A stretch of DNA of 39,385 bases. Origin: Bacteroidota bacterium. Lineage in GTDB: Bacteria; Bacteroidota; Bacteroidia; Chitinophagales; UBA8649. Positions 1 to 39,385 of the stretch are shown piece by piece (positions within the stretch are counted from its first letter, which is position 1; every line of letters starts with the position of its first letter). Both the position numbers and the translations under genes were made by a program. Location of the stretch: the NCBI GenBank assembly GCA_003447535.1, contig DLYY01000011.1, positions 1 to 39,385 on the forward strand. Reading direction: 5' to 3'. The notes under the pieces are model-generated. The model saw only the letters and a list, made by a program, of their open reading frames with translations, had not been told where the DNA came from and did not search any database.

Positions 1-402
1 GCCCGTTTGAGACTCCTGGGCATTAACGACGGCCTCATGTACATAGCGGCCGAACATCCCCTTGCCTCCATGCTTCGGTAAAAGGGATGGGTGCAGGTTG
101 ACAATTCGTTGGCTAAAATTGTCGATCACCCCCTTGGGAATACGCCTTAAAAATCCTGCAAGCACGATAAAGTCAGCTTTATGTCTACCGAGAATTTCTA
201 AAAGAGCGTTTGGTGTTGTGTCTTTCCACTGCACATACTCGACAGGAATAGAAAACTCTTTGGCATGGAGTTGAACCCCGGCGGCGGGCCGATCTGTCAA
301 AACAAGAATAACCTCGTAATAATTACTTCGGCACCCCTGAACCATTAATCGTCGCGCATTGCTCCCGCCGCCAGAAGCAAAAATGGCCATTCGTTTACCC
401 AT
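1..402 (-). CDS. purN: Phosphoribosylglycinamide formyltransferase, N-terminal 134 codons; the 3' end runs off the window
   Basis: My own reverse-strand translation from the ATG at 402-400 gives MGKRMAIFASGGGSNARRL...FIVLAGFLRRIP...IVNLHPSLLPKHGGKGM. It shows the GAR transformylase SGxGSN and NxHPSLLP motifs. The frame stays open to position 1, so it is absent from the ORF track. The 62-274 + ORF is antisense to it. Confidence 0.9.
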   Translation of the reverse strand, partial: MGKRMAIFASGGGSNARRLMVQGCRSNYYEVILVLTDRPAAGVQLHAKEFSIPVEYVQWKDTTPNALLEILGRHKADFIVLAGFLRRIPKGVIDNFSQRIVNLHPSLLPKHGGKGMFGRYVHEAVVNAQESQTG

Positions 403-492
403 GCCTTAAAAATAGGTCAATACGGGGAAAGACCTTGAATTGGTTGACCAAAAACTATAAACGGTTGTTAGAATTAACACTACATTTAATCT

Positions 493-1347
493 ATGTCGAA
501 TCCGTCTGATTACACCACGGTGATCAAGCCAAATGCGGGGTTGTTTAACCTAAAAATGCGAGAGGTTTGGGCATACAGAGATCTCGTCTTTATTTTAGCT
601 AGAAGAGACATTGTTGCCACATATAAACAGACCATTCTGGGGCCCCTTTGGTTTCTAATATCTCCCGTTTTAACCGTCATCGTTTATATGTTTGTGTTTG
701 GATCGATTGCGGGAATATCGACCGATGGAATGCCACAAGCTGTTTTTTACCTCGGGGGCATTACTCTTTGGAATTATTTCTCATCTTGTTTTACCGCCAC
801 GGCAAACACATTTACCACAAATGCCCAGATTTTCGGCAAAGTATATTTTCCAAGGATTGTTGCACCTATGGCGAATGTTTTGTCCAATATGGTAAAGCTT
901 TTTATCCAAATGCTTTTATTTATAGGTGTGCTGGCCTATTACCTCCTTCAAGATAATTCGGCAATTACCTTGGCTAACGAAATCTACCTCTTGCCTGTCC
1001 TTATACTTATGATGGCGGGTCTATCTCTTGGTGTTGGGATAGTTATATCCTCTTTGACAACTAAATACAGAGATTTTAAAAACTTCATAGGGTTTGGTGT
1101 CTCGCTTCTTATGTATGCGAGCCCAGTAATCTACCCCATTTCAGCAGTGAAAGACCAGGGCTATGGTGCCCTGTTGGCCTATAATCCTATTGCTCCAATT
1201 ATTGAGACCTTTCGATACATCTTTACTGGCCAGGGATGCCTTGATTGGAATGGTTTGCTTGTAAGTGGGCTTGCCACAATATGTATTCTTCTTTTCGGGC
1301 TTATATTGTTTAATCGAGTAGAACGAACCTTTATGGATACCGTATAG
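493..1347 (+). CDS. wzm: ABC-2 type polysaccharide/O-antigen export permease (Wzm/TagG/KpsM-like)
   Basis: 284 aa with about 6 hydrophobic segments. The N-terminus ...REVWAYRDLVFILARRDIVATYKQTILGPLWFLISP is typical of ABC-2 glycan export permeases. An ATPase partner starts 8 nt downstream. Confidence 0.85.
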   Translation: MSNPSDYTTVIKPNAGLFNLKMREVWAYRDLVFILARRDIVATYKQTILGPLWFLISPVLTVIVYMFVFGSIAGISTDGMPQAVFYLGGITLWNYFSSCFTATANTFTTNAQIFGKVYFPRIVAPMANVLSNMVKLFIQMLLFIGVLAYYLLQDNSAITLANEIYLLPVLILMMAGLSLGVGIVISSLTTKYRDFKNFIGFGVSLLMYASPVIYPISAVKDQGYGALLAYNPIAPIIETFRYIFTGQGCLDWNGLLVSGLATICILLFGLILFNRVERTFMDTV

Positions 1348-1355
1348 ATACGACT

Positions 1356-2657
1356 ATGTCAAACCCTGCGATCATATTAGAAAATATATCCAAGCGATAC
1401 CGATTGGGAATGGTGGGCTCAGGAACGCTAAGGGAAGACATCGCTGGCTGGTGGTATCAAGTGAGGGGTAAGGAAGACCCCTACTCAAGGATTGCTGAGA
1501 CTAATAATCGAGAACAAAGGGGAGCATCCAATTATGTTTGGGCATTAAAGGATATCAATTTTAGTATTGAGCAAGGCGAGGTGCTTGGTGTGATTGGAAA
1601 GAACGGGGCCGGAAAGTCTACCCTTTTAAAGCTTTTATCGCGAGTTACCGCACCTACAACCGGCAATATCAAGGCGCGTGGTCGAATTGCAAGCTTGCTA
1701 GAGGTTGGTACCGGTTTTCACCCCGAGCTTAGTGGCCGGGATAACATCTATTTGAATGGTGCTATTATGGGTATGAGGCGTTCAGAAATCAAAGCAAAGT
1801 TTGATGAAATTGTGGACTTTGCTGGCGTTGAACGATACATTGACACCCCCGTTAAGCGCTATTCCTCTGGAATGTATGTTCGGCTTGCCTTTGCCGTTGC
1901 TGCACACCTTGAGCCAGAAATTTTGATTGTAGATGAGGTTCTTGCAGTTGGAGATGCCCAATTTCAAAAGAAGGCCATTGGTAAAATGAAAGACGTGTCC
2001 ATGGGTCAAGGAAGGACTGTGCTTTTTGTAAGTCATAATATGGCCAGCATAGAAAACCTATGTAATTCCTGTGCCCTAATGCACCAGGGCAAAATCGAAA
2101 TGTTGAGTAGAACATCCGAGGTGGTCTCGCGCTACCTTAGAATAAACACCTCTGATGGAAATATTCCCCTATCAAAAGCACCAAGAGAAGAGGGTAATGG
2201 TCAGCTTTTTTTTTCTGACTGCAAAATATTGAATGCCACAAAGCAACGAACCCACAGCGTTTTGTGTGGAGAGCCGTTTCAAATCAGAGGGGTTATAGAT
2301 GTGGTTCAAAAAACTGTCGCTCCCAGCCTTCACATATCATTAGCTATATCTAACAAGGACGGACTTCAGCTGATACACCTATCTACAGACGAGGGGTTGA
2401 GTGGCAACGTGGCAATATCTCAAAGTGACCAACAGGTTAGGTTTTACTGTGATATACCTGGTTTAAATTTACCCCGTGGGGAATATTATATTACACTATT
2501 TGTAAGCGACGGTAGAACGGTGTTTGATCATGTGGAACATGGTGTTAAAATAAGTATTGAGGATGGGGACTTTTTTGGAAATGGAAAAGTAAAGGCTTCT
2601 AACCTTGGTCTAGTGCTTCAAAAAAGCACATGGTCAGTAGAAACCAGTGAAACTTAA
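1356..2657 (+). CDS. wzt: Polysaccharide ABC exporter ATP-binding protein with an extra C-terminal domain of about 170 aa (Wzt-like)
   Basis: Walker A GKNGAGKST, signature YSSGMYVRLAFA, Walker B ILIVDEVLAVGD, H-loop FVSHN. About 170 extra residues follow the NBD (CGEPFQIRGVID...YYITLFVSDG...), which looks like the beta-sandwich Wzt C-terminal glycan-binding domain. Confidence 0.9.
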   Translation: MSNPAIILENISKRYRLGMVGSGTLREDIAGWWYQVRGKEDPYSRIAETNNREQRGASNYVWALKDINFSIEQGEVLGVIGKNGAGKSTLLKLLSRVTAPTTGNIKARGRIASLLEVGTGFHPELSGRDNIYLNGAIMGMRRSEIKAKFDEIVDFAGVERYIDTPVKRYSSGMYVRLAFAVAAHLEPEILIVDEVLAVGDAQFQKKAIGKMKDVSMGQGRTVLFVSHNMASIENLCNSCALMHQGKIEMLSRTSEVVSRYLRINTSDGNIPLSKAPREEGNGQLFFSDCKILNATKQRTHSVLCGEPFQIRGVIDVVQKTVAPSLHISLAISNKDGLQLIHLSTDEGLSGNVAISQSDQQVRFYCDIPGLNLPRGEYYITLFVSDGRTVFDHVEHGVKISIEDGDFFGNGKVKASNLGLVLQKSTWSVETSET

Positions 2658-2675
2658 TCTATATATCCGAAGAGA

Positions 2676-4529
2676 ATGTGCGGTATTGGAGGAATGATTT
2701 TAAAAAGCGAAGAGGTTGCGCCTCATGCACTTGAAACCATGTGTGATGCTATGGCTCATCGTGGTCCAGATGGGAGAGGAATATATGCCAAAAACAACCT
2801 TGGGTTGGCTCATACACGTCTCTCAATAATTGATCTCGAGGGGGCCAAACAGCCCATGCACAGTTCCTGTGGGAAGTACATTATAACCTACAATGGAGAA
2901 TTATATAATTATAAATCTCTTCGTGAAGAACTTCAGGGGTTGGGGATAAAATTTTACTTAAACTCAGACACTGAGGTTGTGCTTTATGCCTACAAGGTGT
3001 GGGGGGAATCTTGCCTGACTAAATTTCGTGGTATGTTTTCCTTCGCCATAATTGACCATATCAAACAATTTGTGTTTTGTGCGCGCGATCATTTTGGAAT
3101 AAAACCATTTGTATACGTCGAAAACAAGCGGGGGTTTTTTTTCGGAAGCGAACTTCATGTATTCGTTCAGCAACCCCTGGTTTCATTAACAATTGATTTT
3201 TTTGCCTTGGACAAATATTTGTGGTTGGGGTATATACCAACCCCACTTACCATATACAAAGAAGCAAGAAAACTACCTCCAGGCCACAGCATTGTCGTGG
3301 ATTTTGAAGGAAAAGTCATTCGACAGCAAGAATATTTTTTTCCCAATGCCATTGAACAAGAAGAATCACACAGCGAAGGCGAGTGGGTAGAACAAATGGA
3401 GCGTGCAATAGAGGAAAGTGTTGCTGCCCACTGTCAAGCAGATGTGCCATTTGGTGCCTTTCTCAGTGGGGGCATTGACTCTACACTTATAAGTGGATAC
3501 ATGAAAAAGGTGAGCGGAATAAAGCAAACCTATACTATGGGGTTTGACAGCAATACTATGGACGAGACACCTTTTGCAAAAATTGCGGGAAAAACTCTCG
3601 GACTTAACCTCAACATTGAACGGGTTCCCAATGTTGATTTAGACCTTTTTGAGCGGGTGATTAGTCGCATGGATGAGCCCTTTGGGGACTCTTCTGTTGT
3701 GCCGACCTATCAAATATGTAACATTGCAAGAAAACATGCGCCTGTTGCCCTCTCGGGTGACGGGGGGGATGAGTTTTTTCTGGGATATCCGAGATATTAC
3801 CGCTGGGACGAAAAACTTAAGACAAGGTCGGGAGTTTCACGTTTTAAGGGGCTAATTCTTCCTTTGGCACATAAACTAAACCCCTCAAGATATTCTAGCC
3901 TATATCCAAAAAATACTCCTGCAGGCTATTTGGGGCTATTTGATTATCTCAAACCTGAGATTCGTGAAATCCTCTGGTCCTCAGAATATTCATCGTACAT
4001 GGACTCCTCTTTACCCTTTATTGAAGATGCCCACTACAGATCTCGCAAAATGGGTGTCCTAAACCAAGCTAAAACAATGGATACTAGGAGTTACCTCTGT
4101 GATGATATCTTAAAAAAGGTCGATTTGGCAAGCATGATGAACTCCCTGGAGGTTAGACCCCCCTTAATAGATGTTGGAATTCATAAACTTCTTCAGAAAA
4201 TGCCTCAAAGCATGCTTGTCGATACAGGAAAAGGCGGGTTAACCGGAAAACGGATATTAAAATTACTACTGCAAAAACACTTTAATCAAGAGTTTTTATA
4301 TCGGCGTAAAGCTGGCTTTGGACTTCCCCTTGATGAATGGTTTAGACAAGAAAATCCTATATATCGTCAAATTGAAGGAGAAATGCTATCCTCAAATTCT
4401 CCACTAGCGACCTACTTCGACCTGAAAGGTTTAAAACTGATACTTCAATCTCGAGATTATCCTCGCGCGACATCCATAAGTGGTCCTGTGTGGCTACTTT
4501 TTGTGTTACACACCTGGCTTGCTAAATGA
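2676..4529 (+). CDS. Asparagine synthase family glutamine amidotransferase, paralogue 1 (AsnB/WbpS-like)
   Basis: Starts MCGIGG (Ntn nucleophile Cys2). Contains HRGPD, YNGELYNY and the PP-loop FLSGGIDST, plus SLEVRPP near the C-terminus. 617 aa. Confidence 0.9.
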   Translation: MCGIGGMILKSEEVAPHALETMCDAMAHRGPDGRGIYAKNNLGLAHTRLSIIDLEGAKQPMHSSCGKYIITYNGELYNYKSLREELQGLGIKFYLNSDTEVVLYAYKVWGESCLTKFRGMFSFAIIDHIKQFVFCARDHFGIKPFVYVENKRGFFFGSELHVFVQQPLVSLTIDFFALDKYLWLGYIPTPLTIYKEARKLPPGHSIVVDFEGKVIRQQEYFFPNAIEQEESHSEGEWVEQMERAIEESVAAHCQADVPFGAFLSGGIDSTLISGYMKKVSGIKQTYTMGFDSNTMDETPFAKIAGKTLGLNLNIERVPNVDLDLFERVISRMDEPFGDSSVVPTYQICNIARKHAPVALSGDGGDEFFLGYPRYYRWDEKLKTRSGVSRFKGLILPLAHKLNPSRYSSLYPKNTPAGYLGLFDYLKPEIREILWSSEYSSYMDSSLPFIEDAHYRSRKMGVLNQAKTMDTRSYLCDDILKKVDLASMMNSLEVRPPLIDVGIHKLLQKMPQSMLVDTGKGGLTGKRILKLLLQKHFNQEFLYRRKAGFGLPLDEWFRQENPIYRQIEGEMLSSNSPLATYFDLKGLKLILQSRDYPRATSISGPVWLLFVLHTWLAK

Positions 4530-5647
4530 TGAATATTGTAATTCTTACCACATCCTACACCAAAGGGGGGGCAGAAAAACACGCCTTACTACTTGCAAGG
4601 TATCTTCAAAAAGAGACCAAACACAATGTGTCTTTCTGGGTATTTAGAAAAGGCAGCGGGGAATTAGAAGAGGAGCTGTCTCAATACCATATTCCCTCAG
4701 AAATAATTTCAAAAAACATCAGTAATAATAGGGCTATACTCCCAATCAAAACAATACGGGCCGGAATGGTCTTTCGCAGGCGGAGCATCAAAGTTGTAAT
4801 TAGTTTTAACCTCGAAGCCAATCACTTTGCGGCGAAAGTAAAAAAGTATGGTGGCTACTGTCTTGTGTGGTCTCAACAAACAAGCAACGACATACACATG
4901 CTTAATGCAACTAGCTATTCCTTTGTTTCTAATGCCAACCTTTATATCAGCAATTCCCAACATGCCGCTCAATATTTAATTGATGATTTTGGTGTTTCTC
5001 CTAGTAAAACTGTTTTTGTGGCCAATGGATTTGATGAAGAAAAAAATTATCCTGTCGATCAGCCGGTATTGGATGGTGCTATTGACTCAACGAAGTTTAA
5101 TGTGGTGATGGTCGCCCATGTAGAAGAGAGAAAAGATCATACGACCCTCCTAGATGCATGGGCACTTTTCATCAAAAAATTCCCTGAAGCCCACCTCTAT
5201 ATCGCCGGGAAAAACAACTCCACGTTTGGTAGAAACATCCAGGAGTATGCAAGGAGAGTTTGTGAGACACATACCGTATCGTTTTTAGGGGCTGTAGAAA
5301 ACATCCCCTCACTTTTAGATCAATGCTCTGCCTTTGCCTTTAGTTCAAATATAGAAGGCATGCCCAATGCCATTGTCGAAGCCATGTTTGCCAAATTACC
5401 TATCGTGGCTAATGACCTTGAGGGAAACCTGGAGGCCCTTGGTGCGCGAGCCATAGAAGAGCAAGTTTGTCCAAGTCGGGATGCTGAGCGTTTCGCCAAC
5501 CGCCTTTTGCAAATAGCAAAAGACCCACAACTAGCAAATCGGCTCGGTAAAGAAAATTATGCCTACGCCAAAAAGACATTTGGGATAAGTATCATGGGCG
5601 AGAAAACCATGGCGGCTATAAATAATCTACTTCCCCATGAAAAATAG
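4526..5647 (+). CDS. Glycosyltransferase, GT4 family (GT-B fold)
   Basis: N-terminal IVILTTSYTKGGAEKHALLLARYL. C-terminal EX7E-type motif SNIEGMPNAIVEAMFAKLPIV. ATGA overlap with the preceding amidotransferase. Confidence 0.85.
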   Translation: MMNIVILTTSYTKGGAEKHALLLARYLQKETKHNVSFWVFRKGSGELEEELSQYHIPSEIISKNISNNRAILPIKTIRAGMVFRRRSIKVVISFNLEANHFAAKVKKYGGYCLVWSQQTSNDIHMLNATSYSFVSNANLYISNSQHAAQYLIDDFGVSPSKTVFVANGFDEEKNYPVDQPVLDGAIDSTKFNVVMVAHVEERKDHTTLLDAWALFIKKFPEAHLYIAGKNNSTFGRNIQEYARRVCETHTVSFLGAVENIPSLLDQCSAFAFSSNIEGMPNAIVEAMFAKLPIVANDLEGNLEALGARAIEEQVCPSRDAERFANRLLQIAKDPQLANRLGKENYAYAKKTFGISIMGEKTMAAINNLLPHEK

Positions 5648-6503
5648 TCTTGTAATCATAGGCTGCCCACGCTCAGGGACCACCTATCTGCTTCGTCTTT
5701 TGGCATCTTGCCACACCTTAGGATATGTAAGCGCCGCCCAAAACACCGCACCCAACAAACTATTACGGTCTAGAGACTTAAGGGTATTTAATACCCCGCT
5801 ATTGGGGGGGATTCGATATGCCAAACGTCGCTACGAACATGCCCTTCCCGTAGAGTCTTGGGCTTTCTACAACAACTATTTGCCCGGTTTTCAGTGGAAG
5901 ATTGATCACGGGGGTGGGCCCAAAATAAATTATAAAACCGAAGAAATTGACGCCTTTAGACGTGCGGTTGACGGGGTGCTTAAAGAAAGCGGAAGACAGC
6001 GGTTTTTGTTTAAATACACGGATTTTTCTCGATTAGACCTGCTTTACCAGATTGACCCAACCTGTCAGGTTATTCACCTAACCCGACACCCTCTTTCTGT
6101 AATATTTTCGTATTCAAAGAAAATGGAACGGGGAGAATTTAATACCTGGAATGAACGAGAGGCCTGGTCTGCTTTGTGGGATAAAAAATTGTTCGCTATT
6201 TACCACGAATACAAAGAGGCGCTTTGTGAAAAGGCGCTCGCAGGTTGTCTGTGGGCTTTCTTTATAAGAAAAATTAAACAAGATATACGTGTGTGGAAGG
6301 GAAGGGCCGTCCAAACGTATGTTTATGAAGACCTGTTTGCATCCTACGCTCCAATTAAAGACTTGTTTAAAAATAACAACCTTACCTATAATCTAGGGGT
6401 TCAATCATTTCTAAGAAACAATAAACCTGTTGTCTATAACTATGATGAATCTTTAGAGAAGTATAGAGTCTTTGTGGATTCCTTAATCAATTACGTAGAA
6501 TAA
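5637..6503 (+). CDS. Sulfotransferase family protein (PAPS-dependent type)
   Basis: N-terminal VIIGCPRSGTTYLLRLL resembles the 5'-phosphosulfate-binding loop (PKxGTT-like). IHLTRHPLSVIFSYS resembles the 3'-phosphate-binding RxPxDxxxS region. 288 aa, no TM segment. Confidence 0.7.
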   Translation: MKNSLVIIGCPRSGTTYLLRLLASCHTLGYVSAAQNTAPNKLLRSRDLRVFNTPLLGGIRYAKRRYEHALPVESWAFYNNYLPGFQWKIDHGGGPKINYKTEEIDAFRRAVDGVLKESGRQRFLFKYTDFSRLDLLYQIDPTCQVIHLTRHPLSVIFSYSKKMERGEFNTWNEREAWSALWDKKLFAIYHEYKEALCEKALAGCLWAFFIRKIKQDIRVWKGRAVQTYVYEDLFASYAPIKDLFKNNNLTYNLGVQSFLRNNKPVVYNYDESLEKYRVFVDSLINYVE

Positions 6504-7606
6504 TGGCAAGGATAGCAATACTTCTTCCTTCTTTTACAGTTGGTGGTGCCGAGACGCAGGCCTTACTGCTTTCTGACTTTCTCATACATAGAGGACATGA
6601 TGTTATGCTCTTTAGCTGCACGCAAGGATCAAACTGCCTTGACAAGTCTCTCCTAAATACAGCGGTTGTTTGTAAAAGTCACCCTGTGCATTTTCAAAAC
6701 ATTCTCCACCTTAAGCCGAGGGCCCTAAGGAGCATACTTTCCCTAAGCAGAAAGCTAGTCAAGTATAAAATAAATGTGATTGTGCCCTTTACGCTGGTGC
6801 CCAACATTCTTGGAAATTTGGCGGCAAAATTTGCTGGTATCCGCCTTCGGGTTTGGAACCAACGGTCAGTTGATATTATAGATTATGGGCGTGGTGAGCA
6901 GCTTGCAAGGCGAATGACACACCAAATCATCGGCAATTCAGATTATGTGGTTGAAAAGCTCCAAGCGCGATGGGGTGGAACATTTAAAACTCCATTTCAA
7001 ACCATTTATAATGGACGACGGCCTGATCCAAAACCCACAGACCCACCCCCCTTATCATTAAACGAATCCCAAGACAACACTTTGTCTATTTTACACCTGG
7101 CAAGCTTCTTTGAAGAAAAAGATTTTACCACACTCATAATGTCCTTGAAAGTGGTCGTTGAGCGTGGTTTGAACGTCCATTTACACCTTGTGGGACGAAA
7201 TCCAGGTGGTATAACATGGCCGGCTTGCCGGGAGTTGGTCTCTGAGCTTGCCCTGGGAAGTAATGTCTTCTTTCATGGGGCTATCAATTCTCCTCAAAGC
7301 CATATACGAAACGCTGACTTGTGTATTCTATCTACCAAATCTGAAGGACTTTCGAATACATTAATAGAATATGCACTAGCTAAAAAACCGACGCTTACCA
7401 CAAACATTCCCCCTAACGTTGAGTTGTTTGGGTTTCACCACAAGGGCTTCTTTGAAGTTGGCAATCACATCCAATTGGCAAATCTTATTGAGGCGCAAGC
7501 ACAAGACAGGCGTAATCAGAATTTTGTGCCTACCTTAAACGTGCCTATTGACACGGCCGTAATGGGTGATAAATTTCACCAAATCATTTTAGCTCACTTG
7601 TCATGA
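6503..7606 (+). CDS. Glycosyltransferase, GT4 family
   Basis: IAILLPSFTVGGAETQALLLSDFL at the N-terminus. STKSEGLSNTLIEYALAKKPTL is the EX7E-type motif. TAATG junction with the upstream gene. Confidence 0.8.
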   Translation: MARIAILLPSFTVGGAETQALLLSDFLIHRGHDVMLFSCTQGSNCLDKSLLNTAVVCKSHPVHFQNILHLKPRALRSILSLSRKLVKYKINVIVPFTLVPNILGNLAAKFAGIRLRVWNQRSVDIIDYGRGEQLARRMTHQIIGNSDYVVEKLQARWGGTFKTPFQTIYNGRRPDPKPTDPPPLSLNESQDNTLSILHLASFFEEKDFTTLIMSLKVVVERGLNVHLHLVGRNPGGITWPACRELVSELALGSNVFFHGAINSPQSHIRNADLCILSTKSEGLSNTLIEYALAKKPTLTTNIPPNVELFGFHHKGFFEVGNHIQLANLIEAQAQDRRNQNFVPTLNVPIDTAVMGDKFHQIILAHLS

Positions 7607-8424
7607 AAGATCTTCCAAAAATATCCTTCATTATTCCTTTTTATAACGCAGGAGACACGTTGAAAGAGACCTTATCTTCTGTTGTTGCTCTTGAATATCC
7701 AACTATTGAGATAATTGTGGTTAATGATGGGTCAACGTGTGATACTTCGGTTCAAACCCTTCGAGACGCACAGGCCCATTTTGAGCTTACCATTATAAAT
7801 ATTGATAACAGTGGTCCCTCAATTGCAAGAAACATCGGGATTGAGAGGTCAACGGGTAAATTTATAATACCACTTGATGCAGACGACCTTATAGAGGGTG
7901 ATTGCCATCTTCAAGCACTTAAAATCCTGGAAGAGGACCCCCGTGTTGGAGCTGTTGTTGGGAGAACTAGGTTTTTTGGAAAAAAATCAGGAAGTCATCT
8001 GTCGATAAATAAAGGCATTGATGCTCAACTCATTTATAACCAATTTCCTGTCACTGCTATTATAAGAAAAAGTATGATAGATGATGTGGGTCTTTACGAT
8101 CCTGAGTTAAGCAAGCCCGGGTTGGAAGACTGGGAGTTTTGGATTCGCGTAGTAGCCTCGAAGACCTGGAATATTACATGTATCAACAGCCCTTTTCTTG
8201 CTGTGCGTGTTTCAGAGCACTCTCGAACCATTCTTTCGGCTAATCCAAATAAAAGGGATATTGACCGATATATCCATAAAAAGCATGCTATCCTTTACGC
8301 CCAACAGCACGAGAGGTTATTTTATGCTTTGCAGGGCCTCTATAAGGAACGAAGCTACAAGATAGGGAGGGCGATTCTTGCGCCTTTGCGTTGGATAAAG
8401 CACTCATTTTATAAACCCTCCTGA
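7603..8424 (+). CDS. Glycosyltransferase, GT2 family (GT-A fold)
   Basis: ISFIIPFYNAGDTLKETLSSV...IIVVNDGSTCDT...PLDADDL, the classic GT2 N-terminal signature with a DxD. ATGA overlap with the upstream gene. Confidence 0.85.
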   Translation: MKDLPKISFIIPFYNAGDTLKETLSSVVALEYPTIEIIVVNDGSTCDTSVQTLRDAQAHFELTIINIDNSGPSIARNIGIERSTGKFIIPLDADDLIEGDCHLQALKILEEDPRVGAVVGRTRFFGKKSGSHLSINKGIDAQLIYNQFPVTAIIRKSMIDDVGLYDPELSKPGLEDWEFWIRVVASKTWNITCINSPFLAVRVSEHSRTILSANPNKRDIDRYIHKKHAILYAQQHERLFYALQGLYKERSYKIGRAILAPLRWIKHSFYKPS

Positions 8425-8439
8425 TTTGCTCCTTATACC

Positions 8440-9435
8440 ATGACTGAGCCATTGCCTCTCCTGTCGATTATTATAGTTCACTACAACACGCCCAATCTTT
8501 TGCTTGGTTGTATTGAGAGTATACTCCAAGACCATTATGATGGTGGGATTGAGATACTTGTGGTGGACAACGGGGGTCTTACCCCTAATGTTATAGAAAA
8601 ACTAAAGAAACTTACCGAAGTAAAATGTGTTGACGCGGGATACAATGCGGGCTTTGCTCGAGCAAATAATATTGGAATACGTCTTGCCAGGGGGAAATAT
8701 CTTCTTTTAATAAATCCAGACAGCTCTATTGGCCCTGGTTTTTTGAAAACTTTGGTCGCAAACTATCGGCTCCATGAAAACAAAGAAAAACTTGGACTCA
8801 TGGGATGTAGAATTGTTGATCCAGAAAACGGTCAGGTCTTTGAGTATGGCTCTGGCATTGGTTTTTATGGTCTAAAAAACATTTTAAGGCAAAACCCCCT
8901 TCACATATGGGCATTTCGCAAGAGGTGTGCTAAAGAAACCTATACAGCGAAACAGCGTCACTATGTGAATCATTTAGTTGATTTTGTAAGCGGCGCATGT
9001 GTTATGGTAAACAAAGAGGTCCTTTTAAAAGAAGGCTTGTATTTAGATGAGGATTTCTTCCTGTACTATGAAGATATGGAGTGGAGTTTTAGGTGGAAAA
9101 GGCGGGGTTTTAATAACAGGCTATGTGGTGAAACAGAAATAGCACATGTAAATAGTGCAAGCACCTCAAGGTTTTCGAACAAATCCGCTCAAATAAGAAT
9201 TTCTCAATACCTCTTTCTAATGAAAACACAATCAAGGACATTATACTTCTTGGGTGGGGTTTTACATTGGATCAATTTTAAGTTGAACCTTTTTTTAACC
9301 AAAAAGAAGCAACCTAAGCGACACAAAGAATTGGTTTATGAGAAAAAACTTTTCTCCAATTACTATTTTCAGATTATGAGAGGAAGTAAACCCTCCAAGG
9401 GAAAATACTTAAATTATGTTGCTGAAGAGGCTTAA
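8440..9435 (+). CDS. Glycosyltransferase, GT2 family (rhamnosyltransferase-like subtype)
   Basis: LSIIIVHYNTPNLL...ILVVDNGG...AGFARANNIG...LLINPDS...FFLYYEDMEW, the pattern of GT2 'group 2' enzymes. Confidence 0.85.
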   Translation: MTEPLPLLSIIIVHYNTPNLLLGCIESILQDHYDGGIEILVVDNGGLTPNVIEKLKKLTEVKCVDAGYNAGFARANNIGIRLARGKYLLLINPDSSIGPGFLKTLVANYRLHENKEKLGLMGCRIVDPENGQVFEYGSGIGFYGLKNILRQNPLHIWAFRKRCAKETYTAKQRHYVNHLVDFVSGACVMVNKEVLLKEGLYLDEDFFLYYEDMEWSFRWKRRGFNNRLCGETEIAHVNSASTSRFSNKSAQIRISQYLFLMKTQSRTLYFLGGVLHWINFKLNLFLTKKKQPKRHKELVYEKKLFSNYYFQIMRGSKPSKGKYLNYVAEEA

Positions 9436-10333
9436 CAAAAAACATACCCCTTCCGCGAATTTTCACGAGCTTCTTGCCGATTTAGAGCAAATTCGCAAGT
9501 ATGGTGACCGCCTTGTCTTGTACGGACAAAGCACGGGGCCGAACTGGCTGGGAATTAATATTGCTACAACATTGCTTTTCCCAAAAGATTCGTTAGAGAT
9601 TCCTCAAAATTTTTCTTCATGTATGCTTTCATCCAACCAACAAAAAGCATTGTTGAATAGAATTATTGTTCTTGACTTTGACACAGTAATTTTTAGTGGG
9701 TTTGCAGACTACGGTGTATCCTGGGTTCAACAACTTAAAGACCGCTCCAAAGTAGAAGTTGTCTATCACGGAACCTTTGCAGAATTGTACCACCCAAAAA
9801 ACCAACAGCGTTTTAGTGAGATTACAGAGCTTGCCAAAAAGGGTGATATTAAAAAGGTTGGCTTTATAAAGAAAGATATGGCCGAAACAATAGAAAGTAT
9901 TCTTGGTTTTGATTGCTACTGTCTTGATATGCCTAGGCCCGATATAAAGCCCCTAGAATCCAAAATTAAACTTGATCCAAACTTCATTCATATTGGTGTA
10001 TTTGGAGGAGACACTTTTAATAAAAACCTACACAATCAGGTGGCTCATGCCTTACTTATAAAAAAATCAATTGTTCATGTGGCAGATAAACGTCCATTTG
10101 GTTATTTAGGTCAAGACCGCCGCCTTGTTGAGCACGGAAAGAATTTACCTCGAGGTAAATTCTTGAAGGTATTGGGATCTATGGACTTAAATCTTTATTG
10201 CAGCTACTCCGAATCATGGGGGCTCGTAGTTGTAGAAAGTGAAGCTATGGGGGTTCCTTGTTTAGGGCCAATTGACTTCGATTATATAGGAGCTATTGAA
10301 AAAATTGTCAGAAGCCCAAAAGCTGGCCATTAA
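9416..10333 (+). CDS. Divergent GT-B-like protein (putative glycosyltransferase)
   Basis: Only the C-terminal YSESWGLVVVESEAMGVPCLG (EX7E-like) is recognisable; the N-terminal half has no motif I can place. 20-nt overlap with the upstream gene, so the start is uncertain. Confidence 0.5.
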   Translation: MLLKRLNKKHTPSANFHELLADLEQIRKYGDRLVLYGQSTGPNWLGINIATTLLFPKDSLEIPQNFSSCMLSSNQQKALLNRIIVLDFDTVIFSGFADYGVSWVQQLKDRSKVEVVYHGTFAELYHPKNQQRFSEITELAKKGDIKKVGFIKKDMAETIESILGFDCYCLDMPRPDIKPLESKIKLDPNFIHIGVFGGDTFNKNLHNQVAHALLIKKSIVHVADKRPFGYLGQDRRLVEHGKNLPRGKFLKVLGSMDLNLYCSYSESWGLVVVESEAMGVPCLGPIDFDYIGAIEKIVRSPKAGH

Positions 10334-10346
10334 CCACTTACCGACT

Positions 10347-11480
10347 ATGCGCATTATTCATGTTATACCCAGCCTAGCAATTGGTGGTGCAGAAAAATTG
10401 TGTGTTGACATATGCAATACACTCTCCGATCAGGGACACAATGTATTACTCGTTCGGTTGAGCCCAATACAAGAGTTTGATGAACAGCACTTTCGGTTTT
10501 CTACCGTAGTTATCGAAGAAAAAGCTACACTTCGGTTTATGCGTGGACTTACCAACGTCTCAGGGAAATGGAAAGCATTGCTCGAAGATTTTGATCCCGA
10601 TGTGATTCATAGTCACCTTTTTGAGGCAGAGGTTTTTTCAAAAAGCATACTTCTCCCAAAAACAGCATACTTCACACATTGCCATGATAATATGCGCCAA
10701 TTTAAACGAGGGATCAATGTGTTCCGACTGTTTAACAAAAAAGAGTTTGCGCGCCTTTATGAAAGATCCTTTCTGCTCAAATTATACAGGTTACTTGGAC
10801 AAAACCATTTTGTCTGTATTTCGGACAACACCTATATGTATTTCCAAGAAAACACACCAAAAGATCTAACAATTGTAAAGCTCCCCAATGCAATAATCGT
10901 AAAAGGTTTTGAGAAAAAAAAAGCCGAACTTGAGTGTCAAGAAAATTTAGGCATTGTTTCAGTTGGATCCTTAACCCCGTTAAAAAATCACGCATATCTG
11001 CTAAGGGTGGTTCAAGAAATAGACAAACAAAATATTAACGCAACTCTTGATCTTATTGGTGGTGGTCCGCTGTTTTCAGAGCTACAAAGCATGGTCCACG
11101 ATTTGTCTCTTGACAAGACCACTTTCCTCCATGGAAAACAGACCAACGTGTCTTCCTTTTATCAAAAGAATGCCTTATATATCCATAGCGCTAAATCCGA
11201 AGGGTTTGGGCTTACTCAAATCGAGGCCATGGCCGCAGGACTGCCCGTTATTGCCCTAGATGCTGGAGGAAATCGAGATATTGTACAGGATGGAATAAAT
11301 GGCTATCTCCTTCCGCAAGACACGAGCCCACAGGTTTTTGCTAAAAAAATACTTGCTGTTTGGCAAAACAAAGAGCTTCTTACCTCATTGCAACAAGGGG
11401 CTATAAATACTGCAGCAGAGTTTGATATAAAACCTTATTGCAAGAAACTTGTAAATCTTTATAAAAAGGCCTTGGGCTAG
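10347..11480 (+). CDS. Glycosyltransferase, GT4 family
   Basis: The ORF track starts at 10296. The ATG at 10347 gives MRIIHVIPSLAIGGAEKLCVDI, the typical GT4 N-terminus, and removes the overlap with the upstream gene. C-terminal SAKSEGFGLTQIEAMAAGLPVIALDAGGNRDIV. Confidence 0.85.
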   Translation: MRIIHVIPSLAIGGAEKLCVDICNTLSDQGHNVLLVRLSPIQEFDEQHFRFSTVVIEEKATLRFMRGLTNVSGKWKALLEDFDPDVIHSHLFEAEVFSKSILLPKTAYFTHCHDNMRQFKRGINVFRLFNKKEFARLYERSFLLKLYRLLGQNHFVCISDNTYMYFQENTPKDLTIVKLPNAIIVKGFEKKKAELECQENLGIVSVGSLTPLKNHAYLLRVVQEIDKQNINATLDLIGGGPLFSELQSMVHDLSLDKTTFLHGKQTNVSSFYQKNALYIHSAKSEGFGLTQIEAMAAGLPVIALDAGGNRDIVQDGINGYLLPQDTSPQVFAKKILAVWQNKELLTSLQQGAINTAAEFDIKPYCKKLVNLYKKALG

Positions 11481-11481
11481 C

Positions 11482-12681
11482 TTAAACGGTTAATGCCTTT
11501 ATAAAGGCTGTGTAATTCTTTTCAGCGTTAAACTGATTTTTCCAGGTTTTCTTGGCGTTTTCACCCATGGAGATCAGGCACTCTGCACCCAAATCCTCAA
11601 TGGACCTAGCAACGGATTTTAGGTCTAGATCAAACTCGTGTAAAAGTCCGTTATTGCCATTATTAATAATCTCCGAGACACCCCCTACATTAGTGCCCAC
11701 ACAAGGAATGCCATAGCTCATGGCCTCCATCATAGACACGGGTAAACCCTCTGATGTGCTCTGATTGATAAACAAGGCACGGTCGTGGTTTTTATTAAGC
11801 CAATCGCGGACCGTTTCATTGGGTTGGTGGCCGTGTAGGTGATAATTTTCTGCTCCCTGCATTTGTAACCAATGTCTTAACTCTCCTTCTAAAGGACCGT
11901 CTCCAAAATGATGCCATTGCCATTGGTTGTCGCTTTTTCTTAACTGTACAAAGATCTGTGCTATCCGCTGAACTCGCTTTAACTCAATGATAGAAGAAAC
12001 TGATACTAGCCTTTTGTTGCCTTGATTCTCTTGTATTTGGCTCACACCTAAGGTCTTTGGCGCGCGCGTTCCGAGATAAAACAGGTCAAGTTTGCTAAAA
12101 CCTTGGCCCCTCAGGGCGGTCATTCCATGATTAGAAATTGGGCAGACGGTGAGTTCTGAATTAGCTAAAAAGGACCTAAAGGGCAAGTAATTGTGTGGGT
12201 GACGAACTGGATAAACATCCCACCCATGGGCGCGGCTTATAGCCAGTCGCTTCTCTCTCTGGCCAAGATACACTGCGGCCATCGCACCCTCGTCAAGCCA
12301 ATAACTATAATATATGATCTCACCTGCGATGTCTTTCGTTGATGCTTTGATTTGTGTGAGCCGTTTATTTATGCTTTGCCACGATCGGTAGGCAACTTTT
12401 GACTTTCCCACATGTCCCTTTATCCGCAACCATTCTTTCCAAAGAAGGTTGCTAGCTGTTGTCGCCGAGACTGCACCATAAGGCCTTCCTAGGCTGCAAT
12501 TGGGGGGCATTGTTCTTGACGCGCCCGGAGTGTTTTTAGGCAAGACAACTATCTGATCAAACACTTCAGACAAAAGAGTAATCTCATTTTCTATAAACGT
12601 CTCTTGCTGACCAAATGGATACTCCGCTGTAATAAACACGAGACTACGTTGAGAAGCTAGGGAATTCTTTGTAGGGGACAT
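11482..12681 (-). CDS. Glycosyltransferase, GT4 family (single gene in inverted orientation)
   Basis: QSTSEGLPVSMMEAMSYGIPCVGTNVGGVSEII. 399 aa. Its stop lies 1 nt from the stop of the convergent + strand GT. Confidence 0.85.
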   Translation of the reverse strand: MSPTKNSLASQRSLVFITAEYPFGQQETFIENEITLLSEVFDQIVVLPKNTPGASRTMPPNCSLGRPYGAVSATTASNLLWKEWLRIKGHVGKSKVAYRSWQSINKRLTQIKASTKDIAGEIIYYSYWLDEGAMAAVYLGQREKRLAISRAHGWDVYPVRHPHNYLPFRSFLANSELTVCPISNHGMTALRGQGFSKLDLFYLGTRAPKTLGVSQIQENQGNKRLVSVSSIIELKRVQRIAQIFVQLRKSDNQWQWHHFGDGPLEGELRHWLQMQGAENYHLHGHQPNETVRDWLNKNHDRALFINQSTSEGLPVSMMEAMSYGIPCVGTNVGGVSEIINNGNNGLLHEFDLDLKSVARSIEDLGAECLISMGENAKKTWKNQFNAEKNYTAFIKALTV

Positions 12682-12721
12682 GACTACCTTTAAATTAAGT
12701 ACAATTCCCTAGTAGACCCCT

Positions 12722-14023
12722 ATGGCCGAGTATCGAATTTTAATTCTTGCATATGATTTTCCTCCTAACCTATCTATTGGTGGTCAGCGGCCTTGGTATT
12801 GGGCTAAGTATTTAAACGAACACGGTGTTTACCCAATCATCGTAACAAGGCACTGGGAATCTTCTCTTCGCTCTGCTGCCGATTGCGTCAAGCCAAGCGC
12901 AAGTCAAGCTGTTCAAGACCTCCGTCAAGATACTCATCGAATTATTCGGATACCTTTTAATCCGGGCCTTCGCGATCGAATTTTTTTAAAATATGGGGAT
13001 TCAAAAAGAAGGTGGATTCGCAAAGTGCTTTCTTTTGTAATGACTATAGGTGAAAACCTATTTCCTAGAATTGGTGATAAATACTTCTTGTATAGGGAGG
13101 TTAAGCAACGCATTGCCTCCCTTCATGTGGATGCAATTATGGCAACCGGAGAGCCCTTTGTCTTACACTCTTTTGCTTCTCGTCTTGGCAAACAGTTCAA
13201 CTTGCCTGTTATCTTAGATTATCGAGATGGTTGGACAACTAATCAAGAGAACAAATCGCTGTCCTTTGCCGAACAACTCATACACCTGTCTCACCGCTTT
13301 AGTGAACGAAAAAACCTTACTAGCGCATCTCTGGTTACTGCAGCATCACCATCTTATCTAAAAAACATCTCTACTGAACTAATGCAAAGAGAGCGATCCG
13401 CTGTAATCTATAACGGATACGATGAAGAAGTGGCCAATCACTTAAAGCCTTCAGGTGTAAACGGCACCTTTACCATTGCCTATGCGGGTAGGCTGTATGA
13501 CTATCAGCGCTTAGAAAGTTTTCTCGAAGGACTAAGAATATTTTTAACTCACCATGCAAGCGCAAAAATTAAGGTGGTTTTTTATGGTATGTCCTTTTAC
13601 CCTGAGATGGTCAAGCGAGTAAAACGTTTTCACCAATCATTAGAAGATCACCTCGTGTTCACCGAAAGAATAACTTATTCTGGGTTAATGCAAAATCTCC
13701 ACAGCGCAGATGCTCTATTACTTTTATCTGCACCAGGTGCGGATTGGCTAAGCGCCAAAACCTTTGATTATCTCCCCCATAAAAAGCCAATACTTCTTGT
13801 CGAGGGAGATCAAGGTGTTCTTGAAAGGATTTTAGAAGAAACCTCGCTCGGCTTCATTTGTAATAACGCCAATGATGTTAGCTCCTACATTAAAGAACTA
13901 TATGAAGCTTGGGTAAATACCGGTAAAACTGAGATAGAAGACGCTTCTTCTTCTCATGCCTATACCCGTCAAGCAAGCACTAAACAGCTTGCCGATTACC
14001 TCCTCAATATAAACTGCGTCTAA
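12722..14023 (+). CDS. GT-B fold glycosyltransferase (GT4-like)
   Basis: YRILILAYDFPPNLSIGGQRPWYWAKYLNEHG at the N-terminus. The C-terminal ...DWLSAKTFDYLPHKKPILLV resembles the GT-B donor-binding half. Confidence 0.6.
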   Translation: MAEYRILILAYDFPPNLSIGGQRPWYWAKYLNEHGVYPIIVTRHWESSLRSAADCVKPSASQAVQDLRQDTHRIIRIPFNPGLRDRIFLKYGDSKRRWIRKVLSFVMTIGENLFPRIGDKYFLYREVKQRIASLHVDAIMATGEPFVLHSFASRLGKQFNLPVILDYRDGWTTNQENKSLSFAEQLIHLSHRFSERKNLTSASLVTAASPSYLKNISTELMQRERSAVIYNGYDEEVANHLKPSGVNGTFTIAYAGRLYDYQRLESFLEGLRIFLTHHASAKIKVVFYGMSFYPEMVKRVKRFHQSLEDHLVFTERITYSGLMQNLHSADALLLLSAPGADWLSAKTFDYLPHKKPILLVEGDQGVLERILEETSLGFICNNANDVSSYIKELYEAWVNTGKTEIEDASSSHAYTRQASTKQLADYLLNINCV

Positions 14024-15858
14024 TGTGTGGGGTTGTTGGATTCGTTTCGTTTCGCGATGGGAATAATACGCCGGCACCCAACTTGCTCAAGGGGGTTCTA
14101 AAACACCGAGGGCCTGATCGTTTTGCACACATCCAACTCGGCCCGTGCACATTTTGGCATTTCAGGTTAAGTGTTATCGATCCCACAGATGGTGGCAACC
14201 AACCCCTATCCACACCCTGTGGGCGCTACACCTTAATTTTTAATGGAGAAGTCTACAATTACAAAGCACTTAAAAAACAATTTAACCTTCCCTGTATAGG
14301 TAAATCTGACAGTGAAGTTGTTCTCCTTTTGTTTAATGCAATGGGTGTGGAATCTTTAGCCCTTCTTGAGGGAATGTTTTCCTTGGCAATATGGGACACG
14401 CAGGACAAAGAGCTTACCCTGGCCAGAGACCGAATTGGAATAAAGCCTCTATATTACTCTAAAGTCACTGGCTTAGGTTTTTCATTTGCTTCTGAGTTGA
14501 GAGGGCTTCAGGCATTAGGCCCAACTCGCCCATCCAATAAACACCTTGCAGACTATTTTAACCTTGGCTTTGTTCCAGGACAGAACACCTTGTTTGAAGG
14601 AATTCATCAAGTTAGGCCGGGGTGTTATATCCAACTTAAGGATGGCAAGGTCAATCATCAGGAATTCTACTCGTTGTTTGACCGCGTAAAAGAAAGGCCT
14701 TCTATTCCAACATCTTACGATGGTGCCAAAAAAATATTACGTGAACTAATCTATAAAAGCGTTGAAGATCGGTTGGTTTCCGATGTACCCCTGGGTTGTT
14801 TTTTAAGCGGGGGGGTCGATTCAAGCCTAGTGGTTGCTGTGGCTCAGAATATCCTTGGAAGCAAGCTACAAACGTTTTCGATTGGGTTTAAAGAGGCTGC
14901 GTTCAACGAAGCATATTATGCCGAAAAAATAGCTCACCATCTAGGCTGCGAACACCGAGAAAAGGTCTTTGAGCAAAAGGACTTACTCGACATTTTTTCC
15001 AACTACCTCTCTATGACCGGGCAACCTTTTGGTGATACATCCTTACTACCAACATCCCTTGTTTCCCAGTTTGCCAGAGAGCATGTAACCGTTGCACTAT
15101 CAGGGGATGGGGGAGACGAAGGCTTCTTGGGATATGGTATGTATACCTGGGCAAAAAGACTTGATAATATTCTTTTTCGAAATGCCGGGCGCCTTGCTAA
15201 CCCGCTTGTCAAAAGCCTTGGGAACTCACGATACAAAAGGGCCTTCGGGCTTTTTGAAGACCACAAAAAGGAGAATAGGCAACGTCATATTTTCTCTCAA
15301 GAGCAATATTTATTTAGCCAAAAAGAAATAAGAAGCCTACAAATAGAAAAGTGTAGCTTTTCTTCTCAACCCCCTATTCCGTCGTGGATGAATGCTCAAG
15401 AAAAGCAGGCGTTTTTTGACTATCGCTGGTATCTCCCGGATGATCTTCTTGTTAAGGTAGATCGTGCCTCCATGGCCCAAAGTCTGGAGGTAAGGGTTCC
15501 TCTATTAGATCACCGCATAGTTGAATTTGCCCTTGGGCTGCCGGTACATTGGAAAAAAAGAAACTCAGTAACTAAATATATTTTAAAAGACATCCTTTTT
15601 GACCTAGTGCCAAAAGAATACTTTAATCGGCCCAAGCAGGGGTTTAGTGTGCCTCTTGCTCAATACCTAAAAGGCCCCCTAAGGCCATGGGTCGAGAAAC
15701 ACTTAATGCGTGGGGTTATAGAAAGACATGGCTGGGTTGACGCCAGTGTCGTTGAACAATATAAAACGCGTTTCTTTACAAGGGGAGACAACTACCTATA
15801 CCACCGGATCTTCCTTTTATCCATGCTTCATCAATGGTTGGAAAAGCAAGGTGATTAA
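14023..15858 (+). CDS. Asparagine synthase family glutamine amidotransferase, paralogue 2
   Basis: Starts MCGVVG (Cys2). Contains HRGPD, FNGEVYNY, PP-loop FLSGGVDSS and SLEVRVPLLDH. 611 aa. TAATG junction with the upstream GT. Confidence 0.9.
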   Translation: MCGVVGFVSFRDGNNTPAPNLLKGVLKHRGPDRFAHIQLGPCTFWHFRLSVIDPTDGGNQPLSTPCGRYTLIFNGEVYNYKALKKQFNLPCIGKSDSEVVLLLFNAMGVESLALLEGMFSLAIWDTQDKELTLARDRIGIKPLYYSKVTGLGFSFASELRGLQALGPTRPSNKHLADYFNLGFVPGQNTLFEGIHQVRPGCYIQLKDGKVNHQEFYSLFDRVKERPSIPTSYDGAKKILRELIYKSVEDRLVSDVPLGCFLSGGVDSSLVVAVAQNILGSKLQTFSIGFKEAAFNEAYYAEKIAHHLGCEHREKVFEQKDLLDIFSNYLSMTGQPFGDTSLLPTSLVSQFAREHVTVALSGDGGDEGFLGYGMYTWAKRLDNILFRNAGRLANPLVKSLGNSRYKRAFGLFEDHKKENRQRHIFSQEQYLFSQKEIRSLQIEKCSFSSQPPIPSWMNAQEKQAFFDYRWYLPDDLLVKVDRASMAQSLEVRVPLLDHRIVEFALGLPVHWKKRNSVTKYILKDILFDLVPKEYFNRPKQGFSVPLAQYLKGPLRPWVEKHLMRGVIERHGWVDASVVEQYKTRFFTRGDNYLYHRIFLLSMLHQWLEKQGD

Positions 15859-15864
15859 TATTCC

Positions 15865-17100
15865 ATGGCACGCATTCTATACATAACATTTGATGGTATA
15901 ACAGATCCCCTCGGGAGGTCTCAAATACTGCCCTATCTCACAGGGCTGAGCAGAAAAGGACACAGCATTCACATCTTATCGCAAGAAAAAGAGGGTCAAC
16001 ATGAGCGCGAAGGGGCGGCGGTTCTTGAAAAACTTAAAAACCACAGCATAGCCTGGGACCACATAGAATACAAAAACAAACCACCCCTTATACAGCCCCT
16101 TATACAGCGCCATACGATCAAAAAGAAGGCTGTAAAGATTGTGGCAGCTAAGGCTATAGATCTTATTCACTGCAGAAGCTATATGGCTGGATGGGTTGGC
16201 TTACAGATTAAGAAAAAATCCGGCACTCCCTTTGTCTTCGACATGCGAGGGTTTTGGGCGGATGAAAGAAAGGAGGGCGGATTATGGCCCTACAACAACC
16301 CTATATACCGAATCATATACCACTCGGTCAAGCGACTAGAAAGAAAACTGCTTTTTCATGCCAATCATATCGTGTCACTAACCCATAAAGGCAAGGAAAT
16401 TATTGCTGGGTGGAACCACATTAGAGACTTTAGCGACTTCATATCCGTTATTCCCTGCTGCGCGGACCTAGAGCACTTTAACCCATTGCGCTATTCTACA
16501 AATGATAGAGCGGCTTTACGAACATCATATAGTCTAACCAACGAAGATGTTGTTATCGGATATCTAGGGTCCATTGGGACATGGTATATGCTAGATGAAA
16601 TGTTAGATGCTTTTGCCTTTTGGCACAAACACATTCCTAATTTGAAGCTATTCTTTTTGTCCAAAATCTCGCTGGACGAGTTGAGTCCTAAACTTTTATC
16701 AAGATGCATACCCAATGACTCGGTAAGGGTTTATTCGACCAGCTATGACCGGGTTCCCGAGCATCTTACCCTATTCGATGTGGGGTTGTTCTTTATTCTT
16801 CCTGTGTTTTCTAAATCGGCATCGTCGCCTGTTAAGCAAGGCGAAATGCTTGCTATGGGACTACCCGTGCTGTGTAATCGTGGAGTAGGTGATACCGACC
16901 AGGTCATTGAAGAAATCGATGAATCACTTCTTGTCGACGATTGTAATGAGGTGTACTATGAAAAAGTGCTCCGCGTACTAAAGGATAAAAAATATCGAGA
17001 GTCTTTAGTACCGATGTGCAAGGCGACCGCAAACCGATGGTTCGATGTTAACCACGGAATAGAAACATACCATTCCATTTACACAAAAATCACGCGCTGA
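15865..17100 (+). CDS. Glycosyltransferase, GT4-like
   Basis: ARILYITFDGITDPLGRSQILPYL at the N-terminus (GT4 subgroup found in EPS loci). VKQGEMLAMGLPVLCNRGVGDT in the C-terminal half. Confidence 0.7.
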   Translation: MARILYITFDGITDPLGRSQILPYLTGLSRKGHSIHILSQEKEGQHEREGAAVLEKLKNHSIAWDHIEYKNKPPLIQPLIQRHTIKKKAVKIVAAKAIDLIHCRSYMAGWVGLQIKKKSGTPFVFDMRGFWADERKEGGLWPYNNPIYRIIYHSVKRLERKLLFHANHIVSLTHKGKEIIAGWNHIRDFSDFISVIPCCADLEHFNPLRYSTNDRAALRTSYSLTNEDVVIGYLGSIGTWYMLDEMLDAFAFWHKHIPNLKLFFLSKISLDELSPKLLSRCIPNDSVRVYSTSYDRVPEHLTLFDVGLFFILPVFSKSASSPVKQGEMLAMGLPVLCNRGVGDTDQVIEEIDESLLVDDCNEVYYEKVLRVLKDKKYRESLVPMCKATANRWFDVNHGIETYHSIYTKITR

Positions 17101-18088
17101 ACGGATGTTTTTTCTGTTGACTGCTTAATAGAGGGTGTGCTTCTTCGGGGTCTTTAGGTAGACTGGGTGTAACGCCTCGCATTTTGGTAAGAATTTCTAT
17201 GGCGGGTTGTGCATCAGCCAAAGAGCAGCCCTTATTGTTTAATATGTCTTTGTACACTTCTGTGTGAAGGTCCATAAAGCCATCACTAAAAGTAACCTCT
17301 TGATTGTCTATCCTAAGACTTCTGTAGCTTCCCGTAGCTGTTTTGCTCTGACCCTTTGGAACTATATCACCATCAATAGATAAAAAATAACGCACCCTTG
17401 CGTCCTTAAATAGAATGTGCCCTGCTTCTCTGTCGTGGCTTCGTGCATGGACTTTAAAATCTAGTGCGGGACCCAAGGCCCACAACAGCATATCAAAAAA
17501 ATGAATACCTATATTGGTTGCTAACCCACCAGACTTTTCTTGAATACCTTTCCAAGAAGCATAGTACCAATTTCCCCGTGGAGCTATATAGGTTAAATCA
17601 ATTACTGCAGGTGATGGGGGTTGGGAAGCACTTGCGAACGCGCTTTTCCAAGCGATCACTGAGGGGTGTTTGCGAAGTTGTAAAATCGGATGAACCCTTT
17701 TTCCCGACTTAGATTGAAGCTGTAGCAGGCCCTCTAGGTTTCTTGAGTCTACCACAATAGGTTTTTCGCAAATTACCTCCATGTCTTGGCGTATACCAAA
17801 GCGTATATGGGCATCATGAAGGTGGTTTGGACTACAAACCACAAGATGCGTAACTGGCAAACCTAGCTGTCTTTGTTTGTCTAAAAAACGGTCAAATCGC
17901 TCGAATGAAGTAAAAAAGTGCGCGGCTGGGGCGTACTGATCAAGGATACCTATGCTATCATTAACATCATATACTGCAACCAACTCATGACCCAAATCGT
18001 GTATAGCCTTATAGTGACGTGGTGCAACATATCCTGCACCACCAATAAGAGCAAACCGCTTGGGAATATGTAGCTTTTTTTCTTCCAT
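17090..18088 (-). CDS. Gfo/Idh/MocA family NAD-dependent sugar-nucleotide oxidoreductase (WbpB/WlbA-like)
   Basis: The ATG at 18088 (MEEKKLHIPKRFALIGGAGYVAPRHYKAI, Rossmann GxGxxA) forms an ATGA overlap with the upstream acetyltransferase stop. The longer track ORF (to 18145) would overlap by 58 nt. The EKP motif (VICEKPIV) is present. Confidence 0.8.
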   Translation of the reverse strand: MEEKKLHIPKRFALIGGAGYVAPRHYKAIHDLGHELVAVYDVNDSIGILDQYAPAAHFFTSFERFDRFLDKQRQLGLPVTHLVVCSPNHLHDAHIRFGIRQDMEVICEKPIVVDSRNLEGLLQLQSKSGKRVHPILQLRKHPSVIAWKSAFASASQPPSPAVIDLTYIAPRGNWYYASWKGIQEKSGGLATNIGIHFFDMLLWALGPALDFKVHARSHDREAGHILFKDARVRYFLSIDGDIVPKGQSKTATGSYRSLRIDNQEVTFSDGFMDLHTEVYKDILNNKGCSLADAQPAIEILTKMRGVTPSLPKDPEEAHPLLSSQQKKHPFSA

Positions 18089-18672
18089 CACACAATTATT
18101 ACGCCTTTTAGGGTAAGCCGATACAACTCTCCGCTTTCTGGGCAATTAGCCTCATCTCCTGATTTACTTAGCGATAATCTATGTCCTGACTTGCTTACCC
18201 AACCCTTGTGTCTTGCAGGGTTACCGTAAACCAACTCATAAGGCTTAATGTCTTTTGTTACCACAGATCCTGCACCGACAAAACTATGAGATCCTATTTC
18301 TATTCCGCACACAATGGTTGCGTTGGCGCCGACGGTAGCCCCCTTTCTAACTATTGTTTTTTTATACTGGTCTTTTCGCACGATATGAGCCCTTGGATTC
18401 ACTACATTGGTAAACACCATAGACGGTCCTAAAAAGACATCATCCTCACAAATCACGCCTTCATAAATTGAGACATTATTTTGAACTTTAACATTGTTTC
18501 CTAGAACACATTTTGAGGCTATAAAACACCCCTGGCCGATGGTACATGACAATCCGATTTTCACATCCCTCATAATGTGGGAAAAATGCCAAACCTTCGA
18601 ACCCTGGCCGATTTGTGTCGGATAATCAATTACCACAGATTCGTGTACAAATACTTTTGTTTTATCTATCAT
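18088..18672 (-). CDS. Left-handed beta-helix (hexapeptide repeat) N-acetyltransferase (WbpD/WlbB-like)
   Basis: Repeated [LIV]-G-x4 hexapeptides (IGQGSKV, IGLSCTIGQGCFI, LGNNVKVQNNVSI, VGANATIVCG, VGAGSVV) and C-terminal YGNPAR. Size (194 aa) and pairing with a Gfo/Idh/MocA gene match the 3-amino-sugar N-acetyltransferase pattern. Confidence 0.8.
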   Translation of the reverse strand: MIDKTKVFVHESVVIDYPTQIGQGSKVWHFSHIMRDVKIGLSCTIGQGCFIASKCVLGNNVKVQNNVSIYEGVICEDDVFLGPSMVFTNVVNPRAHIVRKDQYKKTIVRKGATVGANATIVCGIEIGSHSFVGAGSVVTKDIKPYELVYGNPARHKGWVSKSGHRLSLSKSGDEANCPESGELYRLTLKGVIIV

Positions 18673-18688
18673 AACTTGGTGCTAACCA

Positions 18689-19255
18689 TTAAATGGGTTT
18701 TGGTGTAAAATATGGCCTAAAAAAAGAGATTACAACCAAAAAAAGTGCCCCATATATCATAAGAATATACGTGTAGGAGTGACTAAAGTAAAAGAATTGT
18801 TCCCACTGGGCATACAGCATAAAGCCCAAGGTGGTTATCCGAAACCAATTTAGGAAAACGATTGTGGCCATGGCAACCGCCCAGTATTTCAATCTTCTTG
18901 GTAGCGGAAGGGGGTTCCACAAAAAAACCATAGTCATGATGGCCATTGGGGCAACACCAACACAGTGAAATGCCACAAACATTGGTGGAGATGCGGGAAG
19001 GAAAATATTTTGAGAGTTTACAAGAACCGGAGCTTGTATAAAAAACTCCAAGACGGGCTGGGCTAACGATATATAAAACGTTGAAAAAAAAATGTGGAAA
19101 TCATCCCAGTGGGGGCGAAGTAACCCCGACTTTTCCATAATCTCCCGAAATGAAAACCAAACAAGATATATAACAAGTATTCGAACGAAAAATGCAATGT
19201 ATCTTGAGGATTCATCTTGATGTCCTTTAAGGGAAAAAAATTCTTTGAAGTTCAT
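18689..19255 (-). CDS. Exosortase/archaeosortase family integral membrane protein (XrtF-like)
   Basis: Polytopic membrane protein carrying the three ordered exosortase signatures: FHCVGV (Cys, codon 18962-18964), FLNWFRIT (NxxRI Arg, codon 18839-18841) and FSHSYTYILMIYG (His, codon 18779-18781). The track ORF extends to 19312. I prefer the ATG at 19255 (MNFKEFF...) because it removes the overlap with the divergent gene. Confidence 0.6.
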   Translation of the reverse strand: MNFKEFFSLKGHQDESSRYIAFFVRILVIYLVWFSFREIMEKSGLLRPHWDDFHIFFSTFYISLAQPVLEFFIQAPVLVNSQNIFLPASPPMFVAFHCVGVAPMAIMTMVFLWNPLPLPRRLKYWAVAMATIVFLNWFRITTLGFMLYAQWEQFFYFSHSYTYILMIYGALFLVVISFFRPYFTPKPI

Positions 19256-19286
19256 GTCAACTATGAAGCAAAGCAACAAAAAAGTA

Positions 19287-20381
19287 ATGGAAAAGAATAG
19301 GAGACTTCTCATATTATGTCCCTATCCGAAAGGATGTGCAGGTTCTCAACGCTTTCGTTTTGAACAATATCTTCCCTTTTTGGAGGCTAACAACATAATC
19401 GTTGACCAGCAGTCTTTTTTAACAAGGTGGGGGTGGACTGTTGTGTATAAAGACGGCTATAGCTTGTTTAAAATATGGGCCACGCTATTAGGTTTTTTGC
19501 GTCGCTTTTTTGGTTTGTTTTCTCTATGGCGCTATAACCTTGTTATGATTCATCGAGAGGCAAGCCCAATTGGCCCCGCCATTATTGAGTGGTGGATTGC
19601 TCGCATTGCAAAAAAAAAGATCATCTATGATTTCGACGATGCGATTTGGATAAATAACACCTCAAACCCTTGGATTTCCTGGCTGAAAAACCCTGAGAAA
19701 ACAAAGCGTATTTGTAAATGGTCATCTGTTGTTTATGTTGGAAACCAATATCTCGCTGATTTTGCAACTCAGTACAACGACAATGTCTTCATTATACCGA
19801 CAACAATAGATACCGAGCATCATCATAACATCACTAAAAAACATATTAAAAACAATAAAAATAAGGCGGTCTGTATCGGTTGGACAGGCAGCCATTCTAC
19901 CCTGCCCTATCTCAAGAACGTTGAGGGAGCTTTAAAAGCAATCCAAGACAAGCACAATGTCTGTTTCAAAATTATAGCAGATAAGGCGCCACAAGAGCTG
20001 GCCATTCCTTATGATTTTGAAGAATGGGATATCATGCGTGAAATTGACCAGTTGCGGCCCATTGATATAGGTATTATGCCCCTTCCTAATGAGGAGTGGG
20101 CAAAAGGAAAGTGCGCTTTTAAAGCGCTACAATACTTAAGCTTGGGCATCCCTTGTATTGCATCGCCCGTGGGTGCCAACAAAACCGTTGTGCTCGCAGA
20201 CCATACCGGTCTCTTGGCCGAAACGGAAAACGAGTGGATTGAAGCAATAGAGCGCCTCTTGCTAGATCATGCTTTAAGAATTCAGTTGGGAGAGGCGGGA
20301 AGAAAGCATGTCCTGCAGCGTTTTTCCGTTTTAAGTCAACACACCGTGTTTGTTCACAACATAAATACACTGACGCTATAG
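19287..20381 (+). CDS. GT-B fold glycosyltransferase
   Basis: The internal ATG at 19287 gives MEKNRRLLILCPYPKGCAGSQRFRFEQYLPFL; the track start is 19245. C-terminal CAFKALQYLSLGIPCIASPVGANKTVV is a GT-B donor-site-like segment. Confidence 0.65.
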   Translation: MEKNRRLLILCPYPKGCAGSQRFRFEQYLPFLEANNIIVDQQSFLTRWGWTVVYKDGYSLFKIWATLLGFLRRFFGLFSLWRYNLVMIHREASPIGPAIIEWWIARIAKKKIIYDFDDAIWINNTSNPWISWLKNPEKTKRICKWSSVVYVGNQYLADFATQYNDNVFIIPTTIDTEHHHNITKKHIKNNKNKAVCIGWTGSHSTLPYLKNVEGALKAIQDKHNVCFKIIADKAPQELAIPYDFEEWDIMREIDQLRPIDIGIMPLPNEEWAKGKCAFKALQYLSLGIPCIASPVGANKTVVLADHTGLLAETENEWIEAIERLLLDHALRIQLGEAGRKHVLQRFSVLSQHTVFVHNINTLTL

Positions 20382-21740
20382 GGTCTGAGCCTCTTCTTGC
20401 TTGTTTGTTCGAAGAGAGTAAAGCCCGGCTAAAACGATTCCAACCGTTGGCAAGCAGGGTATTTTGTAGCGCACAAGAGCACCAAAATTATACGCAGTAA
20501 ATCCCACAGCAAAACCGAATATTATTGAAAAAAGTAATGAGAATTGCAGAATTGGGTGTTGCTTAAAAATACGAGAAAGAGTGTATTCTGGGTTTTTGTT
20601 TGATTGAAAAAAGACCAAAAACCCTATGGAAAACAAGGCCAAAGATTCCAAAGAGCTCAAGGCCATGAGTAGATTGCTAACCTCCCATGGAAAGGGTCTA
20701 AAAAAAGTAGTTATCAAAGCGACCGGGGCCTTGGTTATCAAACCAACTGTTGAAAAGTCCGTGTTGCCCAAACTATAGGATGAGCCTTCGTAATCATAAA
20801 CTTCTTCGACTTGATGGTGCCACTGCTGCATGGCTTCAGCCTCGTATTGAAGATTCTCTACTGAATACCGGCCCAGTATATTCCCCAACTGAGATAATAA
20901 AACCAAGGATATGAGGATGGCACCTGTCGCAAGAACAGGATTTAACGAGCTTGAGGCGGCACTTGAGGATGAAAGTCTTTTCTCGGCAGTATACCATAAA
21001 AAAGCCGCCGGCACGAAGGCTACCAAAATATAGCTTTTTATAATGACAACGAAGTATGCGATTATCAGCATGACTACAATGTTTCTAATCCTATTTTCGC
21101 GCAATATGACGCCGCGATAAAAACAAGCAACCACCCATGTTATACCCCCCAGAGTAAGCGTATCCTTCAATAATCCACTACCCCAAAACACTACCGAGGG
21201 AAACAATAATATAGCAACACCTAAATATGTTTTTGAAACCTTCGGGATTGCGACACAAGCTATTCGGTACAGCTGCCACAAGCCAGAAAAAGCAAAAACA
21301 GAAAAAATCAAAGCAACGTTTGTGTAGATACCAAAGCATACTATGTTAGCTATGGCGGCAATTCGAACGACCATATATGATGCGGTGTCATATGCTCGCA
21401 ACGATGTCATTAAAAAATAGGTTTCGCCCGCCTCGTCTGGGTACGCAGAAAAAACAAGCTTTAATCCAAGAAGAAAATCACTTTTTAGAACACTAGAGAT
21501 TCTGAGCATTCTTTCATAATAGTATACTGTATCGCCATCTTGATAATAAAACCAGTAGATGGCACCGATTGCAAAAGGGCTAATCAATTTTACCAAAAGG
21601 CCTAGGTTAAACATTCTACGGTCATCTGAATCGGGAAACCTTGATGAAATCCTAAGCCCTATAAACAATATTATGCCCACATATACAGGACCGATAATAA
21701 AATCCAATAACTCCACGGTTTGAATATACGTCTTTACCAA
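20376..21740 (-). CDS. Polytopic integral membrane protein of unknown family; candidate Wzy-type polymerase or GT-C-like enzyme
   Basis: 454 aa with at least 10 hydrophobic segments and one large soluble loop (…GRYSVENLQYEAEAMQQWHHQVEEVYDYEGSSYSLGNTDF…FFRPFPWE). TTG start at 21740, with no in-frame ATG until codon 43. I recognise no family motif. Confidence 0.7.
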   Translation of the reverse strand: MVKTYIQTVELLDFIIGPVYVGIILFIGLRISSRFPDSDDRRMFNLGLLVKLISPFAIGAIYWFYYQDGDTVYYYERMLRISSVLKSDFLLGLKLVFSAYPDEAGETYFLMTSLRAYDTASYMVVRIAAIANIVCFGIYTNVALIFSVFAFSGLWQLYRIACVAIPKVSKTYLGVAILLFPSVVFWGSGLLKDTLTLGGITWVVACFYRGVILRENRIRNIVVMLIIAYFVVIIKSYILVAFVPAAFLWYTAEKRLSSSSAASSSLNPVLATGAILISLVLLSQLGNILGRYSVENLQYEAEAMQQWHHQVEEVYDYEGSSYSLGNTDFSTVGLITKAPVALITTFFRPFPWEVSNLLMALSSLESLALFSIGFLVFFQSNKNPEYTLSRIFKQHPILQFSLLFSIIFGFAVGFTAYNFGALVRYKIPCLPTVGIVLAGLYSLRTNKQEEAQTL

Positions 21741-21762
21741 AATCCTTTTATTTTACAATCGT

Positions 21763-23634
21763 ATGTGCGGTATCGTTGGTTGGATTGGAAATAATGCTCC
21801 GTTAAGCAGCGAGGAGTACCTCGTTGCTGTAAACTCGTTGAAACATCGTGGACCTGACCACGGCAATCACGTTGTCTTCGGTAACAACGACTTTCTCGGC
21901 CATAGGAGGCTTGCAGTTGTTGATCTTGACGCTAGGTCAAACCAACCCATGAAAAGCCCGTGTGGGCGCTACTGGCTTGTGTATAATGGGGAGTTATTTA
22001 ACCATGAAACATTAAGGCAATATTTATTAAACCGTGGTGTGGGCTTTCAAACATCGTCTGACACCGAAGTGCTTCTTCAGGGCCTTATAACTTATGGTGA
22101 AGATTTTATTGAAAAGGTTAATGGTTTTTTTGCCTTTGCTTTTTATGATACCCTAGCCCAAGAAGTACTTCTTGGTCGCGACCGAATGGGAATTAAACCC
22201 CTCTATATCTTTCATTCAGATGATGGACTTCGTTTTAGTTCAGAACTCAAAGCACTTAAAAGCCTTCGCGTACCTTTTCAAATCAACCCACAGGCGCTGA
22301 ATGAATACCTCTTATACAGTTATGTTCCCGAGCCGCTCTGTTTAGTTAATGGAGTTGTTAAGCTCGCTCCAGGCACAACATTACGCTATTCAGCGAAGAA
22401 GGGTGCAATACAAAATCGCTATTATAGCATGGACCAAAGTGCGAGCCAACAGAAGCTTTCATTTACTGAGGCTGCCATAAAGTGTAAAGAAAAAATAGAA
22501 CACGCCGTGGGGCTTCGAATGGTGGCAGACGTACCCATCGGGTCGTTTCTAAGCGGTGGAATTGATTCGTCGATCATTGCTTCAATTGCCCAAAGGCTTC
22601 ATGGTGGCATACAAACCTATTCCATCGGGTTTGAGGGGCGGAACTTTTTTGACGAAACAAACGCAGCTAGACGGACCGCTGTCGCCCTTGGCACAAAACA
22701 CGAAAACATTGTATTATCCGATGACAAAATCTTTAATCAATTAGACCTCTTTTTTGATGCCATGGACGAGCCCTTTGCGGACTCGTCGGCAATCAATGTA
22801 TTTCATTTATGTAAACAGGTTAAAAAACACATTACTGTGGCGTTGAGCGGTGATGGGGCCGATGAAGTTTTTGGGGGGTATAACAAGCATCGTGCTCTCC
22901 TCATGAGCCTAAACCCCGTTTATAGAACCTTGCTCACCGCAATACGCCCCCTCTTGGGGCCAGGGGTGTCCAGCCGTGGCTCTATGCTTCGAAACAAGGC
23001 CAGACAACTTCATCGACTTAGTCTTGGTGTCAGTAAAGGCTCTAGGGCGCGATATGCCTATTGGGCGGCGTTTTCAAACCAAAATGATATACATCGTGCA
23101 CTCATAAATCCGTGGCAAGGAAACCCCTCTTTTTATGACCTCTTGCCTAAAAAAATAGAATGTCTTAATGACTTTCTGTATGCTGATCAACGCATTATCC
23201 TGCCGTCTGATATGCTTGCAAAAGTCGACAAAATGTCAATGGCCTCAAGTCTTGAAGTGCGGGTTCCTTTTTTAGACCATCATGTTGTTGGTCTTGCGAA
23301 CTCTCTCCCATCCTCATTCAAAATAAAGGGTTCCGTAACGAAAAGACTTCTTCGCAGAGGATTTGAAAGTGATTTGCCTTCAGAGGTTTTTCGTCGGCCG
23401 AAACATGGGTTTGAGGTTCCACTAGAAGAATGGACAAGAACTGTTTTTTCTGATAGAACCGAACAATTCATACAGAAAGACTTTCTTGATGCACAAGGTC
23501 TATTTTTACACAAACCATTGCGGCAAATCTTTGAAACTAACCAAAAAGAAGGCCAGGCAGAATCAAGCGCTTTTCTTTATTCCTTCCTAGTGTTTCAAGA
23601 GTGGTGGGCGCGTATAAATTTAATCGATGGGTAA
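21763..23634 (+). CDS. Asparagine synthase family glutamine amidotransferase, paralogue 3
   Basis: Starts MCGIVG (Cys2). Contains HRGPD, YNGELFNH, PP-loop FLSGGIDSS and SLEVRVPFLDH. 623 aa. Confidence 0.9.
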   Translation: MCGIVGWIGNNAPLSSEEYLVAVNSLKHRGPDHGNHVVFGNNDFLGHRRLAVVDLDARSNQPMKSPCGRYWLVYNGELFNHETLRQYLLNRGVGFQTSSDTEVLLQGLITYGEDFIEKVNGFFAFAFYDTLAQEVLLGRDRMGIKPLYIFHSDDGLRFSSELKALKSLRVPFQINPQALNEYLLYSYVPEPLCLVNGVVKLAPGTTLRYSAKKGAIQNRYYSMDQSASQQKLSFTEAAIKCKEKIEHAVGLRMVADVPIGSFLSGGIDSSIIASIAQRLHGGIQTYSIGFEGRNFFDETNAARRTAVALGTKHENIVLSDDKIFNQLDLFFDAMDEPFADSSAINVFHLCKQVKKHITVALSGDGADEVFGGYNKHRALLMSLNPVYRTLLTAIRPLLGPGVSSRGSMLRNKARQLHRLSLGVSKGSRARYAYWAAFSNQNDIHRALINPWQGNPSFYDLLPKKIECLNDFLYADQRIILPSDMLAKVDKMSMASSLEVRVPFLDHHVVGLANSLPSSFKIKGSVTKRLLRRGFESDLPSEVFRRPKHGFEVPLEEWTRTVFSDRTEQFIQKDFLDAQGLFLHKPLRQIFETNQKEGQAESSAFLYSFLVFQEWWARINLIDG

Positions 23635-24820
23635 TCAAAAAATTCGTGTTTTGCGCATAGCTAATCGGCTCAACATTGGGGGTCCAACGTATAACGTATG
23701 CTACCTAACAAAGCATCTTGGTGACTCCTATGAAACCATGTTGGTTGTTGGGCAGGAAGACTCTTCAGAAGGCAGTTCATTGTACATTGCAAAGTCAATG
23801 GGGCTTTCCCCAAGGCTTATCCCTTCCATGCGGCGCTCCATTAATTTGAGTCGAGATCGGAAAGCATACCGAGAAGTCCGCAAGATTATTCGTGAGTTTA
23901 AGCCTCATATAGTGCACACTCATGCAGCGAAAGCTGGAGCAATAGGGCGCTATGCCGCCTATAAAGAAAAGGTTCCTGTTGTCCTTCACACTTACCATGG
24001 GCATGTTTTCCATTCCTATTTTAACAAGATAAAAACAAGTGTTTTCTTGGCCATTGAGCGTTTCTTGGCACGCAGAAGTAGTGTCCTTATTGCAATCAGC
24101 CCTTTGCAGAAAAAAGAACTTTCAGAAGACTACAAAATTGCAAGCAACTCTAAGTTTCGCACAGTACCGCTAGGTTTTGACTTAGAGCGATTTTTCCAAA
24201 ACATGGACAACAAGCGTAATGCATTTAGGGAATATTGGGGCCTTGGTGATGATGTATTAGCTATTGCCCTTGTCGGGCGGCTTGTTCCTATAAAAAATCA
24301 CCCTTTCTTTTTAGAGTCAATATCTTATGTAAAAGGCAATACAAAGAAAAAATTTCAGGTCTTTCTCGTTGGGGATGGTGAAGAGAAGAATGATTTAATG
24401 ACCCTGTGTGATAAATTAAACCTGTCCCATAATTTTGTGCCTGATTCAAGTGTTGATGTTGTTTTTACCTCCTGGATTTCGGAGGTAGACCAAGTTTTTG
24501 CCGGTATTGATCTAGTATGTCTCTCTTCGAAAAACGAGGGTACACCAGTCAGCCTTATTGAGGCTGGTTGTGCTGGCAAACCATTTATCTCAACAGATGT
24601 GGGTGGTATTCGTGATCTTTTAATAGACCCCGAACAAGGTATCGTTACTCCTCAAAAAAATATTGAAGCATTTAGAAGTGCACTTCTAAATTGGGTTATA
24701 ACAGCTAATCCTGGGCAAGGTTTAGATCTTGATGTTCGTAAGAACCTTTCAAAAAGGTATAGTTATAAACAACTATGCTTTGAAATGTCAAAAGTCTATG
24801 AAGAATTGCTTCCTTCATAA
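23627..24820 (+). CDS. Glycosyltransferase, GT4 family
   Basis: IRVLRIANRLNIGGPTYNV at the N-terminus. SSKNEGTPVSLIEAGCAGKPFISTDVGGIRDLL is the EX7E motif. 8-nt overlap with the preceding amidotransferase. Confidence 0.85.
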   Translation: MGNQKIRVLRIANRLNIGGPTYNVCYLTKHLGDSYETMLVVGQEDSSEGSSLYIAKSMGLSPRLIPSMRRSINLSRDRKAYREVRKIIREFKPHIVHTHAAKAGAIGRYAAYKEKVPVVLHTYHGHVFHSYFNKIKTSVFLAIERFLARRSSVLIAISPLQKKELSEDYKIASNSKFRTVPLGFDLERFFQNMDNKRNAFREYWGLGDDVLAIALVGRLVPIKNHPFFLESISYVKGNTKKKFQVFLVGDGEEKNDLMTLCDKLNLSHNFVPDSSVDVVFTSWISEVDQVFAGIDLVCLSSKNEGTPVSLIEAGCAGKPFISTDVGGIRDLLIDPEQGIVTPQKNIEAFRSALLNWVITANPGQGLDLDVRKNLSKRYSYKQLCFEMSKVYEELLPS

Positions 24821-24842
24821 TCAATATGTTGCTTTATATTCA

Positions 24843-25616
24843 ATGACTGTGAGAAGCCTTCAAATTATAAGTATTATCCTGTTGTTTAGTTCGTGCAAGC
24901 TGCTCGTTCCTGACAGAATGTTTAGAAAGGGAGATTTTCAGCAATTTATAAGCGAAAAAGACCAAATTGAAGACTATTCCATTCGGCCCGGTGATGTTAT
25001 TCGTCTGCAGCTATATACCCAAGATGGGTTCCCTATTCTAGATGCCCTTAAAATGGAAACCTCTCAGGGAGCACAAGGTTCGCGATCTGTGCAAATTGGC
25101 AACCTTGTGTCTTTTCTTGTCACCCAAGATGGATATGTTGACCTTCCAATTTTTGGAGAAACTTATGTTCAGGGGATGAAGGATCAAGAGCTTGAAAGTT
25201 TTTTGGAACAACGGGGTACAGAGTTATTTGTAAATCCGTTTGCAATAGTCTCTGTGTTGGGGCGGCGCTGTATGGTCTTTCGCGGAGGAAAAGCTTCTAT
25301 TATTTCCCTAGAGACTAGACCAACCACTCTTCTCGAGGTTATTGCACGCAGCGGGGGCTTAAATCAATATGATCGAGCCGACAAGATTCAAATCATTCGA
25401 GGAGATTTAAAAGATCCCCTCTTATATGAAATAAACCTTTCTGAAATATCTGGACTAAAAGATGGGGGGCTAATTGTACAGAGCAATGACATTATTTACA
25501 TAAGCTCTCGTCCTCGAGTAATAGCAAGAGCTAGTAATGAAATATCCACGGTTACCTCGTTGCTTATATCTTCATCATCGTTGTTAACAACCATATTGCT
25601 CCTTCGCCAACAATAA
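24843..25616 (+). CDS. wza: Outer-membrane polysaccharide export lipoprotein (Wza/OPX family)
   Basis: The ATG at 24843 gives MTVRSLQIISIILLFSSC, a signal peptide plus lipobox Cys; the track ORF starts upstream at 24729 inside the previous gene. Poly_export-type YSIRPGDVIRLQLY, followed by SLBB-like ...VIARSGGL...IQIIRGD... Confidence 0.8.
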   Translation: MTVRSLQIISIILLFSSCKLLVPDRMFRKGDFQQFISEKDQIEDYSIRPGDVIRLQLYTQDGFPILDALKMETSQGAQGSRSVQIGNLVSFLVTQDGYVDLPIFGETYVQGMKDQELESFLEQRGTELFVNPFAIVSVLGRRCMVFRGGKASIISLETRPTTLLEVIARSGGLNQYDRADKIQIIRGDLKDPLLYEINLSEISGLKDGGLIVQSNDIIYISSRPRVIARASNEISTVTSLLISSSSLLTTILLLRQQ

Positions 25617-25632
25617 ACCAGATTCCTAGCGC

Positions 25633-28077
25633 GTGTCCGAAAACAAAAAACAAACATCCGCGATATTTTATGATCGCTTTAATGCTGGACTTCTAGTACA
25701 TGTCTTGCGCAAGTCGTTTAAATGGTTCTTTTTGTTTATGCTTCTATCGTCTGGGGTTGCGCACATTTTTCTTCACTTTGCAACCAGAGTCTATGATTCA
25801 AAAGGAGTAATAATTCATATTGGAGGGGAGCAAAAACAAAACTTATTGGGCTTTGATAGAGATTTTCAAAAACAATTCACAAACACTGACTTTCAACAAG
25901 ATATTAGGGTTCTTACGTCTCCACTTGTTATAAACAACGCATATTCAGACAAGGGGTTAAATCTTCTGTTTTACGACGTTGGTAATTTCCGATCTCTCGA
26001 AATCTACCCAAACCCATATTTTTCAGTCGACAGCTTTTATCAGGCACCTGAATTGACAAAGATTAATATTGATTATCATATGTTTTTAAGTCGGAAGAAA
26101 GACAGTATCCGGCTTGAATACATCTATAAAGGAAGTACTTGGGGTGGACACTTAAAACCAGGAAAGCCATTTATTGATGAAAATATATTTATATCAATAT
26201 CCAATTTTGATGAGTCGTTATTGACCGATGAATTCGAAGGTGAAAAAAACATTTTCTTTAACGTTTATGATAATAATCGCCTCGCCGATGAAATGTTATC
26301 AAACATAAAAATTGAGCCCAATAAAGAAACATTTTCTGTTGCGATCACCGGAAAACATCCCAGCAAAGCGAAAGCTTTAGTCATGGTAGATTTACTCATA
26401 GAGTCATTCTTGAATTTTCATTTGTATCAAAAAACGGAAAGTATTAAACAATCGATATCCTTTCTTGATGAGCAAATTGATTCTATAAAACCGCTATATG
26501 ATGAGGCACTTGTCGCTGTTCGAAATGCCGAAGCGCAAAAGGGGTACCGTAACATTGAGGCACTGGGTGGCGGGCTCTATGCAGATGTTAAAAATCTACA
26601 ACAAAAACTTGTGCGTCTTGATTATCTAATAAGTGTTCTTGGGTGGTTCGCTGTGATGGTTGAACAAGAAGAAGATCTCAGTCTTGCGAGTACTCAATTA
26701 TCAGGAGCTGATTTTGAAGGAATCATTAATGGCCTGTCTGTGAGTGAGATTTTAAATCTTGAGGCTGAAAAAGAAAAAGCCCTAATGCAGGTTACTCCCG
26801 AACATCCCGCTATTGTACTCATAGAAAGAAACCTTGATAAAGCACGCGTCACGCTTGTGGCTCAAGTAAGAATAAACATTGAGCGATATCAACAGGAAAG
26901 GCAATTAATGATAGATGAAATCAATAAAATTCTTGAAGAATTAGATGTGCTACCATTGTTTGAAGCCGAATATCTGAGACTAAAAAGAGACTATGAGACC
27001 AAGGCGATGTTTTACAACAACCTTATTGAGAGGAAGTCTTCTTTCTCATTATCCAAAGCGGGTATTGTAAGTGACTACACTATTCTAGAGAACCCAAAAA
27101 TTGCAAAAAATCATATAAGCCCAAATGATAGCTTTATTCGATTTGTTGGGTTGGCGATTGGTGCTATTCTTTCACTTATTTTGGTGGTCTTTCGATATAT
27201 AACACACAAAGAAATTATCAATATTGAAGACGTTACTTCCCAAACTGAAACAGCCCTTCTTGGGGTTATACAACGCTATTCAGAGAAACTTCCTATGTCA
27301 TCAATCGTTGTGACCAATCGTCCTAAAAGTGGTATTTCTGAATCGTTTAGGGGCGTTCGAAGCAATCTAGAGTTTTTAGCAGCGGAGAAGAATTTTCGTT
27401 CTATTGCAGTTACTTCAACGATTCCTGGAGAAGGAAAAACATTTGTAGCTATCAATCTTGCTGCCATTATTGCCATGCAGGGCAAGCGTGTGCTATTAGT
27501 GGATGTAGATTTAAGGAAGCCCCGTGTACACAAGATCTTTAACCTTCCTAACTCAGCTGGAATGAGCACTCTCCTTAATAAGCGCTCAATAAAAGAGGAT
27601 GTTACTTTCTCTACGTCAGAGGAAAACCTCTGGGCAATTCCCGCAGGACCTATTCCGCCCAACCCCTCTGAGCTTATTGGTGGAGATTCCTTTGTCAACT
27701 TTATTGAAGAAATAAAAACTTCATTTGATGTTCTCGTTTTCGACACCCCTCCTATTGGGTTGGTCACAGACTCCATACCTGTAATAAGCAAGGTAAATAA
27801 TCCTATCTATGTGATGAGGGCAGATTATTCTCACAGATCATTCGTAGGACACATTGAGTCTACTAAAGAAAACCTTCAGATTCCTAATCTATCCATCATA
27901 GTGAATGACTATGGACGGGGCGTTTCTGGATCTTATTACAACTATGGATACGGGTACGGATATGGATATGGATATGGATATGGGTATGGGTATGGGTATG
28001 GGTATTACTCCGATCCCGACGAAACCAGGGAAAACGAGCGCACCGGTTTCTTTTCGCGGTTTCGAAAAAACTCTTAA
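25633..28077 (+). CDS. wzc: Polysaccharide co-polymerase / BY-type tyrosine autokinase (Wzc, PCP-2a architecture)
   Basis: GTG start. TM1 (FKWFFLFMLLSSGVAHIF) is followed by a periplasmic coiled-coil region of about 450 aa, then TM2 (FVGLAIGAILSLILVVF). Kinase domain has Walker A TIPGEGKT, Walker A' LLVDVDLRKP and Walker B VLVFDTPP. C-terminal Tyr cluster YYNYGYGYGYGYGYGYGYGYGYGYY. Confidence 0.9.
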   Translation: MSENKKQTSAIFYDRFNAGLLVHVLRKSFKWFFLFMLLSSGVAHIFLHFATRVYDSKGVIIHIGGEQKQNLLGFDRDFQKQFTNTDFQQDIRVLTSPLVINNAYSDKGLNLLFYDVGNFRSLEIYPNPYFSVDSFYQAPELTKINIDYHMFLSRKKDSIRLEYIYKGSTWGGHLKPGKPFIDENIFISISNFDESLLTDEFEGEKNIFFNVYDNNRLADEMLSNIKIEPNKETFSVAITGKHPSKAKALVMVDLLIESFLNFHLYQKTESIKQSISFLDEQIDSIKPLYDEALVAVRNAEAQKGYRNIEALGGGLYADVKNLQQKLVRLDYLISVLGWFAVMVEQEEDLSLASTQLSGADFEGIINGLSVSEILNLEAEKEKALMQVTPEHPAIVLIERNLDKARVTLVAQVRINIERYQQERQLMIDEINKILEELDVLPLFEAEYLRLKRDYETKAMFYNNLIERKSSFSLSKAGIVSDYTILENPKIAKNHISPNDSFIRFVGLAIGAILSLILVVFRYITHKEIINIEDVTSQTETALLGVIQRYSEKLPMSSIVVTNRPKSGISESFRGVRSNLEFLAAEKNFRSIAVTSTIPGEGKTFVAINLAAIIAMQGKRVLLVDVDLRKPRVHKIFNLPNSAGMSTLLNKRSIKEDVTFSTSEENLWAIPAGPIPPNPSELIGGDSFVNFIEEIKTSFDVLVFDTPPIGLVTDSIPVISKVNNPIYVMRADYSHRSFVGHIESTKENLQIPNLSIIVNDYGRGVSGSYYNYGYGYGYGYGYGYGYGYGYGYYSDPDETRENERTGFFSRFRKNS
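27943..28008 (+). repeat. In-frame hexanucleotide tandem repeat (TAY-GGN)x10 plus TAT-TAC, encoding the (YG)10YY tail of Wzc
   Basis: Read directly: tat gga tac ggg tac gga (tat gga)x3 (tat ggg)x4 tat tac. The perfect sub-arrays are (tatgga)3 and (tatggg)4. Confidence 0.95.
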
Positions 28078-28097
28078 ATCTCTTTAGTTTCAAGGTT

Positions 28098-29177
28098 ATG
28101 CAGCAACAAATATATTGGGTCCTTTTGTTTGTAGCTATCTTTCTTTTTGGTTCTGCCACTCATGGACTATTTCTCAGGTTTAGTCGGGGGCTTGGTGTGA
28201 GACAACCCGCTGCCCTTGGACAAGAACGATGGAGCGCAAACGTTAAACCTTCTGTTGGCGGACTAACCTTCTTTATTTGCTTTAGCATATCAATCAGCCT
28301 TTTACCAATAGATGGTCTCAATGTCTTAAGTGAGCTAAAGCGGACTTCTTTCACCGCAGCTTGTTGTCTTGGTTTCTTACTTGGCTTAGCAGACGACACC
28401 TATGATACTGTACCTATTTTTAAGTTCATCGGTCAGGTGTTGTGTGGGCTAATCTTGTGCTTAGGGGGTATTGTCATTGAGTTCAGTAGTATTGAGATTA
28501 TAGATTATTCCCTGACCACATTTTGGGTAATTGCCATTATGAACTCCATTAACATGTTGGATAACATGGATGCAATAACCACCTCTGTTTCAATTGCTGT
28601 TTTAATCGTTGCTATTATAATGGCTTTTCTCATTGTTTCGCCTAGCCTTTGGGTTTATCCTTGTATAATTGGGGTGTTGGCTAGCCTCATCGCCTTTTTA
28701 CCGTTTAATTGGAATCCTGCCAAGATATACATGGGGGATACAGGGTCCCAGTTCCTTGGTGTGTTTTTAGCCGGTTTGGGGGTTGAATTATTTTGGAACC
28801 ACAGGGTCAATTATGGAGGAATTTTTCAAGTACAGCAATTCATGATTCCCGTGCTTGTATTTGCGGTTCCCATAATGGATACGATTACTGTTTTTTTACG
28901 TCGCTTACTTCTAAAAACATCTCCATTTGTTGGGGGTAGAGATCATTTGGCTCACCATTTAGTGTATTGCGGTTTTTCTGAGCAGCGAGTTGCTGTTGTT
29001 TTGTTTTTGCTATCCATTGTGTTTGGCATTCTTTCCCTCAGTTTTTTCTTTGAGCAATACCCATTTAACTTATCCCTTTTGGGTTGGTCATTTGTTTTGC
29101 TTAATGTTTTTCTTATTGTTTTTTTCGTTTTACAAATACTGTATAATCGGGGAGCCGAGAAAAAGAGCGAGAGCTAA
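28098..29177 (+). CDS. Polyprenyl-phosphate HexNAc-1-phosphate transferase (MraY/WecA PNPT family), initiating enzyme
   Basis: About 10-11 TM segments. Contains LGLADDTYD (DDxxD), NSINMLDNMDAI (variant of NAxNxxDGxDG) and GGRDHLAHHL (DxxHHH-type motif). Confidence 0.85.
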   Translation: MQQQIYWVLLFVAIFLFGSATHGLFLRFSRGLGVRQPAALGQERWSANVKPSVGGLTFFICFSISISLLPIDGLNVLSELKRTSFTAACCLGFLLGLADDTYDTVPIFKFIGQVLCGLILCLGGIVIEFSSIEIIDYSLTTFWVIAIMNSINMLDNMDAITTSVSIAVLIVAIIMAFLIVSPSLWVYPCIIGVLASLIAFLPFNWNPAKIYMGDTGSQFLGVFLAGLGVELFWNHRVNYGGIFQVQQFMIPVLVFAVPIMDTITVFLRRLLLKTSPFVGGRDHLAHHLVYCGFSEQRVAVVLFLLSIVFGILSLSFFFEQYPFNLSLLGWSFVLLNVFLIVFFVLQILYNRGAEKKSES

Positions 29178-29201
29178 ACCCATTGATTAATCCGCGTTGA
29201 T

Positions 29202-29552
29202 TTGTTTAAGTTTCTAATCATTTTTTGTTGTACTGGCCTGGGGGGCGTTTTGCGCTACCTGCTTTCCTTTGCTCCCTACTTAAAGTCTACAGACGGTGGT
29301 GTTCTTGTATCCAATATCATCGCATGTGCAATAATGGGTTGCCTATTAGCTATTCCTATAAACAACCCTATGGTTAAAGTGGGTGTCATTAGCCTTTGTG
29401 GTGGTCTTTCAACCTTTAGTGGATATATAGCTTTTTCTTATTTATCCAGCCCTAGTCCTAGCAATTCTGTACTCTACCATGTAATGAGTATTGGATTGGG
29501 CTTACTTTTTTTTATCGGTAGCTACTACAGCTGTAAATCGCTTTTCGCTTAG
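29202..29552 (+). CDS. crcB: Fluoride ion channel CrcB/FluC
   Basis: 116 aa with 4 hydrophobic segments. GLGGVLRYLLS near the N-terminus and LCGGLSTFSGY (the GGxTTFS-type motif). TTG start at 29202. Confidence 0.8.
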   Translation: MFKFLIIFCCTGLGGVLRYLLSFAPYLKSTDGGVLVSNIIACAIMGCLLAIPINNPMVKVGVISLCGGLSTFSGYIAFSYLSSPSPSNSVLYHVMSIGLGLLFFIGSYYSCKSLFA

Positions 29553-29561
29553 ACTAATTTG

Positions 29562-29569
29562 TATATTTG
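29562..29569 (+). promoter_or_regulatory. Candidate Bacteroidota sigma-A -7 element (TAnnTTTG) for the tRNA-Leu gene
   Basis: TATATTTG ends 8 nt upstream of the first tRNA nucleotide. I found no convincing -33 TTTG at canonical spacing. Confidence 0.25.
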
Positions 29570-29576
29570 TTTACCT

Positions 29577-29660
29577 GCCCGGGTGCTGAAACTGGTAGAC
29601 AGGCATGGTTGAGGGCCATGTGTTCTTATGAACGTGCGGGTTCGAGTCCCGCCCCGGGCA
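29577..29660 (+). tRNA. tRNA-Leu, anticodon GAG (class II, long variable arm); CCA not encoded
   Basis: Folded by hand. The acceptor stem is GCCCGGG/CCCGGGC with discriminator A. The anticodon stem is CATGG/CCATG with loop TTGAGGG (anticodon GAG). The variable arm is GTTC-TTAT-GAAC. The T arm is GCGGG-TTCGAGT-CCCGC. Confidence 0.9.
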
Positions 29661-29679
29661 CACTCTTTTCCTCGGTTGA

Positions 29680-30237
29680 TTATTGACTATATTCAACCGT
29701 CTCCTTAGACAAGTGGTTAACTTCTAACAGAGTTCTATTTAACAGCCACCGAGTGTGCTTGGACGATTTTAAGTTGTCATGAAAAACAAGAACACATCGA
29801 TTGCTACGCAACGAGGATTGTATTCTCTTCCATAAAGCATACTGGGTTTTGTAATGATTAAAGTCGTAAGTCATAAGTGTCCACATCTTTATACTCAGTC
29901 TGCCATAACAATACAACATTTGTGTGAGAGTCAAAAAGCCATATGGAGGACGGTAGTATTTTTCAATGTCAGGAAACCTTTCCTCTACCCGTTCAATGTT
30001 TTCGCGCTGTTTCCTCGGGCTTGTTTTCCAATTATTAATGTGTTTATATCCATGGTTGGCAAGTTGAAAATCATGTAACGTCTTAGATTGGCTGGGCCAC
30101 TTTTCCATGTTTTCTCCAAGTACAAAAAATGTCGCTTGAGCATTGTGGGCCTTTAAAATGCCTGCTAGCGTCTCTGTGTATTGTTCACTTGGACCATCGT
30201 CAATGGTTATATGGACCTGTTTTTTCTTTTCAAACAT
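29680..30237 (-). CDS. Polysaccharide deacetylase (NodB homology domain, CE4-like)
   Basis: HITIDDGPS (TFDDG motif 1), ATFFVLG, and NHGYKH (HxxxH motif 2). 185 aa. Confidence 0.75.
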   Translation of the reverse strand: MFEKKKQVHITIDDGPSEQYTETLAGILKAHNAQATFFVLGENMEKWPSQSKTLHDFQLANHGYKHINNWKTSPRKQRENIERVEERFPDIEKYYRPPYGFLTLTQMLYCYGRLSIKMWTLMTYDFNHYKTQYALWKRIQSSLRSNRCVLVFHDNLKSSKHTRWLLNRTLLEVNHLSKETVEYSQ

Positions 30238-30303
30238 AGGATTACGAATATAATTTAAGCTGCAATCTTGCTCGATTGGCTATGGAATATGCATCTTTGA
30301 TTA

Positions 30304-31839
30304 ATGGCAATTAGAACTCGATTCGCTCCAAGCCCTACTGGCCCCTTGCATATTGGTGGTCTGCGTACGGCATTATTCTGTTTCTTACATGCAAAAAATA
30401 ACCGCGGAGATTTTATTCTTCGTATTGAGGATACCGATCAAAAACGTTTCGTGCCCGGTGCTGAAGAATACATTTTAGAAAGCTTATCCTGGTGTGGTAT
30501 CACACCTGATGAGGGTCCTTCATTTGGCGGGGACTTTGGGCCCTATAGACAAAGTGAGCGAAACGATTTATATAAGCCATTTGTCGAGCAACTTCTTAAG
30601 GATGGACATGCCTATTATGCCTTTGATTCTAGTGAAGAACTAACTACCTGGAGGGACTCCATGCAAAAACAAGGAAATGCTTCTCCAAAATATAATGCAA
30701 GTACTAGAGCATACTTAAAAAACAGCTTGAGTCTCTCTGCTCAGGAGGTTGAAGAGCGTATGCAGCGAGAGGAGGATTATGTTGTTCGGTTTAAGACGCC
30801 GGTTGCTGGAGAGGTTCGGTTTTATGATGAGATAAGGGGGTGGATTGTTTTTCAATGTCACGAACTTGATGATAAAGTGTTAATGAAGAGCGATGGCCTT
30901 CCGACCTATCACTTGGCCAACGTTGTGGATGACCATCTTATGGAAATTACCCATGTTATACGAGGTGAAGAATGGCTACCATCCACTCCCCTTCATGTTC
31001 AGTTATATGGTGCATTCGGTTGGACAATGCCAAAGTTTGCTCACCTTCCACTTATATTAAAACCCGATGGAAAAGGTAAACTCAGCAAGCGAGATGGTGA
31101 CCGGCTAGGCTTTCCTGTTTTTCCTATTAATTGGTACAATCCAGAGGATTCAAAGAAATTGATTGCAGGAGGGTATAAGGAAAGAGGATTTGAAGCACCA
31201 GCTATTCTAAACTTTTTAGCCTTGCTTGGTTGGAACCCAGGGAACAATCAAGAATTCTTTTCTCTTGAAGATCTTATCGAGAACTTTTCGTTAGAGCGAG
31301 TCAATAAGTCTGGTGCCAAATTTGATTATCAAAAAGCATGTTGGTTTAATAGCGAATACCTTAAAAATTTCACGAGCCAAGAGAAACAGAGTGCCATTCT
31401 TGAAATCTTTCCAAATGCAAAAGATCGTAATGAAAACGATTTGGAATTAGCATTTAACCTAGCTTCTGAACGAGTACAATTCAGGCATGAAATAAAGGAT
31501 ACGGTAGCCTACTTGTTTGAGAAACCTATAGTTCTAGTAGGTAAAGGTGTGAATAAAGCATGGAGGACAGAAAAAGTAGCACACCTAGAGGATTGTATGC
31601 AAAGAATTCAGGATGCTGATACTGACTTTAGTGCAGCTGCCTTAGAAACCATCATTAAACAATACATCGAGGAAAAATCTATATCCTTTGGACAAATTCT
31701 TCCCCCTTTAAGGTTAAGCCTAACAGGAAGATTGAAAGGCCCTTCTATTTTTGATATTATGCGCTTTCTTGGTTTATCAGAATGCTTAGAGCGTGTTGAT
31801 TTTGCTAAGAAAAACTATAACAGCGAGGCAACAGAATGA
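30304..31839 (+). CDS. gltX: Glutamate--tRNA ligase
   Basis: RFAPSPTGPLHIGGLRTALF (HIGH) and GKGKLSKRDG (KMSKS). 511 aa. Confidence 0.95.
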   Translation: MAIRTRFAPSPTGPLHIGGLRTALFCFLHAKNNRGDFILRIEDTDQKRFVPGAEEYILESLSWCGITPDEGPSFGGDFGPYRQSERNDLYKPFVEQLLKDGHAYYAFDSSEELTTWRDSMQKQGNASPKYNASTRAYLKNSLSLSAQEVEERMQREEDYVVRFKTPVAGEVRFYDEIRGWIVFQCHELDDKVLMKSDGLPTYHLANVVDDHLMEITHVIRGEEWLPSTPLHVQLYGAFGWTMPKFAHLPLILKPDGKGKLSKRDGDRLGFPVFPINWYNPEDSKKLIAGGYKERGFEAPAILNFLALLGWNPGNNQEFFSLEDLIENFSLERVNKSGAKFDYQKACWFNSEYLKNFTSQEKQSAILEIFPNAKDRNENDLELAFNLASERVQFRHEIKDTVAYLFEKPIVLVGKGVNKAWRTEKVAHLEDCMQRIQDADTDFSAAALETIIKQYIEEKSISFGQILPPLRLSLTGRLKGPSIFDIMRFLGLSECLERVDFAKKNYNSEATE

Positions 31840-32438
31840 TGAGGGTCGGTCTATTTTTTGGAAGTTTTAATCCCATTCACATAGGACATCTCATTATTGC
31901 TAATGAGGCACTCCACACTAAGCTTATTGATCAAGTTTGGCTTTGCCCTACACCCCAAAATCCTCAGAAAAAAAAACATTCCTTGCTCGATTATCAAAAA
32001 CGGCTTGACCTCTGTCATCTAGCACTCGACAATAAAACATCATCGATCGTTATCAATGACTTTGAGCGGTTTTTAGAAAGACCAAGTTATACCGCTAACT
32101 CTATGCGATACCTCCTTAAAAAGTTTACTACATATTCCTTTAGTATAATTGTGGGCGAGGATAATTATAAAACCCTACATAAATGGCATGATGCTACCTG
32201 GTTAATGGAAAAATTTCCATTTTTAATCTATAGTAGGATTCCCCTAGAAAGTGAAAATACAGTGACTGAACAAAAAGTATTCTATACACACCACCAGTTT
32301 TTCGGATGTGAATTGCTTGATATATCATCTAGCTCCATTCGTCGACGTATCCAGAAAGGAAAAAGTATTGAATACCTTACACCACCTGCTGTTGTAAAAG
32401 AAATTAAGCTATATAAACTTTATCAAAACAATGATTAA
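31836..32438 (+). CDS. nadD: Nicotinate-nucleotide adenylyltransferase
   Basis: GLFFGSFNPIHIGHL ((H/T)xGH motif) and DISSSSIRRRI (ISSTxIR motif). ATGA overlap with gltX. Confidence 0.9.
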   Translation: MMRVGLFFGSFNPIHIGHLIIANEALHTKLIDQVWLCPTPQNPQKKKHSLLDYQKRLDLCHLALDNKTSSIVINDFERFLERPSYTANSMRYLLKKFTTYSFSIIVGEDNYKTLHKWHDATWLMEKFPFLIYSRIPLESENTVTEQKVFYTHHQFFGCELLDISSSSIRRRIQKGKSIEYLTPPAVVKEIKLYKLYQNND

Positions 32439-33312
32439 CTCAACCAATCTTATTGTCAATAAAGATGGATCTATATTTCATCTAGGCGTTAAACCAGAAG
32501 AGCTAGCATCGAACGTTATCCTAGTTGGTGATCCTGGTAGAGTAGAGCTTATAGCATCCTTCTTTGAACTGATAGAGTGTAAGAGACAAAACAGAGAGTT
32601 TGTCATGGCTACAGGTTTATACAAGGGCAGTAGAATTTCTGTTATGGCCACGGGTATAGGAACTGACAATATTGATATTGTATTAAATGAGATAGATGCT
32701 TTAGTTAATGTAGACTTTGATGCCAGAATAGTTAAACCTAACCTAACTAAACTCAATTTACTTCGATTAGGGACCTGCGGTAGTTTTCAAAAGCATGTAA
32801 AACCCGGTGATTTAGTTATATCTAAAAAAGCTTACGGTCAGGATAGTTTGATGCTTTATTATCAGGATTTCTTATCCAAATTCATCAAATACAATAAGGA
32901 ATTACAAGCAGTACAACAATATTTCTCTGATCATCATTTAGGTCCAGTTCAGTATATAGCGGAATCCAATGATGATCTATTAAACCAGTTTAAATCTCTA
33001 GGACACTGTGGAATTACACTAACTGCATCCGGATTTTATGGTCCGCAAGGAAGAGAAATTAGAACAAATCATCTTGCTGGGTGGACTAGTAACGCTATCA
33101 AAAATTATAAGGATTTTCAAGGCGATAAATTATGTAATCTTGAGATGGAATGCAGCGCCCTTTATGGTTTAGGGAGATTACTTGGCCATAGATGTTTAAC
33201 CATTTGCCTTGCTATCGCACAACGCTCCACTAAAGAAGTCCTTGTAGATTATAAGGCAAGAATGAAAGAAATCATACCGCAAGTACTAGATAATCTAATT
33301 GAGTGTAGTTAA
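32431..33312 (+). CDS. Nucleoside phosphorylase, PNP/UDP-1 family (uridine phosphorylase-like)
   Basis: VILVGDPGRV, ISVMATGIGTDN, LLRLGTCGS and NLEMECSALYGL are the characteristic phosphate/ribose-binding segments of the family. Confidence 0.75.
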   Translation: MINSTNLIVNKDGSIFHLGVKPEELASNVILVGDPGRVELIASFFELIECKRQNREFVMATGLYKGSRISVMATGIGTDNIDIVLNEIDALVNVDFDARIVKPNLTKLNLLRLGTCGSFQKHVKPGDLVISKKAYGQDSLMLYYQDFLSKFIKYNKELQAVQQYFSDHHLGPVQYIAESNDDLLNQFKSLGHCGITLTASGFYGPQGREIRTNHLAGWTSNAIKNYKDFQGDKLCNLEMECSALYGLGRLLGHRCLTICLAIAQRSTKEVLVDYKARMKEIIPQVLDNLIECS

Positions 33313-33882
33313 TATTTCATTCCACAACGTGTCGTAATGATTTCGTTGTTCCTGCATATAGCGCAAACCTTCAGTATCACCTGTTCCGTGATCATTCTGT
33401 ATAAAGTGAAGAATAACCTCTTCATGTGCAGCCAACCAATCGCTGTGAGAGGTATGTATTGATTGAAGAATTGAAGTTATACTTGAGTGGTGTATACTTT
33501 GGTTACTATACCTATCTACTGTCTTATAAAATGCTTCTATCCAAAGTAAGTATTGACTACTCTGCATCCCAGATATTCCCGTTAATGATGGACGAAAGCT
33601 TAGAAAATCTTCTTTGTCTAAGAATTCAAGAAGTTTTAACGTATTAATATTTAGCTTCCAACAAGCAAGAATGCGGTACAATTGATCTTTTTTGTCCTTT
33701 AATGAACTCGTTATAACTTTTGCATCGAATGACTGTAAATCCTCTAAAATTTGAGCAAAATTTATCTCATGGATATGGTGAATGCGTATAAAGAAAGATT
33801 CTTCTAAAGCATATTTTGGATCAGCTTGAGGATTATTACAATCCAAAAGTTTTTGCAAGGCTATGTAATCATCGTAAATCAT
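33295..33882 (-). CDS. Short tryptophan 2,3-dioxygenase (TDO/KynA) family-like protein
   Basis: YDDYIALQKLLDCNNP, ESFFIRIHHIHEINF, FLSFRPSLTGISGMQSSQY and WLAAHEEV...HGTGDTEGLRYM parallel the TDO motifs YxxYLxLdxLL, DExLFIxxHQxxELW, FxxFRxxLxxaSGFQSxQ and WRxxH...GTGGSsGxxYL. Only 195 aa. Confidence 0.5.
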   Translation of the reverse strand: MIYDDYIALQKLLDCNNPQADPKYALEESFFIRIHHIHEINFAQILEDLQSFDAKVITSSLKDKKDQLYRILACWKLNINTLKLLEFLDKEDFLSFRPSLTGISGMQSSQYLLWIEAFYKTVDRYSNQSIHHSSITSILQSIHTSHSDWLAAHEEVILHFIQNDHGTGDTEGLRYMQEQRNHYDTLWNEILTTLN

Positions 33883-33982
33883 AATGATTAAAATATTTTA
33901 TTAAAACACTATAGTCATCATTAAGTGTGTTATTATGTGGAATACTCTACCCAATCTTAATAATTCACACATATTAAACACT

Positions 33983-34016
33983 AAGTTAACTTATGTTGTC
34001 TCTAAGAAGTTAACTT
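33983..34016. promoter_or_regulatory. Two copies of the perfect 10-bp palindrome AAGTTAACTT (12-nt identity AAGTTAACTTAT), 24 bp centre to centre; candidate operator pair
   Basis: Read directly at 33983-33992 and 34007-34016. Both lie inside the 347-bp AT-rich divergent intergenic region between the TDO-like gene and the 1049-aa gene. Confidence 0.3.
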
Positions 34017-34229
34017 ATTAAGGCAAAATTGATAATAATCAACACACTGTTAATTCAAGTTCAAGAAGTATTTGTTGAAATACAAATTGTGAAATTAAAG
34101 TTTGTTTCATGGGGAAAAGTCAACAATACAGTACTCATTTATTAAGTATTCCAATTTTACAAGCTATATCCACATCAAGCAAGTACTTTTAACGTTGTAA
34201 TTAACACCATATGTTAATAGCTTAGGATA

Positions 34230-37200
34230 ATGATTAGAGATAAAATCATAGAATCAGGTAAAGTAGGTCTTTATAAACGACTTGAATACCAAATTTCTGT
34301 TGCTCTTTGTCTTTGTGCTGCTGTCTGGAGTGTACTTAGTTTTATCCTTATGTTATTCGATAACAGTGGAAATAAAAGCTGGATGGTATGGGTGGTTTTA
34401 CCTTTCAGTATAGTGACTTTCTTTATTATCCTTTATAGGATATTCTATACATATACGCGAAACGAACATGATATAGTAAGCGGCGTCTTATTGCGATATA
34501 ATCACCAAGCCGATCAGATAAAGCACAAGCTTAAATATGGATTAGAATTTGAGCAGAGCTATCCAGAAAAAAATGTTCCACCGATCGATGATTTACTTCC
34601 AAATTGGAATACGGAGAGAGGACTACAACAGAAGTTTAGAAAACTATTGATATTGTCTGTTTTTACAGCTGTATTACTGATAAGCTTAAGTCCATGGAAA
34701 GCAGCATTTTCAACGGCGTTTACATTCAAGGCAGAGGGTATCAACGATAACAATATTACTTGGGTGTCAGATACAACAGCACAAGTAGGCCAACCATACA
34801 CCTTGCTGGCACTTGTTAAAGATACAGGAGATATATCTGCTAAATTATTTCTTAATAATTTGAAAATCAATTACTTATATAAAAATGACACGCTATTCTA
34901 TGCTATTGAATCAGTGAATCAAGATCTATATTTTACCTGGCGCGATGGCGATAAAATTCTCTCTTCTTTTAGGGTCGAAGTACTATCTAATTCTGCCAAT
35001 ACATATAAGATTTTATTAACTCCACCAAGTTATATACAACAGGAACAGGTTGATTTTATTAATCCTCGGAAGATTGAAGCAATGGAGGGTAGTCTTATGC
35101 GTATTCAAGAATATGTTGATGAGGAAGCTAGCACTCTATACATAAAGGATTCAATTGCACAATTTAACAAGGATATATTGTTAATGAATTCTGCCGAATG
35201 CTTTGCTATGGTTAAAGATGATACAGCTTGGTTAATGACTATTGATGTTATAAAAGATAAGCGACCGAGTATTTCAATCGAATGGGATTTTGATACTACA
35301 GCAAGAGCCTACACTGCAATAGGAACATTTCAAGATGATTTTGGGGTATCAAATGTTTTTCGAAGGGTGAATTTTATTCGTTCAGGAAAAGTTATAGATA
35401 GCAAGCGTTACAATGTTACTCATGATAAGGGATTAGAAGGTGACTTTGCCGATTACTTTAGGCGAAAAGATTTATGGAAGACGGGCATTGATGCCATAGA
35501 GGTAAGTTATGGTGTTTGTGATAACAACGAGGTTAAAGGAAGTCAATGCGCCTATTCACGTAAGTTGGTTCTTACTGTACCAAATCAAGATACTTGGGAC
35601 GATGAAAAGGATCAAGAGGTTCAGAACATGGAGAATACAGCTAATCGCTTAAATATTAGTCAGTCAAATATGAATGAGCGTTTAGAAGATATACGTAATG
35701 AAAGAATGACGGAGGCTATTTCTAATGCAAATAACCAGGAGATAATTGATTTGTTGGAAAGTTTAGAAAGCCTAAGTGATCAAAAAGACTTGTTAAGTGA
35801 GGAGTTAGAAACTTTTATGTTGATGTCTGAAGAGTTTAATGATGCTATTGACACGAATGTCTTGAATCCACTTATTGAAGAAGATCAAGAAGATAACAGG
35901 AGGGAGGAGTTAATGGATAAAATTCGGGAGGCTTTAGAAAAGGGAGATCAAGAAAGTGTTGACGATGCTCTAGAGGAGTTGAGTGAGATGGAAAGCAAAA
36001 AAGAAATGTCTTTAGAGATGTTGGAGCGAATGCTGTCTCAGCTCATGAAGGAAAACGCGTTAAAGGATGCCATAGAAGCACTTGATAAATTAAGTAAGGA
36101 GGAAGACACATTGGACCTAGACGAGGAAGACGCATTATCAAAACAAGAGGAAATCAATGAAAAATTTGATGATATAAAGAAAGACATACAAGAAGGAAAA
36201 GAATTGTTAGGCGAAGAATCAGAAGAGATTGATCAGTTGTCAGAAGAAATTGATAATGCCCTTCAAAACCTTTCAAACGAAATGCAACAAGGTGCCCCAA
36301 GTGAATCCAGTAAGTCAAGTACCGCTCAAAAAATGAAAGAGCTTAGCTCTATGTTATCTATGGCTATGAAATCTGCTAAGCAAAAACAGTTAGAAATGGA
36401 TTTGGCCACACTTCAGCAGCTTTTAGAGAATTTAGTGGATTTATCACTTATTGAAGAGGATTTGTTTCTTTCTATTACGTCTTCTAATGTTGGAGTATAT
36501 ACCAAAGAGCGTAAGGTGAGGAATCAGGCTCTATGGAACAAAAACTTTGATGCTGTAAAGGACACACTTTTGGCACTTGCCTCTCGAAGCCCGACAGCGC
36601 AAAAGCCAATAATAGACGGAATACTTCGTATTGAAAAACGTCAAGGGCTATTGGATAAAAGCTTTGAGCGGGGAAGTCAGGCAAATTGGGCAACGCAAGC
36701 ACAAGGGGTAATGATGGAAGTCAACGAAATAGCATTGCTTCTGGACGAGGCACTACAGAATATCCAAATGAACTTATCTGGCCAAATGCAAGGCAGTCAA
36801 ATGTGTGAGAACCCTGGAGGAAGCGGACAGGGACAAAGCGGTAAGCCTTCAAAAGAAGGAGGTCTTCAGGATATTATGTCAAATCAAGCCGCCATGGGAC
36901 AACAGGGTGAAAAAGAAGGAGAAGGGGGCGAGGGGCAACAGGGTAATTCTGGAGAAGGGGGTGGTGACGAAGCTGACAAAGGCTTGGCAGCGCTAATCCA
37001 AGAACAAGCAAAAATTAGAAATGCTCTAGAGAGTTGGCTCAAAGCAAGTAATCTTGAAAGGGAGGGCCGTGGACTTCTCGATCAAATGAAACGGCAAGAG
37101 CAAATGTTATCAGAAGGCACAGCTACAGGCTCACAAGAGTATAGTGAAGGCTTACAAAACATAGACCTCCAGTTGTTAAAATTAGAGCAAGCGGCAAATA

Positions 37201-37379
37201 AACAAGGCGAAAAGGAAAGCCGTAAATCGTTCTCGCCCGTTGTTGAAGAAGTCGTTATTATACCCGAGGAGGTGCAGCAAAAAATTAGTCAAATCCTACA
37301 ACGTCGAAAAAGACCTCAAATGGAAAACCCTGGCTTAATAGCATTCTATGATAAACTATGGAGATCATTTACACAATAA
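34230..37379 (+). CDS. Large membrane-anchored acidic coiled-coil protein (resembles what I recall as Bacteroidota DUF4175-type proteins)
   Basis: 1049-aa uninterrupted ORF with three N-terminal hydrophobic segments (ISVALCLCAAVWSVLSFILMLF, WMVWVVLPFSIVTFFIILY, LLILSVFTAVLLISL) and a beta-rich middle. A long E/D/L/K-rich heptad-like region spans roughly aa 450-730. It ends in a G/Q/E low-complexity tail (GGSGQGQSGK...GEKEGEGGEGQQGNSGEGGGDE). Confidence 0.8.
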   Translation: MIRDKIIESGKVGLYKRLEYQISVALCLCAAVWSVLSFILMLFDNSGNKSWMVWVVLPFSIVTFFIILYRIFYTYTRNEHDIVSGVLLRYNHQADQIKHKLKYGLEFEQSYPEKNVPPIDDLLPNWNTERGLQQKFRKLLILSVFTAVLLISLSPWKAAFSTAFTFKAEGINDNNITWVSDTTAQVGQPYTLLALVKDTGDISAKLFLNNLKINYLYKNDTLFYAIESVNQDLYFTWRDGDKILSSFRVEVLSNSANTYKILLTPPSYIQQEQVDFINPRKIEAMEGSLMRIQEYVDEEASTLYIKDSIAQFNKDILLMNSAECFAMVKDDTAWLMTIDVIKDKRPSISIEWDFDTTARAYTAIGTFQDDFGVSNVFRRVNFIRSGKVIDSKRYNVTHDKGLEGDFADYFRRKDLWKTGIDAIEVSYGVCDNNEVKGSQCAYSRKLVLTVPNQDTWDDEKDQEVQNMENTANRLNISQSNMNERLEDIRNERMTEAISNANNQEIIDLLESLESLSDQKDLLSEELETFMLMSEEFNDAIDTNVLNPLIEEDQEDNRREELMDKIREALEKGDQESVDDALEELSEMESKKEMSLEMLERMLSQLMKENALKDAIEALDKLSKEEDTLDLDEEDALSKQEEINEKFDDIKKDIQEGKELLGEESEEIDQLSEEIDNALQNLSNEMQQGAPSESSKSSTAQKMKELSSMLSMAMKSAKQKQLEMDLATLQQLLENLVDLSLIEEDLFLSITSSNVGVYTKERKVRNQALWNKNFDAVKDTLLALASRSPTAQKPIIDGILRIEKRQGLLDKSFERGSQANWATQAQGVMMEVNEIALLLDEALQNIQMNLSGQMQGSQMCENPGGSGQGQSGKPSKEGGLQDIMSNQAAMGQQGEKEGEGGEGQQGNSGEGGGDEADKGLAALIQEQAKIRNALESWLKASNLEREGRGLLDQMKRQEQMLSEGTATGSQEYSEGLQNIDLQLLKLEQAANKQGEKESRKSFSPVVEEVVIIPEEVQQKISQILQRRKRPQMENPGLIAFYDKLWRSFTQ

Positions 37380-37408
37380 ATGAGATTATTATATACTATC
37401 TTTGATTT

Positions 37409-37807
37409 ATGCAGCAATTGATTGTTTCTTCTAAACACGAAAGCCTCAAAGAAATTGAGCATTTCCTAGAACAAGTTGTTGTGGAGCACAATGTGGCAGA
37501 CGAGGTTTTTGGAAACATGCTGATTGGTGTGACGGAAGCAGTTAATAATGCTATTATTCATGGCAACAAGGAGGATGACACTAAAAAAGTAGTCCTAGAG
37601 TTCGAGCGCGAGGAGAGCCCAGACAAGTTGGTTTTTCATATACATGACGAGGGAAATGGTTTTGATTATAATGGCTTGCCTGACCCCACCCATCCTGACA
37701 ATTTAATGGTTGTGGGTGGACGCGGAGTGTTTTTAATTAAACAATTAGCGGATTGGGTAGTCTTCAGTAATGACGGTGCAACCATAGAACTTCAATTTAG
37801 ACTATAA
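37409..37807 (+). CDS. GHKL-type ATPase, SpoIIAB/RsbW-like (anti-sigma serine kinase fold, HATPase_c_2-like)
   Basis: N-box EAVNNAIIHGN, G1 DEGNGFD and G2 GGRGVFLIKQL. 132 aa. Confidence 0.75.
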   Translation: MQQLIVSSKHESLKEIEHFLEQVVVEHNVADEVFGNMLIGVTEAVNNAIIHGNKEDDTKKVVLEFEREESPDKLVFHIHDEGNGFDYNGLPDPTHPDNLMVVGGRGVFLIKQLADWVVFSNDGATIELQFRL

Positions 37808-37816
37808 CGTTGCGGT

Positions 37817-38239
37817 ATGTTTGTGCGTGTATTACGCGACGGCAATTCAGAGTTCTCGATAACAGCTCGAGAGATAAAAGAGGCCCTGGCTGTCTTTTGC
37901 CAAGATTACGATTTATCTATTCGTGGAATTGATATCATCTTCACGGATAGTGTAAGCCAAATAAAGCACAACACCTCCTTGCTCAACCACCATTATGACA
38001 CAGATGTCATAACCCAAGAAAGGGAAACACCAATGGGAAGGCATTTAGAGTTTTATATTAATGGCACGACGGTTTTCTTGGAAGAGGATGAAGCCCCCAA
38101 GTCCTATATACTGCGTATGTTTTTTCACGGCCTATTGCACGTAATGGGCTATACCGATGGGAGTGATTTAGAAAAGAGAACAATGCACCTAGAGGAAAAC
38201 CGCCTACTTCAATTGTTCCACGTGGAACATAAAGCATAA
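37817..38239 (+). CDS. ybeY: rRNA maturation endoribonuclease YbeY
   Basis: [13 protein letters not shown] (the HGxLHLxGY zinc-binding motif, in the Bacteroidota-style GYxD variant). 140 aa. Located immediately upstream of mnmG. Confidence 0.85.
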
Positions 38240-39385
38240 TGAATATGATGGACAAGTATGATGTTATTGTTGTGGGCGGTGGTCATGCGGGGTGCGAGGC
38301 CTCAAGGATTTCGGCACAATTGGGTGCTAAAACCCTCCTGATAACCATGAACATGCAAGCCATTGGTCAAATGTCCTGTAACCCTGCAATGGGTGGTGTT
38401 GCTAAGGGTCAAATTGTTCGAGAAATAGATGCATTAGGGGGTTTTTCTGGGAAAGTTGCTGACCGCTCTATGCTTCATTTCCGAATGCTGAATCGATCAA
38501 AAGGGCCCGCCATGCATAGCCCAAGAACACAAAACGACCGACACCTCTTTGCAAGAATTTGGAGGACAGAGTTAGAAAACACCAATAATCTTAACTTTTG
38601 GCAAGATGAGGTGGTTGGCTTGCAAAAAGAAAGAGACAAGGTTACAGGGGTGGTGTGTAGGTCCGGCCTGTATATTTCTGCAGAAAAAATTATTATTACT
38701 GGCGGAACCTTCCTAGGTGGAGTTATTCATATAGGGGAAGATCAAAGAAAATCTGGCCGAGCAGGAGAATCGGCCTCGATAGGCTTAAGCGGGCAATTGC
38801 GTGATTGGGGGTTTGCTACGGGAAGAATGAAAACAGGCACGCCACCAAGAATAGATGGAAGAACCGTGGATTATTCTTCCATGGAAATACAACCAAGCGA
38901 AGAACCCGCAGAGGTTTTTTCTTATGGAGCAAGCGAATTGTTTCAAGAAAGAAGGCATTGTTATATAACGTATACCAACCCTAAAACGCACGATATTTTG
39001 CGAAGGGATTTTAGTAAGTCGCCGATGTTTTCTGGCAGAATTGGAGGTAGGGGGCCGCGGTACTGCCCATCCATAGAGGACAAAATCGATCGCTTTAGCG
39101 AAAGAGACCGTCACCAAATATTTGTTGAGCCAGAAGGTATCGACACAGTGGAGACCTATTTGAATGGTTTTTCAACGTCGCTCCCATTTTCCACCCAGAT
39201 AGAAGCCCTGAACACGATACCAGGCCTAGAAAAGGCAAAAATGTTTCGACCGGGCTATGCTATTGAGTATGATTATTTTCCGCCGAATCAGATAAAACAG
39301 ACGCTAGAAACAAGAGAAATAAGAGGACTCTACTTCGCGGGCCAAATCAACGGAACAACGGGTTATGAGGAGGCAGCATGCCAGG
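38239..39385 (+). CDS. mnmG: tRNA uridine 5-carboxymethylaminomethyl modification enzyme MnmG (GidA), N-terminal part; runs off the window
   Basis: My own translation gives M(NMM)[64 protein letters not shown]...[12 protein letters not shown]...[16 protein letters not shown]. Possible starts are 38239, 38245 or 38248. It is open to the window end, so it is absent from the ORF track. Confidence 0.95.

Follow-up and report, generated by a model that had tools for sequence, protein, structure and literature searches.

In textbook export systems for bacterial surface glycans, PCP-3 proteins accompany ABC-dependent capsule transporters and PCP-2a proteins accompany Wzy systems (PMC12220298), a premise on which the original prediction for this DNA correctly relied, and the BY-kinase of PCP-2a proteins is known to regulate periplasmic polymerisation (PMC12220298). 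Genes of both kinds nevertheless occur together in Vibrio cholerae NRT36S, in which a wzm mutant loses its capsule (PMC1847822), and among the exopolysaccharide (EPS) genes of cyanobacteria, with cross-talk of the two pathways having been proposed in Synechocystis (PMC7885315; PMC4594306). However, the NRT36S region also has wzx and wzy and the cyanobacterial genes are scattered, and neither is a compact cluster without a flippase.

We analysed a window of 39,385 nucleotides from an uncultured marine bacterium of the Bacteroidota, of Saprospirales/Chitinophagales type, that contains a surface-glycan locus of about 29 kb. Profile matches and motifs upheld the genes called in the original prediction (Wzm, Wzt, an OPX protein, an 814-aa PCP-2a protein and a WecA-like transferase), and profile searches agreed with its view that no ORF in the window resembles a MOP/PST (Wzx) flippase, the MOP/Polysacc_synt family having no match among the ORFs of positions 493-29177. 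Since this region is 99.4% coding and its longest intergenic gap is 40 bp, it has no space for an unseen gene. The single, almost gap-free block described previously was thus right as regards density, but strand switches divide it into at least seven transcription units rather than one operon, which excludes co-transcription of wzm-wzt with wza-wzc. The locus consists of two parts, a swappable cassette operon (493-11480), comprising wzm, the ATPase half of wzt and then a variable wzt C-domain, glycosyltransferases and a sulfotransferase, and a conserved block (11482-29177). Three AsnB-type amidotransferases, one sulfotransferase and one exosortase-family gene are additions to the gene content recognised earlier. 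We consider that the pairing of an ABC exporter with Wzc/Wza is probably a real, non-textbook export route, since it recurs in other Bacteroidota; that it forms a single composite pathway, in which Wzm/Wzt would export an undecaprenyl-linked glycan and Wzc/Wza would take the role of KpsE/KpsD, is the reading we prefer, at roughly an even chance.

The exporter genes open the plus-strand cassette operon. Wzm (493-1347; ABC2_membrane, 64 bits), the ABC-2 permease of an O-polysaccharide-type exporter, matched best the NCBIfam model for Wzm/RfbD and then that for KpsM, both below cut-off, and is 82-90% identical to its counterparts in two close relatives (L003 and L004). Wzt (1356-2657; ABC_tran, and Wzt_C at 47.3 bits for a cut-off of 30.4) comprises an ABC ATPase (residues ~1-262) and a C-terminal carbohydrate-binding domain (residues ~263-433). 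Compared with L003/L004, the ATPase half is 83-87% identical and the C-domain just 24-28%, whereas the values are 94% and 86% in L014, whose cassette is the same as that of the window. The C-domain therefore travels with the cassette, the pattern expected if the cargo of Wzm/Wzt is the cassette product.

Downstream of wzt, on the same strand, lies the first AsnB-type glutamine amidotransferase (2676-4529; Asn_synthase and GATase_7), which scored above the cut-off of TIGR01536, had as its best match the XrtA/PEP-CTERM amidotransferase model (below that model's cut-off), is 91% identical to its L014 homologue and probably serves uronic acid amidation. It is followed by a GT4 glycosyltransferase (4526-5647; Glycos_transf_1 and Glyco_transf_4) that is 84% identical in L014 and missing in L003 and L004, and by a sulfotransferase (5637-6503; Sulfotransfer_3, 49 bits), also 84% identical in L014; in L003, L004 and L015, wzt is followed by sulfotransferases of other families. 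A second GT4 enzyme (6503-7606; 79% identical in L014), two GT2 enzymes (7603-8424, Glycos_transf_2 99.7 bits, 84% identical in L014; 8440-9435, 67.8 bits, 79%) and a weak GT-B-like protein (9416-10333; Glycos_transf_1 21 bits, below cut-off; 75%) come next. The 3'-most gene of the operon encodes a GT4 enzyme (10296-11480; Glycos_transf_1, 119 bits) whose true start is probably at 10347 (377 aa), the length at which the homologue is called in L001 and L002, and which falls into two allele classes (70-78% identity in L003, L004 and L013; 44-51% in L009-L012 and L014).

The conserved block opens on the minus strand with a GT4 glycosyltransferase (11482-12681; 60-82% identical in L007-L014), followed on the plus strand by a GT4-like enzyme (12722-14023; weak Glyco_transf_4; 59-87% in relatives), the second AsnB-type amidotransferase (14023-15858; Asn_synthase, 310 bits; 65-85% in relatives and 46% in the distant locus L017) and a further GT4 enzyme (15865-17100; 69-84% in relatives), whose best NCBIfam match was the PEP-CTERM/XrtA glycosyltransferase stp3, far below cut-off. 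The minus strand then encodes a GFO/IDH/MocA sugar oxidoreductase (17090-18145; GFO_IDH_MocA, 54 bits), a hexapeptide-repeat sugar N-acetyltransferase (18088-18672; Hexapep; NeuD/PglB/VioB-type match of 86.7 bits, below cut-off) and a 207-aa mini exosortase-family membrane protein (18689-19312; TIGR04178, 39.8 bits for a cut-off of 23). The latter matched exosortase X best (48.6 bits, below cut-off), is 68-92% identical in relatives, and has motifs (HCVG, NWFR and SHSYTY) that agree with the L022 exosortase at its Cys, Arg and His positions. A plus-strand GT-B glycosyltransferase (19245-20381; Glyco_trans_1_4) is next; in L017, its 44% identical homologue adjoins a GT-C homologue.

The exosortase-family gene is shared with XrtA/PEP-CTERM EPS loci, and all three AsnB-type amidotransferases matched best the XrtA-system amidotransferase model, far below cut-off. 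The OPX protein, the kinase and chain-length parts of Wzc and several glycosyltransferases also matched XrtA models far below cut-off, and among these the XrtA match was the best one only for the glycosyltransferase at 15865. In contrast to those loci, the exosortase here is a mini form nearest to exosortase X, and XrtA loci are not known to have Wzm/Wzt.

The membrane protein in the middle of the locus (454 aa; 20376-21740, minus strand; DUF2142 26 bits, below cut-off), previously suggested to be Wzy-like, belongs to a family of 3849 clusters. Its AlphaFold model (pLDDT 89, pTM 0.92) matched best the structures of DPY19, ALG12, ArnT, STT3 and AftA, and no MOP, WaaL or Wzy chain was among the top 50 structural matches. 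It is thus a confidently modelled GT-C glycosyltransferase, and we rejected it as a Wzx or a recognisable Wzy. Together with Wzm, the mini exosortase and WecA, it completes the multi-spanning membrane proteins of the block.

The remaining genes form a plus-strand unit that begins with the third AsnB-type amidotransferase (21763-23634; Asn_synthase, 295 bits; 71-85% identical in L005-L008) and a GT4 glycosyltransferase (23627-24820; 74-85% in L005-L008). The short, Wza-type OPX lipoprotein (24729-25616; Poly_export, 39 bits, plus SLBB) has its lipobox (LLFSSC) after an internal Met at ~24840, the probable true start, and a hydrophobic C-terminal helix; it fits the class of short OPX proteins with a C-terminal helix described in Bacteroidetes (PMC9601211). 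Wzc (25633-28077; 814 aa; Wzz and GNVR matches plus a P-loop domain) is a PCP-2a co-polymerase that includes a BY-kinase domain. It scored 152.9 against TIGR01007, the BY-kinase model (cut-off 108), has its Walker A' motif at residue 620 and its Walker B motif at residue 700, carries 15 tyrosines among its last 70 residues, in a (GY)n tail, and is 75-77% identical in L005-L008. The last gene encodes a WecA/MraY-family polyprenyl-phosphate HexNAc-1-phosphate transferase (28098-29177; Glycos_transf_4, 91 bits; best NCBIfam match WecA, below cut-off; 86-92% identical in L005-L008).

The locus shares features with three classical systems and differs from each. With ABC-dependent O-polysaccharide systems (E. 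coli O8/O9a, Klebsiella), it has in common Wzm, Wzt with Wzt_C, WecA-family priming, cytoplasmic glycosyltransferases adjoining wzt, and a Wzt C-domain that co-varies with neighbouring biosynthesis genes; in contrast, neither a WaaL ligase nor a WbdD-type terminator was seen in the window, which adds a large conserved biosynthesis block and an OPX protein and full PCP-2a kinase that O-antigen loci do not need. With group 2/3 kps capsules (KpsMT, the PCP-3 protein KpsE and the OPX protein KpsD), it shares the combination of ABC exporter, PCP and OPX and, with the E. coli kps layout, conserved genes flanking a laterally exchanged, serotype-specific middle. Unlike kps, its PCP is a kinase-bearing PCP-2a, its ATPase is of Wzt type with a binding domain rather than KpsT, and it lacks the KpsC/KpsS Kdo-linker machinery; given that a WecA-family enzyme does the priming, the glycan is probably carried by undecaprenyl diphosphate and not by a phosphatidylglycerol-Kdo anchor. 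Finally, as in Wzx/Wzy group 1 capsule/EPS loci (Wza-Wzb-Wzc), a Wza-type lipoprotein OPX adjoins a Wzc that contains the Walker A, A' and B motifs as well as a cluster of tyrosines, and the initiating transferase is beside them, but Wzx, a recognisable Wzy and the phosphatase Wzb were not seen in the locus.

In the composite pathway, the WecA-family enzyme would place HexNAc-phosphate on undecaprenyl phosphate, and the GT-B enzymes, amidotransferases and sugar-modifying enzymes of the block would build a conserved proximal part of one product, to which the glycosyltransferases, amidotransferase and sulfotransferase of the cassette would add, in the cytoplasm, a variable distal part. The C-terminal domain of Wzt would read a cassette-specific feature of the completed chain, and Wzm/Wzt would carry that chain over the inner membrane and hand it to Wzc/Wza, a Wzc octamer, in place of the kinase-less KpsE of classical ABC capsule systems, and the short OPX providing passage through the periplasm and outer membrane. 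The GT-C protein would probably add or transfer a sugar on the periplasmic side; its role, like those of the sulfotransferase and the exosortase, is a prediction. Consistently with one pathway, the locus encodes no inner-membrane exporter besides Wzm/Wzt, the other polytopic candidate being GT-C and not MOP, and the lone initiating enzyme, the WecA-family transferase, lies in the wza-wzc unit, profile searches of the ORFs having found none in the wzm-wzt operon.

Comparison with related genomes showed that the gene order is not an accident of this contig. The window derives from a metagenome assembly, and chimeric assembly or a single chance rearrangement had to be considered; however, the order is identical in two independent assemblies of one species (101 kb and 148 kb), wzt through the exosortase gene is contiguous in the more distant relative L014, and both flanks are conserved across several species-level relatives (L003-L008), which refutes a chimera and leaves such an artefact extremely improbable. 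The two halves are adjacent in all clade members in which adjacency can be checked, bounded by purN and crcB/gltX. The two parts differ, however, as an exchangeable 5' cassette and a conserved 3' block. L003 and L004 have purN-wzm-wzt on one side and the homologue of the 10296 gene on the other, with quite different cassettes in between, and L014 is 75-91% identical to the window in the cassette and just 59-71% in the backbone: the 5' operon is laterally exchanged as a unit. The conserved block, by contrast, keeps its synteny in all related loci that include it, with amino-acid identities of 59-92%, and L005-L008 keep the genes from 11482 to wecA (67-92% identity) followed by crcB and gltX.

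This split is as compatible with two pathways as with a kps-like single locus. Two side-by-side pathways, which we regard as a possible but less probable explanation, would consist of an operon (493-11480) making a variable, WecA-primed, ABC-exported O-antigen-like chain, ligated to lipid A-core by a WaaL from another locus, and a block (11482-29177) making a conserved EPS or capsule via Wzc/Wza, for which the flippase gene, and perhaps also the polymerase gene, would lie in another part of the genome. The genes of the 5' operon all run in one direction and need nothing from outside save priming, and the operon is swapped between lineages as a self-contained O-antigen operon would be; the block has its own sugar-modifying enzymes, and its six GT-B enzymes and one GT-C enzyme suffice for a glycan of its own. 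Part of the block (the GT-C gene, one GT-B gene, one GT4 gene and asnB) recurs in L017, with no wzm/wzt visible in 13 kb, and four of the six wzt neighbourhoods sampled outside the clade had no wza/wzc within 10 kb. A flippase elsewhere is plausible because glycan genes in Bacteroidetes genomes are often scattered (PMC3684754), and one known case, NRT36S, has its LPS and capsule genes in a single region (PMC1847822). Against two pathways stand the lack of Wzx and of a recognisable Wzy in the block, the lack of a WaaL in the window and the adjacency maintained throughout the clade. The earlier alternative of a hybrid route or two fused loci thus finds support in part: contiguity, shared flanks and recurrence oppose chance fusion, and the cassette/block split fits two pathways as well as it does one kps-like locus.

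The pairing of wzm-wzt with wza-wzc also recurs in other orders, independently and with wzm/wzt as the sole exporter in 21-30 kb, which favours the composite pathway. In Pontibacter sp. 13R65, wza, wzc (789 aa, a full PCP-2a), a pair of sugar-nucleotide genes and wzm-wzt precede more than 12 glycosyltransferase genes, all on one strand; in Chitinophagaceae IBVUCB1, one strand encodes wzc (814 aa), asnB, a GT4 enzyme and further genes, after which come wzm-wzt and another three asnB genes, with wza divergent and upstream. In both, wzc and wzm-wzt lie 3-6 kb apart on the same strand in one cluster with a single run of glycosyltransferases, which again argues against two pathways. Precomputed annotation recorded no MOP family member in these 21-30 kb, nor was any found among those unannotated proteins that were re-scanned, although divergent flippases can miss precomputed Pfam matches, so that these negatives are weaker than that for the window.

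The Pontibacter cluster also encodes a weakly Wzy-like polytopic membrane protein with no annotated role, which raises the unlikely alternative that Wzm/Wzt substitutes for Wzx, flipping undecaprenyl-linked blocks that a membrane enzyme (the GT-C protein in the window, the Wzy-like protein in Pontibacter) would join or extend in the periplasm, under control of the Wzc kinase, before export by Wza. Both loci indeed have wzm-wzt, wza-wzc, one polytopic membrane enzyme and no flippase, and the full BY-kinase and tyrosine tail are retained. However, Wzt ends in a binding domain of the kind that marks the export of finished, capped chains in characterised systems such as E. coli O9a; the GT-C family has no detectable homology to the Pontibacter protein; its structural matches use polyprenyl-phosphate monosaccharide donors and are not block polymerases; and no membrane enzyme of this kind was seen in the 21 kb of IBVUCB1. 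As a further point for the composite pathway, a (GY)n tail is common to the Wzc proteins of the window lineage, Pontibacter and IBVUCB1. The same tail is found on the Wzc of L024, a canonical Bacteroidota locus that has both a Wzy_C protein and a flippase of MatE-like type, and is thus not specific to ABC systems.

The window comes from a marine metagenome contig, and a Wzt identical to its own occurs both in a Tara Oceans contig of 101 kb and in a second assembly, on a 148-kb contig. Since, in addition, the stretch from wzt through the exosortase gene is contiguous in L014, a more distant locus of the window's clade, an assembly chimera was excluded. The four nearest genomes are all bins, labelled as Saprospirales, Bacteroidetes or Chitinophagales, and a search of sequencing runs covering RNA and DNA found the locus in DNA metagenomes only. 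Among the genes upstream are PorP/SprF, rodA, a PBP2-type penicillin-binding protein (PBP_dimer and Transpeptidase domains), mreC, mreB, purH and purN; purN (1–426, minus strand) forms the 5' border of the glycan block (493–29177), and crcB, a polysaccharide deacetylase gene and gltX (29202–31839) form its 3' border. The block had been described as almost gap-free, which holds in that 99.4% of it is coding and the widest intergenic gap is 40 bp; strand switches, however, define at least seven transcription units, and the locus is thus gap-free yet not one operon. An Rfam scan of the window returned no match, and a promoter and terminator scan, in which the sigma-70 consensus is unsuited to Bacteroidota, gave counts at or under shuffled expectation. 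The only polytopic membrane proteins of the locus are Wzm, a mini exosortase, a 454-aa protein and WecA, and its other products comprise three AsnB-type amidotransferases, one sulfotransferase, about 11 GT-B or GT-A glycosyltransferases, a GFO/IDH/MocA oxidoreductase and a hexapeptide acetyltransferase.

Profile searches bore out each of the five export and initiation assignments of the original prediction. The 5' end encodes the ABC-2 permease Wzm (493–1347; ABC2_membrane, 64 bits) and Wzt (1356–2657), an ABC ATPase (ABC_tran, 81 bits) with a C-terminal carbohydrate-binding domain (Wzt_C, 47.3 against a Pfam cut-off of 30.4). At the 3' end, the OPX protein (24729–25616; Poly_export and SLBB) carries a conserved lipobox, LLFSSC, downstream of an internal Met, and its C-terminal helix is hydrophobic, which assigns it to the mostly Bacteroidetes class of short OPX proteins that end in such a helix (PMC9601211). 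It is followed by the PCP-2a protein Wzc (25633–28077), with Wzz, GNVR and P-loop domains, a PGEGKT P-loop, a Walker A' motif VLLVDVDLR and a Walker B motif VLVFDTPP, and by a WecA/MraY-family transferase (28098–29177; Glycos_transf_4, 91 bits) whose best NCBIfam match is WecA. The last 70 residues of Wzc contain 15 tyrosines, arrayed as a (GY)n run. When full-length Wzc was used as query, a word-based homologue search returned 11 matches only, perhaps because of this low-complexity tail. The tail (encoded at 27930–28010) is a perfect (GY)n repeat, and it is conserved in the Saprospirales-type, Chitinophagaceae and Pontibacter Wzc proteins (L005–L008, L016 and L020).

PCP-2a proteins are paired in textbooks with Wzy pathways and PCP-3 proteins with ABC pathways (PMC12220298), and the locus was compared with each known system. 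Wzm, Wzt, a glycan-matched Wzt C-domain and a WecA-family enzyme, predicted to prime on undecaprenyl phosphate, are shared with ABC-dependent O-polysaccharide pathways, but a terminator in the form of a WbdD-like kinase or methyltransferase is absent from the window, and WaaL was found neither among the window ORFs searched with Wzy_C nor in the fold search of the 454-aa protein. A candidate chain terminator is the sulfotransferase of the cassette, the variable set of glycosyltransferase and sulfotransferase genes that follows the wzt ATPase half in the wzm operon (493–11480); other sulfotransferases follow wzt in relatives. The OPX protein, with its lipobox, Poly_export and SLBB domains, would suit a group 2/3 kps capsule, but the locus fails as a kps-type cluster because it has no PCP-3, its sole Wzz-domain protein being the 814-aa kinase-bearing Wzc, and no KpsC/KpsS Kdo-linker transferases, the scanned ORFs having no Capsule_synth match. 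The PCP-2a BY-kinase, which adjoins OPX and combines Walker A, A' and B motifs with a tyrosine cluster, is a feature of group 1 Wzx/Wzy capsule and EPS loci; in contrast to these, the window has no recognisable Wzy, no MOP/Polysacc_synt match in any ORF and, among scanned ORFs, no LMW-PTP or PHP phosphatase that could represent Wzb. Likeness to exosortase-linked EPS loci is only loose: an exosortase-family protein with Cys, Arg and His motifs is present (TIGR04178, 39.8 against a cut-off of 23), but the amidotransferase, OPX, kinase and glycosyltransferase models of the XrtA system all score far under their cut-offs (for TIGR03108, 419–470 bits against 816.9). Partial precedents exist in the Vibrio cholerae NRT36S region, which unlike the window also has wzx and wzy (PMC1847822), and in cyanobacteria, where cross-talk has been proposed but the genes are scattered (PMC7885315, PMC4594306). 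In the literature searched, whose coverage was incomplete, no compact flippase-less Wzm/Wzt plus Wzc/Wza cluster was described in Bacteroidota.

The 454-aa membrane protein (20376–21740, minus strand) was the one candidate for a flippase or polymerase, and had been labelled Wzy-like. Its family is large and unannotated (3849 clusters at E <= 0.001), and the protein itself matches DUF2142 below threshold; among 46 family members scanned, five had weak DUF2142 matches, one PMT_2 and one Wzy_C_2. A sequence-profile search of the family against the PDB gave chance matches only and was uninformative, so that a fold search was required. The AlphaFold model, built from the family alignment, is confident (pLDDT 89, pTM 0.92), and all structural matches with meaningful probability were GT-C enzymes that use polyprenyl-phosphate sugar donors (DPY19, ALG12, ArnT, STT3, AftA and ALG9/ALG3), at modest scores (TM-score <=0.43, weak E-values). 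Flippases of the MATE/MurJ type were absent from the top 50 fold matches, as were WaaL and Wzy chains, which argues against the Wzy-like label and, given the confident model, led us to reject a divergent Wzx. On these GT-C-only matches we treat the protein as a putative GT-C-fold membrane glycosyltransferase, neither a flippase nor a recognisable Wzy, although it could conceivably be a new type of polymerase or ligase. Thus, with every ORF of a 99.4% coding block examined and its only candidate membrane protein apparently GT-C-fold, the predicted lack of a MOP/Wzx flippase was confirmed for the window, as was the lack of Wzy_C and PCP-3 matches. We also rejected the 236-aa neighbour of the homologue at L017, a distant locus, as an exosortase; it showed no such similarity and a weak transglutaminase match.

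A new GT-C or Wzy-like enzyme would be needed if Wzm/Wzt had replaced Wzx ahead of a kinase-controlled Wzc/Wza in a broad set of Bacteroidota, a reading in which that enzyme, possibly with the mini exosortase, would extend, join or attach the ABC-flipped, undecaprenyl-linked blocks in the periplasm. The GT-C matches, enzymes with polyprenyl-phosphate donors rather than block polymerases, weigh against this reading, which would constitute a fourth assembly logic blending ABC-dependent and Wzy-dependent schemes and which we consider improbable.

Comparison within the clade (L003–L014) revealed a kps-like layout, in which conserved wzm and the wzt ATPase half are followed by the variable cassette and then by a conserved block (11482–29177) ending in wza-wzc-wecA, as judged from gene order and identity. 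In the close relatives L003 and L004, purN-wzm-wzt is kept (Wzm 82–90% and Wzt ATPase half 83–87% identical to the window), but the Wzt C-domain is unrelated (24–28% identity, against 86% where the cassette is retained) and is followed by about 9 kb of different glycosyltransferases and sulfotransferases, before homology picks up again at the GT4 gene matching 10296–11480. Two allele classes of this gene exist, at about 45% and about 70–78% identity, and it thus belongs to the variable part. In the species-level relatives L005–L008, gene order to crcB and gltX is that of the window at 67–92% amino-acid identity, synteny starting at 11482 in L007 and L008 and at 12722 in L005 and L006, and in all four running through wecA. 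L014 is only 59–71% identical to the window in conserved-block proteins but 75–91% identical across the cassette (wzt to 9416; L014 8985–17797 against window 1356–10333), and a cassette closer to the window than its backbone indicates lateral transfer of the cassette between lineages, together with the Wzt C-domain. The wzm-wzt and wza-wzc halves are joined in every clade member with an examinable junction.

Smaller differences were also seen. About 1 kb separates asnB-2 from the next GT4 gene in L005–L008, L010 and L011, and in L007 (15879–16865) this stretch encodes a 328-aa NAD-dependent epimerase/dehydratase; it is absent from L014 and from the window, where the gap is 6 bp (15858–15865). 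In L003 (4016–8473), the variable region overruns the housekeeping boundary, and the interval from purH to purN holds additional glycan genes for a sulfotransferase, an FdtA-like isomerase, an acetyltransferase, a DegT aminotransferase and a GT2.

Outside the clade, Wzt homologues about 52–56% identical are very common in Flavobacteriia, Chitinophagia, Sphingobacteriia and Cytophagia, and we sampled six wzt neighbourhoods (+/-10 kb each). Two of them repeat the pairing. Chitinophagaceae IBVUCB1 (L016) has a divergent wza and, on one strand, wzc (814 aa, full PCP-2a), asnB, a GT4 gene, sugar-nucleotide genes, wzm and wzt, with three more asnB genes and glycosyltransferases downstream. Pontibacter sp. 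13R65 (L020/L023) has on one strand wza, wzc (789 aa, full PCP-2a), two sugar-nucleotide genes, wzm and wzt, then on the same strand 13 ORFs with glycosyltransferase matches (one weak) around a 461-aa membrane protein, and finally ugd; no MOP family is recorded across 30 kb. The 461-aa protein has a weak full-length O-ag_pol_Wzy match, and its homology to the 454-aa protein was rejected (hhalign probability 0.1%). In a further locus, L024, selected by its (GY)n-tailed Wzc without regard to Wzt, the cluster is canonical: besides a MatE-like protein of 515 aa it encodes a Wzy_C protein and a transferase of WbaP type. The Bacteroidota Wza/Wzc module thus occurs with either type of inner-membrane route. 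Divergent flippases can, as L024 illustrates, go without precomputed Pfam labels, which weakens "no MOP family" for the outside loci and leaves the window, where every ORF was examined, unaffected.

The remaining four of the six, L015 (Formosa), L019 (a Sphingobacteriales bin), L021 and L022 (Aegicerativicinus), have no wza or wzc within 10 kb. That many wzm-wzt clusters lack a nearby wza/wzc accords with the main rival explanation, two neighbouring pathways with the flippase encoded elsewhere. Three other points accord with it too: the 5' operon is exchanged as a module, the conserved block is sizeable, and glycan genes are scattered in Bacteroidetes (PMC3684754). We regard this explanation as credible but doubtful. 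We favour, at about an even chance, a single composite pathway, because Wzm/Wzt is the only inner-membrane exporter of the locus, the only initiating enzyme sits in the wza-wzc unit, the layout mirrors kps loci and the pairing recurs, more tightly, in two other taxonomic orders. In kps loci, the conserved flanking genes also make a conserved lipid-proximal linker. In the composite pathway, the WecA-family enzyme would prime undecaprenyl phosphate, conserved and then cassette enzymes would assemble the glycan in the cytoplasm, the Wzt C-domain would read a cassette-specific feature, Wzm/Wzt would export the chain, and the chain would pass via Wzc and the short OPX protein. Several elements of this scheme are inferred: the passing of the chain to Wzc/Wza, its conserved proximal segment, and what the sulfotransferase, the GT-C enzyme and the exosortase each do. 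The observation itself is real and beyond chance, and the choice originally posed, a hybrid export route or two fused loci, was reasonable; the evidence leans toward a recurrent composite architecture, functional coupling itself being predicted.

If Wzm/Wzt does feed Wzc/Wza, the export module of the periplasm and outer membrane would serve different inner-membrane routes interchangeably, and the role of tyrosine phosphorylation would need explaining without Wzy-dependent polymerisation. Automated capsule-typing tools also rely on schemes that equate PCP-2a with Wzx/Wzy and PCP-3 with ABC pathways, and genome surveys would mis-type such loci of marine and soil Bacteroidota or divide them in two. 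Pontibacter sp. 13R65 and Chitinophagaceae IBVUCB1 may offer culturable organisms for testing, as their compact clusters lie in deposited genomes not labelled metagenome bins. The predicted polymers would be sulfated and amidated, strain-variable through cassette exchange, and would be relevant to the cycling of marine carbon, to recognition by phages and grazers and to sources of sulfated bacterial polysaccharides.

The cassette sulfotransferases belong to differing Pfam families in the window (5637–6503), L003 (11356–12497), L004 (11256–11951) and L015 (11439–12122), and lie directly after wzt in the latter three and as the third gene after wzt in the window. Their presence points to sulfated polysaccharides in marine Bacteroidota, and sulfate is possibly the terminal mark read by the Wzt C-domain. 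The three AsnB-type paralogues (2676–4529, 14023–15858 and 21763–23634) share 31–35% identity; asnB genes also lie near wzt in L016 (four), L019 (one) and L021 (one), and another AsnB-type amidotransferase gene is found in L017, which suggests that amidated uronic acids are common in these glycans. The mini exosortase of the conserved block (207 aa, 18689–19312, minus strand) has Cys, Arg and His motifs and is closest to NCBIfam exosortase X, below cut-off. In Aegicerativicinus sediminis (L022, 8129–9135), wzm-wzt is immediately preceded by genes for an exosortase of 177 aa and a partner of 158 aa, and from these two cases exosortases may be linked to ABC-type glycan loci in Bacteroidota.

Just beyond crcB, a gene for a 185-aa polysaccharide deacetylase (29680–30237, minus strand), 73–86% conserved in L005–L008, may functionally be part of the glycan locus. 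Further downstream, a 1049-aa ORF (34230–37379, plus strand) has membrane helices at its N-terminus together with a long acidic region rich in Glu/Gln; it is without a Pfam or NCBIfam match and coincides with a strong climb of GC skew to 0.33 at 35–36 kb. A 195-aa ORF (33295–33882, minus strand) covers only positions 15–133 of the 346-position tryptophan 2,3-dioxygenase profile and may be a short form or a truncated gene.

Follow-up and report, generated by a model that had tools for sequence, protein, structure and literature searches.

The window, a 39,385-nt stretch of DNA from a metagenome-assembled organism, covers a surface-polysaccharide region of a marine Bacteroidota bacterium. It harbors three genes of the AsnB family, designated asn1 to asn3 after their products Asn1, Asn2 and Asn3, each accompanied by a GT4 glycosyltransferase gene. 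The features considered in this study are as follows.

493..2657, + strand: Wzm/Wzt ABC exporter with a Wzt_C domain (Pfam ABC2_membrane, ABC_tran, Wzt_C); start of module A
2676..4529, + strand: Asn1, AsnB-family glutamine-dependent amidotransferase, 617 aa (Pfam GATase_7 and Asn_synthase)
4526..5647, + strand: GT4a, GT4 glycosyltransferase whose start overlaps the stop codon of Asn1 (Pfam Glycos_transf_1 and Glyco_transf_4)
12722..14023, + strand: GT4-like gene with weak N-terminal-domain matches only (Pfam Glyco_transf_4, 5e-6)
14023..15858, + strand: Asn2, AsnB-family amidotransferase, 611 aa (Pfam, NCBIfam, motifs)
15865..17100, + strand: GT4b, GT4 glycosyltransferase 3′ of Asn2 by 6 nt (Pfam Glyco_transf_4 and Glycos_transf_1)
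17090..18145, − strand: WbpB orthologue, UDP-GlcNAcA 3-dehydrogenase type (PDB 3o9z and 3oa2, both WbpB; E = 3e-82)
18088..18672, − strand: WbpD/WlbB orthologue, 3-amino-uronic acid N-acetyltransferase type (PDB 3mqg, E = 4e-62)
18689..19312, − strand: small membrane protein of the exosortase family, about 190-207 aa (TIGR04178, motifs)
21763..23634, + strand: Asn3, AsnB-family amidotransferase, 623 aa (Pfam, NCBIfam, motifs)
23627..24820, + strand: GT4c, GT4 glycosyltransferase with an 8-nt overlap with Asn3 (Pfam Glyco_transf_4 and Glycos_transf_1)
24729..29177, + strand: Wza-like exporter, Wzc-like co-polymerase/kinase and WecA-like initiating transferase (Pfam Poly_export, Wzz/GNVR/AAA_31, Glycos_transf_4); end of module B

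The three full-length AsnB-family reading frames lie exactly where a preceding sequence-only reading had placed them, and all three match Pfam GATase_7/GATase_6 and Asn_synthase (E-values 1e-33 to 1e-92). The translations begin with MCGIGG (Asn1), MCGVVG (Asn2) and MCGIVG (Asn3) and contain the PP-loops FLSGGIDST, FLSGGVDSS and FLSGGIDSS, respectively, so that the Cys2 glutaminase site and the SGG[IV]DS PP-loop are intact in all three, as had been read from the letters. The glutamine site (C2, R50, N75, E77, D99) and the synthetase site (SGGxDS, D352, E353, K450) are invariant with those of E. coli AsnB. Asn1-3 are thus domain-complete members of the AsnB superfamily, predicted to be catalytically competent glutamine-dependent carboxylate amidotransferases.

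Profile comparisons were then used to narrow down the family. All three proteins passed the cutoff of 267 bits of TIGR01536, "asparagine synthase (glutamine-hydrolyzing)" (Asn1, 380 bits), which would be expected if at least one of them were an ordinary asparagine synthetase residing in, or recruited beside, the polysaccharide locus, and Asn3-clade genes of Fulvivirga and Reichenbachiella in non-glycan contexts, for example by pheS, point the same way. However, the genuine AsnB model NF006949 gave only 210-288 bits, about half its cutoff of 499. Like E. coli AsnB, Asn1-3 possess the Ntn-Cys glutaminase, the glutamine-binding residues, the PP-loop and an equivalent of Lys449, whereas they share only 25-30% identity with it, have a different C-terminus and carry insertions, one of about 24 residues and one of about 70-90. 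Moreover, the region around the proposed Asp-binding residues D384/R387 is altered, SGEG is replaced by SGDG, and the three copies sit within glycosyltransferase operons of conserved synteny, which together make an ordinary asparagine synthetase very unlikely. The best-scoring specific NCBIfam model was TIGR03108, the XrtA/PEP-CTERM amidotransferase (eps_aminotran_1), which Asn1-3 match end to end (611-623 aa versus 628), although their scores of 419-470 bits (Asn1, 470) are far below its cutoff of 816.9 and in the tree they fall into clades of their own.

The pairwise identities of Asn1-3 are 33.1, 33.3 and 33.8%, and the neighbor-joining tree resolved three separate clades with a bootstrap of 100 each, made up largely of Bacteroidota sequences. 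Asn1 groups with proteins of the related loci L086 and L093 in a clade linked to Wzm/Wzt, Asn2 with those of L089, L088, L071 and L092, and the Asn3 clade takes in "solo" genes from Cytophagales. The clear divergence noticed in the letters is thus borne out; of the proposal that Asn2 and Asn3 are the closer pair, the quoted motifs are present in both proteins, but with near-equal identities and a bootstrap of 51% for Asn2 plus Asn3 the pairing holds only weakly. These clades suggest ancient, diverged paralogues, probably with different specificities.

A GT4 gene was confirmed directly 3′ of each AsnB-type gene. At the Asn1/GT4a junction the genes overlap by ATGA at 4526-4529 (−4 nt), with a second ATG at 4529 as an alternative start; the Asn2/GT4b junction reads TAA, TATTCC, ATG, a 6-nt gap (+6); and the Asn3/GT4c junction is an 8-nt overlap (−8) of sequence ATGGGTAA. 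The junctions are therefore as tight as first described, but all same-strand junctions of the locus are ≤20 nt or overlapping, so the tight, probably translational coupling is not specific to the AsnB-GT4 pairs. The GT4-like gene at 12722-14023 immediately precedes Asn2 and shares 1 nt with it, which places GT4-type genes on both sides of Asn2. GT4-like genes make up about 9 of the 24 genes in the locus, and shuffling of these 24 genes accordingly placed a GT4 gene after all three AsnB genes in 2.8-4.2% of shuffles (P ~0.03-0.04) and on at least one side of all three in 23%. Across 80 diverse genomes, GT4 genes account for 27-28% of the genes at +1 and −1 of AsnB-like genes, compared with 12% overall, and their frequency peaks at these two positions (odds ratio 2.4 versus positions 2-4 away, P = 2e-4; 80 loci). 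GT4 enrichment near AsnB-like genes is thus real, yet it is alike on both flanks and shows no direction. Given these chance values, the uniformly tight junctions and the fact that GT4a, GT4b and GT4c are not mutually homologous as a set, the AsnB-GT4 adjacency is weaker evidence than it first appears.

Each AsnB might nevertheless work with its own neighboring GT4, either by amidating the donor before transfer or by amidating the lipid-linked residue right after its addition, in which case co-translation of each pair, and perhaps a physical association of its two proteins, would be expected. The overlapping or nearly overlapping junctions and the GT4 peak at both flanks favor such dedicated units, and so does part of the synteny. 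GT4c orthologues (49-64% identity) lie directly 3′ of an Asn3 orthologue in L087, L089, L088 and L092, and this adjacency persists even where identity falls to 38% and 49%. No other pairing is as stable, and none of the others is consistent among polysaccharide-locus relatives. GT4b orthologues adjoin an Asn2 orthologue in L087, L089 and L088, and in L086 and L093 a GT4a orthologue (36.7% and 26.9% identity, respectively) still adjoins the AsnB gene, although the order is inverted and GT4a lies upstream. On the other side, this inversion breaks the gene order and two genes separate the Asn2 and GT4b orthologues in L092, so that conservation of the adjacency, as anticipated by the sequence-only reading, holds for Asn3-GT4c and fails in these respects for the other two pairs. 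The 38%-identity orthologue of the 12722-14023 gene sits elsewhere in L088. Two solo genes of the Asn3 clade, in Fulvivirga and Reichenbachiella, have no glycosyltransferase neighbor; in Acidobacteriota and other distant phyla, GT4b and GT4c orthologues lie 1-5 genes from one shared, non-adjacent AsnB; and about 72% of AsnB-like genes lack a GT4 at a given flank. Together with the non-homologous GT4 partners and the tightness of junctions throughout the locus, these observations do not support the coupled amidate-then-transfer module as a general unit and make dedicated amidotransferase-GT4 units rather unlikely. Some functional linkage with the neighboring glycosyltransferases is possible, because the Asn3-GT4c adjacency is conserved and the GT4 enrichment is statistically real.

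The related loci also revealed that the "one locus" consists of two separable modules. Module A is Wzm/Wzt-dependent and contains Asn1 and a sulfotransferase; L086 and L093 have its Wzm-Wzt-GT4a/Asn1 block by itself. Module B is of the Wza/Wzc/WecA type and contains Asn2, Asn3 and the exosortase-family gene; it occurs without module A in L088 and L092, and in both L089 and L092 the Wza/Wzc/WecA block again comes 3′ of Asn3-GT4c. The exosortase-family protein carries the Cys, Arg and His motifs FHCVG, NWFRI and SHSY and scored 39.8 bits with the TIGR04178 signature (cutoff 23) and 48.6 with XrtX (cutoff 170).

WbpB and WbpD/WlbB act on UDP-uronic acids. The presence of both orthologues in the window implies a 2,3-diacetamido-uronic acid precursor, and the best reading is therefore WbpS/WbqG-like uronamide formation by the ancient paralogues Asn1-3 in two glycan pathways, without a dedicated GT4 module (probability about 0.55). 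A WbpB orthologue (52% identity) immediately precedes the Asn2-clade gene of L092. By the chemistry of the family, the N-terminal Cys would hydrolyze glutamine, the ammonia would be channeled from the glutaminase to the C-terminal PP-loop domain, and ATP-dependent adenylation of the acceptor carboxylate in that domain would lead to its primary amide. Domain integrity, the paralogue clades, the synteny patterns and the WbpB/WbpD orthology are observations, while the acceptor, be it a nucleotide sugar or a lipid-linked glycan, is inferred; C-6 carboxylates of hexuronic acids, including 2,3-diacetamido-uronic acid, are the most likely candidates, and would yield uronamides. Asn1 would serve the pathway of module A, and Asn2 and Asn3 the juxtaposed one of module B. 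The GT4 adjacency would mainly reflect compact operons in very GT4-rich loci, and in addition a moderate, direction-independent tendency of amidotransferases to sit among the glycosyltransferases of their own pathway.

Neither a UDP-sugar 6-dehydrogenase nor a WbpE aminotransferase was found in the window or the related Bacteroidota loci, which, with the low TIGR03108 scores, weakens the uronamide reading. The several amidated carboxyl sugars proposed from the sequence alone are plausible, given the intact active sites, WbpB/WbpD and the WbpS precedents, but still conjectural. A non-uronic carboxylate might be amidated instead, namely an amino-acid or acidic glycan substituent, a peptide- or peptidoglycan-type carboxylate, for which AsnB-type mDAP amidotransferases are a precedent, or an exosortase-linked product. 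This would agree with the rarity of UDP-sugar dehydrogenases, found within 10 kb of only 5 of the 80 diverse AsnB-like loci, with the exosortase-family gene in module B, with the status of TIGR03108 as a "hypothetical equivalog" of unspecified substrate, and with the closest solved structure, 7ylz, a hydroxyamidotransferase of a non-sugar acid. However, genes for an amino-acid ligase, a pyruvyl transferase or nonulosonic-acid synthesis were absent from the Pfam matches in the window, WbpB and WbpD indicate a uronic acid precursor, and the experimentally tested AsnB-type enzymes of glycan loci all make uronamides (PMC7468200, PMC3684757). A non-uronic acceptor is therefore unlikely.

The background on WbpS-type enzymes and exosortase-linked EPS loci invoked by the sequence-only reading agreed with the profile scores, the literature and the neighbors, 6 of 81 upstream neighbors of related genes being exosortase EpsH/DUF3485 proteins. 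WbpS (P. aeruginosa O6), WbqG (E. coli O121) and PGN_1234/WbpS (P. gingivalis) resemble Asn1-3 in two-domain, glutamine-dependent AsnB-type architecture and glycan-locus context, but are encoded once per locus, whereas three diverged copies occur here. In P. gingivalis, also a member of Bacteroidota, PGN_1234 works with the Wbp pathway WbpA/B/E/D, of which WbpB and WbpD have orthologues in the window and a 6-dehydrogenase and WbpE do not, and its deletion abolishes the uronamide (PMC7468200); WbpS and WbqG are likewise linked by experiment to uronamides (PMC3684757, citing King 2010). The Bordetella bronchiseptica wbm O-antigen locus has three glutamine-dependent amidotransferase genes, wbmC, wbmI and wbmZ, proposed to make 2,3-diacetamido-uronamides (PMC2615507), and by this description resembles the window; unlike it, wbm is proteobacterial, directs a homopolymer O-antigen and includes the periplasmic deamidase WbmE, of which no equivalent was seen in the window. 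The psc1 EPS cluster of Rubrivivax gelatinosus, conserved in Thauera MZ1T and Rhodoferax, contains three "asparagine synthase (wbpS)" genes, one of which (RGS1_10407) is flanked by group-1 glycosyltransferases on both sides, and is associated with PEP-CTERM/exosortase genes (PMC3684757). Among the Zoogloea/Aquincola EPS clusters, the Zoogloea-type has two such amidotransferase genes (PMC9012009). These Betaproteobacteria have full XrtA/PEP-CTERM systems, whereas in the window the only exosortase-family gene is small and sub-threshold, and modules of the Wzm/Wzt and Wza/Wzc types are combined. The locus with three AsnB/glycosyltransferase pairs is thus real, but it adds a rather ordinary case to a pattern described before in other bacteria, loci with three such amidotransferase genes being on record in Bordetella (wbm) and Rubrivivax (psc1).

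The locus at 493-29177 comprises 24 genes, 8-9 of them GT4-like, and is arranged as follows.

Gene layout of the locus (forward-strand coordinates)
From 493: Wzm and Wzt (the latter with a Wzt_C domain), start of the locus
2676-4529: Asn1, first AsnB-family gene, after Wzm/Wzt
4526-5647: GT4a, directly 3′ of Asn1; then a sulfotransferase and more GT4 and GT2 genes
14023-15858: Asn2, second AsnB-family gene, opening the next block together with a GT4-like gene before it
15865-17100: GT4b, directly 3′ of Asn2
17090-18145, minus strand: WbpB
18088-18672, minus strand: WbpD
18689-19312, minus strand: small exosortase-family protein
Before Asn3: a glycosyltransferase (the 19245 GT), followed by a minus-strand gene for a membrane protein of 454 aa
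21763-23634: Asn3, third AsnB-family gene
23627-24820: GT4c, directly 3′ of Asn3; then Wza, Wzc and a WecA-like initiating transferase
29177: end of the locus

Comparison with homologous loci around AsnB-like genes in other genomes (numbered with the prefix L) revealed that this "one locus" is two modules which are found separately elsewhere. Module A, the Wzm/Wzt block with Asn1 (493 to about 11480), is present by itself in L086 and L093, and module B, the Wza/Wzc/WecA-type block with Asn2 and Asn3 (12722-29177), by itself in L088 and L092. Among the Pfam matches in module B there was none of Wzx or Wzy type, and an Rfam scan of the window gave no matches. Identical proteins are encoded on marine metagenome contigs (Tara Oceans), where PorP/SprF and MreBCD-PBP2 genes lie upstream, and the named homologues are from Bacteroidota. 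The sulfotransferase gene (5637-6503, plus strand) is located between GT4a and the next GT4 gene, and its orthologue adjoins the Asn1-clade gene in L086. Together with the Wzt_C exporter, it hints that the module A glycan may be sulfated, possibly sulfate-capped, and ABC-exported. The exosortase-family membrane protein (about 190-207 aa) passed the TIGR04178 signature, scored 24.7 against a cutoff of 25.7 for Pfam EpsH, and fell far under the XrtX and XrtY cutoffs. It carries motifs with Cys, Arg and His (FHCVG, NWFRI and SHSY), and its gene has a counterpart in L087 and in L089 but none in L088 or L092.

The ORF list placed the three AsnB-family genes, of 611-623 aa, exactly where the sequence-only reading had put them, and each product showed Pfam GATase_7/GATase_6 and Asn_synthase domains. 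The translations bore out the proposed catalytic features, namely a Cys nucleophile right behind the initiator Met (MCGIGG, MCGVVG and MCGIVG in Asn1, Asn2 and Asn3) and the SGG[IV]DS PP-loop in all three. Alignment with E. coli AsnB showed that the equivalents of R49, N74, E76 and D98 and the SGGxDS motif are invariant, and that the equivalent of Lys449 is also kept in all three paralogues. With the Ntn-Cys, the glutamine-binding residues, the PP-loop and this Lys preserved, all three proteins should be active amidotransferases. As judged from their sequences, they are not genuine AsnB. They scored 379.8, 406.8 and 447.8 bits with TIGR01536, above its curated cutoff of 267.1, and 210, 243 and 288 bits with NF006949, the model of genuine asparagine synthetase B, under its curated cutoff of 499. 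Their best-scoring specific model was TIGR03108, the XrtA/PEP-CTERM amidotransferase model, at 470.5, 419.2 and 448.9 bits, about half its curated cutoff of 816.9. E. coli AsnB is 25-30% identical to the window proteins, which differ from it by two insertions, by SGDG in place of SGEG, and by the motif at the Asp384/Arg387 site, the proposed Asp-binding residues of AsnB. The nearest solved structure was that of a hydroxyamidotransferase (7ylz), followed by AsnB and human ASNS.

The paralogues are strongly diverged, as had been noticed, with pairwise identities of 33.1, 33.3 and 33.8%. The shared motifs quoted in favor of Asn2 and Asn3 as the closer pair are present, but by identity the three are essentially equidistant, and the neighbor-joining bootstrap for Asn2 plus Asn3 was just 51%. 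When 98 AsnB-like sequences were placed in a tree with E. coli AsnB as the sole outgroup and root, the three fell into separate clades with a bootstrap of 100% each.

As for the likely substrate, two minus-strand genes encode strong orthologues, that at 17090-18145 of WbpB (E = 3e-82) and that at 18088-18672 of WlbB/WbpD (E = 4e-62). Since WbpB and WbpD act on UDP-GlcNAcA derivatives, one of the building blocks is probably a 2,3-diacetamido-uronic acid. In Porphyromonas gingivalis, also a member of Bacteroidota, deletion of PGN_1234 (WbpS) abolished the uronamide on a Wbp-pathway sugar (PMC7468200), and WbqG of E. coli O121 is needed for the uronamide, according to the account of King et al. 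(2010) given in PMC3684757. By analogy with these glycan-locus enzymes of experimentally supported uronamide role, we favor the reading that Asn1, Asn2 and Asn3 all amidate uronic acids, each with its own specificity. The authors of the Bordetella study argued that nucleotide sugars are the substrates of amidation (PMC2615507). Co-located UDP-sugar 6-dehydrogenases were considered as further support for uronic-acid substrates and failed as such, a 6-dehydrogenase gene lying within 10 kb in just 5 of 80 AsnB-like loci; neither this gene nor WbpE was found in the window or the related loci. The earlier suggestion of a repeat unit with several amidated sugars is plausible in view of WbpB/WbpD and the intact active sites; the lack of a nearby 6-dehydrogenase or WbpE counts against it.

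Loci of this kind have been described before. The Bordetella wbm locus holds three amidotransferase genes, wbmC, wbmI and wbmZ (PMC2615507), the psc1 clusters of Rubrivivax, Thauera and Rhodoferax hold three "wbpS" genes, one of which has group-1 glycosyltransferase genes on both sides (PMC3684757), and Zoogloea-type clusters hold two (PMC9012009). With three AsnB-type genes per polysaccharide locus, the window resembles Bordetella wbm and Rubrivivax psc1 and adds a further example, this one from a marine Bacteroidota lineage that is uncultured. Neither the presence of several copies nor the adjacency to glycosyltransferase genes is new.

The remaining question was whether AsnB and GT4 genes form coupled modules, as the sequence-only reading had also proposed. 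The genes directly 3′ of Asn1, Asn2 and Asn3 each carry Glyco_transf_4 and Glycos_transf_1 domains, and the junctions are as described: Asn1 and GT4a share the ATGA at 4526-4529, Asn2 and GT4b are 6 nt apart (15859-15864), and Asn3 and GT4c overlap by 8 nt (23627-23634). All same-strand junctions throughout the locus are 20 nt or less or overlapping, so tight coupling is not peculiar to the AsnB-GT4 pairs, and Asn2 has a GT4-like gene on its 5′ side too, with a 1-nt overlap. When the order of the 24 locus genes was shuffled, all three AsnB genes were followed by a GT4 gene in 2.8-4.2% of shuffles (P = 0.028-0.042), and all three had a GT4 gene on at least one side in 23% (P = 0.23). GT4a and GT4c share 22% identity over 182 aa and GT4b gave no significant match to either, so that the partner GT4s are not a single homologous subfamily. 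Recent tandem duplication of an AsnB-GT4 cassette was therefore excluded, the AsnB proteins being about 33% identical and in separate deep clades and the GT4 partners unrelated. Solved structures yielded only generic GT4 matches (PglA, MshA, BshA, TarM and WaaG) with regard to the donor sugar, and none for GT4b. Elsewhere in module A, the 305-aa product of 9416-10333 (plus strand) has only a sub-threshold Glycos_transf_1 match, and its orthologues in L086 (40%) and L093 (32%), of 344-356 aa, have clear ones; the window copy may be a short glycosyltransferase or one truncated at the N-terminus.

Each of three homolog searches returned at least 8000 scored AsnB-like candidates, nearly all with E ≤ 1e-30, and neighbor statistics were compiled with Pfam and a local GT4 profile for AsnB-like loci from 80 diverse genomes. 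By Pfam, GT4 genes occupied 20/79 downstream and 19/81 upstream positions next to AsnB-like genes; the fixed AsnB-then-GT4 order was contradicted by these counts as well as by the flipped order in L086 and L093. By the local profile, 27-28% of the +1 and −1 positions were GT4, compared with 12% of all positions and 4-17% of those at a distance of 3-6. The flanking positions were enriched relative to all other positions (OR 4.1, P = 2e-9, Fisher, 80 loci) and to positions 2-4 away (27.6% vs. 13.6%, OR 2.4, P = 2e-4, Fisher). The enrichment of GT4 beside AsnB-like genes is thus real, modest and symmetric, at about a quarter of cases per side. More than one AsnB-like gene within 10 kb occurred in 9/75 loci. 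EpsH/DUF3485 was the upstream neighbor in 6/81 cases, which, along with the definition of TIGR03108 itself, agrees with the known link between AsnB-like genes and exosortase-associated EPS loci.

Conservation of the adjacency differed among the three pairs. GT4c orthologues of 49-64% identity lie directly 3′ of the Asn3 orthologue in 4/4 related polysaccharide loci (L087, L089, L088 and L092). Asn2 and GT4b are adjacent in 3/4 (L087, L089 and L088) and split in L092, where the order is WbpB-AsnB-membrane protein-epimerase-GT4b, and in L071 the Asn2-clade gene and the GT4b orthologue also lie apart. Asn1 and GT4a are adjacent yet inverted relative to the window in 2/2 loci, namely L086 (Wzm-Wzt-GT4a orthologue-AsnB-sulfotransferase) and L093 (Wzm-Wzt-GT4-AsnB-GT4), and the Asn1 clade is tied to Wzm/Wzt. 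Asn3-clade genes without a glycosyltransferase neighbor were found in Fulvivirga (L090) and Reichenbachiella (L094). These genes (L090:10001-11899 of Fulvivirga kasyanovii and L094:10001-11872), about 42% identical to Asn3, sit in non-glycan contexts, behind a histidine kinase and behind pheS. Among the related polysaccharide loci, adjacency in the window's order was kept throughout for Asn3-GT4c, while Asn1-GT4a stayed adjacent in flipped order and Asn2-GT4b was separable; the Asn3 clade also includes the solitary genes. L088, a distant Bacteroidota locus, has three AsnB-like genes in 20 kb; the third (L088:3394-5250, minus strand) is divergently transcribed from a GT4 gene, shows about 30-32% identity to each window copy and is not an Asn1 orthologue.

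Coupling of AsnB and GT4 as a general rule is therefore not supported, given the order flips, the split pairs, the solo genes and the unrelated GT4 partners. A narrower version would make Asn3-GT4c a dedicated two-enzyme unit, in which the AsnB-type enzyme amidates the lipid-linked intermediate of its partner GT4. The two genes overlap, their pairing persists across Bacteroidota at identities as low as about 40% and 49%, and the pair is always just upstream of Wza/Wzc/WecA. Under this proposal, the lipid-linked intermediate made or used by GT4c would be amidated "on the assembly line," and Asn1-GT4a and Asn2-GT4b would follow this principle more loosely. No AsnB homolog from a glycan locus is known to act in this way. 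We consider this narrower version unlikely, with a probability of roughly 15%, and the persistent Asn3-GT4c pairing is the sole element that could go beyond the known pattern. Orthologues of GT4b, the 19245 GT, GT4c and WecA are also found in Acidobacteriota and other phyla, where they lie around a single AsnB-like gene, 1-5 genes off. A recurring set of a GT4b-like, a 19245-like GT, an AsnB-like, a GT4c-like and a WecA-like protein of about 600 aa was seen in L060, L062, L018, L021, L048 and L072 (for example, L062:2025-16409), from Acidobacteriota, Methylomirabilota and others, which suggests an old and widespread EPS core.

AsnB-type amidotransferases are very abundant in EPS loci and few are biochemically characterized; the three clean clades, with their Wzm/Wzt, WbpB and GT4c/WecA contexts, are defined candidates for work on substrate specificity. 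If the three enzymes amidate different acidic sugars, the surface glycans would have their negative charges largely neutralized, and that of module A may bear sulfate as well, given its sulfotransferase. This would bear on marine particle attachment, phage and grazer recognition, and carbon cycling.

Outside the locus, the 195-aa product of 33295-33882 (minus strand) matches the 346-position tryptophan 2,3-dioxygenase profile over positions 15-133 only, and may be a fragment or a shortened version. The 1049-aa ORF at 34230-37379 (plus strand) had no Pfam match. Membrane segments lie at its N-terminus, its C-terminal half is very acidic, rich in E, Q and K and coiled-coil-like, and the GC skew of this region is unusually high (0.22-0.33).

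Follow-up and report, generated by a model that had tools for sequence, protein, structure and literature searches.

A small exosortase-family protein linked to a polysaccharide cassette in uncultured marine Bacteroidota

The exosortase gene and the surrounding locus

The stretch of DNA analysed here (39,385 nucleotides, hereafter the window) comes from a member of the Bacteroidota and carries a polysaccharide locus. The list of open reading frames for the window includes, at 18689..19312 on the minus strand, a frame of 207 aa in which FHCVGV begins at residue 115, NWFRI at residue 155 and FSHSYTYILMIYG at residue 176. The signature residues are thereby Cys117, Asn155, Arg158 and His178; a preliminary description of the locus had given the Cys, Arg and His motifs in this order and at exactly these positions. 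Translation likely starts at Met20, because relatives at 69–75% identity have no ATG upstream of it and because the extra N-terminal hydrophobic segment would break the positive-inside pattern. So defined, the mini-exosortase is 188 aa long (18689..19255, minus strand, in a frame open to 19312) and its signature residues become Cys98, Asn136, Arg139 and His159, the numbering used below.

The exosortase gene heads a tightly packed minus-strand unit, as had been proposed. A gap of 16 nt (18673–18688) separates it from a gene (18088..18672, minus strand) for a homologue of the WbpD/WlbB-type UDP-2-acetamido-3-amino-2,3-dideoxy-glucuronate N-acetyltransferase, identified by Hexapep domains and a match to PDB 3mqg (E=3.8e-62). 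The third gene (17090..18088, minus strand) encodes a homologue of the WbpB/WlbA-type UDP-GlcNAcA 3-dehydrogenase (GFO_IDH_MocA domain; PDB 3o9z and 3oa2, E about 3e-82), and the ATG of this gene shares 1 nt with the stop codon of wbpD. The same 1-nt overlap is present in related locus L001 (related loci are cited by such numbers). A Sigma-70 promoter and terminator scan of 16.9–21.9 kb returned counts equal to the shuffled expectation, such a scan being uninformative for Bacteroidota.

Divergent from the exosortase gene is a GT1/GT4-like glycosyltransferase, GT378 (19254..20381, plus strand; Pfam Glyco_trans_1_4 and Glycos_transf_1); the start codons of the two genes share a single CATG. It is followed by a gene (20376..21716, minus strand) for a polytopic membrane protein of 446–454 aa, assigned as GT-C-like from a weak DUF2142 match and from Foldseek, in which the AF2 model (pLDDT 83.6) has DPY19, ArnT, AglB and PglB as its top matches (probability 0.84–1.0, E 0.03–1). 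Five plus-strand genes come after it: the third AsnB-like amidotransferase of the locus (21763..23634; Pfam, with a TIGR03108 score of 448.9 bits that falls below the cut-off of 816.9); a GT4 glycosyltransferase (23627..24820); a Wza-like outer-membrane polysaccharide export protein (24729..25616; Poly_export); a Wzc-like chain-length/tyrosine autokinase protein (25633..28077; Wzz, GNVR and P-loop domains, TIGR01007 at 152.9 bits against a cut-off of 108); and a WecA/WbpL-like initiating polyprenyl-phosphate sugar-phosphate transferase (28098..29177; PF00953). On the other side of the minus-strand unit lies a further GT4, GT411 (15865..17100, plus strand). Across the locus as a whole the AsnB-like genes number three, and there are a sulfotransferase gene, Wzm/Wzt and Wza/Wzc, which bears out the composition outlined in the preliminary description.

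Many of these genes recur in related loci. L004, L008 and L009 carry orthologues of GT378 (37–45% identity) and of the GT4 at 23627..24820 (48–51%), together with proteins of 440–446 aa that are 33–38% identical to the GT-C-like protein over its full length. The Wza-like gene is conserved in these three and in L100 and L108; the third AsnB-like gene has orthologues in L009, L100, L108 and others, and is a member of the cassette in most lineages; the WecA/WbpL-like gene is kept at the end of the cassette in L001 and L004.

Relationship to described exosortases

Membership of the exosortase family, claimed in the preliminary description together with a proposal to check it by family HMMs, is borne out by such models and by the catalytic signature. 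The protein matches the NCBIfam exosortase/archaeosortase signature TIGR04178 at 39.8 bits (E=4e-10) against a cut-off of 23, and the 188-aa form scores 40.1 bits. Pfam PF09721 (Exosortase_EpsH) gives 24.7 bits, just under the gathering score of 25.7; homologues at 69–95% identity carry precomputed matches to this family. When 32 homologues, down to 16–31% identity, are aligned, the only invariant columns are the Cys, Asn, Arg and His of the signature. Hydropathy and an AF2 model with five long helices and a hairpin (pLDDT 93.8) both describe a polytopic protein. The copy of the PDB that was searched held no sequence match for the exosortase, and Foldseek returned nothing better than E=3.

The protein had also been likened to XrtF, and this likeness did not survive: the XrtF model TIGR04128 (cut-off 90 bits) gave no match even at E<=10, and the HMM scores rule out XrtF identity. 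Models for XrtA and the 8-TM EpsH proteins, including TIGR02602, did not match either; the archaeosortase A model TIGR04125 did so weakly (E=1e-3). Of the named subfamilies, XrtX (NF046081) scores highest both for the window protein and for each of the 32 aligned relatives, yet the window protein reaches 48.6–48.9 bits on this model against a cut-off of 170 and 25.3–26.4 bits (25 in rounded form) on XrtY (NF046083) against a cut-off of 160. Its nearest relatives reach only 71–107 bits on XrtX, and none of the ten attains a subfamily cut-off. A literature search found no paper that names XrtX or XrtY. Judged by its sequence, the window gene is a genuine small member of the exosortase family that belongs to no named subfamily.

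In a neighbour-joining tree the window clade groups with proteins P0011, P0012 and P0019. These and their metagenomic relatives are 25–32% identical to the window exosortase and form with it one small clade, for which the XrtX-like proteins would be the sister group. It is a rare, marine and previously unnamed clade of Bacteroidota; its carriers so far are all metagenome-assembled genomes of uncultured, mostly marine, organisms.

Comparison with the described systems brings out likenesses and differences. XrtX (a model of 168 positions) has the same length, helix order and Cys...Asn-x-x-Arg...His signature, but the XrtX-like relatives that were examined lie elsewhere, for example in the order gldB, a protein of about 290 aa, exosortase, and not in a polysaccharide cassette. 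XrtF (TIGR04128, Fjoh_1448), which has a partner protein (TIGR04127, Fjoh_1449), is likewise a small Bacteroidota exosortase with no known substrate of the PEP-CTERM type (no substrate has been identified for it; PMC10936215), but the window exosortase has no adjacent small partner gene and does not match the XrtF model. Mutants in XrtF lose biofilm formation and surface colonisation (PMC10936215), a class of phenotype that would also fit the enzyme described here. In the XrtA/EpsH system, too, the exosortase sits in an EPS locus with GT4s, AsnB-like amidotransferases, a Wza-like exporter, a chain-length/tyrosine-kinase protein and a polysaccharide deacetylase, and the co-occurrence of exosortases with EPS loci (Haft 2006, PMC1569441) is already the founding observation of the family. 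Families of that system (TIGR03108, TIGR03088, TIGR04063, TIGR03027 and TIGR03018) are the best NCBIfam matches of several window neighbours, all of them below cut-off and the accessory ones far below it (TIGR03108, 419–470 bits against 816.9; TIGR03088, at most 111 against 409). The window protein differs in its smaller size (by about 100 aa) and lower number of helices, in its phylum, Bacteroidota, and in having a cassette that mostly occurs without an exosortase. Archaeosortase A (ArtA) belongs to the same superfamily, as the weak TIGR04125 match reflects; it is archaeal and larger, it acts on S-layer glycoproteins, and no tails resembling PGF-CTERM were seen in the setting of the window.

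Conserved linkage to a cassette that mostly lacks an exosortase

The exosortase had been introduced as an orphan, a label that proved misleading once the gene neighbourhoods of its homologues were compared. The clade is always found inside one polysaccharide cassette, where its neighbours include a GT1-like transferase and a GT-C-like membrane protein, and the window exosortase is therefore not without context. This cassette comprises a GT-C-like protein of 440–460 aa, the GT1-like transferase, a GT4, often an AsnB, and Wza/Wzc/WecA. The most constant neighbour is the GT-C-like gene, which lies within about 6 kb of the exosortase gene in the window clade and in P0011, P0012, P0019, L094, L095, L099, L100, L106 and L108, in differing local gene orders; in L008 the two genes overlap on the same strand. 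Lineages only 25–32% identical in the exosortase are 48–51% identical in their GT4 neighbours. The analysis thus shows a clade-specific, conserved linkage of the exosortase to a polysaccharide cassette, and the tie is unusually tight: one cassette, next to a GT-C-like periplasmic glycosyltransferase and, in two lineages, also next to WbpB.

The link to sugar-nucleotide enzymes, which formed part of the preliminary description, is narrower. It is real in the window, where xrt, wbpD and wbpB are packed together, and on the sequences at hand the three-gene arrangement is limited to the lineage of the window, WbpB alone recurring in one other. In that second lineage, 31% identical in the exosortase, the exosortase gene has a WbpB homologue (47–50% identity) no more than 3 kb away (L099, L104 and L108). 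L004, L009 and L106 have exosortase and cassette with neither WbpB nor WbpD. Neither was seen in L008 either, which says little because the contig is only 6.6 kb long.

The reverse relationship is quite different. The GT-C-like gene is carried by 80 genome loci, and in just one of them does an exosortase-like ORF lie within 10 kb; the other 79 are without an exosortase at that range. GT378 is present in 58 of the 80, usually adjoining the GT-C-like gene. In six loci that have no exosortase gene (L011, L016, L041, L052, L064 and L065) GT378 is followed directly by GT411, so that xrt-wbpD-wbpB is to be read as an insertion between these two genes. In a neighbour-joining tree of the GT-C-like family the exosortase-linked members group loosely and are interleaved with exosortase-less ones, a pattern compatible with one gain of the exosortase plus losses or with several gains. 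The cassette is thus shown to work without an exosortase in most species; it follows that the enzyme is dispensable for making and exporting the polymer, and accessory to glycan synthesis. As an obligatory partner of the exosortase, the GT-C-like 454-aa protein was ruled out in the forward direction (one locus of 80) and kept in the reverse direction.

Searches for a dedicated partner and for substrates agreed with the earlier report that small partner-like ORFs and PEP-CTERM-like tails are missing from the window. The XrtF-associated partner model TIGR04127, put forward as a check, found no match in an NCBIfam scan of the 29 larger window ORFs, which included everything from 493 to 30237. The genes flanking the window exosortase are those of a glycosyltransferase and WbpD; neither a dedicated partner nor a named 'Xrt-associated' family occurs among the neighbours in the window, L004, L006, L008, L090 and L091, and no partner-like small ORF occurs in the window or in 11 related exosortase loci (up to about 21 kb each, at most 10 kb on either side). 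Nor did the 39-kb window or these 11 loci contain a sorting-signal substrate, that is, a protein with a signal peptide and a C-terminal motif, TM helix and basic tail; a scan of every ORF in them for a C-terminal hydrophobic segment with a basic tail picked up nothing but spurious short ORFs, the exosortases and the final helices of polytopic proteins. PEP-CTERM proteins and PrsK, PrsR and PrsT, whose genes normally lie elsewhere (PMC1569441), are absent from the window. As exosortase substrates are usually encoded elsewhere, PEP-CTERM proteins mostly in single-gene operons (PMC1569441), their absence from the window is expected, and their absence from the window and the 11 loci is uninformative.

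Proposed role and alternatives

The explanation that we favour, with a probability of roughly 0.55, is a minimal exosortase that sorts, at the outer face of the membrane, cargo encoded elsewhere in the genome, and that is accessory to the glycan locus. Taking the analysis as a whole, an outer-face sorting transpeptidase appears the most likely role of the window enzyme. The protein of 188 aa would have four or five membrane helices and a short extracytoplasmic helix-hairpin cap. A K/R-rich N-tail, loop 3-4 and C-tail, together with an acidic region at 43–97, place Cys98, Arg139 and His159 towards the outer face, and the Cys-Arg-His site would lie at the outer leaflet. There the enzyme may act on one or more secreted proteins, probably encoded at other places in the genome, and cut off their C-terminal sorting signal (motif, TM helix, basic tail), as proposed for other exosortases and in line with the processing shown for archaeosortase A. 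The new C-terminus would then be transferred to an acceptor in the envelope, so that the cargo is displayed with the polysaccharide of the locus; the enzyme would decorate or anchor, as an accessory to glycan synthesis and not as a step in it. To our knowledge no substrate has been identified for any Bacteroidota mini-exosortase, the named XrtF and XrtX included, and a protein substrate here is for this reason an extrapolation from XrtA, ArtA and rhombosortase. For ArtA, processing of a tripartite sorting signal is experimentally supported (PMC9263693), and catalysis is stated there, citing Abdul Halim 2018, to need the conserved Cys and Arg.

Among the alternatives, the one that fares best, though we consider it unlikely, would make the exosortase an enzyme of the glycan pathway itself, as the preliminary description had suggested it may be, joining a protein or lipid to an amino-sugar of the polymer with a free amine derived from Wbp enzymes as the nucleophile. 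The model is PorU, which attaches T9SS cargo to the Wbp/Vim linking sugar of A-LPS. Veith et al. demonstrated that a sortase forms an amide bond to a Wbp/Vim sugar, and they speculated that a similar acceptor serves exosortase systems (PMC7468200). PorU offers a functional analogy only (PMC7468200), as a Bacteroidota transpeptidase that goes with WbpB, WbpD and the product of an AsnB-like amidotransferase; it is an unrelated, outer-membrane-associated protease, and the window has no WbpA, WbpE, VimA, VimF or T9SS components. The packing of xrt with wbpD and wbpB suits this alternative, as do the abundance of AsnB (WbpS-like) genes in exosortase/cassette loci and the presence of WbpB near the exosortase gene in the second lineage as against one of 79 exosortase-less cassette loci (L034). 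The enrichment of WbpB, however, comes from two lineages only, and three loci combine exosortase and cassette with neither Wbp gene. The window is also without WbpA, the WbpE aminotransferase and the VimA (FemAB-like) aminoacyl transferase, and acetylation by WbpD would block the 3-amine.

A more specific version, which we hold to be somewhat less probable again, would make the whole clade a glycan-coupled transpeptidase, in which the cleaved C-terminus of a secreted protein is transferred to an amino-sugar (a Wbp-type 2,3-diamino uronic acid or uronamide) of a lipid-linked or nascent polysaccharide handled by the GT-C-like enzyme. The acceptor to which exosortases attach their substrates is still unknown (PMC7468200). 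If this version were true, the long-sought acceptor would have been named, and Bacteroidota would possess an inner-membrane counterpart of PorU/A-LPS attachment. The exosortase and its cassette make a small, well-delimited gene set for asking the acceptor question.

There is, further, a slight chance that the exosortase processes or partners a membrane protein of the locus, above all the 454-aa GT-C-like protein, either cleaving its 'RYKIPxLP + hydrophobic + basic' tail or forming with it a complex that modulates periplasmic glycosyl transfer. The constancy of the GT-C-like neighbour and the gene overlap in L008 would fit, and the C-terminus does, superficially, combine a proline motif with a hydrophobic stretch and basic residues. 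The tail was rejected as a cryptic sorting signal, since its motif is invariant in all members of the family, those of the 79 loci that have no exosortase among them. The tail also forms the final helix of a polytopic protein and is modelled within the fold, and the exosortase-linked copies have no distinguishing feature of their own.

It is very improbable that the gene is a catalytically dead or decaying remnant kept only through linkage. The exosortase branch is long and fast-evolving and the gene has been lost from related cassettes, but the catalytic residues and the motifs around them are invariant, every lineage has an intact reading frame, the predicted fold is of high confidence and the linkage has been retained despite rearrangement. 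Least probable of all is a canonical XrtF, or another named subfamily (XrtX or XrtY), standing in the locus by chance: a similar size (about 180 aa), the phylum shared with XrtF and XrtX-like proteins and weak XrtF matches in 30 of the 32 aligned relatives are outweighed by the model scores of the window protein and its ten nearest relatives and by the lack of an adjacent XrtF-associated partner.

The membrane protein of 440–460 aa encoded in the cassette represents a GT-C-like family that is very large in Bacteroidota and entirely without annotation.

The mini-exosortase and its family

The minus-strand ORF at 18689..19312 (207 aa) carries FHCVGV from residue 115, NWFRI from 155 and FSHSYTYILMIYG from 176, with the candidate catalytic residues at Cys117, Arg158 and His178, as the preliminary description had proposed. 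Its assignment of this gene, henceforth xrt, to the exosortase family also holds: the product scores 39.8 bits against the NCBIfam exosortase/archaeosortase signature TIGR04178 (cut-off 23, E=4e-10) and lies slightly under the gathering score of Pfam Exosortase_EpsH (24.7 against 25.7). Searched exhaustively with an HMM, 1.84 billion representative proteins yielded just 40 relatives at E<=1e-3. Aligning 32 of them, which are 16-31% identical to the window protein, leaves only the Cys, one Asn, the Arg and the His invariant, which argues that the exosortase signature is real and under selection. The observation as a whole is confirmed.

Although the ORF is open to 19312, translation probably starts at Met20, giving 188 aa (18689..19255). 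The upstream ATG is absent in relatives at 69-75% identity, and the longer, hydrophobic N-terminus would bring a K/R-rich stretch to the wrong membrane face. An AF2 model built from the 32-sequence alignment (pLDDT 93.8, pTM 0.86) shows helices at 15-42, 47-73, 101-113, 118-148 and 152-183 and a hairpin at about 77-92; searches by sequence and by fold found no solved structure resembling it. Across the family the K/R-rich parts are the N-tail, the 3-4 loop and the C-tail, and the acidic part is residues 43-97. We infer an N-in, C-in topology in which helix 47-73 and the hairpin would cap the outer face and Cys98, Arg139 and His159 (188-aa numbering) would lie near the outer leaflet, the site expected for a sorting transpeptidase.

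The suggested resemblance to XrtF did not survive: the XrtF model TIGR04128 has no match to the window protein at E<=10, and this identity was rejected. The top-scoring named subfamily is XrtX (NF046081; 48.6 bits, cut-off 170), while XrtY reaches 25 bits (cut-off 160). XrtX is the best match for all 32 aligned relatives, but even the ten nearest score only 71-107 bits; the NCBI model set would therefore label all of them just 'exosortase/archaeosortase family protein'. The nearest deposited homologue, from a marine Saprospirales MAG, is a 'hypothetical protein', and the literature searched yielded no mention of XrtX or XrtY. The xrt product represents a subfamily that is new and has no name, within an enzyme family already known; its setting, an EPS locus, is the one by which that family was defined.

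Gene neighbourhood and the GT-C-like neighbour

The reported run of exosortase, acetyltransferase and oxidoreductase genes is xrt-wbpD-wbpB. wbpD, 16 nt downstream of xrt, encodes an orthologue of the WlbB/WbpD 3-N-acetyltransferase (PDB 3mqg, E=4e-62); wbpB follows, its ATG overlapping the wbpD stop by one base, and encodes a WbpB/WlbA 3-dehydrogenase orthologue (PDB 3o9z and 3oa2, E about 3e-82). On the other side a single CATG (19253-19256) holds both the Met20 ATG of xrt (-) and the ATG of a divergent GT1/GT4-like glycosyltransferase gene (GT378; 19254..20381, +), so that the promoter and leader of each would fall within the coding sequence of the other. The same back-to-back arrangement occurs in locus L001.

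What refines the family picture here is a constant GT-C-like neighbour, a polytopic protein of 446-454 aa (20376-21740, -). It has only a sub-threshold Pfam match (DUF2142) and none in NCBIfam. The closest folds to its AF2 model (pLDDT 83.6) are GT-C glycosyltransferases: match probability is 1.0 for DPY19 and 0.84-0.91 for ArnT, AglB and PglB, with E-values so weak (0.03-1) that we call it GT-C-like rather than GT-C. At least 404 proteins belong to its family, each annotated just as 'hypothetical', and the species loci number at least 592, spread over Chitinophagales, Cytophagales, Hymenobacter and other groups; the invariant motifs are YYxxGD, PSVFFWGSGLxKD, RPxxWE and NFGALxRYKIP. In the 454-aa protein the C-terminus is proline-rich, hydrophobic and basic; it was considered as a specific signal and rejected, being present in exosortase-less loci too.

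Close relatives, at 75% identity, have the window's entire locus. Among divergent exosortases, L004 (P0012, 25% identity) has WecA-Wzc-Wza-GT4, a 440-aa membrane protein, a GT1-like gene, xrt and then housekeeping genes; it has no WbpB, WbpD or AsnB, and it carries a minimal version of the window's polysaccharide cassette. In L008 (P0011, 31% identity) xrt and the gene for a 440-aa membrane protein lie on one strand and overlap, and L009 (P0019) reads Wzc-Wza-GT4-AsnB, a 446-aa membrane protein, two GTs and xrt. These three loci hold full-length orthologues of the 454-aa protein (33-38% identity), GT378 (37-45%) and the cassette GT4 (48-51%). Scanning metagenomes with an alignment specific to the clade added 17 loci. 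The GT-C-like gene recurs in L094, L095, L099, L100, L106 and L108, the new loci with at least about 4 kb on the cassette side of xrt; the sole exception to the linkage is L109 (25% identity). Since gene order around xrt differs between lineages, the linkage has been kept through rearrangement.

In a neighbour-joining tree built from the exosortase alignment the cassette-linked proteins (the window clade, P0011, P0012 and P0019) form one clade, outside which lie gldB-linked P0013 and P0016 and, from other contexts, P0018 and P0022. In L006 (8067-10564) and L090 (257-2717) gldB (gliding lipoprotein), a gene for a ~290-aa familyless protein and the exosortase gene are tightly packed on one strand. 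This second recurrent context of an XrtX-like mini-exosortase may represent another unrecognised exosortase partner system.

Cassettes without an exosortase, and what the enzyme may do

The reverse test took the best 80 genome loci with a 454-family gene, with up to 10 kb either side as the contig allowed. An exosortase-like ORF was present in one, from an 80%-identical relative of the window, and the 80 loci held no others even at E<=10. GT378-like genes occur in 58 of the 80, mostly as immediate neighbours of the 454-family gene. The backbone GT4-AsnB-454-GT378-GT411 stands without xrt in L016, L041, L052, L064, L065 and L079, and WecA, Wzc and/or Wza flank it where the contig reaches far enough. 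In L011 these genes recur, but AsnB is placed downstream. The GT4 gene GT411 directly follows GT378 in all of these loci but L079. In the window, xrt-wbpD-wbpB sits exactly between GT378 and GT411 (15865..17100, +). The exosortase is therefore an inserted accessory and does not belong to the core steps by which the polymer is made or exported. The 454-family tree is compatible with one gain plus losses or with several gains.

The best-supported reading is the standard mechanism of the family. The xrt product would be an outer-face Cys/Arg/His transpeptidase that cuts a C-terminal membrane-anchoring signal off cargo proteins whose genes lie elsewhere and moves them to an envelope acceptor, coupling their display to the polysaccharide of the surrounding locus. 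For archaeosortase A, experiments support a role for the conserved Cys and Arg (PMC9263693). XrtF mutants have a biofilm and surface-colonisation phenotype (PMC10936215), which is in keeping with a role of this kind for Bacteroidota mini-exosortases. As previously described, the window has no partner-like small membrane ORF; none is conserved beside xrt, and NCBIfam scans of the neighbours found no 'Xrt-associated' family or XrtF partner. The reported lack of a PEP-CTERM-like tail likewise stands: hydrophobic-plus-basic C-termini in the window and 11 related loci are just terminal helices of polytopic proteins. This empty scan does not count against a protein substrate.

The preliminary description raised the possibility of action on the glycan itself, and a single weak hint points that way: two divergent lineages have WbpB next to xrt, against one of 79 exosortase-less cassette loci (L034, within 10 kb). 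In the second lineage the homologues (L099 6726-7691, L104 2977-3942, L108 12451-13419; 47-50% identity to the window's) lie within 3 kb of the exosortase gene, and WbpD is absent. Veith et al. (PMC7468200) showed that PorU joins T9SS cargo to a Wbp/Vim-derived amino-acyl sugar, and speculate that exosortases follow the same acceptor logic. However, WbpB and WbpD are missing from three well-covered exosortase lineages (L004, L009, L106) and were likewise not seen in L008, a contig of just 6.6 kb; WbpA, WbpE and VimA are not in the window, and WbpD would cap the 3-amine. The interpretation given in the preliminary description is, taken as a whole, partly supported. The locus is of value mainly as a small system for asking to what acceptor exosortases join their substrates; known carriers of the clade are all uncultured.

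Other features of the locus

Three AsnB-like amidotransferase paralogues (2676-4529, 14023-15858, 21763-23634), each followed by a GT4 gene, score best, under cut-off, on the XrtA-system model TIGR03108; the three pairs suggest that uronic acids in the polymer are repeatedly amidated. An ABC-2 exporter (493-2657; Wzm, and Wzt with a Wzt_C carbohydrate-binding domain) accompanies Wza and a kinase-type Wzc (24729-28077), and Pfam recognised no Wzx flippase or Wzy polymerase in the locus. The two systems together may indicate two polymers or a hybrid export route. Just beyond the cassette, after crcB, lies a 185-aa polysaccharide deacetylase (29680-30237, -) with a weak score on the XrtA-system model TIGR03006 (30.7 bits against 276).

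At 34230-38239 a 1049-aa ORF that matches nothing in Pfam or NCBIfam precedes an RsbW-like anti-sigma kinase and YbeY. L004 (14085-18326) is syntenic, with a 1117-aa ORF, HATPase_c_2 and YbeY; the two organisms are therefore related. GC skew, about 0 in the glycan locus, climbs sharply within 35001-39000 (0.33 at 35-36 kb, 0.11-0.22 beyond), a rise that coincides with the 1049-aa ORF.
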